DNA from: a virus
Direction: 5' to 3' (one strand)
Length of the DNA: 64,000 nt
IMG/VR virus record: IMGVR_UViG_3300027754_000069
Coordinates: 18,689-82,688 of that record
The position numbers and the translations under genes are program-made. Below are positions 1 to 64,000 of this stretch, in pieces (position 1 is the first letter of the stretch; each line of letters starts with the position of its first letter). The notes beneath the pieces were generated by a model. It was not told the DNA's origin, ran no database searches, and saw nothing but the letters and a program-made list of their open reading frames with translations.

Positions 1-667
1 TAGCTGCTTTGGCTGCCTCTGCTGGTGTCTTACCTGCAGCACGAGCTGCTTCGTAAGTTGAAGGTTTAGCACCTGGCTTATTTGACTTCCAGTTTCTACG
101 TTCTTCTGGTGTCATCTTTGCCCATGCTGCTTTATTGGCAGCAGATTTTGTCATCTTTGGCGCATCAGCAGTTTTTGCTGGAGCTTGTGGCTTAGGCGCT
201 GTAGCTTTCTTTGAAGTTGGCTTCTTAGCAGCTGGCTTCTTTGTGTCTGACATAATTTCTTCAGCACGAGCTTTAGATACAACCTTGCCATTTTCTACAA
301 AAGACTTACCTTTAGCTGAAACGGTTGACTTCTTAGTCGTTGGCTTCTTAGGCGCTTCTGCTTCTGCAGGAGTAGCCTTCTTGCCACCGTACTCACCAAA
401 TTCATCCCGCATGCTAGAACGAAACTTTTCACGTGCTGTTTTTTGAGTAGCTTCGTAATCAGATTTCTTGAGATATGCGTTTTTGCCAAGGTCTGTCTTA
501 GCAGATTCTGAAACTTCTTTAGCAACAATTCTATCTTCGGCACTAATTTTTAACTTAGGGTCACGTTTTGCTGCTTGTTTCTTACCAGGAAATGCTGCCT
601 TAGCAGCAGGTTTGGCAGCCTGCTTTGCCTGCCGATACTTTCGTGTGGTTGCCTTTTTGGCTGCCAT
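1..667 (-). CDS. Lys/Ala/Pro-rich basic protein, runs off window start; homolog of 39748..41226
   Basis: Read manually: MAAKKATTRKYRQAKQAAK...KSAANKAAWAKMTPEERRNW; shares KSAANKAAWAKMTP with the B copy. Confidence 0.8.
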   Translation of the reverse strand, partial: MAAKKATTRKYRQAKQAAKPAAKAAFPGKKQAAKRDPKLKISAEDRIVAKEVSESAKTDLGKNAYLKKSDYEATQKTAREKFRSSMRDEFGEYGGKKATPAEAEAPKKPTTKKSTVSAKGKSFVENGKVVSKARAEEIMSDTKKPAAKKPTSKKATAPKPQAPAKTADAPKMTKSAANKAAWAKMTPEERRNWKSNKPGAKPSTYEAARAAGKTPAEAAKAA

Positions 668-685
668 GATTATCCTTTACTTAAA

Positions 686-1009
686 TTACTTAGTGCGACG
701 AATGATTGATTCAGCTCGCGATAATGTACGTTTGCGGTCTGCGATTCGACGTGCCTGCATTTGCTTTGTTTCTTTATCAGATAAACTTGTTGCACCTTTA
801 GGGATAGTAAAAAGTGTATCTGCAGTTTTAGGGCTTTGTGCTAATTTACCAAATGCTATTCCTTGGCTAGGTGTCATTGGAAATTTATATGAAGTATTTG
901 GATTATAATTATTTGGTCCTTCTACCTTAACTTTTTTAGCCATTGTCTTTTTCTTAGCGGTAGATGATGCAACTACCTTTTTAGGTGCTGGCTTTTTTGC
1001 TTTTGCCAT
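686..1009 (-). CDS. Basic Lys-rich hypothetical protein
   Basis: ORF track; AAGGA SD; lies in the late operon. Confidence 0.75.
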   Translation of the reverse strand: MAKAKKPAPKKVVASSTAKKKTMAKKVKVEGPNNYNPNTSYKFPMTPSQGIAFGKLAQSPKTADTLFTIPKGATSLSDKETKQMQARRIADRKRTLSRAESIIRRTK

Positions 1010-1017
1010 TGTTATCC

Positions 1018-1167
1018 TTACTTAAGTTTGTTTTTGCTACCCTTGATTGTCTTAGGTGCCTTTGCTACGTCAACTTGACCTAGACCAATGCCTTTTCCTG
1101 CTGGCTTCTTGCCCATGATTGCTGAGCTTGTTGGTGCTTTTGTCATCTTTCCTTGCTTTCCGAACAT
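1018..1167 (-). CDS. 49-aa basic protein MFGKQGK...NKLK
   Basis: Read manually; AAGGAG SD; same-length homolog at 41802..41951. Confidence 0.85.
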   Translation of the reverse strand: MFGKQGKMTKAPTSSAIMGKKPAGKGIGLGQVDVAKAPKTIKGSKNKLK

Positions 1168-1180
1168 TTTTTCTCCTTGT

Positions 1181-2938
1181 TTATGCTGGTATTTGACGAG
1201 TTACTCTTGCTGCAAGATTTGGGTTTCCACCGCCAGTTAGACCTGCAAGAAGTTCTTGCATTGCTGGACGTTGTTGTTGGAATTCTGGCGCACCCGCGCC
1301 ACCCATACCCTGTTCTGGACCTGCGCCCATTCCAGATGCTTCTGGCATCTGAGGTTGTGCTGGTTCTGGCTTGAACGCTTTGGCAACCGCGTCTTCTAAC
1401 GAGGTACCCTTTTTACGTTCGGCAATAACTGCAGCCATTTTTTCAACAATCTTCATTGGGTCTTGACCTTGCATTACCATTTGTGGAATTGCTTGAGCCA
1501 TTGATGCAACTGACGCCTTGAGGGAGTCACGCATCTCTTCAATATCAATTGCTCGCTCTTCTTCTCCAGCATTGAGCGAAATCGGTAGATTGCGACGTAG
1601 CATCCCACGAGAGATTAGCTTGTCACCACGAGCTTGTAGACCCCAGACAAGTGCTCGGTTAGGGTCTAGACCTGCCATTAATCCGTATTCAACAGTAACT
1701 CCATAGTTACCTATGATGTCAGATGATGGCTTGTACTTTAACTTGTATGGAACTCCATTTGCTGTAGCAGATACTTCACGTGTTATGTTCTCGAAGAATG
1801 CTTCGTCTGTAGCAAATGCTAGTGAAATTGCTTGACCAATTGCTTCGCCAAGTACTGATTGAATAACTTTAATCTGTGAATCAAATCCAGCCATAAGTGC
1901 CTTGACACCTTGACCAGTAACGATAGAACCTTCAGCTTGACCTGCACGTGCCTGTGGGAAACGAGTTCCCAACTTCATTTCATCGGCTAGGACATTGTTT
2001 TCCGCAAACGCGAACTGAGGTACATCCAGATTAATACGACGAATTTTCTCAGGGGAGTTAGAACGAATAACTGAATCAGGACCAACGGAAAGCTGAGTAA
2101 CGTCATTAGGCAAAGCAAGAGGAGCTTCAACAGATTTTTGGACAGCTTCCATAGTAAGGAGAGCCAAACGTGCTTTCGCCGCGTAGACTGGTAGTACGTC
2201 GTCGAATGACCCTCGGACTTCGCCATCAAGCGAAGGACGCTGAGCAATTGCAACTGGGACTTTACCGATTTTGTTTTCTGTTTGTGCAAGTACTATTCCT
2301 CCACGTTCTGGAATAAACATGACTGTTTGCTTCTTGTCTGACCAACGTACAACTTCAAGTAGCTGGTTGCTATCTCCACGAGAGAATGCACCTGTTTGTA
2401 GAATTTGATTAGCGTACTCAGGGAACTGAGCTGCTAAATCTCCCGCCTTACGATAGTAAGAACGAGCATAAACTTGGACATCGCCAAATCTATCAACGTC
2501 ATAGTATGCACCCATGGAATTTTCAACATGGATGTGAGGACGTTTTTCTTTAAAGTTAGGTTCTACACGGAATACAACAAATCCGTATGTTGCCAACTGG
2601 TCTGCGCCACGCAGTAGTTCCGTTCCAAGACGAGATGATGCTACGTAGTAATTAGCAATCTTAGTTCTCTTGTCAGCCTTGGTACGCTGGTTATCATCGA
2701 GAGATGAATCGCCAGCAGCAGTAATGGTAGGTAGAACACCAGCTTGCTCAGATACATCACGAGCTACAACGTCGATAAGGTTAGCAATAATTGGTCGTGA
2801 CCAATTTCCTTCTGGAAGCAACCCTTTGAATACTTGGTCTGCTTGTCCAGCACGAACTAAGGCAACATCGCGCATGCGCCTGTCGCGCTCGGAGTTTCTA
2901 GCTTTTAACTGTTCAAAAGCTTGTACAAGTTCTTTCAT
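1181..2938 (-). CDS. Portal protein
   Basis: 585 aa directly after terminase; Gln/Pro/Met-rich C-terminal tail typical of podoviral portals; homolog at 41966. Confidence 0.8.
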   Translation of the reverse strand: MKELVQAFEQLKARNSERDRRMRDVALVRAGQADQVFKGLLPEGNWSRPIIANLIDVVARDVSEQAGVLPTITAAGDSSLDDNQRTKADKRTKIANYYVASSRLGTELLRGADQLATYGFVVFRVEPNFKEKRPHIHVENSMGAYYDVDRFGDVQVYARSYYRKAGDLAAQFPEYANQILQTGAFSRGDSNQLLEVVRWSDKKQTVMFIPERGGIVLAQTENKIGKVPVAIAQRPSLDGEVRGSFDDVLPVYAAKARLALLTMEAVQKSVEAPLALPNDVTQLSVGPDSVIRSNSPEKIRRINLDVPQFAFAENNVLADEMKLGTRFPQARAGQAEGSIVTGQGVKALMAGFDSQIKVIQSVLGEAIGQAISLAFATDEAFFENITREVSATANGVPYKLKYKPSSDIIGNYGVTVEYGLMAGLDPNRALVWGLQARGDKLISRGMLRRNLPISLNAGEEERAIDIEEMRDSLKASVASMAQAIPQMVMQGQDPMKIVEKMAAVIAERKKGTSLEDAVAKAFKPEPAQPQMPEASGMGAGPEQGMGGAGAPEFQQQRPAMQELLAGLTGGGNPNLAARVTRQIPA

Positions 2939-2942
2939 GGAA

Positions 2943-4832
2943 TCACAATCTCGCTATTCGCTGCGCTGCAGCTAAGTCATCTAAGTTGACAATGTACCTA
3001 GATTCAATCTCATGACGAGGTGTGAATTCGTTTTTGAGGAAGTTGGGTACATTCGCTGAAGTAAGTAAAACATCACGGGCTACGATTTCACAGAACCATA
3101 ACGCCATTACGGCGTCCATCTTTAATCGCTTGCCCTGTACTCCTGGTTGCCAGGTTACAAGTTGTTCTATTAACTTTTTAATATGTTCATTTCTTGAAGA
3201 ATCAGGCAACTCAATTATGTTGTCACCTGCATGCTTCAAGTTGTTATTGGTACCGTCTCGCTTAACTACGGTTCCAAATAACGGAGCCAGAGAGGCTACG
3301 CCAAACTCTGGGTCTTGCTTATTATTACCAGTATAATGTGGTCGGTAATTAATACCACGTGTAGCGAGGAAGTTTCTAATTTCCTCGTCTTGTGTTAAGA
3401 AAAGCTGAAAAGCATTTGATTCCACAATGACAGTATGCGGTTTGTAAGCATCTGTCCATTCTTTTATCAAAGAGCGAATTGCTGCAGGTGTTGGGGCTGT
3501 CATGACGTGAACGTCCATGACGTAGCGTTTGTGTGTTCTGCGGTCAACTGCGTAAGCTACAGCTGCGGTGTCGCCAGACATCGCTGGGTCGATACCAATA
3601 ACGCGATAGAAGTTCTGTGCATTATCAGGATGACCCGCTGCGCCTGCAATCAAAGCACCCGATTTTCTCATTCCATTGACTGCGCCTCTGACGCATGTCG
3701 GGTCGAAGATTGCATTCTCCGCGATATCGAGATTTTGGTAAACCAAGGACCACTTGGAAGGACCAGCCTCGTTGCGAACCGCCGTTAAGCGTTCGCCTGT
3801 CCATCGGTCAAAGTTCCCATTTTCGTCAGGCACATCAGTGTCTGTGAGGGGTTGCTCTGATTTTGCCCAAAGAGTTTTCCAATCCTTTGGATTGTCAGCG
3901 TACTGAAGTACTGCTGGCATGGACAAATATGACCACGGAAGGACACCGTCCGTGTAATGCGTTGAGTTGCGAAGTTCTTTATATAAGTCAACTGCTGATA
4001 CGCGAGTACCAACAACAAGAAGCTGACCACCACCTGGTGGAAGGCGGGAGGCAACTTCTTGTCTAATCCATTCTTGTTGCTTAGCCCATTCATTGGCGTT
4101 AGACAACGTCACAACGTCGTCTAGCACAATTAAATCTGCACGTGCTCCATAGACCTGACCGCCCATACCGATAGCTTCAACGGTTGGGTCTTTAGCGTCA
4201 TTGTCGCGGATATCTCCGCCAAGGTAAATCTTGTTAGCCGACCACTGGTCGGCGGTTGCTTTGTAACCATCTGCTGGTCCAAAAGCTGCCTGTAGGTCAG
4301 CGTACCGAGGATGTGTCAGTCGCTGCTTAATAGCGTAAAGAAACTTCTTAGCCTGCTCCTGGGTTTTCGAAATAACGATAACCGAGATATTAGGGTTCTT
4401 GACGATACGGTAGGTCACGTAGTTAATCGTAATGGTCATAGTCTTGGCGTGGTTTGGTGGTATGTTTACCAACAAACGAGCTAGACCAGCCGAGCCTTTT
4501 TCGTAGGTCATAGCTGGGTCAATCCAGCGGGGCTCTCGACCTTCTAGCATATCGACCACGTTAAGCATGTGGTCCCAGACTTTGGCACCAAGATATTTCT
4601 CGGAGAACTCGGCGAAATCTGAAAGATTCGTCCGAGCATCTTCTGCCAAATCGGCTGTTCTAAACCGAGCATTATCTATAAAGGCAGCGAAGCCTTGAGC
4701 TTCGCGCCGTTGGGTGTCATACCAAGAACGACTTCTACCAATAACTTTTAGAGAATCGGCGATGGTGCGCCCTTGGCGTACCAAGTCGATAAGTTCTTTA
4801 CGTGCCTCTTCTGGGGTTAAGTTTCTTTCCAA
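2943..4832 (-). CDS. terL: Terminase large subunit with N-terminal HTH-like extension
   Basis: PPNHAKT Walker A, LIVLDD Walker B, GTR coupling motif, IGIDPA nuclease motif, MDAVMA; TTG start. Confidence 0.93.
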   Translation of the reverse strand: MERNLTPEEARKELIDLVRQGRTIADSLKVIGRSRSWYDTQRREAQGFAAFIDNARFRTADLAEDARTNLSDFAEFSEKYLGAKVWDHMLNVVDMLEGREPRWIDPAMTYEKGSAGLARLLVNIPPNHAKTMTITINYVTYRIVKNPNISVIVISKTQEQAKKFLYAIKQRLTHPRYADLQAAFGPADGYKATADQWSANKIYLGGDIRDNDAKDPTVEAIGMGGQVYGARADLIVLDDVVTLSNANEWAKQQEWIRQEVASRLPPGGGQLLVVGTRVSAVDLYKELRNSTHYTDGVLPWSYLSMPAVLQYADNPKDWKTLWAKSEQPLTDTDVPDENGNFDRWTGERLTAVRNEAGPSKWSLVYQNLDIAENAIFDPTCVRGAVNGMRKSGALIAGAAGHPDNAQNFYRVIGIDPAMSGDTAAVAYAVDRRTHKRYVMDVHVMTAPTPAAIRSLIKEWTDAYKPHTVIVESNAFQLFLTQDEEIRNFLATRGINYRPHYTGNNKQDPEFGVASLAPLFGTVVKRDGTNNNLKHAGDNIIELPDSSRNEHIKKLIEQLVTWQPGVQGKRLKMDAVMALWFCEIVARDVLLTSANVPNFLKNEFTPRHEIESRYIVNLDDLAAAQRIARL

Positions 4833-4943
4833 GTCATCTCCAGTACCTGTAGGGGTCTACAAGAGGATAGACAGAGGTATCCCCACATAAGCATATTTAC
4901 CAAACTAAGCAGGCGTTAAGCCTGCGTCTAAGGCTCAGTGGAA

Positions 4944-4992
4944 CTTCGCCTTTATACTTATATAGGGGTCTAGAGAGTCGGCGTGTCTCAAT
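4944..4992 (-). promoter_or_regulatory. Putative late/terminase promoter
   Basis: TTGA(G/A)ACACGCCGAC(T/G)CTCTAGACCCCTATATAAGTATA nearly identical at 45741-45787 despite diverged flanks. Confidence 0.55.
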
Positions 4993-5073
4993 AGCATTTG
5001 GAAATTATTTTTAGTTATTTTATATAACCGCAGGTCAGCAGCTGTTTCTGGTGAAAATATTTTAGGTGATAGT

Positions 5074-5095
5074 GGGGGGCGGGTGGGGGGTGGGG
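5074..5095 (+). other. G-tract (G6-C-G3-T-G6-T-G4) in putative genome-end/packaging region
   Basis: Seen directly; equivalent tract at 45869-45889. Confidence 0.6.
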
Positions 5096-5130
5096 TTAAA
5101 AACCCTAGGGGTCGGCAGGGGCGGACGCAC

Positions 5131-5161
5131 AAAAAAAGGGGCAAGGGTTGCCCCCTGCCCC
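5131..5161 (-). terminator. Intrinsic terminator for leftward early transcript
   Basis: GGGGCAA-GGG-TTGCCCC stem preceded by an A-run (U-tail on minus strand). Confidence 0.55.
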
Positions 5162-5243
5162 GCATGAATTACGCCTGCGTAGGTGAGCCCCTCCCCCACT
5201 CCATGGTGTGGAGCGAGAGAGAGGCTTGACTATCTGTAGAGGG

Positions 5244-5360
5244 TTAACCCTCGTCTATCCATCCGTCCCGTTCAATGTCGGGCTCGCATACGCATCTACT
5301 TGGTTGGACGTTGATGCGCCCACACGTTGGACACGTTCTGAATTGTCCCTTGTCACTCAT
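5244..5360 (-). CDS. 38-aa Cys-rich peptide
   Basis: Read manually: MSDKGQFRTCPTCGRINVQPSRCVCEPDIERDGWIDEG; ATGA overlap with upstream stop. Confidence 0.5.
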   Translation of the reverse strand: MSDKGQFRTCPTCGRINVQPSRCVCEPDIERDGWIDEG

Positions 5361-5629
5361 GCGCTCACCCGCTTGAGAACTACGCGAAGGTTACTCGCGA
5401 CGATACTTAACTCACGCACTCCGAAGCTTTCGACTACGTCGAACACGATACCGACCTTGCCTTTACCTAGTGGAACTAGGTCACCTAGTTGAGCATACTT
5501 GAGCGAGGTTAATTCGAAATCTGGTACATGGTCGAGCGAAGGTACGTTATAGAAACTCTTAACTTCGTTAACTTCATCCTTGAGATTTACTAGTAAATCA
5601 TCGTGTGTCCATGCTGTAATCATCTTCAT
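5357..5629 (-). CDS. Immediate-early small protein, KOW/SH3-like
   Basis: AQLGDLVPLGKGKVGIV motif; homolog at 46030; CGAAAGG SD. Confidence 0.8.
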   Translation of the reverse strand: MKMITAWTHDDLLVNLKDEVNEVKSFYNVPSLDHVPDFELTSLKYAQLGDLVPLGKGKVGIVFDVVESFGVRELSIVASNLRVVLKRVSA

Positions 5630-5674
5630 GCCTTTCGGTTAATTCAACCAACCCAGCGCTGATTGAATGACACC

Positions 5675-5703
5675 AGAATACACGACCAGCCCCAGCATGT
5701 CAA
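5675..5703 (-). promoter_or_regulatory. Consensus housekeeping-sigma promoter TTGACA-17-TATTCT
   Basis: Seen directly; same position in B (TTGACA-17-GATACT). Confidence 0.8.
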
Positions 5704-5893
5704 ATTCAGACGGACAGGAGGCGTGTCTTGAGCCTATCGTCATGTCATACATACATGAACACCCATCCACATACACATCGGCACATACACACACGCGCAG
5801 GGACATGCCTGCATGCATACGGATGGATGACAGTTCACGCGGATTGGTTACTAACAGGCGGGCGCCGTGATGCAGGCGCTACGCGCATCTCAA

Positions 5894-5924
5894 GATAGCA
5901 AAGCAAAGCTTTGCATTATTAAGG
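5894..5924 (+). promoter_or_regulatory. Hairpin element H1 (GATA-GCAAAGC-AAA-GCTTTGC-ATTATTAA)
   Basis: Member of the repeated family heading rightward modules. Confidence 0.7.
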
Positions 5925-5965
5925 AGTGACCAGCCAAAATTTGGTTGGCAGATTGGAGAAAAGTT

Positions 5966-6139
5966 ATGAACGGTTATGGACTCTATTGGGGAGACTTCCT
6001 TGCAATTGGGATTCTCTTCAGCGTGATTGGCATCCTACTCGTGGCTCTTGCATGGGACTACGTGGACATCAAGATAGCAGACCGTAGGTCTGCAGATATA
6101 GAGAAGCACTGGGCAACAACGATTCGAGAGGAACGATAA
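5966..6139 (+). CDS. Small membrane protein
   Basis: One TM segment; YWGD motif shared with 46864..46980. Confidence 0.75.
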   Translation: MNGYGLYWGDFLAIGILFSVIGILLVALAWDYVDIKIADRRSADIEKHWATTIREER

Positions 6140-6315
6140 TGGATTACAAAGTAAAACTCAACTGGCAAGAAGACGAGTTCGCATCTCGCGGAACAACCTA
6201 CTTCGTAGAGTTCCTGAAGATGGATGACACTTCTCTAGGAGAAGTGGATGGCAACTCATGGCAAGAAGTATTCACCAAAGCGGTGAATTACCTACAAGAG
6301 ATAGGAGAAATCTAA
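6139..6315 (+). CDS. Hypothetical protein MDYKVKLNWQEDE...EIGEI
   Basis: Read manually; homolog at 47060..47242; TAATG coupling. Confidence 0.85.
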   Translation: MDYKVKLNWQEDEFASRGTTYFVEFLKMDDTSLGEVDGNSWQEVFTKAVNYLQEIGEI

Positions 6316-6674
6316 TGGGAGCACGTATCAATTTCGTACTGAAGGTATACCCGACAGAGCAAGCACACGTCACGCTCTACTCACATTGGGGCGAGACTAC
6401 TTGGCGTTACGATTTAGCAATGGCATTGCTACATGCCAAGCCTCGATGGGATGACCAGAACTACGGAGCACGAATAGTTGTTTCACAACTAATCGGTGAC
6501 AACTGGAACAATGAGACAGGCTACGGCTTGTTCACAAGCGTTGACGGCGAGGACTTAGGGGACACCACTGTAGTGGTGGACTTTACAAATCAAACAGTCA
6601 ATGATACAGGCAACGAACATTCGTTCGGTGCTTTCATCGAATACCAAACGGAAATGGTGGAATATCATGGGTAA
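6315..6674 (+). CDS. Hypothetical protein (MGAR...LYSHWG family)
   Basis: Homolog at 47243..47605; start moved to coupled ATG. Confidence 0.85.
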   Translation: MGARINFVLKVYPTEQAHVTLYSHWGETTWRYDLAMALLHAKPRWDDQNYGARIVVSQLIGDNWNNETGYGLFTSVDGEDLGDTTVVVDFTNQTVNDTGNEHSFGAFIEYQTEMVEYHG

Positions 6675-6939
6675 CGCAACAGCGCAAGACTTAGCAGAGA
6701 ATGTCATAGACATTCGTCAATCAGTGGCGATTCAATTGCGAAGCAATCACTATCCGCCAGTACCTCTCAGCATGGTGGAACCATGTATCGAAGCCATCTA
6801 TGCAGTATCGGATGGTGATACTCATAAGAGTATCCAACTACCAGACGGTGTCGAGTGGCGTGGCTACCCGACAGCCCCTGCATATGCCATCGTCGAGGGG
6901 CATCATCTCGAACCATGGTGTGACTTCGACCATCAATAG
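6667..6939 (+). CDS. Hypothetical protein (NHYPPVP...HHL family)
   Basis: Homolog at 48770..49042. Confidence 0.85.
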   Translation: MGNATAQDLAENVIDIRQSVAIQLRSNHYPPVPLSMVEPCIEAIYAVSDGDTHKSIQLPDGVEWRGYPTAPAYAIVEGHHLEPWCDFDHQ

Positions 6940-6972
6940 ATAGCACAGCAAAGCTGTGCATATATATAAGGG
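6939..6972 (+). promoter_or_regulatory. Hairpin element H2 (GATA-GCACAGC-AAA-GCTGTGC-ATATATATAA)
   Basis: Seen directly; intergenic, upstream of the GP88-like gene. Confidence 0.7.
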
Positions 6973-7001
6973 CTAACCAACCAACCGAAAGGAGCAACAC
7001 A

Positions 7002-7727
7002 ATGGCAGGACTAAAGCGTTCCAATGACCGTAAGGTCACCAACTTACCAACACCAAACGGCAAACGCTCAGCAATCATGAACACGTTCGGCTTACCTAGT
7101 GGTAAGCAGTACTCATGTCCCAACGCCACCAGTATATGCGAGAAGATTTGCTACGCTGGAAAGTTAGAACGTATCTATCCCTCTGTGAGGGATGTGCTAC
7201 TTCATAACTGGAATCTCTTGAAGGATGCAGAGTACGACACTATGGTGTCGCTGATTGATGACATGGTGACGGCATTCGAATACGATTGCAAAGCAAAAGA
7301 TGCAGAACAAATGTTCCGCATCCATTGGGATGGGGATTTCTTCTCCGATACCTATGCCAGAGCATGGCGTGACGTAATCGAAAAGCATACTGATACCCAG
7401 TTCTGGGTATATACCAGAGTTCCATCTGCTGCTCGTTGGTTAGATGGGATAGCAAACTTGTCGCTGTACTTTAGTACAGATGATGAGAACAAAGACAGCG
7501 CTGTCTATCTACGAGAGACAGGACAAAAGATAAAGGTTGCCTATCTGTCTGAGACTTTTGCTGATGCAAAAGAGATAATGCTTAGCATGACTGGCAAGGT
7601 GGGTGCGAAATGTCCAGAGAATCTGGGTTCAATCCCGCTAATCAGTACCGAAGGTAGTGCTTGTGCTACATGCCGTCTATGTATCGACGGTAAATCCGAT
7701 ATCCGATTTGCAATAGCAAAGAAATGA
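7002..7727 (+). CDS. GP88-family (radical-SAM-like Fe-S) protein
   Basis: CPxxxxxCxxxCYA, FRIHWDGDF, FWVYTR, C-terminal CP..CxxCxxC. Confidence 0.75.
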   Translation: MAGLKRSNDRKVTNLPTPNGKRSAIMNTFGLPSGKQYSCPNATSICEKICYAGKLERIYPSVRDVLLHNWNLLKDAEYDTMVSLIDDMVTAFEYDCKAKDAEQMFRIHWDGDFFSDTYARAWRDVIEKHTDTQFWVYTRVPSAARWLDGIANLSLYFSTDDENKDSAVYLRETGQKIKVAYLSETFADAKEIMLSMTGKVGAKCPENLGSIPLISTEGSACATCRLCIDGKSDIRFAIAKK

Positions 7728-7735
7728 GGGCAGAC

Positions 7736-8071
7736 ATGAACACAGTAGAAGATAGTGTGGCTTTACTTAGTAAAGCTGCCGAATCATTAACAACTTATCG
7801 CACATCACTAGAGGTATGGCGTTCCGCCATGACTGACCTAGCAATCTGGCATTCACTAGAAGCCATGCTTGCAGACCAAGAAGAGTACGACATCGCAACC
7901 GTATTCACACGAGATGTACTGATGGCGTGGATTATCCGCGACCATTGGCAACCAGTATCTATCGATGAGGATGGATACGAAGGTATCGACATCGCAGTCA
8001 GAGCCTATCTAATAGATAGCAAACTGGCACTAGACCCACACCACATGGAGGAGGATGAAGATGACGAATGA
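7736..8071 (+). CDS. Acidic hypothetical protein
   Basis: Homolog at 50016..50330 (DLAIW, DHW, YEGID). Confidence 0.8.
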   Translation: MNTVEDSVALLSKAAESLTTYRTSLEVWRSAMTDLAIWHSLEAMLADQEEYDIATVFTRDVLMAWIIRDHWQPVSIDEDGYEGIDIAVRAYLIDSKLALDPHHMEEDEDDE

Positions 8072-8207
8072 CAGCATAAGTTGGGGTGAGTTAGCAGAAC
8101 TAACTCATCAGATACAGGTAGAACGCTTTCAATTCTGCATGTGTGAAGACAATGAAGGTAATGAGAATCCATACGCAGACTGCCCGAAAGGGGAAGGCAA
8201 TGAGTAA
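8061..8207 (+). CDS. 48-aa hypothetical protein
   Basis: Read manually: MTNDSISWGELAELTHQIQVERFQFCMCED...PYADCP; GGAGG SD; fills the gap between neighbours. Confidence 0.65.
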   Translation: MTNDSISWGELAELTHQIQVERFQFCMCEDNEGNENPYADCPKGEGNE

Positions 8208-8382
8208 ACATATCTATGATATGAACGCTGAAGAACTGGCTCAACTTGTGTGCTTCGGATACGAGGGACACCCATGTACCAACACGATGGATGAATATGG
8301 CTGTCGGAATAGCATGAAGGACAACGAACCATTCTGTTCAGAATGCTGTGCCGATACGAATGACGGCGCATGCTGTGGATAA
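8200..8382 (+). CDS. Cys-rich small protein
   Basis: CFGYEGHPCTNTMDEYGCRNSMKDNEPFC identical in 49029..49217. Confidence 0.85.
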   Translation: MSKHIYDMNAEELAQLVCFGYEGHPCTNTMDEYGCRNSMKDNEPFCSECCADTNDGACCG

Positions 8383-8393
8383 CAGGCGTCAAA

Positions 8394-8425
8394 GATAGCA
8401 TAGCAAAGCTATGCATATATATAGG
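8394..8425 (+). promoter_or_regulatory. Hairpin element H3 (GATA-GCATAGC-AAA-GCTATGC-ATATATATA)
   Basis: Seen directly; intergenic. Confidence 0.7.
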
Positions 8426-8459
8426 AGGCAAGACCAAACCCAACCGAAAGGAAACGATA

Positions 8460-8927
8460 ATGACAGCAATAGAACAAGCAGTACAAGAAGCAGTAGGCAT
8501 AGCATCACTCAGCGAAGCAGATAAACTGCGAGTTGACCTTGAAAGCGCAAGCACCACAGTCAACGCACTCCGCGTCGCCGTCAACAATCATCGCAATCAA
8601 GTACGTGATTTATACACAGCACTCAACGACACCATCCAAGATGGTGGATGTGAAGAGACAAGCAACATCACCTTCGGTGAGTTGTCCGAGATACTCAAAG
8701 ATGTATTCGGTAGTGAACTGGTGTTCACTAAAGAGTACGAAGTGCAGGTTCGATACACCATGTATGCAACGTTCAAGATAACAGCAGCATCTGAAGATGA
8801 TGCTCGTTCAATCGCCGAAGAGATTGGTATCAGCACAGACCCAGAGTGGGATATCGATACCGATAACACAGAGCCAGACTCATGGCATATCGATGACACA
8901 CGTATCGACTACATACAGGAGGCATAA
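8460..8927 (+). CDS. Coiled-coil/acidic hypothetical protein
   Basis: Homolog at 50570..51040; CGAAAGGA SD. Confidence 0.85.
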   Translation: MTAIEQAVQEAVGIASLSEADKLRVDLESASTTVNALRVAVNNHRNQVRDLYTALNDTIQDGGCEETSNITFGELSEILKDVFGSELVFTKEYEVQVRYTMYATFKITAASEDDARSIAEEIGISTDPEWDIDTDNTEPDSWHIDDTRIDYIQEA

Positions 8928-8929
8928 CG

Positions 8930-9193
8930 ATGGCAACAATCAGACGAGGTGCGACCTGCCCCAATGGGGCAGTCATCGTCGACGCTAAAAACTCATGGGT
9001 AGATGGTGAGAAAATCATCCTCTGCCTATGGCTGAAAGACATACAAGGTAGCGAACCAATGCTACGAAACGCTGACCCTTACGTAACTTGGAGGGCATAC
9101 CTCCACCCAGATACAGGGGAAATCGTATGTAACACTGGTCATTACCATGACAAACTCTCCGATGCAGTTGTTGACTTTGCCAGCCGTATCTGA
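8930..9193 (+). CDS. Hypothetical protein
   Basis: Homolog at 51040..51297 (LCLW, DPYVTW, TGHY). Confidence 0.85.
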   Translation: MATIRRGATCPNGAVIVDAKNSWVDGEKIILCLWLKDIQGSEPMLRNADPYVTWRAYLHPDTGEIVCNTGHYHDKLSDAVVDFASRI

Positions 9194-9234
9194 GAATATA
9201 TTCTCACAACCAACCCGACCCGAAAGGAAATGAT

Positions 9235-10209
9235 ATGACAACAAGAACAGAACGACGCCAAGCAATGAGCGTGGCAGGTTACGAAGTAACAGCAACATCA
9301 GCACATGATGCAGCAGTACAAGCAGGACTTGACTGGCAAGTTTCACTTGCTGAGGTTGAAGCCATCGCATTAAACAACGACGGCGTTAGCCGTCTGCCAG
9401 TACCGAATACATTCGCCACTGTACGTACCGATAAGGATGGCGGACAGTCTGTACTAGGTACAGTTGGTAGCCGATACAAAGTATTCCAGAATGATGAGAT
9501 GTTCTCAGCGTTGGATGCACTGGTTGACTCTGGTGAAGCCAGATATGCAGCAGCTGGTGCATTACGTGACGGTGCTCAAGTCTGGATGACACTTGCACTT
9601 CCAAAGGAAGTGAAGATTGCAGGTGACCCACATGCAGGGTACTTACTAGCACGAACATCACACGATGGTTCATGTTCACTTGGTATCCAGCCAATCGTTA
9701 ACCGATTGTTCTGCACCAATCAAATCTCTGGCATCTTCCGTAAGGATACGAAGTATTCCTTGCACCACACAACCAACGCTAACCTCAAGGTCAATGACCT
9801 TCGCAAGATGTTAGATGTAATCTATACTGGCATCGAGACATATGAATCTGTGGCTGACCAGTTGTTGAATACAACTGTAAGTGACAATCAAGTTGAAGCC
9901 ATCTTCAAGAAGATGTGGTCATTACCTAGTACAACAGAGTCAGCACCATACTTCCGTCTCTCCACAGGGGAGAAGCGCCAGTTCAACAAAGCAACTGAGG
10001 CTCGTACTCAAGCAATGAATATCTACCAAGGTAGCACTGGTACACAGGAAAACATTAAAGGCACAGCCTTCGGTGCTTTCCAAGCCATCGTTGAGTACGT
10101 CGACTGGTTCAGCCACAAATCAGGAGCAGTACGTGCTGAACGTGTGGTGTCTGGTTCATTCGACCGAACTAAGAGCAAGGCTCTTGAACTAATCACGAGA
10201 GGGGTATAA
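9235..10209 (+). CDS. DUF932 family phage/plasmid protein
   Basis: AGLDWxV, LGTVGxRYKVFQN, TSHDGS, RLFCTNQ, HT and GTAFGAFQA motifs. Confidence 0.85.
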   Translation: MTTRTERRQAMSVAGYEVTATSAHDAAVQAGLDWQVSLAEVEAIALNNDGVSRLPVPNTFATVRTDKDGGQSVLGTVGSRYKVFQNDEMFSALDALVDSGEARYAAAGALRDGAQVWMTLALPKEVKIAGDPHAGYLLARTSHDGSCSLGIQPIVNRLFCTNQISGIFRKDTKYSLHHTTNANLKVNDLRKMLDVIYTGIETYESVADQLLNTTVSDNQVEAIFKKMWSLPSTTESAPYFRLSTGEKRQFNKATEARTQAMNIYQGSTGTQENIKGTAFGAFQAIVEYVDWFSHKSGAVRAERVVSGSFDRTKSKALELITRGV

Positions 10210-10211
10210 CT

Positions 10212-10442
10212 ATGACGGAGAATCCGTTACAAAAATATGTAGATGAGTTTGACCAAGAGGTTGCTCAGCCTCCGCTATCAGCGGAGGATGGGCAGTACCT
10301 ACTCAAAGCTTTGGATTATCTAGCCATCTACTCAGAAAAAAATAATCAACCAGAATTGGTTGAGCAGCCACGTCATGATGAACTAGAAGTAACCATGACT
10401 GCCGTCACCCTGTATTCACGACAGGAGAATACCGATGGGTAA
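10212..10442 (+). CDS. Hypothetical protein
   Basis: Homolog at 52317 (KALDYL). Confidence 0.8.
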   Translation: MTENPLQKYVDEFDQEVAQPPLSAEDGQYLLKALDYLAIYSEKNNQPELVEQPRHDELEVTMTAVTLYSRQENTDG

Positions 10443-10662
10443 ACTTGAGAACAACACCACGTTAGTGGTGCGTGAACCATCGCTAGTAATTAGACCTGTC
10501 GCTGGATGGTCATGGTATTGTGGATATCATGATACCTATGGTATCGGTGACGATGAGGACGAAGTTCTCTGGATGGCTGGTGCTCACATGTACTACAAAG
10601 AAGCAGACGGTGATGTCTGTGAAATCTATACACGAGAATGGGAAGTGAGGAAAGAAGCATGA
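10435..10662 (+). CDS. Hypothetical protein
   Basis: Homolog at 52516 (GWSWYCGYHD). Confidence 0.85.
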   Translation: MGKLENNTTLVVREPSLVIRPVAGWSWYCGYHDTYGIGDDEDEVLWMAGAHMYYKEADGDVCEIYTREWEVRKEA

Positions 10663-10790
10663 TACATATAGCAAGTGTGGTTCTTATCTGTGCTTACTGC
10701 AATGCAGAGATTGAACGACGCACAGAACTAGAAGCAACCGAAGCACTGGCTCACCATCAGCAGTACGTCCAGTGTATTAAGAACTACTAA
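10659..10790 (+). CDS. 43-aa Zn-finger-like protein (CxxC..H..C)
   Basis: Read manually; homolog at 52740..52871. Confidence 0.8.
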   Translation: MIHIASVVLICAYCNAEIERRTELEATEALAHHQQYVQCIKNY

Positions 10791-11122
10791 TGGCACGACC
10801 ACGTCCAACTGAAATCAAGTTAGTTGCTAACTTGTTAGACCCAGACAACACAAACTCCGAAAGTGCTAGCGAGTTAGCGTTAGAGATTATCGAAGCTCTT
10901 GATGTATCAAGAGGTAAGCGTGACTCTTATGTACTCGTAGCACAGCTTGCAAGGTGGGCTCCAGTTCAAGCGTGGGGTGAGTTCAACACACAACTACAAG
11001 CAGAGAAGTTTGTTAAGCATCTGACTGCCGTAGATATAGAAGGCGATGGGGGCAGAGCCCTCATCGTCCACCTCGAACAACCAGAAAAACTATTAGAACG
11101 GATTGGAGAATCGAAGAAATGA
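10790..11122 (+). CDS. Hypothetical protein
   Basis: Homolog at 52871..53194. Confidence 0.85.
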   Translation: MARPRPTEIKLVANLLDPDNTNSESASELALEIIEALDVSRGKRDSYVLVAQLARWAPVQAWGEFNTQLQAEKFVKHLTAVDIEGDGGRALIVHLEQPEKLLERIGESKK

Positions 11123-11262
11123 TTACATTTATTATCGCATCAGCAGTAGGTTTCTTTGCCTATCGGTTGGGTAAGAAGAAAGGCGAAGCCGATATGTATC
11201 GGCTTTGCTATGACGCCGAACAAACCAAGAGAGAATTCTTCTCAGGCATAAGTCGGTGGTAA
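11119..11262 (+). CDS. Small membrane protein
   Basis: Read manually: MITFIIASAVGFFAYRLG...REFFS; homolog at 53194..53361. Confidence 0.75.
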   Translation: MITFIIASAVGFFAYRLGKKKGEADMYRLCYDAEQTKREFFSGISRW

Positions 11263-11266
11263 AGGG

Positions 11267-11302
11267 AGAGGCGGGGGATTATTCCTCCGCCTTTTCTTTT
11301 TC
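11267..11302 (+). terminator. Terminator at early/replication convergence
   Basis: AGGCGGGGGA..TCCTCCGCCT stem plus T-run; equivalent at 53372-53404. Confidence 0.7.
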
Positions 11303-12058
11303 ACGCGCCTGTGCCTTCATGCTATTCATCATCGTAATCCAATAGAGTTTATAGAACTCTTCATCATATGCAAACCGTTTCATATGCTTAACCCCAGCAC
11401 CAGTATGACCATACAATGGGACGCCTGCTTCCTTCATGTTCATGAAGAACTGGATATCCTCACCAATAAATCTATCCTTGCCATCAGCGCTGCCACCATC
11501 TGTCTCTAAGAACAGTGGCTTATCGCCATGGAATTCTCGTATCTTGTCAGCTGCATTGCGATGCATAAGTAAGAAGCCAAACCCAGCGTAATCAATCTTA
11601 AGTAATTCATTCGGTGGCAAGGGATGGATGTATGACATGCTGTACTTATCATCCTCCGATGCATGAAACAGCGCAGCATACGGCTGCATGATAGAGCTTT
11701 CCATCTGCTTACTAATGTAATAGGTTCCGCTAACAACAGGTCGGTTGACTGGGTCAGCTGAATCCCATACCAACTTAAGCGCCTCGTTCGTAAGAACGAT
11801 GTCGCTATCTACCCAGAGTATCCAATCAAAGTTAGTCTTCTTATGCCAAGTATCGAACGCTGTCTCACGTTGCCTGCCTATCTGATTGCCTTGCACACGC
11901 TGAGCTGATGTGATTGGTAGACCCGCAGTTAACAGGGAATACACCACACCTTCCATGAACTTGCCATCAACAGTTCCATTGTCACACCAAGTCAACATGA
12001 TTTGATTGTTAACTACCTTTGGTGTTACCTGCTTAGAAGGATTGCCTGACTTACCCAA
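11279..12058 (-). CDS. Glycosyltransferase (GT-A fold, GT2-like)
   Basis: WILWVDSD DxD motif, AGFGFLLMHR, GEDIxF, GHTG..H; start uncertain. Confidence 0.8.
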   Translation of the reverse strand: MGKSGNPSKQVTPKVVNNQIMLTWCDNGTVDGKFMEGVVYSLLTAGLPITSAQRVQGNQIGRQRETAFDTWHKKTNFDWILWVDSDIVLTNEALKLVWDSADPVNRPVVSGTYYISKQMESSIMQPYAALFHASEDDKYSMSYIHPLPPNELLKIDYAGFGFLLMHRNAADKIREFHGDKPLFLETDGGSADGKDRFIGEDIQFFMNMKEAGVPLYGHTGAGVKHMKRFAYDEEFYKLYWITMMNSMKAQAREKEKAEE

Positions 12059-12227
12059 TGCTACTACCTCCTGCCCATCCTCCACCTTTAAAGTGGATAG
12101 GTGCTGCGACAAACAGCTTAGTTAATGTGACGTTGCAGTCTTCACATTTAGGAAACTCTTCCCCATCTTTGATATTAATCTCTGTAACTTTCTCACAGGT
12201 TACGCATTTGAAATCCCATGTTGCCAT
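12051..12227 (-). CDS. FmdB-like zinc ribbon protein
   Basis: CxxC..CxxC followed by FKGGGW. Confidence 0.85.
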   Translation of the reverse strand: MATWDFKCVTCEKVTEINIKDGEEFPKCEDCNVTLTKLFVAAPIHFKGGGWAGGSSIG

Positions 12228-12865
12228 TAGTATGGTGCTCCCCCTCCAAGTAGTTCTGATATGTCTCGTATCCCTCGTGCTGATATCTGTTCTACTCGCT
12301 GAGGTGAGATGTCCCAAGCTGTTGCTATCTCCGTTAATGGCTGGTCGTGAGCGAAGCGACTGTTAAGTATCCCTTGTGTACGTGGGTCCAGCTTCTTCAT
12401 AGCTCTGTCAACATCAGCCAGCATAGCCAGCAAGTTGTTACCTTCGCTTGCTTGCTTCTTAGCTTTGATGCCATGTACATCTGGGTCTAACACTTGGTTG
12501 GTTAGATGTGCATCTTCGGAACCAAGAACTTTAATTAAACCTTCAATCATTTCAATACGATAGTAGTACTCATCACCAAGCTCATAGCCAAGAGCTCTTG
12601 CCTTTTCTTTGCGAGCGTATCGCTCGCCTGCTCTACGCATGAAAGTAGAGAAAGCTTTGTAACCCATTCGTCTTTCGTTCTCTTCTTCACGCATGAGATA
12701 CTCTTTGACTTTGTCTTTACGTTTCCAAGCGTACTCATTCATAGCTTGCTTGATGTCTGCCTGCTCGGCAAACCTGTGGTATTTCTTTGAAATATTATAT
12801 GAAAGTACAGATGTAATATCGTTTACTTGTTCCCAAATAGAATGGTCGCGGTTCAGCTCAGCCAT
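12227..12865 (-). CDS. Sigma-70-like phage sigma factor
   Basis: C-terminal region-4-like HTH (LTEIATAWDISPQRVEQ) and region-2-like N-terminus. Confidence 0.7.
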   Translation of the reverse strand: MAELNRDHSIWEQVNDITSVLSYNISKKYHRFAEQADIKQAMNEYAWKRKDKVKEYLMREEENERRMGYKAFSTFMRRAGERYARKEKARALGYELGDEYYYRIEMIEGLIKVLGSEDAHLTNQVLDPDVHGIKAKKQASEGNNLLAMLADVDRAMKKLDPRTQGILNSRFAHDQPLTEIATAWDISPQRVEQISARGIRDISELLGGGAPY

Positions 12866-13145
12866 GTGCCTTCACCAGATATTCAATTGACTTAAGCAGT
12901 AGAGCAGGGTCATCACCTAATAAACCAAGGGCGCGATTATGGTTACTGCAAAGTAATCCTCGCACCTTGCCACTCTTATGACAATGGTCGATGTCGAGCG
13001 CTCTGCCTTGGGGAGGTTCACCACAAATGTAGCAAGTCCCACCTTGGTCTTCGAGCATTTGGTCGTACTCTTCCACGCTAATACCGTAAGACCGTATGCG
13101 AGAACCACGTGCTTCTTCGTAGGTTTTATTTCTTTTGCGTGGCAT
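12858..13145 (-). CDS. Endonuclease VII family protein
   Basis: YGISxEEY, CYIC, LDIDHCH, VRGLLCxxHNxxLG. Confidence 0.9.
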   Translation of the reverse strand: MPRKRNKTYEEARGSRIRSYGISVEEYDQMLEDQGGTCYICGEPPQGRALDIDHCHKSGKVRGLLCSNHNRALGLLGDDPALLLKSIEYLVKAHG

Positions 13146-13443
13146 ACTTCTCCCAGATGCCTCGCTCTACCATTAACGCAATGATTGCGTAGTTGGCTAT
13201 GTCAACGAAGCTATCTTCAAGTGCCTCGTTGTTTGGTTCAATATTGTTATAGATTAAATTCTTTAATCGTTCCAGCTTATCTGACATACGAACCATCAAC
13301 CCATTGGTTGCACCACCAGGTGCATTCCATATATTAAGGGGACCGTAATCAATTTGCTTCATTACTAAAATAGATAGAAGCTCATCGTAAATTCCTTGAG
13401 CGTCTTCCTGGAAATTATCGATGGTTAGTTTGTTCGTTGCCAA
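13126..13443 (-). CDS. DUF1599 / nucleotide-modification-associated domain protein
   Basis: KQxDYG, RMSDKLERL, EDSFVDIANYAII. Confidence 0.8.
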   Translation of the reverse strand: MATNKLTIDNFQEDAQGIYDELLSILVMKQIDYGPLNIWNAPGGATNGLMVRMSDKLERLKNLIYNNIEPNNEALEDSFVDIANYAIIALMVERGIWEKYATQKK

Positions 13444-13454
13444 CGGAGCCCTTT

Positions 13455-14102
13455 CTAATCGTCTAGTGCATTAATCAATGCTGTTAATGCTTGAGCTCCT
13501 TGGTCAGCAATTATACTATTGATATCAGAATCAGGCGGTAACGACACGCGCATGGCTTGAGGTATTGCATCTACTAATCTGCGAGCCAAGTCCTGTCCTG
13601 GATTAGAACCATCTTCTTTAACATCGTTATCTGTGGCTACAATTACTCTACCTATGCCATCAAAACAACGTGAGAAATAAGGCTTCCAAGCGTTAACGCC
13701 AGCAACAGCGACAGCAGGATGCCCAGCAAGAGTAGCAGATATCGCATCAATCTCTCCTTCAACTATTAATACCTCCCTTACAGCATGAATGATTGCGTTG
13801 ACATTATATAGATGGTGCTTCTGACCAGTAGGTATCATGTACTTAGGGTCACCATCATCAATCCGACGGAACTTGAACCCGACAACACCAGCATTAGTAA
13901 TATACGGAATAGATAAATGCTTTTTAATTCTGTCTTCATGACCAGCAGCAGGTTCTTCCACGTAGCCCAACAGGAATTGTTGGGCGCCAGCAAGGATGCC
14001 ACGCTTCTCAAGGTACGCCTCAGCTGGTGAACCAGCCAAAGAATTATGATAGGTGTGTGCTGCCTTTGTCCAGAGTTCAATGAGCTTAGGATTGGTTCTC
14101 AC
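13455..14102 (-). CDS. DNA primase catalytic (Toprim) half
   Basis: YLEKRGI, IPY, KFRR, KY, VEGEIDA, DND. Confidence 0.9.
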   Translation of the reverse strand: MRTNPKLIELWTKAAHTYHNSLAGSPAEAYLEKRGILAGAQQFLLGYVEEPAAGHEDRIKKHLSIPYITNAGVVGFKFRRIDDGDPKYMIPTGQKHHLYNVNAIIHAVREVLIVEGEIDAISATLAGHPAVAVAGVNAWKPYFSRCFDGIGRVIVATDNDVKEDGSNPGQDLARRLVDAIPQAMRVSLPPDSDINSIIADQGAQALTALINALDD

Positions 14103-14629
14103 TTCTTCTCCTGTCTATGTGTAATGAATGGAGGCGCAGTATACACATCATTACGAGCAGCAATCTGCATTGCTTGCTTCCATGTTGCCCCGCCTGCCAG
14201 TGCGCCAAGAGCCCATGATGAGCCAGACCCTATCCCATACAGACCATCGTCACGCAGGTATACAGAATAGTTATCATCTACTTGGTAGATGGTGCCGTTG
14301 ATTGCTAATAAAAATTCAAACCCAGCATCCTCGTCATCCTTACTTGGGGTATAGCCAGAATCTTTGATGCACTCTCTCATGCTAGGTACAACTGTTGTAA
14401 TCATAAAATGATATTCATCTTTAATGTTAGCTGGGATAGTTGGTGGTTTCCACACGTGCTGCATCACATCGCATGGTTGTACGTCACCAGCACCAGCAAC
14501 CAACCACTTGCCACGTTTAGTTATCTTAGTAACTATCGGATGCGAGAATGGTCTACCGCCTGCGGTAGTACGTGAGTCGGCTGCAAATATGCAGCCGTTG
14601 TCTTGTTGGATACCAATGATAGTTGTCAC
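14099..14629 (-). CDS. Proteasome-beta/HslV-like N-terminal Thr (Ntn) hydrolase
   Basis: GTG start overlapping upstream stop gives (M)TTIIG..AADSR..K..AG..GSGS..ALGAL..D.YT. Confidence 0.85.
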   Translation of the reverse strand: MTTIIGIQQDNGCIFAADSRTTAGGRPFSHPIVTKITKRGKWLVAGAGDVQPCDVMQHVWKPPTIPANIKDEYHFMITTVVPSMRECIKDSGYTPSKDDEDAGFEFLLAINGTIYQVDDNYSVYLRDDGLYGIGSGSSWALGALAGGATWKQAMQIAARNDVYTAPPFITHRQEKK

Positions 14630-14958
14630 AGTGAAGCCCTCAATCTTGGTGGCGTCCAACGCCCACTTGACTTCTTACGTCCACGAGTTGGAGCAGACTG
14701 CTGTGATTCCTTGCCAATGTTTTTCTCTGCCCACTTACGAGCTTCTGGGTATGTTAGCTTCTCACGAGCCATGATTATCTGTATACCAGAACCACTTCCG
14801 CTACATGCATAACATACCCAGACGCCCTTGTCTGAGTTTACTGAAGCAGACTTACGTGAGTCGTCATGTACAGGACACAAGATTGATTTCTCCCCGCCAA
14901 GTGGCAAGGTCAATCCGTAATGACTGAAGACTGCTTCTAAAAACTCAGACTGATTCAT
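14626..14958 (-). CDS. DNA primase CHC2 zinc-binding half
   Basis: CPVHDD..SASV...CYAC..G. Confidence 0.9.
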   Translation of the reverse strand: MNQSEFLEAVFSHYGLTLPLGGEKSILCPVHDDSRKSASVNSDKGVWVCYACSGSGSGIQIIMAREKLTYPEARKWAEKNIGKESQQSAPTRGRKKSSGRWTPPRLRASL

Positions 14959-14961
14959 TTG

Positions 14962-15339
14962 TTAATACCAATTCCTTTCCTGGTGGAACCTGTACGCCCC
15001 GCACCAAGTGTCATAACGATGAAGCACATACTTGTGTGCCTCCTGAGTCTGTTTGAGTATAGACCAATGAGGTTTCCCCCATAGTAGCTGCCATACTCCA
15101 CGTGCTCCACTCGATTTGTTGAATGAATCCGTGTTGTAGCGACTCTCTTTGTACGCAATACGTTTTGCACATAGTCGCTGCTCTTTCTCGGTTACGAACT
15201 GAGCAATTGCATACTCCACCTTCTGCTCTTTTGTCATTACTGACATACGAACTTCTTGTGTGAGTATGGGTGACAACGCTTGTGCTGGTGAAACCAGCGC
15301 CATCGCTGTTGCTATGCCCATCGTTATCGCTAACCGCAT
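14962..15339 (-). CDS. Secreted lysozyme-like/SLT transglycosylase-type protein
   Basis: Signal peptide (AQA); C...KESRYN..N.SSGARGxxQL..Y..RY..C.A..F...WY. Confidence 0.75.
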   Translation of the reverse strand: MRLAITMGIATAMALVSPAQALSPILTQEVRMSVMTKEQKVEYAIAQFVTEKEQRLCAKRIAYKESRYNTDSFNKSSGARGVWQLLWGKPHWSILKQTQEAHKYVLHRYDTWCGAYRFHQERNWY

Positions 15340-15377
15340 AGTTACCTCTTTTCATTTTGTGAGTAGCCGTAACTTGC

Positions 15378-15731
15378 TCACTGATGTCCATTGTAACCTG
15401 CCTGTTTAAGCAGATTCACCCAGAGTTCCGCAGGCATTACTGCATACGACTCTGAGATATTAGAAGTGCCACGCTTCTTGATTAACACAACGCCTGTCTC
15501 TGCATCGGCATGTGTCATCTCATTCTCCAGTTCCCGAAGATACTGAGGAATTCTAATTGCTTTCTCATTCTTACATTCTATAACCACACCATTGATACCG
15601 TCAATATCTCCGACATCATCGTGTCTGCCTGCACCATATGCGCGTTCAGCGCATGGATAGCCCATGGTTACTAACCACTTAACTACATCACGTTCGTACT
15701 GTGAGCCTTTACGTTTAGCTGCTGATGTCAT
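15378..15731 (-). CDS. Holliday junction resolvase (Hjc-like PD-(D/E)XK)
   Basis: KRKGSQYER, GDI, IECKN. Confidence 0.85.
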   Translation of the reverse strand: MTSAAKRKGSQYERDVVKWLVTMGYPCAERAYGAGRHDDVGDIDGINGVVIECKNEKAIRIPQYLRELENEMTHADAETGVVLIKKRGTSNISESYAVMPAELWVNLLKQAGYNGHQ

Positions 15732-15997
15732 ACGTAATCTCCTGGTATCAATGAGTCTAGTTTTATATTTAACTTACGACGTATCTTCATTCTTTCACGT
15801 GGTGTCAATCCACCCCATAGACCATACCCTTCATGGAGTACTGCCCAGTCAAGACATTCTTTCTTTACTTGACAACCAGAACATATTTTTTTACCAAAGG
15901 AATACATTGATGTATCACCTTCGTTCTCAGAATCTGGGTAAAAAAAATCGCTACCAACTTCTCTGCACTGACCACGTGATAGGTCTGGCATACGCAT
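15728..15997 (-). CDS. whiB: WhiB family transcriptional regulator
   Basis: C..FFYP...KKICxxCxVxxECL...GLWGG..ER. Confidence 0.95.
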   Translation of the reverse strand: MRMPDLSRGQCREVGSDFFYPDSENEGDTSMYSFGKKICSGCQVKKECLDWAVLHEGYGLWGGLTPRERMKIRRKLNIKLDSLIPGDYV

Positions 15998-16007
15998 CTG
16001 TAACTCC

Positions 16008-16169
16008 TTAAGGTCGGCGGTTTAATCTATAAAGATTTTCCCAGTACTTTAACGCAACTTCATCCGTAACTGCAAGATATTGTAACCTTTTTCTTTTTTG
16101 CACACCAAGGTAGGCAAGTACATGCCACTTAATCCAAGCACCACGTATATAGATGGTTGGCTTAATCAT
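16008..16169 (-). CDS. 53-aa hypothetical protein (A only)
   Basis: Read manually: MIKPTIYIRGAWIKWHV...; fills the gap and overlaps the upstream stop. Confidence 0.5.
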   Translation of the reverse strand: MIKPTIYIRGAWIKWHVLAYLGVQKRKRLQYLAVTDEVALKYWENLYRLNRRP

Positions 16170-16554
16170 TCTTTAATTCTTTCATCACATCTAATAGGTT
16201 CTCTACCGTAATCAGATAGCCCTTGCTTCTATTCGGTGGTATCTCACAAGTAATCTCTCGACCAAACTTTTTAATTGCATACAACACATGACCAGTTGGA
16301 ACCATGAGCACACCACGTTCAAGTACGAACGCCCAGTATGCAGCTTTAGTTACCATCACACCTGACGGTTCCCAATTCTGGGAACGTCGATACCAGCATT
16401 CAACTTCTATATATAGGTTATTGGTTGACCACCATTTGCGGTCACGTTTAACTTCTACTGTGCCACCTTCGGTCAGTAGTTGATTTACTAGTGACTCGCC
16501 TTCTTGACCAAATCTAAAATCTAAATCAAATGACGATAGATTTTCTACTGCCAT
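16162..16554 (-). CDS. Putative PD-(D/E)XK-fold nuclease (A allele)
   Basis: FDLD..G..GE, VEVKRD, NLYIE, SG..T.A.YW. Confidence 0.6.
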   Translation of the reverse strand: MAVENLSSFDLDFRFGQEGESLVNQLLTEGGTVEVKRDRKWWSTNNLYIEVECWYRRSQNWEPSGVMVTKAAYWAFVLERGVLMVPTGHVLYAIKKFGREITCEIPPNRSKGYLITVENLLDVMKELKND

Positions 16555-17378
16555 TGCGATAACGTTCTTGCTCTATGTAAATCAGATGGAGAGTTGTAAA
16601 GAACCATCTTGCTTGCTTCCGCCGATAAAGTTACATAGCTTTCTGCAGTTGGGTCTGCCTTGCCATGTCTGTTCTTTACAACAGCAACTCGATAATTAGA
16701 GGAAGCACTATCCAGAGCCACCGAAAGGACCAACTCTGGTAGTGCTGCCACCTTACCCATCAATGCTTTACGTGGTGCTGGGTAGTTCGGCTTAGACATC
16801 TTCTCATTCTCGGAAACGTGGTGCAGGACGATGAATGCCGATTCATACTCACGAGCCATGTAGTGAAACGCTGACATGGCATCGCGTAGTGCAGTCCACT
16901 CGTTATCACTTGCGGATGCTACGTTCATTAAGTTGTCTACATATACAGCAGTAGGTGCCGAACCATGCAATTCAATCCACGCTTCTATCTCCTCTTCAAT
17001 GTCTTGAAGAGAAGGTGCTGGGTCGAACGCGAATCGTACATGGTCGGCACCTTCCGCTAGCGCATCCTCAAGGAGAACGCTTGCTTCGGTATCCATCAAT
17101 CTTTCTACATCAGCAACATCTTTATTCATAAGTATTGCACCAGCGCGAGTAGCGATGGTACGTGAATCAGAGTCAGCTGATATATATAACGACGGAACCT
17201 TAGATGTAATTGCGTACCATAATGCAAGTAGTGTCTTACCTCCGCCTGGTTGACCAGCGACCAAATGCAATTGCGCTTGGCGAAAGACAACTTGACTGGC
17301 TGTGAGTTGAGGCAGGATTTCTGGTAGTTGATGACCAACTGGTGACTCGACACCCACTACTTGCAAGAGGCTACGCAC
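16545..17378 (-). CDS. DnaB/RecA-like replicative helicase
   Basis: GQPGGGKT, VYVDNL, LHH, VKNRHG. Confidence 0.9.
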   Translation of the reverse strand: MRSLLQVVGVESPVGHQLPEILPQLTASQVVFRQAQLHLVAGQPGGGKTLLALWYAITSKVPSLYISADSDSRTIATRAGAILMNKDVADVERLMDTEASVLLEDALAEGADHVRFAFDPAPSLQDIEEEIEAWIELHGSAPTAVYVDNLMNVASASDNEWTALRDAMSAFHYMAREYESAFIVLHHVSENEKMSKPNYPAPRKALMGKVAALPELVLSVALDSASSNYRVAVVKNRHGKADPTAESYVTLSAEASKMVLYNSPSDLHRARTLSQWQ

Positions 17379-17854
17379 TACTTAGCCCAGATTGTTTCTG
17401 CTTCTACGGCACCTGGTGAGAAAGGCTTCGGTCCCTTGGCTGGGTCAAACCAACCAACATAAGCCTTGCCTGCTTTTGATACGCCCTTCTTCTTGGCGTA
17501 CTTACCGCGTCCGTCTGGTAGGTCTGGTGCATCTGGATGCCCATATGTCCATTCATTACCGTACCTATCTTTGACAACCTCGATTGATTGTACTGTTGTT
17601 CCTGATGTTACTGGCTGTGGGTTTAGCCCAGCATCCTGCAACATTTGGATTGCTTGTTCAGCATTAGGTGTGTATGCGTTGCCTGTTGGTATAGGCAGTG
17701 GTCGACCAAGACGTGCTTGGAGTTGTACAGCCTCAGCGATTGCTTCGACTGCTGCTTCTAGGTTAGTTCTAAATTCACTAACGCTATTACCTCGGACGGT
17801 AAATAGGTCAGTTGAATTTAACTTACCTGTATACGAGAACATAGATTCAGTCAT
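17378..17854 (-). CDS. Conserved replication-module protein of unknown function
   Basis: Highly conserved homolog at 59353..59826. Confidence 0.8.
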   Translation of the reverse strand: MTESMFSYTGKLNSTDLFTVRGNSVSEFRTNLEAAVEAIAEAVQLQARLGRPLPIPTGNAYTPNAEQAIQMLQDAGLNPQPVTSGTTVQSIEVVKDRYGNEWTYGHPDAPDLPDGRGKYAKKKGVSKAGKAYVGWFDPAKGPKPFSPGAVEAETIWAK

Positions 17855-18523
17855 CTACTTTCTCTCCTTTTCTTTCCCTGTTGTTGGTAGTTGTAGTGGG
17901 AAATCTTTTGAGCCCCATGCGGGGCACTTCGCCATGAACGAACACATCTTACAGTTTTCACCAACGAATGTTGGGAAGTAACCTTGCAATACTGAGTGGT
18001 TCATAGATGTAAACGCATGTTCATAGTATTCAATACTGAGGTGGGTTAAGTCAATCAATTCATCAAGCTCGCCTTTGCGAGTCATAAAAAATGCGCCCCA
18101 CTTGGGGCGAATACCAAAAATCTTTTCAACACCACTGGCATACAATCCATTTTGGATTACACCGAACGGTGTCCTGGAACCAGTCTTATAGTCAACGATA
18201 ACCAAGTCTTCCCCTACTTGGTATATCGCATCAATAATAAATCGAACAGGTGTACCCCCGAAATGCACATCTGCTGACCATTCGATTCCAGGACGACCAT
18301 CAGGCATGGTAGCGATTTGCCAACCAGATTGCAACATCCATTGATGGTATGCCTCAACCTGCTTTAGCCCATCGCTTTGCCAGAAGGAGAGGTCCTCACC
18401 GTCAGGACGAGCAGCGGTCTTACGACCAGCTACCTTCCATTCTGATGGGGGTAACCCCGACTTCTCCTCGACATCTCTTACTTCGGCATTGAATATCTCA
18501 AGCCATTTCTCAGTTAAACTCAT
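17855..18523 (-). CDS. Cas4/RecB-like exonuclease, C-terminal part
   Basis: IE, ID, IVDYKTG, QxxxY, CxxCxxxxxC. Confidence 0.88.
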   Translation of the reverse strand: MSLTEKWLEIFNAEVRDVEEKSGLPPSEWKVAGRKTAARPDGEDLSFWQSDGLKQVEAYHQWMLQSGWQIATMPDGRPGIEWSADVHFGGTPVRFIIDAIYQVGEDLVIVDYKTGSRTPFGVIQNGLYASGVEKIFGIRPKWGAFFMTRKGELDELIDLTHLSIEYYEHAFTSMNHSVLQGYFPTFVGENCKMCSFMAKCPAWGSKDFPLQLPTTGKEKERK

Positions 18524-18752
18524 CGTACTCTTCCTCTGGTCGGTCAGGTTTCACATAGTCTGGATGGTCAACTGGTGTGGGGGTTGTCATAGGTGAACCG
18601 CAATCAGCACAGAAAGAATCCGTGAACCACATGACCAAGTCGTAGTCTTGGAAGATAGCCCTGATAACCTGAATGTTTGAACCGCAGTTCACACATTCAT
18701 TACTAGGGATACCTCGCTGGTCAATCAAGTTGTTGTTGTTTGTAGAGCTCAT
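18510..18752 (-). CDS. Zn-ribbon protein between the nuclease halves
   Basis: CxxC..CxxC..TPVD; homolog at 60474..60704. Confidence 0.8.
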   Translation of the reverse strand: MSSTNNNNLIDQRGIPSNECVNCGSNIQVIRAIFQDYDLVMWFTDSFCADCGSPMTTPTPVDHPDYVKPDRPEEEYDEFN

Positions 18753-18912
18753 GGTTTAACCATTCCAACATAGAGTGGACGGCAGAGCCAGCAGCAAGAT
18801 ACACTGCAGGCTTCTCTGGGACCATGGCTATCTTGCTCAGATAGTATTTCTGAGGACAGGATTGCCAAGTGGATAACTGACTATACGACCGATGAGGAGG
18901 AAGTTGATTCAT
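18721..18912 (-). CDS. Cas4/RecB-like exonuclease, N-terminal part
   Basis: SYSQLSTWQSCPxKYYL, GSAVHxxLE; probably leaderless start. Confidence 0.85.
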   Translation of the reverse strand: MNQLPPHRSYSQLSTWQSCPQKYYLSKIAMVPEKPAVYLAAGSAVHSMLEWLNHELYKQQQLD

Positions 18913-18948
18913 ACCGTAAATCATACCAATGAATTACCAATCTGTGTC
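18913..18948 (-). promoter_or_regulatory. Leaderless promoter of the replication operon
   Basis: GACAC-18-TATGAT-7 nt-ATG; B has GACAC-17-TATACT-7 nt-ATG. Confidence 0.7.
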
Positions 18949-18984
18949 ATAGACACGCCAAATGTTATTACCAATAATCTGATA

Positions 18985-19006
18985 GGGTTGAGGGGTGGTG
19001 GGAGGG
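18985..19006 (+). other. G-quadruplex-type motif GGGTTGAGGGGTGGTGGGAGGG
   Basis: Identical at 60942-60963. Confidence 0.6.
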
Positions 19007-19049
19007 AAAGGCTTGCCCGATGGCAAGCCGTGGTAAGAAAAAGAGAAAT

Positions 19050-19086
19050 AAAAAAAGAGGGGGACCATTAAGTCCCCCTCCTCTTC
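19050..19086 (-). terminator. Terminator ending the late operon (possibly bidirectional)
   Basis: A-run plus GAGGGGGAC..GTCCCCCTC; conserved at 61217-61253. Confidence 0.8.
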
Positions 19087-19092
19087 TATCTC

Positions 19093-19311
19093 CTACCATT
19101 CTGGTGGAGCAACTGCGAGCGCATCCAGCGTGGCTATATTGATGCACCCGACTGCTGGGATGGAAAGCCGATGCTGCAAACCTCTTAGCAATTCAGCAAG
19201 GGGCGCATCTAGCACATCATCGCCAGCAACATTAAGAGCTAGCCTGACTTGATTGACTAACTCATTTCGTTCGCCTAGTGATACCAGTGGTATTAACTTG
19301 TTATCTTCCAC
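19093..19311 (-). CDS. Stand-alone peptidoglycan-binding-domain-like protein
   Basis: G...V..V..AL...D......L..LQ....I...G.I...T..AL pattern; homolog at 61259. Confidence 0.65.
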   Translation of the reverse strand: MEDNKLIPLVSLGERNELVNQVRLALNVAGDDVLDAPLAELLRGLQHRLSIPAVGCINIATLDALAVAPPEW

Positions 19312-21224
19312 TACTGGATTGCTTGTTCGTAATCGATTGTCTGCAACTGGATGGTGACTATCCCACCAAATCCTTTAGCAAACGTTGGAGGAGATTGTTG
19401 TTCGAACTGAATAGCTCGGATGACACAGACTCTTTCCTCACCAGAGGAGAAGTCTTGAAACAGTACGGCTCCACCGTTTTGTTCGATACGTTCTAAATAT
19501 CTAATACGTTCCCAAGGAGTGCTTACGTTAGTGACGCCGTTAGAGTCACGTTCTTCCTCGTAACACAGCAATGGAATTGTTATTGTTCTTGACCGAAGTG
19601 GCGCAGGCAATGCTCGACATTGCCACTCTTCAATCGTTGGACCAGAGGTTGCACTTGACGTACTACGGTTAAGGGTCAAGGTTATATTGAAATGGTCAGC
19701 TGGTTGCAGTCCAGCTGAAAGTTGAATCTCGCTAGACATATTAACTGCAATGGAGTCAACAGATGTTTCATTACCTTCTTGGTCTTCAACTTTAAATCCA
19801 ACTGTTCCAGTACCAGATGAACGGACAGATAGTGAAACTGGTTGCTTGCGTTCTGCTGTGCCCCAGCGAACCCAACCAGAACTAATTGTTCCGCTTGTTG
19901 CAAGCTCGGTTGCATGTTCAAGATAAATGCCAGCTGTAGTTGTTATGAATTTTCTACTACTAGTTCCAATAAAAGCAACACCAGTTGGCGCAGCTGCGCC
20001 AATAACTAAATCAGAAGCGTAAGCATAACCAACATTAAGGGGTACGCCTAAGTCAATTCGCCATAATCCATAGTTAAGTTCAGAGTTTGTCGAACTTTTG
20101 GTTGCATATAAATAGTTGCTATCAAAACTTACATCTTTGATTTCATCTTCAATAACCAATGCACCTAAAATAAAGGTCGTTCCATCGGTTGATTGATTGC
20201 CAATACGTAGACCTCGGTTAGTGCATAGGGCAACATACTCATTGAGATACATTCTCATTTGATTGAGAGTCTCACCACGTGGTAGTTCAGCAATAACATT
20301 TGCTTCATTGATGGCAGCTAGTGGATTAGCTAGGTCAATTGAAAAAGAAATTACACGTGATATAGCACCCTGTGTGTAACCAGCAACAATTGCACTGTTT
20401 AGTTCCGTAATAGAATTAACTACAGTGGATGTATTGGTAGTTTCCCATCGTTCGTTGGATGCATTAATAGTTGGAGTAGGTGTTGTGTAGGCTCTAGCTA
20501 CTTCATAGATTCCAACCTCAACTGTGCCTTCCAAAGCTGCTACAACAATACGTTCTTTGATATAAGCAATTGTTTGTGGGAACCATGCAGCTGCTACATA
20601 TGTAGGATGGTTCCATAATTTCCGAACAACACCTGCAGTTGTTACATCATAGATTCCTTCAGTTGCTGCAACAATACAATAGGTTCCATCTGATGTAATG
20701 CAATATGGAATATTGCCTGCACCAAGGGTTATGGCTGTATGTGTATTAGCTGATTGACTATAAAACTTTAACGTTGAGCCTTCAATATAAAAAGTTCCAC
20801 CAGATACGGTTACTGGATTTATTACAGATGCAGTAGTTGCCTGGGTTGTTTTCTTAAGAAGGGACATATTTCCTAAATCCCAAACATCTACGTTATTAGA
20901 TTCCCAAAATTTAAATAAGTCACTTGAGTCTGCATCGTAATACTCTTCTCCAGCACCATGGTGCCATGATGTAGCAGTACGTAACCACCAGTTAGATAAG
21001 GAGTTCTCACCAGCAGATGCACCCTGGTCAATACGTTCCTTCTGGTATGTTGTAGTTACACGAGTGATACGGTTCTGGTCTGTTGCAGCAGATAGCCATG
21101 GCGTATTGCCGATAGCATAACTTGCAGCAAAGTCTTCACGTTTGTATTTAACTAAGGCAGTCGGAATCGACTGGCTTAATATAATCGGTAGGTCACCAAC
21201 AAGTTCTTTGTTATTTGTTGCCAC
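19311..21224 (-). CDS. Tail (nozzle/tubular B-like) beta-rich structural protein
   Basis: 637 aa beta-rich; late operon; homolog at 61471. Confidence 0.6.
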   Translation of the reverse strand: MATNNKELVGDLPIILSQSIPTALVKYKREDFAASYAIGNTPWLSAATDQNRITRVTTTYQKERIDQGASAGENSLSNWWLRTATSWHHGAGEEYYDADSSDLFKFWESNNVDVWDLGNMSLLKKTTQATTASVINPVTVSGGTFYIEGSTLKFYSQSANTHTAITLGAGNIPYCITSDGTYCIVAATEGIYDVTTAGVVRKLWNHPTYVAAAWFPQTIAYIKERIVVAALEGTVEVGIYEVARAYTTPTPTINASNERWETTNTSTVVNSITELNSAIVAGYTQGAISRVISFSIDLANPLAAINEANVIAELPRGETLNQMRMYLNEYVALCTNRGLRIGNQSTDGTTFILGALVIEDEIKDVSFDSNYLYATKSSTNSELNYGLWRIDLGVPLNVGYAYASDLVIGAAAPTGVAFIGTSSRKFITTTAGIYLEHATELATSGTISSGWVRWGTAERKQPVSLSVRSSGTGTVGFKVEDQEGNETSVDSIAVNMSSEIQLSAGLQPADHFNITLTLNRSTSSATSGPTIEEWQCRALPAPLRSRTITIPLLCYEEERDSNGVTNVSTPWERIRYLERIEQNGGAVLFQDFSSGEERVCVIRAIQFEQQSPPTFAKGFGGIVTIQLQTIDYEQAIQ

Positions 21225-21234
21225 GAGTTATCTC

Positions 21235-21741
21235 CTACTTCTTGGATGGACAGTGCTTACAGCAGTTAGATGTATCTTCTGCTGGGTATGCTTTCTTAGT
21301 CGGTACAGCAGCAATTGCTGCTTTAACCTGATTAATTATCTTAGGTTGATTCATCCACCAGAACCACGGAGAAGTATCGGTACCCATAGTGGACTCAATA
21401 GAAACATGTAGATGCTTATTATGAGGATTACTCCCAGTGTACCGTCTGTTTCCCAGCTTGGATTTTTCTTTAGACCAAATCTTTCCCTGAAAGATAAGGT
21501 ACTTAACTCTTTTATCTTCTTTAAGTTTCTCAAATATTTCCTTACAGTCAATACCATTATCTGGGTCATGGGTAAGGTCTGCTGCTAGCCCAGTATTGTG
21601 GTCCGAGTTCGGACTTTGACTGACATGTGCTGCAGATGGTAGAAGACCATCGCTTGCTTTCTTCCGCTTTGGTTGCAGTGCCGTCGCTTGGCGCAGCACA
21701 GCAAGTGCAGCAGGTGTGGCTTTCTTGACTACAGTTGTCAT
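21235..21741 (-). CDS. Endolysin, Zn-peptidase (M15/LAS-like)
   Basis: SDHxxGxAxD and HxxHLHVS motifs; adjacent to holin-like genes. Confidence 0.75.
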   Translation of the reverse strand: MTTVVKKATPAALAVLRQATALQPKRKKASDGLLPSAAHVSQSPNSDHNTGLAADLTHDPDNGIDCKEIFEKLKEDKRVKYLIFQGKIWSKEKSKLGNRRYTGSNPHNKHLHVSIESTMGTDTSPWFWWMNQPKIINQVKAAIAAVPTKKAYPAEDTSNCCKHCPSKK

Positions 21742-21941
21742 TCACGATTCTTTCCAGCTACTAGTTCATACAGGCTGTCAACACGAAGTTCTAATCTATC
21801 GAGTGAGTCACGCATCGAGCTGCCTGAATTTGGTTTCAATTCTGTGAGGTAGTGTTTTACTAACCAACGAACTGAGCCAGCAAAGCTGGCAACTATTGTG
21901 GCAGTGGCAACAGCCAAGCCAGCCCATTCGTTGGTAGACAT
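21738..21941 (-). CDS. Single-TM lysis-module membrane protein
   Basis: TM segment plus ELKPNSGSSMRD coiled segment. Confidence 0.75.
   Translation of the reverse strand: MSTNEWAGLAVATATIVASFAGSVRWLVKHYLTELKPNSGSSMRDSLDRLELRVDSLYELVAGKNRE
21749..21847 (+). repeat. Exact repeat, copy 1 (at least 99 bp; matches 63902-64000)
   Basis: Base-by-base comparison. Confidence 0.9.
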
Positions 21942-22129
21942 TATTCTGCTCCGCGTCCGAAGTCTGTTGAAGATCCGTCAAGCCACTTAAGAACTGGACC
22001 AAGGAACCCTGTTAGAGCTGCTGTTCCCAGAACCTTAAGGTCCGTCTGACCAGCAAGATAAAGTGCGACAGCAGCAGATGCTGCTGCACGGAACCAAGAT
22101 AATGCTATTGCTTGAAACTTTGCGTTCAT
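21941..22129 (-). CDS. Holin
   Basis: 62 aa, two TM segments, P.LKWLD...FGRG tail. Confidence 0.75.
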   Translation of the reverse strand: MNAKFQAIALSWFRAAASAAVALYLAGQTDLKVLGTAALTGFLGPVLKWLDGSSTDFGRGAE

Positions 22130-22145
22130 TGTTTTCTCCTTAAAT

Positions 22146-22172
22146 AAAAAACCCCGCCGAAGCGGGGTTTTT
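22146..22172. terminator. Bidirectional terminator
   Basis: AAAAACCCCGC-CGAA-GCGGGGTTTTT. Confidence 0.85.
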
Positions 22173-22183
22173 AATAGTTGTTA

Positions 22184-22531
22184 TTATTCGGTTGGTAATT
22201 CAATCCAAGAGGTTGTGTCTTCATCCCATGAATAAAACTTGCCGTCAGTAGGCATTGGGGTTGGTGCTTCCCATAGGTAAGATTCTGTATTAAGAGTCCA
22301 TGATTGGTATGGTTGTGGGGCTGCAAAGCCTATGCCATCCCATGTATATCCAATACCTGCATAGTTCTTATTTAACGGTGTTCCACCTAGAGAGTGAACT
22401 CCACCATATGTATTGTATGAGGTCTTAATCCAAGTGCCTGTGTATCGATCAGGGTTTGCTTGTAGGAAATTATCTTCAACTACATTAACTTGAGTGACTA
22501 CGCCATCTTCTACTTTAGCCCAATGTGCCAT
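22184..22531 (-). CDS. Tail-fibre-associated protein
   Basis: MAHWA..V..V, W..TSYN..NYAGIGY, P.SW..W.AP.P.P.DG..Y.WDE. Confidence 0.7.
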   Translation of the reverse strand: MAHWAKVEDGVVTQVNVVEDNFLQANPDRYTGTWIKTSYNTYGGVHSLGGTPLNKNYAGIGYTWDGIGFAAPQPYQSWTLNTESYLWEAPTPMPTDGKFYSWDEDTTSWIELPTE

Positions 22532-22737
22532 TATTTATTATCCTTATCTTCTCCGTAAATAGCTACTGTATTTAGCAACTTAACATCACGCTTGGTGACA
22601 ATGCCACCCTTTTCATCTAATTGAGCCTTTGCTGTAGCTTCATCATCTGCGATGATGTGTACCAACATGGTGACTTCGTATGAAAAACATTGTGTTGGTT
22701 TTGTTTCTTTAATCTTAGTTACATTATCTTTAGTCAT
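22531..22737 (-). CDS. Hypothetical protein
   Basis: ORF in the fibre cassette; coupled to the next gene. Confidence 0.65.
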   Translation of the reverse strand: MTKDNVTKIKETKPTQCFSYEVTMLVHIIADDEATAKAQLDEKGGIVTKRDVKLLNTVAIYGEDKDNK

Positions 22738-22750
22738 TTAGTATCCTTTG

Positions 22751-24478
22751 TTAGACTGCATAACGAACTATAACAATACCAGAACCACCAGCACCAGAAG
22801 GGAGAGATGAATTATTAGATGCTTGTCCACCACCGCCGCCACCTGTGTTTGCAGTTCCGCTAAGAGGCTGCAAGACATCTTGGAAACATCCACCACGACC
22901 ACCGCCACCTGAACCACCTGAACCATTACCAGATGCCTGAAGAATAGAACCTCCACCGCCACCTGCGTAATAACCACTTACACCAGTTCCTGTTGCACTT
23001 GCTATAGCAGAATAAGTATTTACACCAACTCCACCGTTGCCACCAACACTTGTTGTTCCTGTTGCACCTACTGCACCAGCACCACCACCACCACCAGAGC
23101 CGTAGTTTGCATTGTTGTTTGCTCCACCACCAGCGTAACCTTCTACTGGAGAATATGAGCCAGCGTTACCTGCTGAGCCTGTTCCATCTTCACCAGCACC
23201 TCCGCCTGAACCACCAGTTTTACCAGCCTTCCAAGTTCCACCATTACCACCACCACCACCTCCGCCTGTTGCACTATTACCTGCAAAAGATGAGTTAGTG
23301 CCGTTAGGGGCTTCTGTTGATGTTCCATTAATGCCAGCACCGCCACCGCCAACTACTGCATTGTATGTAGTTCCAGAAGCAAAAGATTGTGAAGAGAAAT
23401 ATCGTAGACCGCCCGCTCCACCGCCTCCGCCAATTTGACCACCACCTGCACCACCACCTGCAACTATTAAGTAGTCACAAGTTAATGCAGTTGATGGAAC
23501 AAATGCTCCGTCTGATAAAAATGTGTGATAGAAATATCCACCAGAAAATACAATAGTTCCGCCAGTTGCTTTTGCAGTACCTGTATAAAATGTTTCGTCT
23601 GATAAGAATGTATGGTAGTAATAACCACCAGATGAAACTACAGTTCCACCGTATGCTTTTTGTGTAGCAGATTGATATCGGGCAATAACAATCCCAGAAC
23701 CACCGCCACCACCAATGCCACTTGCATTATTACCTGCACCGCCACCGCCACCGCCTCCTGTGTTTACGGTTCCGTTTGTTCCATTACCCCCTGCAACACC
23801 TGCACCACCGCCACCAGATCCACCAGCACCAACATTTGCAACATACGCAAATACACCGCCACCGCCACCAGCATAATAACCGCTGTTAGCACCAGTTGAT
23901 GTAGCACTAGCAAAAGTTGAATATTGTTTTCCTATGCCACCAATTCCAGCAGTAGTAGCACCACTTGCGTTAGTACCAGCACCACCAGCACCACCACCAC
24001 CGCCACCGCCATAACTAGGTGCAGTAACCATATTTCCGCCAATGTTACCAAAACCTTTTCCGCCGTAAGATGTTTGTGTTGATGTTCCAGCAGAAAGTGA
24101 CGAACCCTCTGCTTGACCACCACCTGAACCACCATTAAGAGTTCCCGAGTTAAATCCTTGTGATCCACCTCTACCACCACCATTAGCAGTATACAAAGAA
24201 CCAAATACTGAATTTCCACCAAGACCACCACCAACACCATAAGTACCAGTAGCAGCACCGCCTGCACCAACTGTTACGGCATATGAAGTAGATAGATTGA
24301 GAGTATCGTTTTCTGAATAAACAAGACCTCCACCACCACCACCACCAGCAGTATAATAACCACCTCCGCCACCACCAGCAACAACTAACATATCAACAGT
24401 CAAAGTTGAGGGTGCAAAAGTTCTCATACCGCCCAAGCCTCTGGCTGAGCCTCCTGCTAATGTACCGATAACTGGCAT
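22751..24478 (-). CDS. Glycine-rich tail fibre / receptor-binding protein
   Basis: Two LxVAGGG...GSGIVIxRY glycine-rich domains joined by GG..YYYHTF repeats. Confidence 0.8.
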   Translation of the reverse strand: MPVIGTLAGGSARGLGGMRTFAPSTLTVDMLVVAGGGGGGYYTAGGGGGGGLVYSENDTLNLSTSYAVTVGAGGAATGTYGVGGGLGGNSVFGSLYTANGGGRGGSQGFNSGTLNGGSGGGQAEGSSLSAGTSTQTSYGGKGFGNIGGNMVTAPSYGGGGGGGAGGAGTNASGATTAGIGGIGKQYSTFASATSTGANSGYYAGGGGGVFAYVANVGAGGSGGGGAGVAGGNGTNGTVNTGGGGGGGAGNNASGIGGGGGSGIVIARYQSATQKAYGGTVVSSGGYYYHTFLSDETFYTGTAKATGGTIVFSGGYFYHTFLSDGAFVPSTALTCDYLIVAGGGAGGGQIGGGGGAGGLRYFSSQSFASGTTYNAVVGGGGAGINGTSTEAPNGTNSSFAGNSATGGGGGGGNGGTWKAGKTGGSGGGAGEDGTGSAGNAGSYSPVEGYAGGGANNNANYGSGGGGGAGAVGATGTTSVGGNGGVGVNTYSAIASATGTGVSGYYAGGGGGSILQASGNGSGGSGGGGRGGCFQDVLQPLSGTANTGGGGGGQASNNSSLPSGAGGSGIVIVRYAV

Positions 24479-24493
24479 TTTTAGATCTCCTTA

Positions 24494-25054
24494 TTAGGCA
24501 AACTTGGTTTGTGTCTCAAGAACTGTAAATGTTGCTGATGCTGTCTTAATAATTGTAAATGAATATGCATCGATAGACGATGCGTTGCCAGCCGAAATTG
24601 TTGCTGGAACCTTTGGGGTTACAGTAGTTCCATCGATCTGGATTGTGTTTGGATAATAAGCACTAGCACCGTTAGTGTTAAGCCATACTACAGTTATTGC
24701 ATCACCAACCGCTAGTGCAGTATTAAGGGATACGCTAGAACTGTATCGAATGTTAAGAGTATGGTTTGCTGTTGCGTTAGATGTGTAATACCAGATAGAA
24801 GCAGTCTCAACATTTAAGTTGATTGTGCCAGTTGCAGCAGAAGCTACAACATTGACATCTTCTTCTAACCCTCGAACTACTGTGTCTTCAAGGGTTCCAC
24901 CCTTTGCACGAGCTAGAGGGAATCCACCTGCTGTGGATCCATCATGTACTACTACAACATCCTTATCAGTATCTACTGTCAATTCGCCCAGTAGTCCTGT
25001 AAAGGATGCGTGTTGTGCCGTAGTTCCTCTACGGCGTTGGAATGCGAATGGCAT
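24494..25054 (-). CDS. Tail fibre protein with Mtd-like N-terminal anchor
   Basis: QRRRGT...FTG..GELTVDTD....VHDG...GG.PL. Confidence 0.75.
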   Translation of the reverse strand: MPFAFQRRRGTTAQHASFTGLLGELTVDTDKDVVVVHDGSTAGGFPLARAKGGTLEDTVVRGLEEDVNVVASAATGTINLNVETASIWYYTSNATANHTLNIRYSSSVSLNTALAVGDAITVVWLNTNGASAYYPNTIQIDGTTVTPKVPATISAGNASSIDAYSFTIIKTASATFTVLETQTKFA

Positions 25055-26673
25055 TAGATCGTTCCCCAATCTGCTAAGGAAGCCCAGTTAGCTGAGGTTC
25101 CGTTGTTAGTCATGAAATAACCACTTACACCAGAAGTTATAGTTGGTATATAACCTGCTGCCGTAGTGGCACTTGCTGCAGCAGATGATGCTGATGTAGC
25201 TGCAGAAGACGCTGATGTCGCAGCCGAAGTCTGCGATGTTAAAGCACTCGAAGCAGAGGTCGCTGCCGAGGTAGAACTAGTTAATGCATTGCTTGCATAT
25301 ACACCAGCAGATCCTGCTGATGTTGCAGCCGATGAGGCTGAGGTAGCAGCAGCTGACTGTGATGCAGCAGAACTTGTTGCACTTGTCTGTGCAGCAGTGG
25401 CTGATACACCAGCAGATCCTGCACTGGTTGCTGCGCTTGATGCGCTTGTTGCAGCGGATGCTTGTGATGTTGCTGCGCTAGAAGCTGAAGTAGAAGCTTG
25501 TCCTGCAGATGTTACCGCAGTAGCTGCTGATGTAGTAGCCGTTGCTGCAGATGCTGAAGCAGCAGACGCTGACGCAGATGCAGAATTAGCTGATGTTAAA
25601 GAACTTGATGCTGAAGTAGCAGCACTTGCTGCTGATGTATTTGTATTTGCTTCAACAGATGATAATGAAATCCATGTTCCAGTGGAAGTATCAGCGGTTG
25701 TGATATCACCCATGTCTCTAACGAGACCAGATGCAACTTGACCAGCAACTGTTGATGCTGAACCAGCAGCAGAAGATGCTGATGTTCCAGAAGATGTTGC
25801 GCTGGTAGCTGCAGAGTTGGCTGATGTTACTGCTGCCGATGCTGAAGCTGCTGCGCTAGTAGCACTAGTAGCAGCAGATGTAGCAGAAGTTAAAGCAGAC
25901 GATGCAAATGTAGATGCGCTTGACTGTGATGTGCTGGCTGCGGTAGCAGAAGCTGCTGCTGAAGAAGCACTTGTTGCAGCGGAGGTAGCACTAGTGGCTG
26001 CCGATGTGGCAGATGTAGCTGCTGCAGATGATGCTGTACCAGCATTAGTTGCTGCAGTGGTTGCACTAGATGCAGAGGTTGCTGCCGAGGTTGCTGATGT
26101 AGCAGCACTGGATGCGCTAGTTGCTGCAGCAGTTGCACTGCTTGCAGCAGCGGTAGCAGAACCTGCAATAGTAGTTACGTATGCTAAGTTAGCTGCATCA
26201 CCAGATGTTGTTGGTGTTGCTACGTTTGTAATCTTGTAGCTATTAGCATTGATGACACCAGCAGCGGTAATAATTGCTGCAGATAAAGTCTTTGTTCCAG
26301 TAAGGGTTTGTGTCCCACCAGTGCCGACAACGTCGCCTGTAATGCCATGGATATCAGTAGTTGCTACTTCGTGTTGGCGAGACTCGGTAAAGTCTCGAGC
26401 CGATACGCCGTGTTCAACGTTAGCACCAAAGGCGTGTGCCTTAGCACCTGATGAGTCAATGTTACGAGTGATCTGATAGGCAGTACCTACCAGACTGGTA
26501 ACTTCGACTACTTCTTCATTAGCTGTATCCTTCTCAAGAATGAGTGTGTATGGATATTGCGCTGGAAGATTGCTTGCAGCAGCAAGCGTAAGGCTTACTG
26601 CTGAAGAACTTATCGATGCAGCAAGAGTTGTCTTAGCTGCATTCGAACTATAGTAACGTGCTTGTGTTGGCAT
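25054..26673 (-). CDS. Tail fibre with long Ser/Ala/Thr (SATSA) repeat
   Basis: EEVVEVT..R..D...A.AH..GA.V.H anchor plus Stf-like repeats. Confidence 0.8.
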   Translation of the reverse strand: MPTQARYYSSNAAKTTLAASISSSAVSLTLAAASNLPAQYPYTLILEKDTANEEVVEVTSLVGTAYQITRNIDSSGAKAHAFGANVEHGVSARDFTESRQHEVATTDIHGITGDVVGTGGTQTLTGTKTLSAAIITAAGVINANSYKITNVATPTTSGDAANLAYVTTIAGSATAAASSATAAATSASSAATSATSAATSASSATTAATNAGTASSAAATSATSAATSATSAATSASSAAASATAASTSQSSASTFASSALTSATSAATSATSAAASASAAVTSANSAATSATSSGTSASSAAGSASTVAGQVASGLVRDMGDITTADTSTGTWISLSSVEANTNTSAASAATSASSSLTSANSASASASAASASAATATTSAATAVTSAGQASTSASSAATSQASAATSASSAATSAGSAGVSATAAQTSATSSAASQSAAATSASSAATSAGSAGVYASNALTSSTSAATSASSALTSQTSAATSASSAATSASSAAASATTAAGYIPTITSGVSGYFMTNNGTSANWASLADWGTI

Positions 26674-26676
26674 TCA

Positions 26677-27576
26677 TCACCTCTGGTACTGGATTATGTT
26701 GAGGAAGTTGGCTTGCTGCTTTGCCACCTCTTCCGCAAGGCGGACGGAGTAAAGCTGGAATAGATATTTAGCAGCAGTAGTAGATGCGCCAGCAGATACT
26801 GGTTGATCTAATGCGTCTGCAGAAACTGATGTGGCAATTACCTTGCCTGGGTCTACTGTTGAAAGTAGGCGATACATAGCACCAAGACGAACAACATCTT
26901 CACATGATGCGGGAAGACCACTTACTGTCAACTCTTGGCTATCTGTAATGGTTGTCGGATAGGCTGTGTACTGAACGTTAATACGAGCACCAGCCATAGG
27001 TGCTTCATTAAGCACAATAGCCTGACCATATGTATCTGTATCTTCGTCATAATAATTGGTATCAATACGCCATCTTTTAATAAGAGCCCATACTCCAGTA
27101 GCGTCTGGCAGTTCCCATGAAACACCAGTGATATCTACAACTGTGCTTGGGATTGAGTATGCGTATTGTGAGCCAGTAAAATCAAAGTTTGTTTCTTTAA
27201 TAACTGGAAAGTTCATTCCTTTTATAGTCTCGAGCAATGCTCGTTTAACTTGTGTCCTTGGAAATAAAGGATTGTTTCTTACTATAGATCCAGACACATG
27301 GCTAGTTGCTGTAGTCCCACGCCATCCTCGACCAACAGGATTAGCTGATGTTCCAAGAATAGAAAGGTTACCGCTTGCTGCAATAGATTTCTTTACATAT
27401 AAGAGTTCATCATCAATCTCAATGATGCCTTTGCTTATAGCTGATGCATCGTCAACTGCAATAGACAAGTCGTCACCATCAACGGTATTAAGTGCAATCG
27501 TTACCGATTCCTGGTTGCGGACATAGCCATTAATCTCACCAAGCGTTTGTTCTGTTAATTGATTTAACGTAGCCAT
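26677..27576 (-). CDS. Tail adaptor (tubular A-like) protein
   Basis: Position; IEIDDEL..RGWRGT...H insert. Confidence 0.6.
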   Translation of the reverse strand: MATLNQLTEQTLGEINGYVRNQESVTIALNTVDGDDLSIAVDDASAISKGIIEIDDELLYVKKSIAASGNLSILGTSANPVGRGWRGTTATSHVSGSIVRNNPLFPRTQVKRALLETIKGMNFPVIKETNFDFTGSQYAYSIPSTVVDITGVSWELPDATGVWALIKRWRIDTNYYDEDTDTYGQAIVLNEAPMAGARINVQYTAYPTTITDSQELTVSGLPASCEDVVRLGAMYRLLSTVDPGKVIATSVSADALDQPVSAGASTTAAKYLFQLYSVRLAEEVAKQQANFLNIIQYQR

Positions 27577-27818
27577 TATGCTTGTAACGCCTTTCCTGCT
27601 TTATCAGACATACGGACAGCTTTTTCAATGTCCTTTATCTTGGTTGATGCTGGCTGAATGCCATCTTTCCTTGCGTTTCTATACGCATTAAGTTCTTTAT
27701 TTGTAAGTTTGTTTGCTGCACTAGACAGAGGGTCTGTAATACTAAAGTTAGCTGCCTTGGCACACTCACCCCAGTTAGCATGGTCTTGGGTCTTACAGCC
27801 TGATCTACAATTAGACAT
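27576..27818 (-). CDS. Hypothetical protein
   Basis: CRSGCKTQDH..WGEC, EL.AY..AR..GIQP. Confidence 0.75.
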   Translation of the reverse strand: MSNCRSGCKTQDHANWGECAKAANFSITDPLSSAANKLTNKELNAYRNARKDGIQPASTKIKDIEKAVRMSDKAGKALQA

Positions 27819-28065
27819 TGAAAACGTAATCTCCGTATCCCGCTGCTGCTAGTTCTACTGCTTCTGCATCTGTTATGACGTTGTCATAACCACCACGTAA
27901 TACGCGTTGGTATGTTGCTAGATCTGAATCCTGTGGGACGACTATTGTTTTCCAAACGCCACCAGTTTTAACAACGCTCTTACCAATAGGATAAGAAACA
28001 AACCATAGGTCATACTCACGACCAGGTCTGTATTTGTATGTTGGTCCACGAAATACCTTTGCCAT
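27811..28065 (-). CDS. Hypothetical virion-module protein
   Basis: TAATG coupling; RGG..N...AE...L.AAGY. Confidence 0.75.
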   Translation of the reverse strand: MAKVFRGPTYKYRPGREYDLWFVSYPIGKSVVKTGGVWKTIVVPQDSDLATYQRVLRGGYDNVITDAEAVELAAAGYGDYVFNV

Positions 28066-28340
28066 TACCACTTCACCTTGTCTGCCCAATAGGCTGCTGA
28101 CATAACACCCTTGCTAATATTCTTTGCATGACGTGCCTTAAACGATTGGCGACGTTGGCGGTACTTTTTAGTCTCGCCAGCTTTTTCAGGTGAACCTGAT
28201 ACACCCTGCTGACCAAAACGAATAGTCTTAATTTGTGAGCCAGATTTGGCTACAACAATGTGAGACTTTTTTAGATGCGTTGGTGTAGCTTTTGGTTTAT
28301 TAAAACCAGATACACCTGCTCGTTTTAGCCTTGGGTCCAT
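28065..28340 (-). CDS. Basic protein (DUF6321/DUF5754-like)
   Basis: IRFGQQG..RRQSFKARH..SAAYWA..KW. Confidence 0.7.
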   Translation of the reverse strand: MDPRLKRAGVSGFNKPKATPTHLKKSHIVVAKSGSQIKTIRFGQQGVSGSPEKAGETKKYRQRRQSFKARHAKNISKGVMSAAYWADKVKW

Positions 28341-28511
28341 TTACTTCTTCTTTACTTTAGGTTTTCTAATTCCCGACTTGGCTTTACCAGATGCTGATAA
28401 AGCAATTGCAATTGCTTGCTTTGGGTTCTTAACTACCTTGCCACCTTTACCTGAATGTAAAGTGCCAGTTTTGAACTCATGCATAATTCCTTGAACTGAT
28501 TTCTTTGGCAT
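28341..28511 (-). CDS. 56-aa basic protein (DUF6496-like)
   Basis: Read manually: MHEFKTGTLHSGKGGKVVKNPKQAIAIALS. Confidence 0.8.
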   Translation of the reverse strand: MPKKSVQGIMHEFKTGTLHSGKGGKVVKNPKQAIAIALSASGKAKSGIRKPKVKKK

Positions 28512-28705
28512 TATTTCTTCTTTTTAATCGCTGGCTTTTTAACGCCAGGCTTCTTCATATCAGAATTCTTCATCATCTTGCCATTCATCATATGCATGCC
28601 ACCTTTTGTAGAACCATATTCTTTCTTACGTGCAGATGAACCTTCAGTTGTTTCGTGCTTCTTCATTGCTTTCATTGAAGTATACTTTTCATTCTTCGCT
28701 GACAT
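28511..28705 (-). CDS. Lys/Met-rich basic protein
   Basis: MSAKNEKYTSMKAMKKHE...; coupled to neighbours. Confidence 0.7.
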   Translation of the reverse strand: MSAKNEKYTSMKAMKKHETTEGSSARKKEYGSTKGGMHMMNGKMMKNSDMKKPGVKKPAIKKKK

Positions 28706-28901
28706 CTTCTTCTTCTTCCTCAAAATCATCCATGTCATTCTCTGACATTGGTGCGGGAAATTCCCAGTCTGGCAATTGGCGAGTTAATAGATCCCAAGCT
28801 TCAGCATCACTAAAGCCAGCATCCATAAATGCTTTATACATTTCATGCGCTTCGTAGGCGTAAGCCTGGAGCGGTGTAATTAGATCTAACTCTTCGCTCA
28901 T
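28689..28901 (-). CDS. Small acidic protein
   Basis: HEMYKAFMDAGFS..EA; AAGGA SD. Confidence 0.75.
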   Translation of the reverse strand: MSEELDLITPLQAYAYEAHEMYKAFMDAGFSDAEAWDLLTRQLPDWEFPAPMSENDMDDFEEEEEDVSEE

Positions 28902-28915
28902 AATTTCCTTAAGTA

Positions 28916-28942
28916 GAGAGGGGCAGTTGCCTGCCCCTCCCC
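28916..28942 (-). terminator. Hairpin after the capsid gene
   Basis: GAGGGGCAG..CTGCCCCTC stem. Confidence 0.6.
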
Positions 28943-28948
28943 ATCAAA

Positions 28949-29926
28949 TTAAGCAGACGCGATAGATGACTTGCTCTTGATAACGTAACGTGCTTCTGTA
29001 CGGAAGACGTTCCATCCAAGAAGACCCTTCCAGCCCGCTGGGCGGAAGCGCATCAACTTATCTGTAACTGGACCGATAACAGTCTTTGGCTCGTATGAGA
29101 CAGCCTCAAGAAGAGCCTGCTTTCCAAGTAGAACTGTTGCGTATACCTTTGATGTACCAGAACCTGAAACAGATTCAGCACGAGGTGTTTCGATATAGCG
29201 AACCTGATCGAAGATTCCGATCTCGCCAGACCATAGGTTACCTACACCTGCTTCGGTGTATGTGTGAGGAAGCTGCCATACAGCAGATCCTGATGTTTGT
29301 GCTTCAGAACGAAGATCGTATGAAACATCTGGGTGGATTAGTGCAGTGTAGAGACCGCCTTCGCGTGTCTGAACATTTGCTCCACGTAGCTTTGCTACAC
29401 CACGGCGAGCAAGTGCTGCTGTGAAGTTAGCTGCTGAAGTTGAAGCTGAAACATCTTGTCCATTGAGTGTTGACTCATCGGCAGAAGTTGTTCCTGTGTA
29501 GCGACCTGTTGCTAAGGCAGTTAACTTAGTCCATACAAGTGAGTCCAGTGAGTCACGCATGTTGAAAGACAACATGTCTGCAACTGCTGGATCGATTGCT
29601 GATAGAGACTCAAGAGCAAGACGCTCAGTTGTTAGAACAGCATTACCGTATTCGTTCACTGTTACGTGGACGCGGTTGGTATTGCTTAGCTCTACTGCAT
29701 CTGGATCAGCTGTTTGAGTTAGTGCTGAAGTAGCACGAGATAGATCTGTGTAGACCTGAAATACGACAGTGTTACCTGGGTTTGTTACATCGACAGGACG
29801 CTTGTCCGCAAACTTGCGGAACATTGGTTCTGAACGAAGGTTAAACTCAATGTACTTGTCATACGCAGTCTGGATCAAGTTCGACATCGTTGATGTCGTT
29901 GTTGACGTGGCTGGTGTTGTTGGCAC
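28949..29926 (-). CDS. Major capsid protein (N4-gp56-like)
   Basis: EYGNAV, IHPDVxYDLR, GEIG.F..VRYIET, DKLMRFRP.GW; follows the scaffold. Confidence 0.88.
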   Translation of the reverse strand: MPTTPATSTTTSTMSNLIQTAYDKYIEFNLRSEPMFRKFADKRPVDVTNPGNTVVFQVYTDLSRATSALTQTADPDAVELSNTNRVHVTVNEYGNAVLTTERLALESLSAIDPAVADMLSFNMRDSLDSLVWTKLTALATGRYTGTTSADESTLNGQDVSASTSAANFTAALARRGVAKLRGANVQTREGGLYTALIHPDVSYDLRSEAQTSGSAVWQLPHTYTEAGVGNLWSGEIGIFDQVRYIETPRAESVSGSGTSKVYATVLLGKQALLEAVSYEPKTVIGPVTDKLMRFRPAGWKGLLGWNVFRTEARYVIKSKSSIASA

Positions 29927-29959
29927 GTTTAATTCCTTCTATTAGGGTTGATTGTATTG

Positions 29960-30418
29960 TTACCGTTTTAAGAAGTTGGTGAGCTCTTCCACTGAAGTAG
30001 CGTTGCTAATCAATGAATGAATGTCACGACCCACTGATGGGTCGACATCACCATCTTCAAAATTCGACATTTGCTCAAATGCTTGAGCATCAGGGTCTTC
30101 TTCTGAAGACTCTGATTCATCAACGGCAGTAATGCCAAAGGCATCGCCGTATTCATTTAACCATTCAGCTACTGCTTCCTCGTCGGCTTCAATATCCGAT
30201 GGAATAAATGCTGCGATTCTTGGATTGAGACCAAAACTTTCTAGTACTTCCCCGATAGCTGCTTCGTGACTATATGTCTGATACTCCTCAAGCTGTGAAT
30301 CTCTCTCCTTGATTTGCTTGGAAAGTTGATCTACTTGCTTGCGTAGTTTCTTTACTAAGTCAGTACCGTAGTCTTCGGTATCGTCTTCGAACGTTTCGTA
30401 CTCGTTATATTCTGCCAT
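29960..30418 (-). CDS. Capsid scaffolding protein
   Basis: Acidic coiled-coil protein immediately upstream of the capsid gene. Confidence 0.75.
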   Translation of the reverse strand: MAEYNEYETFEDDTEDYGTDLVKKLRKQVDQLSKQIKERDSQLEEYQTYSHEAAIGEVLESFGLNPRIAAFIPSDIEADEEAVAEWLNEYGDAFGITAVDESESSEEDPDAQAFEQMSNFEDGDVDPSVGRDIHSLISNATSVEELTNFLKR

Positions 30419-30422
30419 TGCT

Positions 30423-30556
30423 TTTTCTCCCTATTAGTTGTTGGACCCTCATCGGGTTTGCACCACACGTACTCCTCACAAGGGGAAGTGATTCATAGAC
30501 GTGATGACTACCAGACTGATACTCGTTACCTGGGCTGGTCGATCAGGAACGGAACT
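30423..30556 (-). ncRNA. Putative structured cis-regulatory RNA leader of scaffold/capsid genes
   Basis: Several stems and pseudoknot pairings in a 140-nt intergenic gap (see findings). Confidence 0.5.
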
Positions 30557-30559
30557 TAG

Positions 30560-32176
30560 TTATACGTCAGCTTTTTTACTACGACGTCCAAGAGAGGACG
30601 CATCAATTGCTGATTTCTGTGCAAACATTGCACGTTCTTTAGAAGCTAATCGCTTCTTCTTCATTGTTACATCTGCGCCACCTGCAAGAGCAAGCTCTTC
30701 ACGAGCTAGATCTTGAGTGCCACCTTGTTCACCATAGAGACCTGTAAGTCTTTGGTAATCGGCTTGGCTTGCAGCTGCAGACTGGAAGGCTGACTCTGCT
30801 TGAGCACCTTTACCAGATGTGTAAATTTCTTCTGCGAAAGCTTTGTCAGATAGTTGACCAGCACGTGCAGCAGCACCACCGATTTCGGCTGCGCCGTACA
30901 TCTTCTTAGCTTCTTCGGTTGTGTACTTAAACTTAGAGTTAACTAAGTCAAAAGCCTTTTCGCTGTCAAGCATATATGCAGCAAGTTCGCCTTCTGTCCA
31001 ACCGTAATATTCTTTAAGAGCATTCTTAGTGCTGTAATCAGCATTTTGCAAAGCATTCTTTGCAATATTAACACGGTCTGTAAGTTCGCTTACGCTGACT
31101 GAGTTTTCAATAAGACGACGGAAGTCGTCTTGTGTATCATAGAAACCAGTTGGTAATCCAGCCTCACGAAGAATTGATTCGTATCCTTTTTCTGCTTGGA
31201 TGTATTCGTATGGTGTAAGAAGCTTATCGCCAGGTCGACCCTTGCCATCCTTCATACGTGCAGCAATTGTTTCATTTGCAGCAAAACGAGTCTTATATGC
31301 CTCACTGTCATAAATACTATTAAGGATCTGAGCATCGGTTGGCATAATGTTTTCTTCATATACCTTATCGATTGCCTTATTTAATGAATCAATAAATCCA
31401 GCACCAAGACCTGTGTTCTGAAACATCTTTAATACGGAATCTTTAGCACCAAAATCTGTGTATGTATCAACCATGTTGCCCATGGTTCCATCTGACATAA
31501 CCTGCCAGACTTCTACAACTCCACCAGTTTTACGAATAGTCTTTTCGTATGCAACAGTCTTTGCTACTGGCTTATTAAATGTAGCCTGCATTGCTGCAAT
31601 TTGATTAAGCAAATCTGCAATCTGTGTATCAACTGCACCAGTTGCTGCAGTTACTGGATTAACAAATGTTGTAGATCCGCCATAGGTAGCAGTCGAAGTG
31701 CTTGTTGCTGTACTTGTCGCAGTGCTGGTCGCAGTGCTGGTCGCAGTGCTAGTCGCAGTAGAGGTCGCGGTGCTGGTTGATGTTGCTGTTCCAGTATCGC
31801 TTGGTGTATATGGTAAATTTTCAATTGGTGCAGATGGTGCAGCAGGAGCTGCTGGTGCTTTTGGCAGTGGTGGCTCTGTATAAATCTTAGTGCCAGACCA
31901 AATCATAGAACCATTGTTATACTTTGGATTGTTATCAATTGTTGGGTTGATAGCAAGAAGTTCTTTAACTGTCATGCCATTGTCTTTAGCAATTTGCCAG
32001 AATGTATCTCCTGGTTTTACTGTAACAAATTCACGTGGTGCTGGTGCTGAAGCAGCAACTGTACCTGACTTAGATGCAGCGGAAGCATTCTTCTCACTAG
32101 CCGTCATTCCATAATCAGCTACTGCTGACGCAAGCGGTGAATAATCTCCGCCATCTGACATATAATCTCTTGGCAT
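30560..32176 (-). CDS. LysM-containing internal virion (ejection) protein
   Basis: TVKPGDTFWQIAKDNGMTVKELLAINP; (TATS)n linker; helical C-terminus. Confidence 0.75.
   Translation of the reverse strand: MPRDYMSDGGDYSPLASAVADYGMTASEKNASAASKSGTVAASAPAPREFVTVKPGDTFWQIAKDNGMTVKELLAINPTIDNNPKYNNGSMIWSGTKIYTEPPLPKAPAAPAAPSAPIENLPYTPSDTGTATSTSTATSTATSTATSTATSTATSTATSTSTATYGGSTTFVNPVTAATGAVDTQIADLLNQIAAMQATFNKPVAKTVAYEKTIRKTGGVVEVWQVMSDGTMGNMVDTYTDFGAKDSVLKMFQNTGLGAGFIDSLNKAIDKVYEENIMPTDAQILNSIYDSEAYKTRFAANETIAARMKDGKGRPGDKLLTPYEYIQAEKGYESILREAGLPTGFYDTQDDFRRLIENSVSVSELTDRVNIAKNALQNADYSTKNALKEYYGWTEGELAAYMLDSEKAFDLVNSKFKYTTEEAKKMYGAAEIGGAAARAGQLSDKAFAEEIYTSGKGAQAESAFQSAAASQADYQRLTGLYGEQGGTQDLAREELALAGGADVTMKKKRLASKERAMFAQKSAIDASSLGRRSKKADV
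31695..31795. repeat. 12-bp tandem repeat encoding (TATS)n
   Basis: GTCGCAGTGCT(G/A) units. Confidence 0.8.
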
Positions 32177-32180
32177 TTAC

Positions 32181-33407
32181 TTACCCCAGGAATCCGAAGT
32201 CGCGGAGAATCGTTGATGCAATCTTGGTCTTCTCCTCTTTTGCTGTGCTTGTGTAATCCCAGTTGCCAGAACGACGAGCCATTTTCTTGGCATCGTAAAG
32301 GTTCATGGTTCCAACATTTCCTTTTTCATCTGTGTAGTTAAGGGCTCGTTGTACATAATCATTGTTAAGATCTAGTGAGTTAACATCCTGTTCCCATGTA
32401 TCAGCAATTGCTGTTAACCATGGATCGGCTGCGTCGCGTAGCGTCTTGCCTTGAGATAATTGTGTTGTAAGACCAGGAAACATTGACATTGCTCGCTTTT
32501 GAAGTTCATTATCTAGATCTTCTGCGTTAAGAGTTCCAGCAATAAGACCTTTCATGCTGTTCTCAAACCAGCCTTCGAATCGTGTATTAGACATGCTGTT
32601 AGGGAAACCATATTCCCATGCTCGCTTGTAAAGCTCGTTGGCTACAGTCTCTAATTTGCCAGTTAGGTTATAGATTGTTTTGTCGCCAATAACACTCTTT
32701 TTGCTAAAGTCAATTGCCTTAGACATAATCTTATTAAGAAATTCTTGGTCGTAGCGAACAACCTTTCCATCTTTAATAATAGCTGACTGCATCATTTGCT
32801 GTGCATAATCAATAGCTTGTGCTGCTGTAATGTTTATACCATTACCCATAAATTGCTTAACAATGTTGCTTGCATTAAGTTGCAAGTCTGCAGCGTATTG
32901 ACCTGGGTTAGTTTCTTTATAATAAGCGTATTGACGCTGAGTATCAGTTTGGTTCTTGTACCAAGTAGTACCCTGAATCATCTGAGTCATCAATGCCTCA
33001 GATGTAATTCCTTGTTCAAGGATTGAATTTAAGATATTCTTGAGGCTGTCATCAGCACCAATAACACCAGCAGCAATACCAAACTTGGCTTGTAATGTAG
33101 CCATGTCTAGCTTATCTACGTTTGTTGCAGCCTGTGTTGATGTACTTGTAGATGTTGCAGTAGAAGTTCCAGTACTAGTTCCTGTATTATTGCCACTGGT
33201 TGCATTGTTAACTGCTGTGTTTAAGCCAGTTGATGCACCAGACTGTGTTGGCATCTGAAGGACAGTACCACTAAAGATTGTGCTTCCGCCGTTATATTTT
33301 GGATTAGTCTTTAAGAATGGATTGGCTGCAATAATCTTTGCGGTTGTTGTTCCGTTAGCAGCTGCAATTTTACTAAGCGTATCGCCAGTTTTAACTGTAT
33401 ATGCCAT
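32181..33407 (-). CDS. LysM-containing internal virion protein
   Basis: YTVKTGDTLSKIAAANGTTTAKIIAANP. Confidence 0.75.
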   Translation of the reverse strand: MAYTVKTGDTLSKIAAANGTTTAKIIAANPFLKTNPKYNGGSTIFSGTVLQMPTQSGASTGLNTAVNNATSGNNTGTSTGTSTATSTSTSTQAATNVDKLDMATLQAKFGIAAGVIGADDSLKNILNSILEQGITSEALMTQMIQGTTWYKNQTDTQRQYAYYKETNPGQYAADLQLNASNIVKQFMGNGINITAAQAIDYAQQMMQSAIIKDGKVVRYDQEFLNKIMSKAIDFSKKSVIGDKTIYNLTGKLETVANELYKRAWEYGFPNSMSNTRFEGWFENSMKGLIAGTLNAEDLDNELQKRAMSMFPGLTTQLSQGKTLRDAADPWLTAIADTWEQDVNSLDLNNDYVQRALNYTDEKGNVGTMNLYDAKKMARRSGNWDYTSTAKEEKTKIASTILRDFGFLG

Positions 33408-34216
33408 TAGCCACCCACCACATTTCCAATTGCATTAGGATCTTTAAGAAGTTTTTCAACTAAACCTAAGAATGTATTTGCTGCAAATGACTCGGCATAG
33501 TCTGGACGAGACATTGCAAAGTTACGAGCAAACATTGTTGGATCAAATCCAGTAGTCTGTGTTCCAGTTGTTGCAGTTGAACCTAATGTATTCTTACCTT
33601 TAGGAGCAGTAGTTGTAGTTGAACCAGTAAATACTGAAGGTTCTTTTTTAGCTGCTGCATTAACACCTGCAGTGTATGCATCAATTTCAGACTGTGTCGC
33701 TCTGCGACCAAGTCTGCGCTCCATCTCATCGCTGATTTGTTGAGCAGCAGATGAACCACTGTACTGTGTAACACGTGAATCTTTCTGAGCCTGTGTTCCA
33801 TACTTAGGACCAGAACTTTCAGTTCGATATAAAGATGGGTCCATTACATTAAGATATTCAAATGGATTACCACTGGTACTACCTAGTGATTGTGTCCAAC
33901 CAACTGCATCATTCCAAACAACCTGTGCATATTTTTTAGCTATACCTTTACGTGCAAGATCTGCAATAAAGTCATTATATAAAGATTTGTTCTTAGTAGG
34001 TAGATACTTAAACCAGTCTTTAGCTTCATCTGGTGAGGCAAAACGTGCAGGTGGTAGACCTGGCAATTGAATGCCAGGAACGTTAGGAGCAAATGATGGG
34101 TATGATGAACTTGTTCCAGTGTTTGTTACAACTGGTCTTGTTTTAGAACCTGCTGCATACGCAGCAGTTCCTGGTACAAGGCTTTCACCATTGGGACCGT
34201 ATCTTAGTTCAGCCAT
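33407..34216 (-). CDS. Putative internal virion protein
   Basis: Coupled by TAATG; LGRRATQSE motif. Confidence 0.65.
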   Translation of the reverse strand: MAELRYGPNGESLVPGTAAYAAGSKTRPVVTNTGTSSSYPSFAPNVPGIQLPGLPPARFASPDEAKDWFKYLPTKNKSLYNDFIADLARKGIAKKYAQVVWNDAVGWTQSLGSTSGNPFEYLNVMDPSLYRTESSGPKYGTQAQKDSRVTQYSGSSAAQQISDEMERRLGRRATQSEIDAYTAGVNAAAKKEPSVFTGSTTTTAPKGKNTLGSTATTGTQTTGFDPTMFARNFAMSRPDYAESFAANTFLGLVEKLLKDPNAIGNVVGG

Positions 34217-37200
34217 TATGAAGCCACCAATTCTGTACTTAGTTCGGGCATGTTCTCTAACCACCTTGCTGCAAATGTTGAAAAGTCATCGCTTGCAACT
34301 TGCATAAAGTTATAATGAAATTGCGAGAACTGTGCTTTAAGATCTGCTTTACGAGCATCGCTGCTCATTGCTTGGGCATACTGTTGTTTGAATGCGTTAG
34401 CTTGGGTTAACCAGTAGGCAATTTCTGTCCACTTGTCACCTTTACCATCGGCATATTGTCTCCACTTAGGATCATTAGCAATCTCCTGGATTGCTGGAAC
34501 TGTTACGCCCCAGAAATCTCTTTGGCTTGCTGAACGATTATCAGCCCAACCTGGAAAGTCTGTTTGGATTGCTTTAACCATTCGGTCATACTCTGCTTTA
34601 ATACCAAGTGATTGGTATCTAACTTGATATGACGAAGTAACTCCATATTGAGCCATAACTGAATCACGCCACTCTGTGGCTTTCTGATATTCAGCCCACC
34701 CACGGCGTGATTCAATGTCAACTCTTAGTTCTTCTGCACTCTTCTTTTGAGTAAGAGGAGAGTTATATCCGCCAGGGAAATTTAATCTCTTGTAGATTGC
34801 AGCGATCTCAGTTGAATATTCATCTGTTAACTCACCATATCCAGCAGATAACATTGATGCGTATTTAGTATCCCAACGACCAATCTTTTCAAGAAGGGCT
34901 GGGTTATTACGAATCATTTTAATATCTGAGTAGTTTGCAGCTACACCAGCAATGTTCTTTTGGTTTGAACCAATCAAAGCAATGGAGTCAATGCCCCATT
35001 CTTCTTCCATCTTCTTCTGCGCTAGGTCGTAGTCGCCACCAAACTGAGTAAGTAGGTCGCTGTAATACTGTGTAGCAGCACGAGTTACTGGATCAAAAGT
35101 TGTTGAGATAGGAGCAAAGAATTGAACCACAGAACGGATGAAAGACATATTACCTGCTGCTTTAGCAGCAACCGCCATGCTAGGAGGTTCGCCTGTACGT
35201 CCATTGCGATCCCATTCTGAATAAAGAACGCGATAGTTAGTAAACACTTCATCGACGAATCGATCACTACGCAGTATGCCAATCTTATCCAGTGCTGAAC
35301 GTAAATAGCCTGGAGCAATTGTATTAACTGCTGTGCTTACTAGGTTGCCACCTTCTTGTGGGTAACCACCATAAAGAATACTGTTTTCATAAAAGTCATC
35401 ACCAAATGTGGAACGTATGTTCTTTGCAATGTCTTCACCATGAATTGTCCATAAACCAAAAGGTGCTGTAAATCCATCTTTAACAAGTTGTGAAATTCCA
35501 ACGGTTCCAAACCAAGACACGCTTGGATCTGCAATCATGAATTCCATTTGCTTTGGATTCCATTTAAGCCCACCACCACGTGAGTCTGTATATGGCTTAA
35601 GCGCATCCTTTGCCCACTGAGGGAGCTTGTCTCCCAATGGAAGCGGATACTTAACGTTTACCTGAGTCCCTGGTGGAACATCTGACATCTTTGCATATGT
35701 GTTTCCATCTTGGTCTTCGTATGCTTCAAAGTTATCAAAAGCATTAGCAATACCGTTATACCAATATGCATTCATTGGGTTCTTAGCCATCAATTTCATG
35801 GCAACTACCTGGCTATTAAAGAACGCTAGAGGGAATGACATTGCAAAACGAGCAGCGTACATACCATTGGTAAGGCGACGTGATGAATACAGTGTTTGTT
35901 CCACACGTGCTAGTGCATTACGATAGGCAACCTGACGCATCTGGTTATTAACCACTGCATCTGATGGGTCAATGCCAGCACGTTGTGCTGCATTGATAAG
36001 TGTTCGCATTTCATCTCTTGTGTAATTCAAGAAGAGTGGATTACGAACCATTCTATTTTCAGATAACGCAAGAACGCGCCATGCTGCATCAGTAACTCCA
36101 GCTAAATTAGCAAATCTCTTTTCAGCCCAGTTCAAATCATTAAGATTAATGTTTGGACCTTCAATAGACTCAAGTAGATCTGGTCTATTGCGAAGAAGGA
36201 TTTCTGTTTCCTTGATTGAAACATCTCGTTCTAGGATAAGTTTACGTAGTTCTTCGCTTGGATACATCTTACGAAGCTTGTCGCTTGTTGTGCTAATCCA
36301 TGATGCAAATTCATCTTGAGTCATTTGATGACCAGCACGTGATGACATACGACGTCGGTATTCTTTACCAGCATCACCTGTATAAAGCCATTTAAGAATC
36401 TGTCCGTCTGATTCACCACGCATCATCATGCCTAAAGGCATCTCAAGTTCGTTACGAATCTGACGATTAGCAATATGTGCTAACGCATTCCAATAAGGCT
36501 TACCCTCGTTACGCTTGATTGTGACAAATCGTGAGCCTTCTGCACGTAGACGACGGCTATATTCAGCCTGCATAGATGTACTATAAAAGTTTTGTGTTGA
36601 ATCGATCTCAGACATGTAGGCTTTAGCACCACGAATGTTGGGATCTGCAAGACCTGCAATTGCATATTCTTTACCATTAACAATAATGACTTCTGCTTCT
36701 TGACCTAGCAGTTTACGATTGCGTAAAGCACCTTGTGCTTTAGCCTCGTCTGAAATAAGAGCACGTTTCTTTTCAATAAGAACTGAAAGACCATTAACAG
36801 CCTGTCCAGTGCGATCTAATTCATCGGTTGCCTTGTAGAAAGCATCTTGTGCTTTCCAAAGTTCGTAATCTGCTGCATGTTTTGCAGCATCTGCTTGTGC
36901 TTGTGTAGCTTTAGTAGCCTTTTTGGCTAGTGCTTCAGCTTTTGCTTGCGCTGTACGTGCTGCTTGCCATGCCATTTCGGCTGCATCAAAATTCTTTTGT
37001 GCTACTTCCCATGGTTCAACAGCAATTTTAAGATCACCAGCAAGGATATCCATCTCTTTGAGGACGGCTTTCTCTTGACGTCGTGATGCTGCGCTATTAG
37101 TTCCAGGAATCCAACGCTTTGCTTGTTCTGCACGTAGGCTTGTATTGTGAACAATGTTCTGTACACCAGGCATTCCGTTTTTTACAAGTTCCATTGATTC

Positions 37201-39171
37201 AAGTGCCATACTTCCACGAGCAAATGGATCAACCATTGAGTTCTTTGGGATGTATGCAAAGCGAAGTAGGTTTAAGTTGTTAAATACCATATTGGCTGTG
37301 TCAAGAACTTGACCTACAGCCATTCCAACCTTAGAGGCAAATGCTCCAAGCTCTTGACCTTTAGTAATTGGTGCTCTTGCACCAAGTGAACGCTTAGTAT
37401 TTACAATAACTTCAATTTCTAACTTACGGAAATCAAGCATTGGTACAGTCTGAGCTTCATTTGATACAGCAAAGAAGTTGGTTACGTTAAGGTTTCCATC
37501 TTCATCTGGTATAAATCCATGCTTAGTTGCATATTGGGTTAATGTTTGGCGACGCTCACTAACTCCAGCATGCCATTTAGTAATTTGGTCTACTGCATCT
37601 TTGTTAGTTTTGATATCATCGATACCACGAACACCGTAATTATTAGCAAGTCTAATCATGACTTGTTGTTCTACTTGCGCAAGAGCCATTGCTCGTTGAG
37701 TATCATCCTGTGCTGCAAGGAACTTCTCAACCATATCGCGCTTAAACTTTGCACCTTCTGAACCGCGCAGCATTTGCAAACGGTTAAGGTCTGATAGTAA
37801 ATCATTGGCTGCTTCAAACCTACGTGGGTTAGAAACATTGATGTGACCTTGTGGTCGACCTGAACCCACCCATGCAATAGCACGTACGGCACGATCGTAA
37901 ACATCTGTTTGATATACAGTTGAACGCCAGCCTTCGCCACCGTCTCGACCAAATAGTTTGATGTCACCATACTTAGCTTGCAAAGCAAGCTTTTGCTTAC
38001 CGAGGTTTAGCTTTTCTAATACGCCATACTTACCTGGTTGATAACTTTCAAGTACGCCACTAGTTGCTTTAGACATAAAGTCATCAAGTGCATCAGAAAA
38101 TTTAGGATCAGATGCTCGCTTGGCGTCAATGATAGCCTGATAGCGAGTTGTCAACTTAGGACTGATTGCATCTAATCCAATTTTAGAAAAATCTGAAATT
38201 GGTTCAAATCGGTTAATGCCATAATTGTCAATATGGTCAGCAAGTACTGGCTTGCTTTGCATTAAACGCATGAATGCTGCAGTATCACCACGTTCGGCAA
38301 GCAAGTAATCTCCAACATCTCGATGATTATCAAGACGAGAGACGATTGTTGCTGTGCGATATGGGTTTGCAGTTTCTGAAATCAAAGGATTCGCAGCAAG
38401 ACGAGTTAGATTTGTCTCTTTAACTGCGTCATCAATAAGAACACCAAGACCAGATGTAGGTGCTTCGCCAGTTTTGGCAGCAGCCCAAGCAACAGTATCC
38501 TCAACTTTAGCGCGGAATGTATTCATATCTGCAGTTGTAAGAATCTTTTTTGATCCAACTGCAGTCTTTACACCTGCACGAGTTATTGCTCCAGCACCTT
38601 TAGTACCAAGCAATGCGAGAGTTAAATCTGTTCCACCTGATGCAACAATTCCAAGCCATTCATCTCTGAATGCATTGTCTCGTTGTTTGTCATCAAAGAC
38701 GTTAAAGTTGCTGTCCATGAATGTAGGAGTAATTGCATCTGGTAATACAGATCCAACAACTCCTCCTACAGATGTGGCAAGAGCCTGACCCATTGAGATC
38801 TTCTTGGCTTGCTGGGATGCGTATCTAAAACTAGATACGCCCTTGCCTTGACCAAGAGCTTGTGGAACAAGAAGAGCAGTAGAGACACCCTGTGTAATAG
38901 GTTGAACTACGTATTTGCCTACTGTCTCCATAACCTTCATGGCTGGATTTACAATAAAACCAAATGGACTATTCTTTGCCTTTTCAATTCCAGAAGCAAT
39001 CTTAGGAACAATAGCTTTTTCAATTCCACCGACTTTAGTATTATCAAACTGTTGTTTCTTAAAAGAATCTACAGGTGAATACGTTGGTCCAGGGGCGGTT
39101 GCTGGTGTTTCAGCGTAGTACTTATCCCACCAGTTGGGAGTTGGTGTTGGCTGTGGTTGCATCTGCGACAT
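34216..39171 (-). CDS. Very large (1651 aa) internal virion/ejection protein
   Basis: Size, helical character and position in the podoviral core module; no catalytic motif recognised. Confidence 0.7.
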   Translation of the reverse strand: MSQMQPQPTPTPNWWDKYYAETPATAPGPTYSPVDSFKKQQFDNTKVGGIEKAIVPKIASGIEKAKNSPFGFIVNPAMKVMETVGKYVVQPITQGVSTALLVPQALGQGKGVSSFRYASQQAKKISMGQALATSVGGVVGSVLPDAITPTFMDSNFNVFDDKQRDNAFRDEWLGIVASGGTDLTLALLGTKGAGAITRAGVKTAVGSKKILTTADMNTFRAKVEDTVAWAAAKTGEAPTSGLGVLIDDAVKETNLTRLAANPLISETANPYRTATIVSRLDNHRDVGDYLLAERGDTAAFMRLMQSKPVLADHIDNYGINRFEPISDFSKIGLDAISPKLTTRYQAIIDAKRASDPKFSDALDDFMSKATSGVLESYQPGKYGVLEKLNLGKQKLALQAKYGDIKLFGRDGGEGWRSTVYQTDVYDRAVRAIAWVGSGRPQGHINVSNPRRFEAANDLLSDLNRLQMLRGSEGAKFKRDMVEKFLAAQDDTQRAMALAQVEQQVMIRLANNYGVRGIDDIKTNKDAVDQITKWHAGVSERRQTLTQYATKHGFIPDEDGNLNVTNFFAVSNEAQTVPMLDFRKLEIEVIVNTKRSLGARAPITKGQELGAFASKVGMAVGQVLDTANMVFNNLNLLRFAYIPKNSMVDPFARGSMALESMELVKNGMPGVQNIVHNTSLRAEQAKRWIPGTNSAASRRQEKAVLKEMDILAGDLKIAVEPWEVAQKNFDAAEMAWQAARTAQAKAEALAKKATKATQAQADAAKHAADYELWKAQDAFYKATDELDRTGQAVNGLSVLIEKKRALISDEAKAQGALRNRKLLGQEAEVIIVNGKEYAIAGLADPNIRGAKAYMSEIDSTQNFYSTSMQAEYSRRLRAEGSRFVTIKRNEGKPYWNALAHIANRQIRNELEMPLGMMMRGESDGQILKWLYTGDAGKEYRRRMSSRAGHQMTQDEFASWISTTSDKLRKMYPSEELRKLILERDVSIKETEILLRNRPDLLESIEGPNINLNDLNWAEKRFANLAGVTDAAWRVLALSENRMVRNPLFLNYTRDEMRTLINAAQRAGIDPSDAVVNNQMRQVAYRNALARVEQTLYSSRRLTNGMYAARFAMSFPLAFFNSQVVAMKLMAKNPMNAYWYNGIANAFDNFEAYEDQDGNTYAKMSDVPPGTQVNVKYPLPLGDKLPQWAKDALKPYTDSRGGGLKWNPKQMEFMIADPSVSWFGTVGISQLVKDGFTAPFGLWTIHGEDIAKNIRSTFGDDFYENSILYGGYPQEGGNLVSTAVNTIAPGYLRSALDKIGILRSDRFVDEVFTNYRVLYSEWDRNGRTGEPPSMAVAAKAAGNMSFIRSVVQFFAPISTTFDPVTRAATQYYSDLLTQFGGDYDLAQKKMEEEWGIDSIALIGSNQKNIAGVAANYSDIKMIRNNPALLEKIGRWDTKYASMLSAGYGELTDEYSTEIAAIYKRLNFPGGYNSPLTQKKSAEELRVDIESRRGWAEYQKATEWRDSVMAQYGVTSSYQVRYQSLGIKAEYDRMVKAIQTDFPGWADNRSASQRDFWGVTVPAIQEIANDPKWRQYADGKGDKWTEIAYWLTQANAFKQQYAQAMSSDARKADLKAQFSQFHYNFMQVASDDFSTFAARWLENMPELSTELVAS

Positions 39172-39328
39172 TAGTCATTCCCCCTTCTGGAGCTGTAGTT
39201 AATTCATTAAGTAAATCAATGCGATCACTATCAGACTCAAAAGGAAAACGAGCTAAATCCCATGCTACTGGAGCCAACTCAAACCCAAGATACTCGAGGT
39301 TCTCCTCGAACTTCTTGAATACTTTCAT
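39122..39328 (-). CDS. Hypothetical protein
   Basis: ATGA coupling. Confidence 0.65.
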   Translation of the reverse strand: MKVFKKFEENLEYLGFELAPVAWDLARFPFESDSDRIDLLNELTTAPEGGMTNVADATTANTNSQLVG

Positions 39329-39741
39329 TCAGTTTGACTCCGTAGATATTTAACAAATGCTTTCATTGTTCCAGTTGAATTAGGTGAATCTGCAAACTGC
39401 ATCATTAGAGGTAGATACTTTTGTAACGCAGTTAAGTCTCCTACTTGTACATCACTGGGTGCTTTAAGTCCTAGTACTTCACTGCCTGGACCTGGACCAG
39501 CATCAACACCTGCAGTAACAGGTTCGTTTGGTCGGTTAGTTTGCGCAGATAACGGAATAACACTGCCTAATGGATTAGCAGATTTTGCCATTGGTGCGCC
39601 CGCCTGTTGTGCAAGAAAATCCTTTTGCTCGCCATAGGCTGCATTAGGTAATCTTTTAGCACCCTGCGCTGGGATATCTGGTCGCTTGGAAAACTTTCCA
39701 GGACCAGATACCGCGCCAGGATTGGGTTGCAACATAGACAT
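39325..39741 (-). CDS. Hypothetical virion protein
   Basis: VSGPGKFSKR, YGE, RPNEPVTAG..GPGPG. Confidence 0.75.
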   Translation of the reverse strand: MSMLQPNPGAVSGPGKFSKRPDIPAQGAKRLPNAAYGEQKDFLAQQAGAPMAKSANPLGSVIPLSAQTNRPNEPVTAGVDAGPGPGSEVLGLKAPSDVQVGDLTALQKYLPLMMQFADSPNSTGTMKAFVKYLRSQTE

Positions 39742-39747
39742 GAATTA

Positions 39748-41226
39748 CTACTTTCTTGAAGCTTCGTATGCTTTCGCTGCTTTAGATCCTGGTACATATG
39801 GAACTGGACCTGTATACATTGGCTTAGGAGCTGGCTTGTTATTAGGGATCTTCACTGTTGTGTTTCGATAAATCTTGCGAGGATCTTTAATTTTCTTATT
39901 AGCTGCTAGTAACTCTGAAAGAGTTACGCCAGCCTTCTTAGCAATACCTGAAAGTGTGTCACCGTGTTCAACTTTGTAATCAGTAGTTGTTCCACCAGGA
40001 CCGATCTTAAGACCTTTACCGCCACCCTTTGGATACGCACCTGCTGGACGCTTAGGCAATGCTGTTAGACCTGCAGCTGCTGCTGCAGTTGTCTTTCCTT
40101 TTAATCCACCTGGAACTGCACGACCATAAGATGCGTTAGTCATCTTATCTTCACGACCGCGACCAAATGGCTTTCCTGAATTGATCATGTCCCAAGTTGT
40201 GCGATCCTTGGTATCTTTGCTTAATGCTTTATGAATAGGACCTGCAGCAAGAGATGCTGCTGTAATTGCAAGACCGACTTTACCGCCAGTTGCTTTCCAT
40301 GCGCCTTTACCAATTGCACGTGCAACTGTGCCTGCAGTAACTTTCTTAGCTGCTGACTTAGCACCAGTTGTAGCAACTGTGCCTGCGCCCTTCTTTGCAA
40401 CTACTGCAGGAAGGTTAGGTGTTCCGCCTTTAGCAATACGAACCGCTTCGCCCTTTGACTTACCTGACGCAACCGCTGCCTTGTACCTATCAACTTCTGC
40501 TGCTGTCTTAAGTTCACCTGCTGCTGCAACACCTGTTTTAATTTTTGGTGTTGTTACTGTTGGCTTAGTTGTTGTTGGCTTAGCTGTTGTTGTGCCTCTT
40601 GTTGCTGCCCAGTTCTTACGTTCTGCTGGTGTCATCTTTGCCCATGCTGCTTTATTAGCAGCAGACTTTTCTGCACGAGTTACGCCAGGCTTCTTAACGC
40701 CAGGCTTTGGCGAGAATCCCTTGTTAACCTTTGGAGGTTTATTTGGCGGTGTTTGACCACCACCTGCAGCAGCAACCTTTGGTTTAGGTTTTGATATTGT
40801 TTCAGCGGTTCCAGAAACTGGACGAGTTGTCAACTTCTTCTTTGATTTTGGTTTTGGCTTCTCTGGTTTAGCTGCAGCAGGTGCTGTTGCTTTAGCAGGA
40901 GCAGATTTAGCTGCTGCTGCATCTTCTTTTGCATACATGCGATCAACTGCAGCTCTAGCCTCACGGCGATCACGAGCAATTCGCTCTTGTGCTGTTTCAG
41001 TTGGCTTACTAAATACTTTATTTCCGCGATCATCGGTAATGTAACCTGCCTTGGCTTCTTTCTTTACTTCTGAAAGAACTGCCTTATCTTCTGCAGATAC
41101 TTTTGCCATAGGGTCACGGCGTACCGCCTTGGTCTTTCTACTTGTGAAAGCTCCCTTGGCATCGGCTACAGCAGCTTTACGCGCCTGCTTAAACTTCTTC
41201 GGAGCTTTTGGTTTCTTTGCTGCCAT
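39748..41226 (-). CDS. Histone-H1-like K/A/P/T-rich protein with C-terminal LysM
   Basis: Composition; YKVEHGDTLSGIAKKAGVTLSELLAAN...IY....KIP. Confidence 0.8.
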   Translation of the reverse strand: MAAKKPKAPKKFKQARKAAVADAKGAFTSRKTKAVRRDPMAKVSAEDKAVLSEVKKEAKAGYITDDRGNKVFSKPTETAQERIARDRREARAAVDRMYAKEDAAAAKSAPAKATAPAAAKPEKPKPKSKKKLTTRPVSGTAETISKPKPKVAAAGGGQTPPNKPPKVNKGFSPKPGVKKPGVTRAEKSAANKAAWAKMTPAERKNWAATRGTTTAKPTTTKPTVTTPKIKTGVAAAGELKTAAEVDRYKAAVASGKSKGEAVRIAKGGTPNLPAVVAKKGAGTVATTGAKSAAKKVTAGTVARAIGKGAWKATGGKVGLAITAASLAAGPIHKALSKDTKDRTTWDMINSGKPFGRGREDKMTNASYGRAVPGGLKGKTTAAAAAGLTALPKRPAGAYPKGGGKGLKIGPGGTTTDYKVEHGDTLSGIAKKAGVTLSELLAANKKIKDPRKIYRNTTVKIPNNKPAPKPMYTGPVPYVPGSKAAKAYEASRK

Positions 41227-41228
41227 GG

Positions 41229-41771
41229 TTATCCTCTTCCGATGTAGCCGAATTGACCATTTTTTGTATTTTTAGGCGTCGGCTTTTTAGTTATTTTTGG
41301 TGTTGGTTTAGCCGTTACTTTAGGTGTTGGCGTAGGTGTTGGTTTAATTGTTATTTTAGGTTTTGGTTTTGCTGTTACCTTAGGCGTTGGCGTTACCTTG
41401 GGTTTTACCACTCTTGGCTTAGGCTTAACAGTTACTGTTGAAGTATCCACTGGTGTAATCACTGTTGAAGTATCCACTGGTGTAGTTACCGTTGAGGTAT
41501 CTTCTGGTGGAATAATTACTTTTGGTGGGACTGTTGCTTTAGGCGTAAGGGTTGGCTTAACTACCTTTGGCTTAGGTTTTGGTGTAGCAGTTGGCTTGGG
41601 TGTTGGCTTTACTACCTTAGGTTTAGGCGTTGGCGTAGCTGATGGTTTAGGTTTTGGTGGAGGATTATCTCTAACCATGCCTTTTTCAAATCGATAAATA
41701 CCCTTGGGGAGCGAACTCATCGGTTTCCAAGTTTTTGATTTGCTATCGTAATACCATCTACTGTCAGCCAT
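41229..41771 (-). CDS. Pro/Lys/Thr repeat protein (B only)
   Basis: PTPK/PKV repeats and three DTSTV units; AAGGA SD. Confidence 0.7.
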   Translation of the reverse strand: MADSRWYYDSKSKTWKPMSSLPKGIYRFEKGMVRDNPPPKPKPSATPTPKPKVVKPTPKPTATPKPKPKVVKPTLTPKATVPPKVIIPPEDTSTVTTPVDTSTVITPVDTSTVTVKPKPRVVKPKVTPTPKVTAKPKPKITIKPTPTPTPKVTAKPTPKITKKPTPKNTKNGQFGYIGRG

Positions 41772-41801
41772 AAATGTCCTTTACTTAAAAGTTATTAAGC
41801 T

Positions 41802-41951
41802 TTACTTAAGCTTGTTGTTGTTGCCCTTTGTGCCTTTTGACAAAGTACCTTGCTTCACCATTCCACCACCAACGACTTTTCCGCCGTTTTTCTTGCCCAT
41901 GATTGCTGTTGAAGTTGGAGCCTTTGCTGATTTTCCTTGCTTTCCGAACAT
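41802..41951 (-). CDS. 49-aa basic protein MFGKQGK...NKLK
   Basis: Read manually; homolog of 1018..1167. Confidence 0.85.
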   Translation of the reverse strand: MFGKQGKSAKAPTSTAIMGKKNGGKVVGGGMVKQGTLSKGTKGNNNKLK

Positions 41952-41965
41952 TTGTTTCTCCTTAG

Positions 41966-43732
41966 TTATGCTGGGATCTGACGAGTTACTCTCGCTGCTA
42001 GATTTGGATTTCCTCCACCTGTTAGACCTGCAAGCAGTTCTTGCATTGCTGGTCTACCTTGAGGAAGTTGTGGTGCTTGTCCTCCGCCCATTCCAGGTTC
42101 AGGAACTGCTGGTTGTTCTTGCATTCCTGGTTGTCCTGCTGGGGCTTCTGGTGCTGGTTCTGGCTTAAAAGCATTTGCTACTGCATCTTCAAGAGGGATA
42201 CCCTTCTTGCGATCTGTAATAACGCTTGCCATTTTTTCTACAATCTTCATTGGGTCTTGACCTTGCATTACCATTTGTGGAATTGCTGCAGCCATTTGTG
42301 ATACGGACGCTTTAAGGGAATCACGCATCTCTTCAATGTCGATTGCTCGCTCTTCTTCACCAGCATTAAGCGAGATAGGAAGGTTGCGACGCAACATTCC
42401 ACGAGAGATTAACTTATCTCCACGAGCTTGTAGACCCCATACCAATGCACGGTTAGGGTCTAAACCTGCCATAAGACCGTACTCAACGGTCACGCCATAA
42501 TTTCCATTAATGTCGGAAGATGGCTTGTACTTTAACTTGTAAGGAACTCCGTTAGCAGTTGCGGATACTTCACGAGTAATCTCTGGGAAATATGCTTCAT
42601 CAGTTGCAAATGCAAATGAGATTGCCTGTCCAATTGCCTCACCAAGAATTGATTGGTAAATCTTAACTTGTGAATCGTATCCTGCCATCAAAGCCTTTAC
42701 GCCTTGACCAGTAACTACTGATCCTTCTGCTTGTCCTGCACGTGCTTGAGGGAAACGTGTTCCCAATTTCATTTCATCCGCTAGGACATTGTTCTCCGCA
42801 AACGCGAACTGAGGTACATCCAGGTTGATACGACGAATTTTCTCAGGAGAGTTAGAACGAATGACTGAATCAGGACCAATGGATAAAGAAGTAACATCAT
42901 TAGGAAGAGCAAGTGGAGCTTCAACAGACTTCTGAACAGCTTCCATAGTAAGGAGAGCAAGTCGCGCTTTCGCTGCGTAAACAGGTAGTACATCGTCGAA
43001 CTGACCCCTGGTCTCGCCATCCAAAGAAGGACGTTGAGCAATTGCAATTGGGACGATACCCGCCTTGTTTGGTGTCGTTGCAAGTACTAACCCTCCACGA
43101 TCTGGTAAAAATAAAACAGTCTTTTGTCTGTCTGTCCAACGTACAACCTGTAACAAACTGTTACCGTCGCCACGTGTATAAGTATTTGTTTGAAGAATTG
43201 CATCGGCATGCTCGGGGAAGTGAGCAGCCAAGTCTCCAGCTTTACGGTGATATAGACGAGCGTAGGTGTTTACAACACCGAAGCGATCCATATCGTAATA
43301 AGCACCCATTGAATTTTCCACATGGATGTGTGGTCGCTTGTCCTTAAAGTTTGGTTCAACTCGTAAAGGAACAAAGCCATAGGTTGCTAACTGATCTGCG
43401 CCACGCAGTAGTTCCGTTCCAAGCCGAGATGATGCAACATAATAGTTTGCAATCTTGGTACGCTTGTCAGCCTTGGAACGCTGGTTATCATCGAGAGATG
43501 AATCACCAGCAGCAGTAATGGTAGGTAGAACACCGACTTGTTCAGCAACATCTCTTGCGACAACGTCAATGAGGTTGGCAATAATAGGACGTGACCAAAT
43601 GCCTTCTGGGAATAAACCACGGAAGACCTGATCGGCATTGCCAGCTCTAACAAGAGCAACCTCGCGCATGCGCTTATCGCGCTCGGAGTTACGAGCTTTT
43701 AATTGCTCGAATGCATTTACAAGTTCTTTCAT
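41966..43732 (-). CDS. Portal protein
   Basis: Close homolog of 1181..2938. Confidence 0.8.
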   Translation of the reverse strand: MKELVNAFEQLKARNSERDKRMREVALVRAGNADQVFRGLFPEGIWSRPIIANLIDVVARDVAEQVGVLPTITAAGDSSLDDNQRSKADKRTKIANYYVASSRLGTELLRGADQLATYGFVPLRVEPNFKDKRPHIHVENSMGAYYDMDRFGVVNTYARLYHRKAGDLAAHFPEHADAILQTNTYTRGDGNSLLQVVRWTDRQKTVLFLPDRGGLVLATTPNKAGIVPIAIAQRPSLDGETRGQFDDVLPVYAAKARLALLTMEAVQKSVEAPLALPNDVTSLSIGPDSVIRSNSPEKIRRINLDVPQFAFAENNVLADEMKLGTRFPQARAGQAEGSVVTGQGVKALMAGYDSQVKIYQSILGEAIGQAISFAFATDEAYFPEITREVSATANGVPYKLKYKPSSDINGNYGVTVEYGLMAGLDPNRALVWGLQARGDKLISRGMLRRNLPISLNAGEEERAIDIEEMRDSLKASVSQMAAAIPQMVMQGQDPMKIVEKMASVITDRKKGIPLEDAVANAFKPEPAPEAPAGQPGMQEQPAVPEPGMGGGQAPQLPQGRPAMQELLAGLTGGGNPNLAARVTRQIPA

Positions 43733-43737
43733 TGATG

Positions 43738-45627
43738 TCACAATCTCACAGCTCGCTGTTGTGCAGCGAGGTCATCTAAGTTGATGATGTATCTTGATTC
43801 AATCTCACCACGAGGTGTATATTGATTGTTGATAAAGTTTGGTACGTTAGTCGAAGTTAACAAAGTTTCTCTGGCTACGATCTCACAGAACCATAATGCC
43901 ATCACGGCATCCATCTTGAGTTTCTTGCCTTGTACTCCTGGTTGCCAGGTTACTAATTGTTCTATTAACTTTTTGACGTGTTCATTCTTCGAGCTGTCTG
44001 GTAATTCAATTAAGTTATCATCAGCATGCTTGAAGTTGTTCATGACTCCATCTCGCTTAGTGAGGGAGCCGAACAGTGGAGCCAGAGAGGCAACGCCAAA
44101 CTCTGGATCCTGTTTATTATTTCCTGTGTAGTGAGGTCTATAACTAATACCTCGGGTCGACAGGAAGTTACGAATCTCTTCGTCTTGTGTAAGGAAAAGC
44201 TGAAAAGCATTTGATTCCACAATGACCGTATGCGGTTTATACGCATCGGTCCATTCCCTGATAAGAGAACGAATTGCTGCAGGTGTAGGAGCTGTCATGA
44301 TGTGAACATCTAAGACGTAGCGTTTATGTGACCTGCGGTCAACCGCATAGGCGATAGCAGCGGTATCACCAGACATTGCTGGGTCGATACCTATGACCCT
44401 GTAAAAGTTCTCAGGGTTGTTGGGATGTCCTGCTGCGCCTGCAACCAATGCACCCGATTTTCTCATTCCGTTGACTGCGCCTCTGACGCATGTCGGGTCG
44501 AAGATTGCATTCTCCGCAATATCGAGGTTCTGGTATACCAGCGACCACTTAGATGGTCCTGCCTCATTACGGACCGCCGTTAGACGCGGTCCTGTCCATC
44601 GATCAAACAAACCATTCTCGTCGGGTACGTCAGTATCCGTAAGAGGTTGTTCGGTCTTTTCCCAAAGACATTTCCAGTCTTCAGGCTTGTCTGCATATTC
44701 TAAGACTGCAGGCATGGACAAATATGACCAAGGCAATGTGCCATCGGTGTAATGCTGTGGGTTGCGGAGTTCCTTATATAAGTCAACTGCTGATACTCGT
44801 GTGCCTACAACAAGAAGCTGCCCACCTCCTGGTGGTAGGCGTGAAGCAACTTCTTGTCGAATCCACTCTTGTTGCTTAGCCCACTCTGAAGCATTACTCA
44901 GAGTGACTACGTCGTCAAGAACGATTAAGTCTGCACGGTTTCCGTAAACCTGCCCGCCCATACCGATAGCTTCGACTGAAGGGTCTTTAGCATCGTTATC
45001 GCGGATGTCGCCACCAAGATAGATCTTGGTTGCTGACCACTGGTCTGCAGTAGCTTTGTATCCATCTGCTGGACCAAAAGCTGCCTGAAGGTCAGCGTAC
45101 CTCGGATGCGTCAAGCGTTGCTTGATCGCATACAAAAACTTCTTTGCCTGCTCCTGGGTCTTGGAGATAACCATGACCGAGATGTTAGGATTCTTAACCA
45201 GACGGTAGGTGACGTAGTTAATTGTGATCGTCATTGTCTTGGCGTGGTTAGGGGGTACGTTTACAAGAAGGCGGGATAAGCCCGCCGACCCCTTTTCGTA
45301 GACCATGCTTTCATGTAACCAAGAAGGATCATTGCCTTCTAGCATGTCTACCACATTCATCATGTGAGTGGGTACTTTAGTACCAAGGTAATTCTCAGAG
45401 AACTCTGCAAACCCAGATAAGCCAGACCGAGCGGAATCAGCGAGGTCTGCTGTTCTACCACGAGCATTATCTACATAAGCTGAGAAGCCCTCGGCTTCTC
45501 GGCGTTGGGTATCATACCAAGAGCGAGATCGTCCGATGACCTTTAGGGCGTCGGCGATCGTCCTGCCTTGTCTTACCAGGTCAATGAGTTCTTTACGAGC
45601 TTCTTCTGGTGATAGATTTCTTTCCAA
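43738..45627 (-). CDS. terL: Terminase large subunit with N-terminal HTH-like extension
   Basis: Same motifs as A; TTG start at 45627 gives the same length as A. Confidence 0.93.
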   Translation of the reverse strand: MERNLSPEEARKELIDLVRQGRTIADALKVIGRSRSWYDTQRREAEGFSAYVDNARGRTADLADSARSGLSGFAEFSENYLGTKVPTHMMNVVDMLEGNDPSWLHESMVYEKGSAGLSRLLVNVPPNHAKTMTITINYVTYRLVKNPNISVMVISKTQEQAKKFLYAIKQRLTHPRYADLQAAFGPADGYKATADQWSATKIYLGGDIRDNDAKDPSVEAIGMGGQVYGNRADLIVLDDVVTLSNASEWAKQQEWIRQEVASRLPPGGGQLLVVGTRVSAVDLYKELRNPQHYTDGTLPWSYLSMPAVLEYADKPEDWKCLWEKTEQPLTDTDVPDENGLFDRWTGPRLTAVRNEAGPSKWSLVYQNLDIAENAIFDPTCVRGAVNGMRKSGALVAGAAGHPNNPENFYRVIGIDPAMSGDTAAIAYAVDRRSHKRYVLDVHIMTAPTPAAIRSLIREWTDAYKPHTVIVESNAFQLFLTQDEEIRNFLSTRGISYRPHYTGNNKQDPEFGVASLAPLFGSLTKRDGVMNNFKHADDNLIELPDSSKNEHVKKLIEQLVTWQPGVQGKKLKMDAVMALWFCEIVARETLLTSTNVPNFINNQYTPRGEIESRYIINLDDLAAQQRAVRL

Positions 45628-45740
45628 TTGGACTCCAGTGTCTGTAGTGGTACAGAGGGGTCTGGGCAGAAGTATCCCCACTCTTGCATATATAACCATT
45701 AGGCTGGCATTAAGCCAGCCACAGAAGGCTCAATAAGTAT

Positions 45741-45787
45741 TTCGCCTTATACTTATATAGGGGTCTAGAGCGTCGGCGTGTTTCAAG
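45741..45787 (-). promoter_or_regulatory. Putative late/terminase promoter
   Basis: Near-identical to 4944-4992. Confidence 0.55.
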
Positions 45788-45868
45788 GGCTTTTGGTAAT
45801 TATTTTTATTTATATATATAAGTGCTGGTCAGAGCTGGTTTTCTGGTGAATATTATTTTGTGGATAGT

Positions 45869-45889
45869 GGGGGGAGGGGAGGGGGGTGG
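45869..45889 (+). other. G-tract in putative genome-end region
   Basis: G6-A-G4-A-G6-T-G2. Confidence 0.6.
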
Positions 45890-45982
45890 TGCTAAACATC
45901 AGGGGGGTCGTCAAGGGCGCGACACAAAAAAAGACCCACGCATCTGTGCGTGAGCCTAGGAAAAACGTGTGCGCGGGCAGGG

Positions 45983-46016
45983 AAAAACCCCCCGCGCCTG
46001 TGCTGACGCGAGGGGC
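45983..46016 (-). terminator. Terminator for the leftward early gene
   Basis: A-run plus CCCC.CGCG..CGCG.GGGG stem. Confidence 0.55.
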
Positions 46017-46029
46017 TTGCCTAACTATC

Positions 46030-46302
46030 TTATAGGGAAATCCTCTTCATTACTACGCGGAAGTTATCGCTTACGATACGCAACTCCCGAGCATTACGCA
46101 CCTCTGCTATGTCATACACGATACCTACGCGACCCTTGCCTATGTGAACAAGGTCTCCTAATTGTGCATACCCGAGCGATACCAACTCGAAATCGGGGAT
46201 GTGATTCAGGCTTGGAACTCCGTACTCATTGCGTACCTCAAGCACCTCTGCCTTGAGGTCTGTGAGTAGGTCGTCGTGTGTCCACGCTGTGATTGTGTTC
46301 AT
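46030..46302 (-). CDS. Immediate-early small protein, KOW/SH3-like
   Basis: Homolog of 5357..5629. Confidence 0.8.
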   Translation of the reverse strand: MNTITAWTHDDLLTDLKAEVLEVRNEYGVPSLNHIPDFELVSLGYAQLGDLVHIGKGRVGIVYDIAEVRNARELRIVSDNFRVVMKRISL

Positions 46303-46354
46303 TGCTGTGTGCCTTTCGCTATTTACGTTGGAAGACCACCTCCCAACGACAAAC

Positions 46355-46383
46355 AGTATCTCACACCTCGAGCCGAATGTCAA
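46355..46383 (-). promoter_or_regulatory. Housekeeping-sigma promoter TTGACA-17-GATACT
   Basis: Seen directly; same position as in A. Confidence 0.75.
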
Positions 46384-46545
46384 ACACTGAGCGTAAATCC
46401 TCGGTGTGTCGGCTCGTTATGTGTGTCCTGTGATGTGCCGTATGCGCTGGTGTATGCGCCGTGCGTCATAACGCATAAGCATAGCGGGCGATACGTATTG
46501 ACTGCTAACAGCTCGCACGTATGATCCGCACACCTGTCTTTTCTT

Positions 46546-46579
46546 GATAACAAATCAAAGATTTGTTTGATAAAGGGGG
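46546..46579 (+). promoter_or_regulatory. Hairpin element H4 (GATA-ACAAATC-AAA-GATTTGT-TTGATAAA)
   Basis: Seen directly. Confidence 0.7.
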
Positions 46580-46618
46580 TCGAATCAAATTGGTTTGGCA
46601 TTGACGAAAGGAACACAG

Positions 46619-46864
46619 ATGAGAACAGTTGAAACTAAGGCACTAGTCGGCGTCGTAAAGAACGGCGTTGTTCACGTGTCGAAGCCAAATGACAAGCGCA
46701 TCTTCGCAAAGGTACGCATCACCACTAACACCGCTAAATCTTCGAAGAAGATTGAAGCAATCCTCGCCTCATTCAAGGCATACCCGAACTTTACCACAGT
46801 TCTGGCTGAAATCCAAAAGGTTGAGCCAAAGGCTTACCTCACACTGAAGGGAGGTCAAGCCTAA
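46619..46864 (+). CDS. Basic hypothetical protein (B only)
   Basis: CGAAAGGA SD; coupled to the next gene. Confidence 0.75.
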   Translation: MRTVETKALVGVVKNGVVHVSKPNDKRIFAKVRITTNTAKSSKKIEAILASFKAYPNFTTVLAEIQKVEPKAYLTLKGGQA

Positions 46865-46980
46865 TGTTTTATTGGGGAGACTACGTAGCAATGGCAATCG
46901 CACTATTCACCAGTGGATTCACACTCGGTATCTACGTCGCTCGACGTGCCGTCAAGCAGTGGCTCGCACGTCATTCATAG
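46864..46980 (+). CDS. 38-aa membrane protein
   Basis: Read manually: MFYWGDYVAMAIALF... Confidence 0.7.
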   Translation: MFYWGDYVAMAIALFTSGFTLGIYVARRAVKQWLARHS

Positions 46981-47012
46981 ATAACACATCGAAGATGTGT
47001 ATAGAAAGGGGG
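46980..47012 (+). promoter_or_regulatory. Hairpin element H5 (GATA-ACACATC-GAA-GATGTGT-ATAGAAA)
   Basis: Seen directly. Confidence 0.7.
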
Positions 47013-47059
47013 GACGGCAAATCGCTGTCCCCTCTCCACTTATCGAAAGGAGCAACACA

Positions 47060-47242
47060 ATGGATTACAGACTCAAACTCAACTGGCAGGAAGACGAACT
47101 CGCCCCTCGCGGGACTCGTTACTACGTCGAGATTGAAAAACTTGACGACTGGAATACCACGATTGTGGATGTCAATGGCACGTCGTGGCATCAGGCAATG
47201 ACCGAAGCAATGGACAAACTAACCGAGATAGGAGAAATCTAA
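47060..47242 (+). CDS. Hypothetical protein
   Basis: Homolog of 6139..6315. Confidence 0.85.
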   Translation: MDYRLKLNWQEDELAPRGTRYYVEIEKLDDWNTTIVDVNGTSWHQAMTEAMDKLTEIGEI

Positions 47243-47605
47243 ATGGGAGCAAGAATCAACTTCGTATTCAAGGCATACGAAAAAGAAATATCACACGTCA
47301 CACTCTACTCACACTGGGGCGAGAGTAACTGGCGAAGTGACTTAGCAGAAGCACTGGCTCACGCTAAGCCTCGCTGGGATGATGCAAGTTATGGAATCCG
47401 AATAGTTGTTTCACAACTAATCGGTGAGGACTGGGGTAATCACACAGGTTACGGCTTGTTCACAAGCACCGAAGATGAAGACTTAGGTGACACCACCGTA
47501 ATGGTGGACTTTACAAATCAAACAGTCAATGATACAGGCAACGAACATTCGTTCGGTTCTTTCGTCGAGTATCACGAAGAGGTAAAGGAGTTTCATAATG
47601 CCTAA
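47243..47605 (+). CDS. Hypothetical protein (LYSHWG family)
   Basis: Homolog of 6315..6674. Confidence 0.85.
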   Translation: MGARINFVFKAYEKEISHVTLYSHWGESNWRSDLAEALAHAKPRWDDASYGIRIVVSQLIGEDWGNHTGYGLFTSTEDEDLGDTTVMVDFTNQTVNDTGNEHSFGSFVEYHEEVKEFHNA

Positions 47606-48236
47606 CTGGGTGTATAACTCCCTCGTAATCGAGGGTGATGCAGACGTACTTACACGGATCGCGCAACAACTAGCAACACCACACGAAACACAACACCTTG
47701 ACTGGAAAACCAACGAGGTCAAGACTGAAATGGTTGAACAACCATTCTCATACTGGAACATCATCAAGCCGACCAACCTTGATGAGTATTACGACAAGCC
47801 CGACACAAAGCAAGACCATCCCGACCACTGGTATTCGTGGAATACCAGCAACTGGGGCGTGAAATGGAATGCATCAAGTGCTGAACGGCACGATACCGAA
47901 GACGGCTCATTGTGCTACACGTTCGAATCCCCTTGGGGTATTCCAAATGAAGCACTGCTCACCTTATCCAAGCAATACCCAACCGTCACGCTTGAGCTCG
48001 AGTTCGAGGAAGAGACTGGCTGGGGTGGAACTATTGTCTACGACAATGGCAATGAGGAAACAACCGAAGAGTACGACAACAAGTGCCGAGACTGTAGCGC
48101 ACTGAACACGCTGGATTACTGCGACGATTGCGGTAATGAACTGTGTTCAAAATGCAACAACATAAGCGAGGCAGATAAGGATGCACTCAAAGAGTGCGAG
48201 ACACATAAACATCTAGCACAGGAGGTAACAGCGTGA
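47598..48236 (+). CDS. DUF1281/YubB ferredoxin-like protein with C-terminal Zn finger (B only)
   Basis: MPNW.YN.L.I.G, WY.WN..NWG.KW, F.SPW..P, YP...L.FEE. Confidence 0.8.
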   Translation: MPNWVYNSLVIEGDADVLTRIAQQLATPHETQHLDWKTNEVKTEMVEQPFSYWNIIKPTNLDEYYDKPDTKQDHPDHWYSWNTSNWGVKWNASSAERHDTEDGSLCYTFESPWGIPNEALLTLSKQYPTVTLELEFEEETGWGGTIVYDNGNEETTEEYDNKCRDCSALNTLDYCDDCGNELCSKCNNISEADKDALKECETHKHLAQEVTA

Positions 48237-48427
48237 CCAAATACATAGCCAATGAAAACGGAGACTGGTGGGAATACGTCGAGGACTCTGTCCTCTTCGT
48301 CATTGACGACAGTGAAGGACACATAAGCAAGGCAATGCAAGAGGAAGACGCGTCGCCCGACGACGACAAGTTCGAGAAGTTCATCTGGCGATACGGCAAA
48401 GCCGTAACAATCAAGGAGGTAATCTAA
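48233..48427 (+). CDS. Hypothetical protein (B only)
   Basis: GTGA coupling; GGAGG SD. Confidence 0.75.
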   Translation: MTKYIANENGDWWEYVEDSVLFVIDDSEGHISKAMQEEDASPDDDKFEKFIWRYGKAVTIKEVI

Positions 48428-48597
48428 TGATGGGCTACAAGTATGCAGACATACAGAAGTTCGGCACTGCTCTGAACAGAGCAGAGTTCTACCTACCACC
48501 AAGTGATACAGAAACAAGGGAGGGTCTCACTCAGGTGTGGGATTTCTTCGAAGGACTACTAGCCGAAGGCTATGTAGAAGGAGAGGAGACAGCGTGA
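48427..48597 (+). CDS. 56-aa hypothetical protein (B only)
   Basis: Read manually: MMGYKYADIQKF...DFFEGLLAEGYV. Confidence 0.7.
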   Translation: MMGYKYADIQKFGTALNRAEFYLPPSDTETREGLTQVWDFFEGLLAEGYVEGEETA

Positions 48598-48770
48598 CCA
48601 AGTACATAGACATAGACGAACTCAAGGCTATCTATAAAGATAATCGTGAGGGAAATGTATCTGACTCAGCATTTGCTGAGGCAGTAGAAGAAATCAACGG
48701 AAGAGTGGACAACTTCATCGACGCCATACTTGAAGACATACTTCAAGAACTATACGAAGGAGCAAACTAA
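48594..48770 (+). CDS. Acidic hypothetical protein (B only)
   Basis: GTGA coupling. Confidence 0.7.
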   Translation: MTKYIDIDELKAIYKDNREGNVSDSAFAEAVEEINGRVDNFIDAILEDILQELYEGAN

Positions 48771-49042
48771 TGGGACGCAATACAGCGCAAGACCTAGCGG
48801 AGAATGTCATTGACATTCGCCAGTCAATAGCAATACAACTAACAAGCAATCACTATCCACCTGTGCCACTGAGTATGGTCGAGCCTTGTATTGAGGCTAT
48901 CTATGCGGTGTCAGAGGGACTCACTCATAAGCAAATCCAACTGCCGAAAGGTGTGTACTGGCGGGAGTATCCAACCGCTCCCGCTCACGTCATTGTCGAG
49001 AGTCATCATCTCCAACCTTGGTGTGATTATGACAACGACTAA
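48770..49042 (+). CDS. Hypothetical protein (NHYPPVP family)
   Basis: Homolog of 6667..6939. Confidence 0.85.
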   Translation: MGRNTAQDLAENVIDIRQSIAIQLTSNHYPPVPLSMVEPCIEAIYAVSEGLTHKQIQLPKGVYWREYPTAPAHVIVESHHLQPWCDYDND

Positions 49043-49217
49043 GCATCTATACAGTATGACGGCAGATGAACTCGCACGGATCACGTGCTTCGGCTACGAG
49101 GGACACCCTTGTACCAACACAATGGATGAGTATGGCTGTCGCAACAGTATGAAAGACAACGAACCATTCTGCGCTGAGTGTTGTGCAGATACTAACGAGG
49201 GTATGTGCTGCGGGTAG
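49029..49217 (+). CDS. Cys-rich small protein
   Basis: Homolog of 8200..8382 at a different position. Confidence 0.85.
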   Translation: MTTTKHLYSMTADELARITCFGYEGHPCTNTMDEYGCRNSMKDNEPFCAECCADTNEGMCCG

Positions 49218-49230
49218 CACGTGCATTCTT

Positions 49231-49263
49231 TATAGCATAGAGAATCTATGCTCTTGAATAAGC
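49231..49263 (+). promoter_or_regulatory. Hairpin element H6 (TATA-GCATAGA-GAA-TCTATGC-TCTTGAATAA)
   Basis: Positional equivalent of H2. Confidence 0.65.
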
Positions 49264-49285
49264 CGACCAAACCGAAAGGAGAAAG

Positions 49286-50008
49286 ATGCTATCGCTAATC
49301 AGAAGCAATGACCGCAAGGTTACCAACCTAGTCTCGCCAAGTGGCAAGACATCTGCAATCGCTAACACCTTTGGCTTACCAGCAGGCAAGGCATACTCTT
49401 GTCCAGATGCAACCAATATCTGCGAGAAGGTCTGTTATGCAGGCAAGCTCGAGCGTGTATACAAGGGAGTGAGGGAAGTTCTCCTTCACAACTGGCAACT
49501 ACTGAAGGACGCTGACGTCAACCAAATGGTTGACTTGCTTGACGATATGATGCTTGATTTCATCAAGGATTGTGAGAGACGGAATGCCCCGAAGTTATTC
49601 CGCATCCACTGGGACGGCGACTTCTTCAATCAAACCTATGAGTATGCGTGGCAGAAAATAGTAATGATGCACCCAGACATACAGTTCTGGTGCTATACAC
49701 GTGTCAAGTCTGCTGCTTATTCCCTATCGGGGCTTGACAATCTCTCGCTGTACTACAGCACAGATGATGAGAACAAACACATCGGCGAACAAGTTCGCAA
49801 CGAAACAGATACGAAACTAGCGTACCTATCCACCACATTCGCAGATGCAGAGGATGAAATGGTACGTATCACTGGCAAGGTAGGTGCGAAATGCCCTGCA
49901 CTAACCAAGCAAATCCCACTCATCTCAACGAGTGGTTCAGCCTGCGTAACTTGCGGGCTCTGTGTCAACGGCAAAGCCGACATCCGATTCAGCACAACCA
50001 AGAAATGA
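49286..50008 (+). CDS. GP88-family protein
   Basis: Homolog of 7002..7727. Confidence 0.75.
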   Translation: MLSLIRSNDRKVTNLVSPSGKTSAIANTFGLPAGKAYSCPDATNICEKVCYAGKLERVYKGVREVLLHNWQLLKDADVNQMVDLLDDMMLDFIKDCERRNAPKLFRIHWDGDFFNQTYEYAWQKIVMMHPDIQFWCYTRVKSAAYSLSGLDNLSLYYSTDDENKHIGEQVRNETDTKLAYLSTTFADAEDEMVRITGKVGAKCPALTKQIPLISTSGSACVTCGLCVNGKADIRFSTTKK

Positions 50009-50015
50009 GGAACAA

Positions 50016-50330
50016 ATGGAAGCATCATTCATGATCGCACAGGTAGAGACAACCATGTCTAACTACACCAACCAACATCACCGCTTAGGTATGCGAGACC
50101 TTGCCATATGGCAAAGCCTCGGCTCATACTATGCAGACCCAGAAGATTACGACATCGTGCTTACCTCAACACGAGAGGAAGCGTTCGACCGTATGGTGGC
50201 AGACCACTGGCATGTACGAGTAAGCGATGCATTCTTCGGGCTTGACTACGAAGGTATCGACGAAGAGGTACTTGATTATCTGAAGGGTAACAAGTTAGTA
50301 GCAAGCACAGACGAAGAGGAGGAAGAGTAA
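50016..50330 (+). CDS. Acidic hypothetical protein
   Basis: Homolog of 7736..8071. Confidence 0.8.
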   Translation: MEASFMIAQVETTMSNYTNQHHRLGMRDLAIWQSLGSYYADPEDYDIVLTSTREEAFDRMVADHWHVRVSDAFFGLDYEGIDEEVLDYLKGNKLVASTDEEEEE

Positions 50331-51040
50331 TGCCTATCATGTGTGAAGAATGTAAATGTTCGAACTGGATTTGCTCCGACTGTGGAGAATCCAATCATAA
50401 TGATTGTGGTTGCCCATGCTGTGGCTGTAAATGCCAGACAAAAGAAGATGAGAAATGGTGCGACGATTGTGGAAAGAACGTGCCATACACCAGCGAAGGA
50501 TGTGCGTGTCAAGATAGCACAGCTTTAGCTGTGCATATAGATAACCAACCAACCGAAAGGAGCAACACCATGGAAACAGAAGCACCAGTAGTAACGCCAG
50601 ACCAGCAACAGATTGTGTATCTCGAGGAGCAGAAGGTTGCACTAGAGAAGCGCATTGAAGCACTAACGATTGACCTATCCACACAACGCAGTATCGTGGA
50701 TGAACACCGCCGTAAGGTAAGCAGACTATTCACCAAGGTGAATGACTACATTGAAGAGAATGACTGTGATGAAGACAGCGAGATTGTTCTTCATGAACTA
50801 GATGACATCCTCTCAGGTATCTTCAGCAACCGACTCGTATTCGAGAAGGTGTATGAGGTACAGATTACCTACACACTGGACGCTACGTTCGAGATCCGTG
50901 CAAAGGATGAGGATGCAGCACGTGAGATTGCCGAAGAGATTGGCATCAGCACTGACCCAGTGTTCGACCATGAGGAAGACCCAACCGAATGCGTGATAGA
51001 CCAGTCACGTGTCGGATACCTACAACGAAAGGTGAACTAA
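50330..51040 (+). CDS. Cys-rich ORF in frame with coiled-coil gene (internal start at 50570)
   Basis: Part from 50570 is homologous to 8460..8927 and has its own GAAAGGAG SD. Confidence 0.7.
   Translation: MPIMCEECKCSNWICSDCGESNHNDCGCPCCGCKCQTKEDEKWCDDCGKNVPYTSEGCACQDSTALAVHIDNQPTERSNTMETEAPVVTPDQQQIVYLEEQKVALEKRIEALTIDLSTQRSIVDEHRRKVSRLFTKVNDYIEENDCDEDSEIVLHELDDILSGIFSNRLVFEKVYEVQITYTLDATFEIRAKDEDAAREIAEEIGISTDPVFDHEEDPTECVIDQSRVGYLQRKVN
50513..50544 (+). promoter_or_regulatory. Hairpin element H7 (GATA-GCACAGC-TTTA-GCTGTGC-ATATAGATAA)
   Basis: Positional equivalent of H3. Confidence 0.7.
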
Positions 51041-51297
51041 TGAGTATAAACAGAGGAGATGTCTGCGCCAACGGAGCCGTTGTCGTAGATTGCAAGCGAG
51101 CTAACGATGGTGTAACCATTGTGCTCTGCTTGTGGGTAAGAGATACACAAACAGGTGAGCAATTCACCCGCACTGCTGATCCATACGTAACGTGGACAGC
51201 ACGTAGAGATGAGGGAACAGGCGAGATTGTATGCTCGACTGGTCACTATATGGACAGCCTGTCCGATGCAGTTGTTGATTTCAACAGCCGTACCTGA
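51040..51297 (+). CDS. Hypothetical protein
   Basis: Homolog of 8930..9193. Confidence 0.85.
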   Translation: MSINRGDVCANGAVVVDCKRANDGVTIVLCLWVRDTQTGEQFTRTADPYVTWTARRDEGTGEIVCSTGHYMDSLSDAVVDFNSRT

Positions 51298-51335
51298 TAC
51301 ACTCACACCAACAACCCAACACGAAAGGAAGTACC

Positions 51336-52316
51336 ATGTCAAACCTAACAATCAAGTCCCGCCGTAATGCATACAGCATTATCGGTGAAGAAGTAACAGC
51401 AACATCAGCACGAGACGCAGCCACTCAGGCTGGTCTCGACTGGCGCGTATCACTAGCCGACGTCCAAGCGTTGGCTGTATCAAACACAGGTGTTAGCCAA
51501 CTCGAAGTGCCTAACACTTTCGCTACTGTCCGTACCAACGAGGACAACACACAGTCAGTGCTTGGCACTGTCGGTGGACGATACAAAGTATTCCAGAATG
51601 CTGAGATGTTCTCAGGTCTAGATGCTCTGGTCGATTCAGGAGATGCACGATATGCATATGCTGGTGAAGTCAAAGGCGGAGCACAGGTATACATGGTGCT
51701 CGAGCTACCTAAAGGTGTGAAGATTGGTAACGATGAGCACAAGGCTTATCTAGTAGCACGAACTTCACACGATGGTTCAACTGCACTGCAGATTGCACCG
51801 AGTGTGACACGTTTACGCTGTACCAATCAGATCGCTGGCATCTTCTCTAAGTCAGCGACCTACACACTCAAGCATACAACCAATGCTGAGTTCAAGATTG
51901 AGGACATCCGCAAGATTATCCCAGTCACATACACTGGTATCGAGTTCTACGAAACCGTAGGCAACAAGCTTCTCCAAGAGAAGCTAACCGATATAGAGGT
52001 AGACAACATCTTCAAGAAGATGTGGTCACTACCATCCTTCGTTGAGCAATCGCCATATGCACTGCTTTCAACAGGGCAGAAGCGACAGTACAACTCAGCG
52101 ATATCTGCACGAGATGCAGCCAAAGGTATCTACAAAGGTGCAACTGGCACACAAGAAGAACTGTATGGCACAGCGTTCGGTGTGTTCCAATCAGTGGTTG
52201 AGTACGCTGACCACTACAGTCACAAGACAGAAGCAACTCGAGCCGAGCGTGTCATCAACGGTTCGGCTGACAGAATCAAGAGCAAGGCTCTTACCCTACT
52301 AACGAAGGGAATCTAA
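51336..52316 (+). CDS. DUF932 family protein
   Basis: Homolog of 9235..10209. Confidence 0.85.
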   Translation: MSNLTIKSRRNAYSIIGEEVTATSARDAATQAGLDWRVSLADVQALAVSNTGVSQLEVPNTFATVRTNEDNTQSVLGTVGGRYKVFQNAEMFSGLDALVDSGDARYAYAGEVKGGAQVYMVLELPKGVKIGNDEHKAYLVARTSHDGSTALQIAPSVTRLRCTNQIAGIFSKSATYTLKHTTNAEFKIEDIRKIIPVTYTGIEFYETVGNKLLQEKLTDIEVDNIFKKMWSLPSFVEQSPYALLSTGQKRQYNSAISARDAAKGIYKGATGTQEELYGTAFGVFQSVVEYADHYSHKTEATRAERVINGSADRIKSKALTLLTKGI

Positions 52317-52523
52317 ATGGATAAGGAAGACCTATACATCCAGCCTCGCATCTCAACAAGGCTGGCACAGTACATACAAAAGGCACTCGATTACCTACAC
52401 ATCTATGCACAAAAGATGGATGACCCAAGCGTGATCGAGCCTGAGCTACACAAAGAAGCAGATGATGCCATGATTGACATCATCTTAGACGCACCGCTAC
52501 CAGAGGAGGAATCTAATGGGTAA
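52317..52523 (+). CDS. Hypothetical protein
   Basis: Homolog of 10212. Confidence 0.8.
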   Translation: MDKEDLYIQPRISTRLAQYIQKALDYLHIYAQKMDDPSVIEPELHKEADDAMIDIILDAPLPEEESNG

Positions 52524-52743
52524 GTTAATCAACAAAGATACACTTGGTGTCCGTGTTGGGGGTATGAAAATTACCCCCATCGCTGGCTGGTCATGGTACT
52601 GTGGATACCATGACTCATACGGAATCGGAGATGACCGCGACGAAATCGTGTTCATGTTCGGTGCTCATATGAAATACAACGAGGTCGACGGCGATGTATG
52701 TGAACCGTATTACCGAGAATGGAAAGTAAAGGAGGAAGCATGA
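52516..52743 (+). CDS. Hypothetical protein
   Basis: Homolog of 10435. Confidence 0.85.
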   Translation: MGKLINKDTLGVRVGGMKITPIAGWSWYCGYHDSYGIGDDRDEIVFMFGAHMKYNEVDGDVCEPYYREWKVKEEA

Positions 52744-52871
52744 TACATCTAGTTAGTGTTGTTCTTATCTGTGCATATTGTAACTCAGAGATAGAACGAC
52801 GTACTGAATTAGAAGCACGTGAGGCACTGGCTGAACACCAGAACTACGTGCAATGTATGAAGAACTACTGA
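52740..52871 (+). CDS. 43-aa Zn-finger-like protein
   Basis: Homolog of 10659..10790. Confidence 0.8.
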   Translation: MIHLVSVVLICAYCNSEIERRTELEAREALAEHQNYVQCMKNY

Positions 52872-53194
52872 TGGGCAAGCCACGTCCGACAGAGATACGT
52901 CTAGTAGCCAAGCTACTAGATCCAGACGCTGAGAACTCCGAAGATGCTGCAGCATTAGCGATTGAAATCATTGAGGCACTAGATAACTCTAGGCTTAAAC
53001 GAGAATCGTTTATTGTTGTAGCAAAGTTGGCGGACTGGGTTCCCTTGCAGGCATGGGGGGAATTCAGTACCCGCTTACAAGCAGAGAAGTTCTTCCCGCA
53101 TCTATCCGCACCAGGTCCAGATACTGGTGGCAAGGGTGCGATAGCAAGGCTAGAAAATCCAGATGATTTACTCAAACGAATAGGAGCACAGTAA
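52871..53194 (+). CDS. Hypothetical protein
   Basis: Homolog of 10790. Confidence 0.85.
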   Translation: MGKPRPTEIRLVAKLLDPDAENSEDAAALAIEIIEALDNSRLKRESFIVVAKLADWVPLQAWGEFSTRLQAEKFFPHLSAPGPDTGGKGAIARLENPDDLLKRIGAQ

Positions 53195-53361
53195 TGTTCT
53201 ACAACGGATTCACTTTGCTCATGCAGATACTAGCAGGCATGAGTATGTACTACGTTGGTCGACACTTTGGTTACCACCAAGGTGAGCAAGAGATGTATCA
53301 GAGATGTCGTAGTGCTGATGCAGTACGAAGAGAATTCTTTTCCGACATCAGTCGGAACTAG
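53194..53361 (+). CDS. Small membrane protein
   Basis: Read manually; homolog of 11119..11262. Confidence 0.75.
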   Translation: MFYNGFTLLMQILAGMSMYYVGRHFGYHQGEQEMYQRCRSADAVRREFFSDISRN

Positions 53362-54109
53362 GTTCAGAATCAAGGGCGGGGGCTTGTGCCTCCGCCTTTT
53401 TTTCTGTCTCGTCCGCGACTAGGTGCGTGATCCAAAATAATTTATAGTAGTCATAGTCATAAGAAAATCTCTTCATGTGTTTAACTGTTGCACCTGTATG
53501 TGCGTGAAGTGGGACACCAGCTTGCTTCATTAGCATGAAGAACTGGATGTCTTCCGATACATACTGAGCATCAGTACCACCACTAGAATGCTCAACAAAG
53601 AATGGCTTGTCATGACCATGAAATTCTTTCATCTTGTCAGCCACTGATCTATGCATCAGGAAGAATCCATAGCCAGCATAATCACATTTAACTATGGCAT
53701 TAGGTTCCATTGGATGTAGGTATGACATCTGATGGATGTCATCTGGATGCGCTATGAATAGGCATGGGTACGGAGACATCAACGCCTGTTCATTCTCCTT
53801 GGAAATAAAGTATGTACCACTAACAGCTGGCATTGTCTTAGCGTCAGCTATATCCCAAATTTTTTTCAGCGCATCGTTGGTTACATGGATGTCGCTATCT
53901 ACCCAGAGAATCCAATCAAAGTCTGATGCATACCAAGTATCAAATGCCGTCTGTCGTTGACGCCCGATCTGATTACCTTGCACACGTTGAGCACCTCTGA
54001 TTGGCAAACCACTGGTCAGAACTGTGTAGACCAAACCCTCTGTGAACTTACCGTCTACCATCCCATTGTCACACCATGTAAGCATCATCTTTTCATTAGC
54101 TTTGTGCAT
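53348..54109 (-). CDS. Glycosyltransferase (GT2-like)
   Basis: Homolog of 11279. Confidence 0.8.
   Translation of the reverse strand: MHKANEKMMLTWCDNGMVDGKFTEGLVYTVLTSGLPIRGAQRVQGNQIGRQRQTAFDTWYASDFDWILWVDSDIHVTNDALKKIWDIADAKTMPAVSGTYFISKENEQALMSPYPCLFIAHPDDIHQMSYLHPMEPNAIVKCDYAGYGFFLMHRSVADKMKEFHGHDKPFFVEHSSGGTDAQYVSEDIQFFMLMKQAGVPLHAHTGATVKHMKRFSYDYDYYKLFWITHLVADETEKKAEAQAPALDSEPSSD
53372..53404 (+). terminator. Early-region terminator
   Basis: GGCGGGGGC..GCCTCCGCC plus T-run. Confidence 0.75.
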
Positions 54110-54275
54110 GATTACCTCCCCATCCTGTCCCTGTAAATTTAATTGGTGGTGCATTATATATTCTAGTTAGTGTGCTACCGCATACAGGACAGTCATACTC
54201 TTGTTCATCCTCTGTCATGCCACGTTCGATGATGACAACTTGTCCGTCACCTGGACATTCATATTCATAGTTCAT
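54096..54275 (-). CDS. FmdB-like zinc ribbon protein
   Basis: Read manually: MNYEYECPGD...CPVCG...FTGTGWGG. Confidence 0.8.
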   Translation of the reverse strand: MNYEYECPGDGQVVIIERGMTEDEQEYDCPVCGSTLTRIYNAPPIKFTGTGWGGNHAQS

Positions 54276-54913
54276 TAGTAAGGCGTAGCCCCTCCCAGTT
54301 TATCCGCTATCTCTTTGATCCCTTTGGCAATCAGTTGCTCAACACGTTGAGGTGAGATGTCCCAAGCTAGTGCTATCTCAGCTAATGGCTGGTCGTTAAC
54401 AAACCGACACGTAAGAATGCCTTGCATTCTTGAGTCAAGCTTCTTCATTGCTGCATCTACATCAGCAATCATTGCTGCTAAGTTGTTACCCTCATTAGCC
54501 AATCGCTTGACCTTGACACCATGTACATCTGGATCGAATACTTGGTTAGCCAAGTATGATTCATCAGTACCAGCAACCTTGATCAAGCTTTCAATTAACT
54601 CGAGGCGATAGAAGTATTCATCGCCGAGTTCATAACCTAAAGCTTTGGCTTTTTCCTTACGAACATACCGCTCGCCAGCCCTACGTATGAATGTATGAAA
54701 CGCTTTATACCCTTGCTTCTTCTCAATGGGATCTTCGCGGTCAAGGTACTCCTTGACTTTATCCTTACGCTTCCATGCGTACTCATTCATTGCTTGTCTA
54801 ACATCTTCAAGCTCAACGAATCGATGATAACGTTTAGATAAATGCCAAGCGATACCAGATGTTATCTCATTGATCTCTTGCCATATCGGATGGTCTCTTG
54901 TTAGGTCAGACAT
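54275..54913 (-). CDS. Sigma-70-like phage sigma factor
   Basis: Homolog of 12227..12865, same length. Confidence 0.7.
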   Translation of the reverse strand: MSDLTRDHPIWQEINEITSGIAWHLSKRYHRFVELEDVRQAMNEYAWKRKDKVKEYLDREDPIEKKQGYKAFHTFIRRAGERYVRKEKAKALGYELGDEYFYRLELIESLIKVAGTDESYLANQVFDPDVHGVKVKRLANEGNNLAAMIADVDAAMKKLDSRMQGILTCRFVNDQPLAEIALAWDISPQRVEQLIAKGIKEIADKLGGATPY

Positions 54914-55193
54914 ATTGCCTAACCAAGTACGTGTGTGCAGCAAGTAACAGATCGGGATCATCACCCAATAAACCTAATGCTCTGTTGTGATTAGAGCAGA
55001 GTAAGCCACGCACCTTGCCAGTACGATGGTCGTGATCTATATCCAACGCACGAACTGATGGACTAGCACCACAGATGTAACAGCCACCACCTTGTGACTC
55101 AAGCATCTCTTCGTATTGTTCTACGGTAATACCATAAGAACGAATCCGTGAACCACGTTGCTCATTGTAAGTTTTATTTCGATTGCGTGGCAT
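54906..55193 (-). CDS. Endonuclease VII family protein
   Basis: Same motifs as A. Confidence 0.9.
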   Translation of the reverse strand: MPRNRNKTYNEQRGSRIRSYGITVEQYEEMLESQGGGCYICGASPSVRALDIDHDHRTGKVRGLLCSNHNRALGLLGDDPDLLLAAHTYLVRQYV

Positions 55194-55491
55194 ACTTCTC
55201 CCAGATACCCCGCTCTACCATCAAAGCAATGATGGCGTAGTTAGCGATGTCAACGAAGCTATCTTCAAGAGCTTCGTTGTTGGGCTCGATGGAGTTGTAT
55301 ATAAGATTCTTAAGTCGCTCAAGTTTGTCGGACATGCGAACCATCAACCCATTCGTAGCACCGCCAGGTGCATTCCAAATGTTAAGTGGTCCGTAGTCAA
55401 TCTGTTTCATTACCAAGATACCAAGAAGCTCATCATAAATTTCTTGAGCATCTTCTTGGAAGTTATCTATGGTTAGTTTGTTCGTCGCCAA
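55174..55491 (-). CDS. DUF1599 / nucleotide-modification-associated domain protein
   Basis: Near-identical protein to 13126. Confidence 0.8.
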   Translation of the reverse strand: MATNKLTIDNFQEDAQEIYDELLGILVMKQIDYGPLNIWNAPGGATNGLMVRMSDKLERLKNLIYNSIEPNNEALEDSFVDIANYAIIALMVERGIWEKYATQSK

Positions 55492-55502
55492 CGGAGCACC
55501 TT

Positions 55503-56150
55503 TCAGTTGTTAATTGCATTAACTAAATCAGCTAATGCTTGCGCTCCTTGGTTGACAATTATACTATTAACATCGCTATCTGGCGGTAGCGACACGCGGA
55601 CAGCTTGAGGGATTGCATCCTGCAATCGACGAGCAAGTTCCTGCCCTGGATTAGAGCCATCCTCTTTAGCATCGTTGTCAGTACAGATTACAACAGTGCC
55701 AATCCCATCAAAACACCTACTAAAATAAGGCTTCCAAGCATTGACGCCAGCAACGGCAACCGCTGGGAACCCAGCAAGAGTCGCACTAATCGCATCTATT
55801 TCTCCCTCTACTACTAGCACTTGGCTAACTGCATTAACTATTGCACTGACATTGTATAGGTGGTGCTTCTGACCAGTAGGTATCATGTACTTAGGATCCC
55901 CGCCATCAATGCGACGGAACTTAAACCCAACTACACCAGCCTCTGTTATATAGGGGATGGATAGGTGATGCTTAAGTCTGTCCTCATGACCAGGTGCTAC
56001 CTCGGCTACGTAACCTAGCAAAAATTTTTCGGCTCCATCAAGGATGCCACGTTGTGTTAGGTACGCCTCTGCTGGTGAACCAGCAAGGCTGTTGTGGTAC
56101 TGATGTGCTGCTTTAGTCCAGAGATCTATGAGTTTGGGATTAGTCTTCAT
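55503..56150 (-). CDS. DNA primase Toprim half
   Basis: VEGEIDA, DND. Confidence 0.9.
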   Translation of the reverse strand: MKTNPKLIDLWTKAAHQYHNSLAGSPAEAYLTQRGILDGAEKFLLGYVAEVAPGHEDRLKHHLSIPYITEAGVVGFKFRRIDGGDPKYMIPTGQKHHLYNVSAIVNAVSQVLVVEGEIDAISATLAGFPAVAVAGVNAWKPYFSRCFDGIGTVVICTDNDAKEDGSNPGQELARRLQDAIPQAVRVSLPPDSDVNSIIVNQGAQALADLVNAINN

Positions 56151-56677
56151 ACTTTCTCCTGCCTGTGCGTAATGAATGGAGGTGCAGTGTATACATCATT
56201 GCGAGCAGCAATCTGCATTGCTTGTTTCCATGTTGCACCACCCGCTAGTGCGCCTAGTGCAAAGCTTGACCCTGACCCTACGCCATACAGCCCATCATCA
56301 CGTAAGTATACAGAATAAGAATCATCTACTTGGTAGATAGTTCCATTGATTGCAAGTATAAACTCAAACCCAGCATCTGCATCATCCTTATCTGGTACAT
56401 ACCCTGACTCCTTGATGCAATCTCTTATGCTTGGTGCAACAGTTGTAATCATAAAGTGATACATGTCTTTGATGTTAGCTGGTATAGCTGGCGGTTTCCA
56501 CACATGTTGTATCACATCACATGGTTGCACATCACCAGCACCAGCAATTAACCACTTACCCCGCTTGCTAATCTTAGTAACAATTGGATGTGAGTATGGT
56601 CTGTTCATTGCAGTGGTGCGTGAATCGGCTGCAAGAATGCAGCCGTTGTCTTGTTGGATACCAATAATTGTTGTCAT
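56147..56677 (-). CDS. Proteasome-beta/HslV-like Ntn hydrolase
   Basis: MTTIIG..AADSR..GSGS; ATGA overlaps at both ends. Confidence 0.85.
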   Translation of the reverse strand: MTTIIGIQQDNGCILAADSRTTAMNRPYSHPIVTKISKRGKWLIAGAGDVQPCDVIQHVWKPPAIPANIKDMYHFMITTVAPSIRDCIKESGYVPDKDDADAGFEFILAINGTIYQVDDSYSVYLRDDGLYGVGSGSSFALGALAGGATWKQAMQIAARNDVYTAPPFITHRQEKV

Positions 56678-57000
56678 CGAGATCGTAACCTTGGTGGTGT
56701 CCACCGCCCACTCTTCTTACTGCGACGATTGTGAACAATCGGAGTAGAAGATTCTTTGCCAATATTTTTTTCAGCCCATGACCGAGCTTCTGGGTATGCT
56801 AAATGTTCACGTGCCATGATGATCTGTATACCAGAACCACCAGCAGCACATGCATAGCATACCCAGACGCCCTTGTCTGAGTTAACTGAAGCAGATTTAC
56901 GAGAGTCGTCATGCACTGGACAGAGAATAGACTTCTCACCTTGCGGTAAGTCCAATCCATAATGATTAAAGACTGCTTCAAGAAACTCAGGCTGGTTCAC
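56674..57000 (-). CDS. DNA primase CHC2 zinc-binding half
   Basis: CPVHDD..CYAC. Confidence 0.9.
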   Translation of the reverse strand: MNQPEFLEAVFNHYGLDLPQGEKSILCPVHDDSRKSASVNSDKGVWVCYACAAGGSGIQIIMAREHLAYPEARSWAEKNIGKESSTPIVHNRRSKKSGRWTPPRLRSR

Positions 57001-57378
57001 TTAATACCAATTCCTTTCTTGATGGAACTTGTATGCCTTGCACCAAGTCCCGTAACGATGAAGCACATACTCGTGTGCTTCTGATGTTTGTTTCAGTATG
57101 GACCACTCGGGTTTTCCCCACAGTAGTTGCCATACTCCACGTGCTCCACTCGATTTGTTGTAGGAGCCTACGTTGTATCGGCTTTCCTTGTACGCAATCT
57201 TCTTCGCACAAGCTGCCTCTTGTTTGTCCGTTGTTACTGTGCTTATCGCAAGCTCTATCGCTGGTTCCTTGTCCATCGCCATGATGCGTTTGTCCAAGGT
57301 CATGATTGGAGACTGTGCTTCCGCTGGCGACATTAAAACCAATGTCGCCGTTACTACGGTTAATGCAATCAACCGCAT
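57001..57378 (-). CDS. Secreted SLT/lysozyme-like protein
   Basis: Homolog of 14962. Confidence 0.75.
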   Translation of the reverse strand: MRLIALTVVTATLVLMSPAEAQSPIMTLDKRIMAMDKEPAIELAISTVTTDKQEAACAKKIAYKESRYNVGSYNKSSGARGVWQLLWGKPEWSILKQTSEAHEYVLHRYGTWCKAYKFHQERNWY

Positions 57379-57416
57379 AGTTACCTCTTTTCAGTTGGTA
57401 ACGCACTGTCACTGTG

Positions 57417-57770
57417 CTACCTATGTCCATTGTAACCTGCCTGTTTTAGCAGATCAGCCCAGAGCCATGCGGGCATTACCGCGTATGACTCTGAGACATT
57501 TGTAGTGCCACGCTTTTTTATTAGCACCACGCCAGTCTCAGCATCAGCATGAGTCATCTCATCTGAGAGCTCCTGCAGATAGCCACTGAGAGTGATCTTC
57601 TTTTCGTTCTTACATTCTATCACTACGCCATCGATGCCATCAATATCACCAACGTCGTCGTGACGACCTGCACCATACGCACGTTCAGCGCATGGAAAAC
57701 CATACGAGACTAGCCACTTGACTACATCTCTTTCGTATTGTGAACCTTTACGTTTGCTTGGTGTTGTCAT
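57417..57770 (-). CDS. Holliday junction resolvase
   Basis: Homolog of 15378. Confidence 0.85.
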   Translation of the reverse strand: MTTPSKRKGSQYERDVVKWLVSYGFPCAERAYGAGRHDDVGDIDGIDGVVIECKNEKKITLSGYLQELSDEMTHADAETGVVLIKKRGTTNVSESYAVMPAWLWADLLKQAGYNGHR

Positions 57771-58024
57771 ACATAGTCCGAGCTAAGAATAGATTCTAAT
57801 TGGATACCAAGTTGTCTACGCATCTGCATTCTAACGCGAGGAACTGTGCCACCCCAGATACCGAAAGCTTCGTGACGCATGCCCCACTCCAAACATTCTT
57901 TAATTACTGGACAACTACTGCAAATCTTTTTTGCTATTGGAACAATGCTTACATCATCTTCTGGATAAAAAAATTCAATGCCAACCTCTTTACATAAAGC
58001 TTCACTAAAGTCTGGATACTTCAT
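57767..58024 (-). CDS. whiB: WhiB family transcriptional regulator
   Basis: Four Cys plus GIWGG. Confidence 0.95.
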   Translation of the reverse strand: MKYPDFSEALCKEVGIEFFYPEDDVSIVPIAKKICSSCPVIKECLEWGMRHEAFGIWGGTVPRVRMQMRRQLGIQLESILSSDYV

Positions 58025-58526
58025 TGATTAGCACCTCTATCGGTTGTAGTTGATCAGCGTCCATAACTAATCGGATGCCGTAACCATAGTCATGCTTGTA
58101 ATGATTTGCAAGAAATAATTCTCGTGTCGTCCAACCAAGTATTGAGAATTTACTATCTACATGTGGCAACTGTTTATCGCCAAAGAACTGCACCAATACT
58201 GCATAGTCAGATACAAATAACTCTGGTGCATTAAAGATTAATTTATCTAATGTCGATGTCTTGACTTGTATATTTTTTCCCAGTGGTGTAGATAAGTCGT
58301 GTCCATTATCACCACTCGGCGAAATCGATCTGTCCACCTGAAGCCCAAGCCCTTTGCCACACGCCATCTCACCGAGCTGACCCATAAGATTAACCGAATA
58401 CGATGAATTGTTTCTGTCAAATTTTTTGTCAACAACTTCATATTGTTTTTTGTTTTCTCTCACTAGGTGGATGAAGCGAAGCGCATCCATAGTCTCATCT
58501 AAAGTTAGTTCAATATCTATTGCCAT
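58005..58526 (-). CDS. Putative PD-(D/E)XK-fold nuclease (B allele)
   Basis: G..GE, D.GHDL, IQVKT, LGW; not alignable with the A allele by eye. Confidence 0.6.
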   Translation of the reverse strand: MAIDIELTLDETMDALRFIHLVRENKKQYEVVDKKFDRNNSSYSVNLMGQLGEMACGKGLGLQVDRSISPSGDNGHDLSTPLGKNIQVKTSTLDKLIFNAPELFVSDYAVLVQFFGDKQLPHVDSKFSILGWTTRELFLANHYKHDYGYGIRLVMDADQLQPIEVLINEVSRL

Positions 58527-59350
58527 TGACGCATAGTCCTTGCTCTTTGCAATTCACTAGGTGAGTTATACAAAGTCATATGGCTTGCCTCCGCTGACAG
58601 CGAGATGTAAATCTCTGCTGTTGGGTCAGCCTTACCATGTCGGTTCTTCACTACAGCAACGCGGTAAGCATTTGCCTGTCCGTCTAGTGCAACACTAAGA
58701 ACCAACTCTGGTAACGCTGCAACCTTACCCATCAATGCCTTACGCGGAGCAGGATAGTTAGGCTTAGACATCTTTTCGTTCTCGGATACATGGTGCAGAA
58801 CGATAAATGCTGACTCGTATTCACGAGCCATATAGTGGAACGCTGACATTGCATCACGCAATGCAGTCCATTCATTGTCGCTTGTTGAAGCAACATTCAT
58901 CAAGTTGTCTACAAAGATTGCTTGTGGTGCAGAGCCGTGCAGTTCTATCCAAGCTTCTATTTCTTCTTCGATATCTTCTAACGAAGGCGACGGATCAAAG
59001 TTGAATCGAACATGCCCTGCACCATCAGCGAGTGCATCCTCTAAAAGAACGGATGCTTCAGAGTCCATCATCTTCTCAACGTATGCTACTTCTCTCTCCA
59101 TAAGGATTGCCCCTGCGCGAGTGGCTATTGTTCGGGAGTCAGAGTCAGCTGAAAAGTAAAGCGAAGGAACTTTAGAATTAATTGCGTACCACAGTGCAAG
59201 TAGTGTCTTACCACCACCAGGTTGTGCTGCTATCAAATGCAATTGCGCTTGACGAAACACTACCTGTGATTGAGTAAGTTGTGGCAATATCTCTGGAAGC
59301 ATATGACCAACAGGAGATTCAACTCCCACTACCTGCAACAGTGAACGCAT
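58517..59350 (-). CDS. DnaB/RecA-like helicase
   Basis: Homolog of 16545. Confidence 0.9.
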   Translation of the reverse strand: MRSLLQVVGVESPVGHMLPEILPQLTQSQVVFRQAQLHLIAAQPGGGKTLLALWYAINSKVPSLYFSADSDSRTIATRAGAILMEREVAYVEKMMDSEASVLLEDALADGAGHVRFNFDPSPSLEDIEEEIEAWIELHGSAPQAIFVDNLMNVASTSDNEWTALRDAMSAFHYMAREYESAFIVLHHVSENEKMSKPNYPAPRKALMGKVAALPELVLSVALDGQANAYRVAVVKNRHGKADPTAEIYISLSAEASHMTLYNSPSELQRARTMRQWQ

Positions 59351-59352
59351 TG

Positions 59353-59826
59353 TTACTTAGCCCAGATAGTTTCTGCTTCTACTGCACCTGGAGTAAAAGG
59401 CTTTGGTCCCTTGGCTGGGTCAAACCAACCAACATAAGCCTTGCCAGCTTTGGAAGTACCCTTCTTCTTTGCGTACTTACCTCGACCGTCTGGCAATGCT
59501 GGTGCATCTGGATGTCCATATGTCCATTCATTACCGTAGCGATCAATGATTACTTCAATTGCTGCAGCGGATGTGCCTGCTGCAACTGGAGTTGGATTGA
59601 GACCAGCATCTTGTAGCACTTGCACTGCTGCTGCTGAAGCAGCAAATGCACCACCTGACGCACCACCTGAGCGGTTGTTAAGTGATTGCTGTAGCGCAGT
59701 AGCGGAAGCAATTGCTTCTACTGCTGCTGTTAGATTTGCGCTGAACTCGCTAACACTATTACCGCGAACGGTGAATAGGTCAGTTGAGTTTAGCTTGCCT
59801 GTATATGAGAACATAGATTCAGTCAT
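59353..59826 (-). CDS. Conserved replication-module protein
   Basis: Homolog of 17378. Confidence 0.8.
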   Translation of the reverse strand: MTESMFSYTGKLNSTDLFTVRGNSVSEFSANLTAAVEAIASATALQQSLNNRSGGASGGAFAASAAAVQVLQDAGLNPTPVAAGTSAAAIEVIIDRYGNEWTYGHPDAPALPDGRGKYAKKKGTSKAGKAYVGWFDPAKGPKPFTPGAVEAETIWAK

Positions 59827-60496
59827 CTAGTTCATCTCCTTTTCTTTTTCCCTGGATTTGTAATGGGAAATCTTTGCCACCCATTGCAGGACATTGTGCC
59901 GTAAAACTGCACATCCTGCATGAGTCACCAACTGATGGCGGAAACCAACCTTCCCAGACGGAAGCGTTCATCGCACCAAATACATAATCGAAATATTCCA
60001 TTGACAGATGTGATAGGTCAATCAATTCATCAAGCTCGCCTTTGCGAGTCATGAAGAAGGCTCCCCACTTAGGGCGGATGCCATAACTACGTTCAATACC
60101 AGAGGCATAGAGACCCGCTTGGATTGCACCGAAGGGCGTCCTAGAACCTGTCTTGTAGTCAACGATAACCAAGTCTTCCCCTACTTGGTAGATCGCATCA
60201 ACAACCATACGCACTGGTGTACCCCCGAAGAATACATCAGCAGCCCATTCAATTCCAGGACGACCATCGGGCATTGTTGCAATTTTCCAACCAGATTGTT
60301 TGTACCAGTTATAGTACGCCTCAACCTGCTTGAGTCCATCGCTCTGCCAAAAGGGCAGATCTTCCCCATCAGGACGCAAGGTGGTCTTGCGTCCCGCTGT
60401 CTTCCACTCCGTAGAGGGAATGCCAGTCTTCTGTTCTGTTTCTAGAACAGCGTCATTAAATACTTCAGCCCACTTAGTTGTCAAATCGATAGTCAT
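59819..60496 (-). CDS. Cas4/RecB-like exonuclease, C-terminal part
   Basis: IVDYKTG, QxxxY, CxxC..C. Confidence 0.88.
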   Translation of the reverse strand: MTIDLTTKWAEVFNDAVLETEQKTGIPSTEWKTAGRKTTLRPDGEDLPFWQSDGLKQVEAYYNWYKQSGWKIATMPDGRPGIEWAADVFFGGTPVRMVVDAIYQVGEDLVIVDYKTGSRTPFGAIQAGLYASGIERSYGIRPKWGAFFMTRKGELDELIDLSHLSMEYFDYVFGAMNASVWEGWFPPSVGDSCRMCSFTAQCPAMGGKDFPLQIQGKRKGDELDD

Positions 60497-60704
60497 CGGG
60501 GTTCCATTCTGGGTGATCTACTGGTGTCGGTGCTGTCATTGGTGAGCCACAGTTGGCACAAAAAGAATCTAAGAACCACATAACTAGTTCGTAGTCTGAG
60601 AAGATTGCTCTGATAACTTGGACGTTACTCCCGCAATTAATACACTCATTGCTGGGTACGCCACGTTGGTCAATCCCCTGTGGAGTGTTGTCGGTAGAGC
60701 TCAT
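60474..60704 (-). CDS. Zn-ribbon protein between the nuclease halves
   Basis: Homolog of 18510. Confidence 0.8.
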   Translation of the reverse strand: MSSTDNTPQGIDQRGVPSNECINCGSNVQVIRAIFSDYELVMWFLDSFCANCGSPMTAPTPVDHPEWNPDDYRFDN

Positions 60705-60867
60705 GGTTTAACCACTCCAACATTGAATGGACGGCGGAGCCAGCAGCAAGATATACTGCGGGCTTTTCTGGAACCATGGCTACCTTACTCAGATAATATT
60801 TCTGAGGGCAGGACTGCCACGTGGATAGCTGGCTGAATGAGCGGTGCGGAGGAAGTTCATTTATCAT
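60670..60867 (-). CDS. Cas4/RecB-like exonuclease, N-terminal part
   Basis: Homolog of 18721..18912. Confidence 0.85.
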   Translation of the reverse strand: MINELPPHRSFSQLSTWQSCPQKYYLSKVAMVPEKPAVYLAAGSAVHSMLEWLNHELYRQHSTGD

Positions 60868-60902
60868 AGACATGAGTATACCTGACCAAGAGGCGATGTG
60901 TC
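60868..60902 (-). promoter_or_regulatory. Leaderless promoter of the replication operon
   Basis: GACAC-17-TATACT-7 nt-ATG. Confidence 0.7.
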
Positions 60903-60941
60903 GGTTACGACACACCTTGGTTATTTACCAGCATTAGTATA

Positions 60942-60963
60942 GGGTTGAGGGGTGGTGGGAGGG
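60942..60963 (+). other. G-quadruplex-type motif
   Basis: Identical to 18985-19006. Confidence 0.6.
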
Positions 60964-60992
60964 ATAGGCTGCTTTAGCAGCCTTATGAAAAG
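60963..60992 (+). promoter_or_regulatory. Hairpin element H8 (GATA-GGCTGC-TTTA-GCAGCC-TTATGAAAA)
   Basis: Same layout as the family; precedes the only rightward gene outside the early region. Confidence 0.55.
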
Positions 60993-61004
60993 ACATGGAG
61001 GAAA

Positions 61005-61214
61005 ATGAAACAGGAAGAACAGGATAAATGGAATGAGTATGTGGGTGGGCTTTTAGCCCACCATAAGAATGAAGAGCACGTAGAGCATATGAAGAAAGTA
61101 ATCATAAAGATTTTAGAGACAAGAATCCCAGCGAAAGATAACTGGTGTGAGGGTTTTAATACTGGCTTAGAGTGGTCAGTTCGTATTTACTTAAAAGATA
61201 AATCTGCTTACTAA
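61005..61214 (+). CDS. Hypothetical protein (B-only moron-like insert)
   Basis: GGAGG SD; EGFNTGL motif; bounded by H8 and a terminator. Confidence 0.7.
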   Translation: MKQEEQDKWNEYVGGLLAHHKNEEHVEHMKKVIIKILETRIPAKDNWCEGFNTGLEWSVRIYLKDKSAY

Positions 61215-61216
61215 AT

Positions 61217-61253
61217 AAAAAAAGAGGGGGACGATTAAGTCCCCCTCCTCTTC
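61217..61253. terminator. Bidirectional terminator
   Basis: Conserved with 19050-19086. Confidence 0.8.
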
Positions 61254-61258
61254 TAGCC

Positions 61259-61474
61259 CTACCATTCTGGTGGAGCAACTGCGAGCGCATCCAGCGTGGC
61301 TTTATTGATGCACCCGACTGCTGGGATGTCATAGCGATGCTGCAACCCTTTAAGTATTTCCTGTAGGGGAGCATCTAGCCGATCATCACCAGCAACATTA
61401 AGAGCTACACGTACTTGTGTAACCAATGGCGATCTTTCTTCTGGTAGTACTAACGGTAAATATGTTTCAATCAA
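61259..61474 (-). CDS. Stand-alone peptidoglycan-binding-domain-like protein
   Basis: Homolog of 19093. Confidence 0.65.
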   Translation of the reverse strand: MIETYLPLVLPEERSPLVTQVRVALNVAGDDRLDAPLQEILKGLQHRYDIPAVGCINKATLDALAVAPPEW

Positions 61475-63378
61475 ACTACTACTTCTTCTGTGTCGATTGT
61501 TTGCAATTGCAGTGTGACGATACCGCCGAACCCGCTTGCAAAAGTGGGAGGTGCAGTTTGCTCAAACTGAATAGCACGGATAACACAGATTCTTTCTTCT
61601 CCTGAGTTGAAATCTTGGTAGAGTACTGCTCCGCCATTCTGCTCAATAGACTCAAGGTATTGGATTCTCTCCCATGGGCTGGAGACTCGTGTGTTTCCAT
61701 TTGGATCTCTTTCTTCCTCATAGCAAAGCAAAGGTATTGTTATTGTTCGTGAACGCAGTGGTGATGGAAGAGCACGTACTTGCCATTCAGTTAGCGTTGG
61801 TCCAAGTGATGATGTAGTTGTATCTCGCGCAAAGTTAAATGTAACTTGGAATACGTCAGCTGGTGATATATAACTAGCAAGCGCAGCTTCAGTGTTAGGA
61901 CCAAATGGAACTGTTCCAGTTGTTAATAGTTGGTCAGCGTTATCATCAAGGTTAAACCCAAGTGTTCCGCTAGAATCTGGATCTGACTTAATGCTTAGTG
62001 ATACTGGTTGTTTCTTTTCTCCAGTACCCCATCGGATTAATCCAGAGCTAAGGTAGCCAGATGCAGCCAGGGTAGTTGCATGTTCTACCCATGTGCCAGA
62101 TGAGGATGTCATAAATTTTAATCCAGTAGTTCCAACAAAAGCTATACCGTTTGGAGCATTGCTATCTGTTACAAGATCTGGAGCGTAGGCATAACCGTTG
62201 TCAATAGCTTGACCAAGGTTAAGACGCCATAACCCAGCAGAACCTGAAACAAGATTTGATCTTGTCGCATATACATATGATTCATCTTGTGCTACATCTT
62301 TTACATCGCCATCGACGTTGATGGGACCGTAAGTAAATGATTGACCATCTGTCCCAATAGTTCCAATACGTAAACCTTTTGTTGTAGCAAGGATTACATA
62401 TTCATTAAGGTATGTTCGCAGTTGATTAACTGTTTCACCACGAGGTAGCTCAGCAATAATAGTTGGTCCAACAATTGCAGCAGTAGGTGAGGTTGGATTA
62501 ATTGTGTACATTTGAACACGTGATATAGCACCTTGTGTATAGGCAACCACAACAGCACTTGGTAATTCTGCAATTGAATTAAATGTTATAGATGAATTGG
62601 CAAAGGTAAACCTTATATCACCACTAGCCATGTTTACAGGTGGACTGGTTGGATTTCTTGCCAACTCATAGAGATGCATATCTGTGTTATCGTGCATAAC
62701 TCCAGCAACAATTCTATCTTTGACATATGCAATAGATTGAACTGTTTGTGTGGTAACACCTGTCTTCTTGGAGTATAACTTAGTCACAGCTAACGCTGTG
62801 GTTACCTGATAGATACCATCGTTAGTTCCTACCAATGCATAGGTTCCATCCGATGTCAATGTTTGTGCAGTTGTTGATGTGCCTAATGATGTTGTTGTGG
62901 TGGTTGATCCATTGTAGAACTTAACAGAACCACCAGAAATATAAAAGGTTCCGCTAGATACCGTGGCAGGGCTAGTGGCTGAAGAGGTTGTTAAGTTTGT
63001 TGTAGCGGGAAGAAGCTTTAATTCACCAAGAGTCCATGGGTCTATGTTGTTTGATTCGTAGTAGCGATAGAGATCGCTAGTATCAGCGTCATAGTATTGC
63101 TCGCCCGCACCATGATGCCATGATGTAGCAGAACGTAACCACCAGTTTGTCAATGACTGTTCACCAGTCAATGTTCCTTGGTCAATACGTTCCTTCTGGT
63201 AAGTCGTAGTGATACGACTGATACGGTTGTTGTCAGATGCAGCTGATAACCAAGGTGTGTTACCAATGGCATAGCTTGCAGCAAAGTCTTCCCTGCCGTA
63301 TCGAACCAATGCTGTAGGCACGTTAGTGCTAATAGCAATAGGTAGATCACCTTTAAGATACTTGTTGGTCGTTGCCAC
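61471..63378 (-). CDS. Tail (nozzle-like) structural protein
   Basis: Homolog of 19311. Confidence 0.6.
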   Translation of the reverse strand: MATTNKYLKGDLPIAISTNVPTALVRYGREDFAASYAIGNTPWLSAASDNNRISRITTTYQKERIDQGTLTGEQSLTNWWLRSATSWHHGAGEQYYDADTSDLYRYYESNNIDPWTLGELKLLPATTNLTTSSATSPATVSSGTFYISGGSVKFYNGSTTTTTSLGTSTTAQTLTSDGTYALVGTNDGIYQVTTALAVTKLYSKKTGVTTQTVQSIAYVKDRIVAGVMHDNTDMHLYELARNPTSPPVNMASGDIRFTFANSSITFNSIAELPSAVVVAYTQGAISRVQMYTINPTSPTAAIVGPTIIAELPRGETVNQLRTYLNEYVILATTKGLRIGTIGTDGQSFTYGPINVDGDVKDVAQDESYVYATRSNLVSGSAGLWRLNLGQAIDNGYAYAPDLVTDSNAPNGIAFVGTTGLKFMTSSSGTWVEHATTLAASGYLSSGLIRWGTGEKKQPVSLSIKSDPDSSGTLGFNLDDNADQLLTTGTVPFGPNTEAALASYISPADVFQVTFNFARDTTTSSLGPTLTEWQVRALPSPLRSRTITIPLLCYEEERDPNGNTRVSSPWERIQYLESIEQNGGAVLYQDFNSGEERICVIRAIQFEQTAPPTFASGFGGIVTLQLQTIDTEEVVV

Positions 63379-63387
63379 GATTTACCC

Positions 63388-63894
63388 CTACTTCTTAGAC
63401 GGACAGTGCTGACAGCATTTAGATGTATCTTCTGCTGGGTAAGCTTTCTTTACTGGTATAGCAGCAACGGCTGCTCTTACTTGATTAATTAACTTAGGTT
63501 GATTCATCCACCAGAACCATGGGCTAGTGTCGTTACCCATATCTTCATTGATGGATACATGTAGATGCTTACGATGCATGTTGCTACCTGTATAATTACG
63601 GTCACCTTGTTTAGCACGTTCTCTTGACCAGATCTTACCGTTAAATATTAAATACTTAACACGCTTGTCTTCTTTAAGCTTTTGAAAAATATCAGCGCAA
63701 TCAATACCGTTAGCAGGATCATGTGTTAGATCAGTTGCGAGCCCAGTATTGTGGTCCGAAGTCGGGCTTTGTTTGACATGGGCAGCAGATGGTAGAAGAC
63801 CATCGCTGATCTTCTTGCGCTTCGGCTTTAACGCCGTCGCTTGGCGAAGCACAGCAATTGCAGCAGGTGTGGCTCTCTTGGCTACAGTTGTCAT
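63388..63894 (-). CDS. Endolysin, Zn-peptidase
   Basis: Homolog of 21235. Confidence 0.75.
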   Translation of the reverse strand: MTTVAKRATPAAIAVLRQATALKPKRKKISDGLLPSAAHVKQSPTSDHNTGLATDLTHDPANGIDCADIFQKLKEDKRVKYLIFNGKIWSRERAKQGDRNYTGSNMHRKHLHVSINEDMGNDTSPWFWWMNQPKLINQVRAAVAAIPVKKAYPAEDTSKCCQHCPSKK

Positions 63895-64000
63895 TCACGA
63901 GTCTTTCCAGCTACTAGTTCATACAGGCTGTCAACACGAAGTTCTAATCTATCGAGTGAGTCACGCATCGAGCTGCCTGAATTTGGTTTCAATTCTGTGA
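63891..64000 (-). CDS. 3' part of lysis membrane protein (truncated by window end)
   Basis: Matches 21738-21847 with one mismatch. Confidence 0.8.
   Translation of the reverse strand, partial: TELKPNSGSSMRDSLDRLELRVDSLYELVAGKTRE
63902..64000 (+). repeat. Exact repeat, copy 2
   Basis: Identical to 21749-21847. Confidence 0.9.

Follow-up and report, generated by a model that had tools for sequence, protein, structure and literature searches.

An 82.7-kb freshwater phage contig is very probably a chimera of two genomes joined at a shared 199-bp block

Phage mosaicism produced by homologous recombination at gene boundaries is well known from the lambdoid and other tailed phages. Mosaic sequences also arise in assembly, as repeat-induced contigs that join different genomes. 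In these contigs, two genomes share one exact repeat above the k-mer or overlap threshold, the crossing lies inside that repeat, and both contig ends fall within it. A related class is the concatemer contig, for which CheckV uses a k-mer-frequency statistic aimed at repeats of the same genome (PMC8116208).

We analyzed a window of 64,000 nucleotides that comprises bases 18689-82688 of a single-contig viral assembly of 82,688 bp, so that the end of the window is also the end of the contig. The initial annotation described two diverged phage genomes, here called A and B, fused through a segment in which 21749-21847 equals 63902-64000. This identity is exact, with a mismatch already at the first base to the left, but the block shared by A and B (block X, 21749-21947) is really 199 bp long rather than 99. 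As to how far identity or A-type sequence continues past 64000, nothing lies beyond that position, and it is the contig start that supplies the last 88 nt of the block: the first 88 nt of the contig equal 21860-21947. The final 99 nt of the contig equal the first 99 nt of block X, leaving a gap of 12 nt (21848-21859) between the two contig ends. Accordingly, A measures 40,547 bp and B 42,153 bp, a total of 82,700 bp that exceeds the contig by those 12 nt.

The contig divides into four segments. A-specific DNA extends from contig base 89 to window position 21748 (window 1-21748) and belongs to the full 40,547-bp A circle. Block X is the point at which A switches to B. The following 41,954 bp (21948-63901) are specific to B and, with block X, make up the 42,153-bp unit whose size had been correctly given. 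Finally, 63902-64000 repeats the first 99 nt of block X and completes the B loop of the assembly graph. Because both contig ends lie inside block X, the figure-of-eight geometry proposed in the initial annotation is exact: the join lies inside an exact repeat common to both genomes, and this repeat also sets the contig ends.

Outside the block, A and B are clearly different phages. An alignment of the two covers 69% of their length, with 72% identity. The genes in 1-21.7 kb do have colinear, diverged counterparts downstream, as had been claimed, located 40.5-43.6 kb away, in most cases 40.8-42.2 kb. Nucleotide identity per high-scoring segment is 64-82%, and 64-79% for most, the one exception being a 61-nt match at 92%. 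Many genes in A and many in B have no counterpart, among them the B tail and host-recognition module (22751-26673, minus strand), which encodes a Gly-rich-domain protein of 575 aa, a tail protein of 191 aa and a tail fibre of 539 aa. By comparison, the large terminase of B (43738-45699, minus strand), which opens the leftward late operon, is 87% identical in amino acids to the A copy at 2943-4832. Apart from block X, the longest exact match between A and B is 56 bp, and no 100-nt window reaches 100% identity. An exact run of 199 bp is far beyond chance; we estimate its probability at about 1e-18 per position at the local identity of ~80%. The description of A as free of GATC also holds, with no site in all 40.4 kb, compared to 126 sites in B, the first of them 25 nt after block X. 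The 6-mer palindromes absent from A differ from those absent from B as well. This contrast in GATC across the genomes implies that A and B have had long separate histories, and the two profiles, which point to different selective pasts, change over at block X.

Block X lies almost entirely within one small gene, g67 (21738-21941, minus strand), covering codons 1-64 of 67 and 6 nt upstream. Translation and hydropathy give a 67-aa product that is hydrophobic in a single N-terminal segment and charged in its C-terminal half; it matches phrog_9869, a family with no assigned function. The start of g67 overlaps g62 and its stop overlaps the start of g168, all in one operon. The B copy of g62 (21941-22129, minus strand) encodes a holin-like protein of 62 aa with hydrophobic, membrane-like segments, 88.7% identical in amino acids to the A copy at contig positions 82-270. 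On the other side, g168 of A (21235-21741, minus strand) shares 81% amino acid identity with the B copy (63388-63894, minus strand), and both are endolysin candidates. LAS-type (M15-like) peptidases are defined by a metal-binding H-x(3-6)-D together with H-x-H on a characteristic fold, and 16 homologues of g168 all keep the motifs SDHNTGLAxD and HLH unchanged. The top three Foldseek matches are the zinc endopeptidase domain of VldE (E 5.6e-3, prob 1.0, TM 0.34/0.52), for a g168 model with a mean pLDDT of 56 and a core of 70-93. Profile searches of g67, g62 and g168 against Pfam, NCBIfam and the PDB gave no match. From its motifs and modeled fold, g168 is a probable LAS-type zinc peptidoglycan peptidase. 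Holins are small proteins with at least one transmembrane segment and a charged C-terminus that lesion membranes and are encoded beside the endolysin; in size, hydrophobic segments and position, g62 and g67 fit putative holins with no family match, and g67 may be a holin, an antiholin or another membrane protein that assists lysis. The label of a lysis or holin region is thus plausible for a 67-aa gene with one hydrophobic segment between a membrane-like g62 and a probable LAS peptidase, and is in part borne out.

The history of block X differs from that of its neighbor. In the g168 tree, A and B fall in separate starred clades, and a single clade of A plus B is rejected (p-AU 9e-7). In the tree of block X, A and B are identical and sit in a starred clade with members of the two lineages intermingled, and a monophyletic A lineage is rejected (p-AU 0.007). 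The block is 98% identical in relatives of the B lineage and 92-96.5% identical in those of the A lineage, well above its flanks; both lineages, whose flanking sequences are 77-88% identical, carry this group of g67 alleles (92-98% identity). Within the contig, identity steps abruptly from ~80% to 100% at 21749 and back down at 21948. Block X thus combines an abrupt step in identity with a history at odds with its flanks. The block itself is real in both phages, and the incongruence between it and the adjacent g168 supports a recent exchange of the 67-aa membrane-protein gene, as had been proposed for the lysis module. The direction of the transfer is one that we can only infer.

Relatives of these phages are numerous and of single-genome length. 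We confirmed at least 577 in IMG/VR and at least 517 in JGI metagenomes, and their longest contigs are 38-42.6 kb, with none near 80 kb among the matches listed (at least ~1,100). The two nearest phage records, both unannotated, are 38.9 and 39.1 kb; they were the only matches to the junction region in a blastn search more sensitive than megablast, at 76% identity. Single relatives carry g62, g67, g168 and g635 contiguously. A megablast search with 24 kb of B found no match among GenBank phages. The 517 or more metagenome relatives came from a protein-guided scan with the g168 of A; none exceeded 90% amino acid identity among the matches listed, and none of those listed was a sister assembly of A itself. 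The exact 61-nt core of block X was found neither in IMG/VR nor in JGI metagenome contigs, so no other assembly there displays the junction directly.

The abundances of A and B were compared in three samples, the probable source run (X1) and two others (X2 and X3), using the mean depths of Logan k=31 contigs (2017 runs), which are not read counts. In X1, A had a depth of 9.7-10.6 against 13-16.5 for B, and in X2 the values were 8.1-9.9 against 3.2-4.4. In X3, B had a depth of 2.1-4.2 and there was no A piece among those listed. The A:B ratio therefore moves from ~0.7 to 2.5 to ~0, and the two phages vary independently, as expected of a chimera, while the equal and linked abundance expected of a heterodimer is not seen, since ratios vary both within and between samples. 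Bins over 22.4-24.4 kb reach depths of 50-87, but we rejected these values as copy number because they sum contigs of many other organisms that match a glycine-rich repeat gene. Runs X4-X24 held small shares of the sampled words, and X4 gave only diverged relatives; these runs were not used as evidence.

Contigs from these samples also show how A is closed. Record 12 of X2 (5,266 nt) reads from A sequence entering block X (from 19106) through the block, itself without differences, into A sequence leaving it. It differs from the reference at exactly 30 positions, the same number as the mismatches between outgoing A and outgoing B sequence computed from the contig start, and the 21 printed differences match 21 of those 30 in position and letter. 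Because this independent contig reads from A through the block and back into A, A closes on itself. In X1, the contig of incoming A sequence ends 30 nt into block X, which is where a branch breaks a k=31 graph. For B, the corresponding path is seen in parts, as 21881-22155 in X3 (without differences) and as the contig's own end, which runs from B into the block.

We conclude that the 82.7-kb contig is very probably an assembler-made chimera of two separate phages, combined with ordinary phage mosaicism at block X. A and B are related phages, with no integrase found, that co-occur in one freshwater sample, and block X is a nearly gene-sized patch recently moved between their lineages, by our reading through homologous recombination. 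In a k-mer or overlap graph, the block is the sole sequence common to both, and it is this that creates a figure-of-eight. We infer that the assembler began on A just past the block, followed that loop to its end, passed through the block into B and, having completed B, halted at the block. Some observations count against this reading: the depths of A and B in X1 differ just 1.3- to 1.6-fold, the path of B across the block is seen in parts, and one value of k cannot explain contig ends of both 88 and 99 nt. Both k-1 = 88 and k = 99 would be usual for a pipeline that runs several values of k and then merges overlaps, although applying this to the present contig is speculative. If the assembler used read pairs to cross the block, some support for an A-to-B connection may exist.

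The initial annotation had left open whether the contig is a chimera or a physical heterodimer. In the latter case, A and B would have recombined at block X in co-infected cells, and the assembler would have faithfully reported a circular heterodimer or hetero-concatemer of ~82.7 kb. The contig is only 12 nt short of a closed circle of A, block, B and block, the source run contains both phages at comparable depths, and the block shows that recombination between the lineages occurs. We nevertheless consider this very unlikely, given the shifting A:B ratio, the A-to-A contig in X2, the long separate histories implied by GATC, and the fact that none of the relatives among the matches listed has a contig above 42.6 kb. 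Additionally, 82 kb could not fit into a capsid built for ~41 kb. The independent abundances and the A-to-A contig decide in favor of the chimera, and a physical heterodimer is unsupported. There is a similarly slim chance that a minority of molecules in the source sample were true hetero-concatemers, formed by recombination at block X in one co-infected cell; the contig would then be a captured recombination intermediate of phages with different restriction-site avoidance profiles. It is less probable still that the identity of block X is an artefact in which the assembler collapsed two similar segments to one consensus. The copy at 21749-21947 could in principle stem from either genome, but an independent k=31 assembly of A-dominated X2 gives the block unchanged between incoming and outgoing A, the X3 contig carries its right part into B without differences where no A piece is listed, and the contig ends with incoming B plus 99 nt of the block. 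The high conservation of the block in relatives of both lineages also argues against a collapse.

As the terminal repeat of two linear genomes of the T7 type, block X would mark genome ends within what would still be a chimeric contig. It flanks each unit, both contig ends lie inside it, and 199 bp falls within the sizes of T7-type repeats. A terminal direct repeat is expected to be non-coding and to lie at the physical ends, beside the packaging genes. Block X instead encodes 64 of the 67 codons of a gene that overlaps both neighbors in its operon, and the large terminase is ~24 kb away, where it heads the late operon at a divergent early/late region. Among named terminases, the nearest ones lie at the genome ends of their phages. 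Perfect identity beside flanks of ~80% would also be unexpected in a terminal repeat, the alleles of block X show recombination among lineages, and we regard this reading, like the collapse, as highly improbable. Tandem related prophages are known, and A and B might have lain side by side in a bacterial chromosome. We give this next to no credence: scans with PHROGs and Pfam found no integrase in 40 ORFs of B (nearly all B genes of at least 180 aa), there is no tRNA, and the junction falls within a gene of the lysis operon rather than at an attachment site. Both contig ends fall within block X, so neither is flanked by host DNA.

As a chimera, the contig matters mainly for data quality. Because both genomes are complete, it resembles a plausible 82.7-kb phage genome, and two genomes of ~41 kb entered as one record would distort statistics of genome size, completeness, clustering and gene content. 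What is real biology here is modest: one small gene of the lysis cassette passed between co-occurring phage lineages, which makes a clean example. Since these lineages differ in their tail-fibre modules and restriction-site avoidance, the exchange of g67 implies that they share a common host at least occasionally.

Compared with known repeat-induced chimeras, the contig shows the same anatomy; nothing essential differs, and the case of A and B is unusually clean. Like the concatemers recognized by CheckV (PMC8116208), it holds more than one genome's sequence, its length being roughly double the ~41 kb usual in its group. Its units differ from concatemers in being only ~72% identical, with a mean 20-mer multiplicity of 1.009, so tests for repeated k-mers should miss it and only a check of length against expected length would flag it. 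T7-type terminal direct repeats resemble block X as short exact repeats that flank a unit-length genome, but the block is coding, inside an operon and far from the terminase gene. The block itself resembles lambdoid-type mosaicism, which shares the abrupt step in identity, a patch of nearly exactly one small gene and a history in conflict with its neighbor; here, the same pattern appears in uncultured freshwater phages, with a g67 allele group present in two lineages.

As the initial annotation had noted, the sequence at 21749-21847 recurs without a single difference at 63902-64000; a self-match of the window shows that identity breaks off immediately to the left. The assembly is one contig of 82,688 bp, and because the window covers its bases 18689-82688, base 64000 is the contig end. 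The 18.7 kb preceding the window are the remainder of A, the first of the two joined phage genomes, and are colinear with 21.9-40.7 kb in B, the second. Since the first 88 nt of the contig are identical to 21860-21947, the exact A/B block, here called block X, spans 199 bp (21749-21947). The last 88 nt of this block open the contig, its first 99 nt close it, and the whole block lies at the switch from A to B, so the figure-of-eight structure proposed from the sequence was right. Closed into circles, the genomes measure 40,547 bp (A) and 42,153 bp (B). Together these make 82,700 bp, 12 nt more than the contig, and those 12 nt (21848-21859) lie between its two ends. The longest exact A/B match besides block X is at most 56 bp, and nowhere else do the genomes reach 100% identity over a 100-nt window. 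At a k-mer or overlap threshold of 57-199, the A/B graph is therefore two loops touching at block X, and the contig is a single walk through both.

Each loop corresponds to one complete genome of this phage group, as judged from the sizes and gene order of relatives. Relatives of g168, a gene beside block X named for its 168-aa product, were confirmed at least 577 times in IMG/VR and at least 517 times in JGI metagenome contigs. Among the relatives listed, the longest contigs lie at 38-42.6 kb, with none near 80 kb, and the nearest two phage records in GenBank measure 38.9 and 39.1 kb. The genes around the block, g62-g67-g168-g635, are contiguous on single contigs of relatives (31-41.6 kb).

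We searched public sequencing runs with 10 kb spanning the junction and compared the four best-matching runs with 11749-31748, using k=31 contigs and the depths of contig pieces. In run X1, the probable source, A pieces had depths of 9.7-10.6 and B pieces 13-16.5; in X2, from a different sample and study, the values were 8.1-9.9 and 3.2-4.4; and in X3, a third sample, no A piece was listed while B pieces lay at 2.1-4.2. The A:B ratio thus shifts from about 0.7 to 2.5 to 0, showing that the two genomes are not obligately linked. In X1, the contig entering block X from A ends at 21778, 30 nt inside it, the point at which branching is expected in a k=31 graph if B-specific sequence also enters. 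In X2, a 5,266-nt contig spans 19106 through the block to 22142 and then departs from the reference, from which it differs at 30 positions, none within the block. Exactly 30 mismatches were computed between the sequences leaving the block in A (the contig start) and in B over 21948-22142, and the 21 X2 differences shown individually match these in position and base. In this second sample, assembled independently, A-specific sequence therefore flanks the block on both sides without a break; A closes on itself, and its block is identical to the window copy. Across all runs, the gene for a 575-aa glycine-rich-domain protein (PF21722; 22421-24421) had a summed depth of 50-87 and more than 150 "joints" from other contigs, which reflects repetitive Gly-rich coding sequence common to many lake organisms, not copy number.

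Self-comparison bore out that the genes of 1-21.7 kb have colinear but diverged counterparts, here at 40.6-64 kb with offsets of 40.5-43.6 kb. Aligned pieces share 64-82% nucleotide identity, except for one 61-nt match at 92%, and for most genes of A the protein has a counterpart in B, at 35-96% amino acid identity; about two dozen ORFs in each genome have none. GATC is absent from A (about 150 expected) and occurs 126 times in B, the state changing at block X. Similarly, CTCGAG occurs 0 times in A and 10 in B, and TTTAAA 13 times in A and 0 in B (18 expected). The palindromic 6-mers missing from A are ACGCGT, CTCGAG and TGCGCA; those missing from B are AGCGCT, GCTAGC, GGTACC, GTGCAC, TCGCGA and TTTAAA. 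The tail-fibre/host-recognition genes are swapped wholesale (B, window 22751-26673; A, contig 520-4327, before the window), with no counterpart across genomes for the 575-, 191- and 539-aa proteins of B or the 571-, 100- and 589-aa proteins of A, a swap that fits different host strains. The GATC contrast, the differing missing 6-mers and these unrelated modules further mark A and B as distinct lineages. CCGG and GGCC are absent from both genomes (Markov expectation 39-61 each) and missing or nearly so in almost all of 80 related loci. GATC among relatives is bimodal, at 0 or about 3-5 per kb, with both states scattered over both lineages. This site avoidance suggests that restriction acts strongly, and in a strain-specific way, on the phage group as a whole.

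On the minus strand, B encodes, in order, the large terminase, portal, a protein of 1,651 aa and several proteins whose matches are lysozyme/transglycosylase-like; the major head protein, tail fibre and glycine-rich-domain protein; the small genes g115, g62 and g67, then g168 and the 635-aa protein; and a replication block with exonuclease, helicase, HslV-like peptidase, primase and sigma factor. A rightward early block sits between the two ends of this series. The HslV/proteasome-beta-like peptidase gene (phrog_1040; 56147-56704 in B, 14099-14659 in A) lies inside the replication block and adjoins primase. Immediately downstream of the lysis cassette, the 635/637-aa protein (61471-63378 in B, 19311-21224 in A) has phrog_11667, of unknown function, as its sole match, is negative in Pfam and, at 57% A/B identity, is far more diverged than its neighbors.

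Block X comprises codons 1-64 of g67 (21738-21941, minus strand) plus 6 nt upstream. The g67 start overlaps the g62 stop, and its own stop overlaps the g168 start. The g67 product is hydrophobic in a single N-terminal segment and charged in its C-terminal half, and that of g62 has membrane-like hydrophobic segments. In g168 (63388-63894 in B, 21235-21741 in A), SDHNTGLAxD and HLH motifs resembling LAS-peptidase metal motifs are invariant, and a CC..C cluster is conserved at the C-terminus. Pfam, NCBIfam and PDB sequence searches with g168 returned no match. The three best structural matches to its model, which has a confident core, were the zinc endopeptidase domain of VldE, at weak scores (E 5.6e-3, probability 1.0, TM 0.34/0.52). 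The g168 product may represent an undescribed endolysin family, abundant in freshwater phages, and "lysis cassette" is thus a reasonable but unproven label for g62, g67 and g168.

The recent exchange at block X that had been proposed is upheld by conflicting trees of g168 and the block, built from 38 relatives having both segments. The g168 tree has two strongly supported clades, one of 17 rows that includes A and one of 8 rows that includes B, and a single clade for A and B is rejected (p-AU 9e-7). In the tree of the block, A equals B within a supported 12-row clade mixing both lineages, and A-lineage monophyly is rejected (p-AU 0.007). In g168, A-lineage relatives share only about 87% identity with A, yet they are 92-96.5% identical to the block; B-lineage relatives reach 98% to the block, and others 67-85%. 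Because synonymous sites are also identical, protein-level selection alone is insufficient. These sequence relationships argue that the g67 allele moved between lineages, the A/B copy being the latest such event. The nearest alleles are those of B-lineage phages, which weakly suggests transfer from B to A.

The initial annotation had left open whether the contig is an assembly chimera or a real hetero-concatemer. The self-closure of A in X2 and the depth ratios favor the former, and we consider the tandem arrangement very probably an assembly artefact; the real residue is ordinary phage mosaicism. That true heterodimers or hetero-concatemers existed as a minority in the source sample is highly improbable: the depths argue against them, and nothing requires such a molecule. 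A terminal repeat common to both genomes is unlikely, as block X is coding, within an operon and about 24 kb from the terminase gene. The independently assembled contigs of X2 and X3 contradict the idea that the identity was produced by consensus building. Tandem prophages are excluded, as a scan of 40 B ORFs, covering almost every B gene of at least 180 aa, found no integrase, no tRNA genes were found and neither contig end carries host DNA.

A walk of this kind through two related genomes differs from the concatemers that CheckV detects. Its statistic seeks k-mers repeated within the same genome (PMC8116208), whereas the mean 20-mer multiplicity of the A/B contig is 1.009, so that test would miss it.
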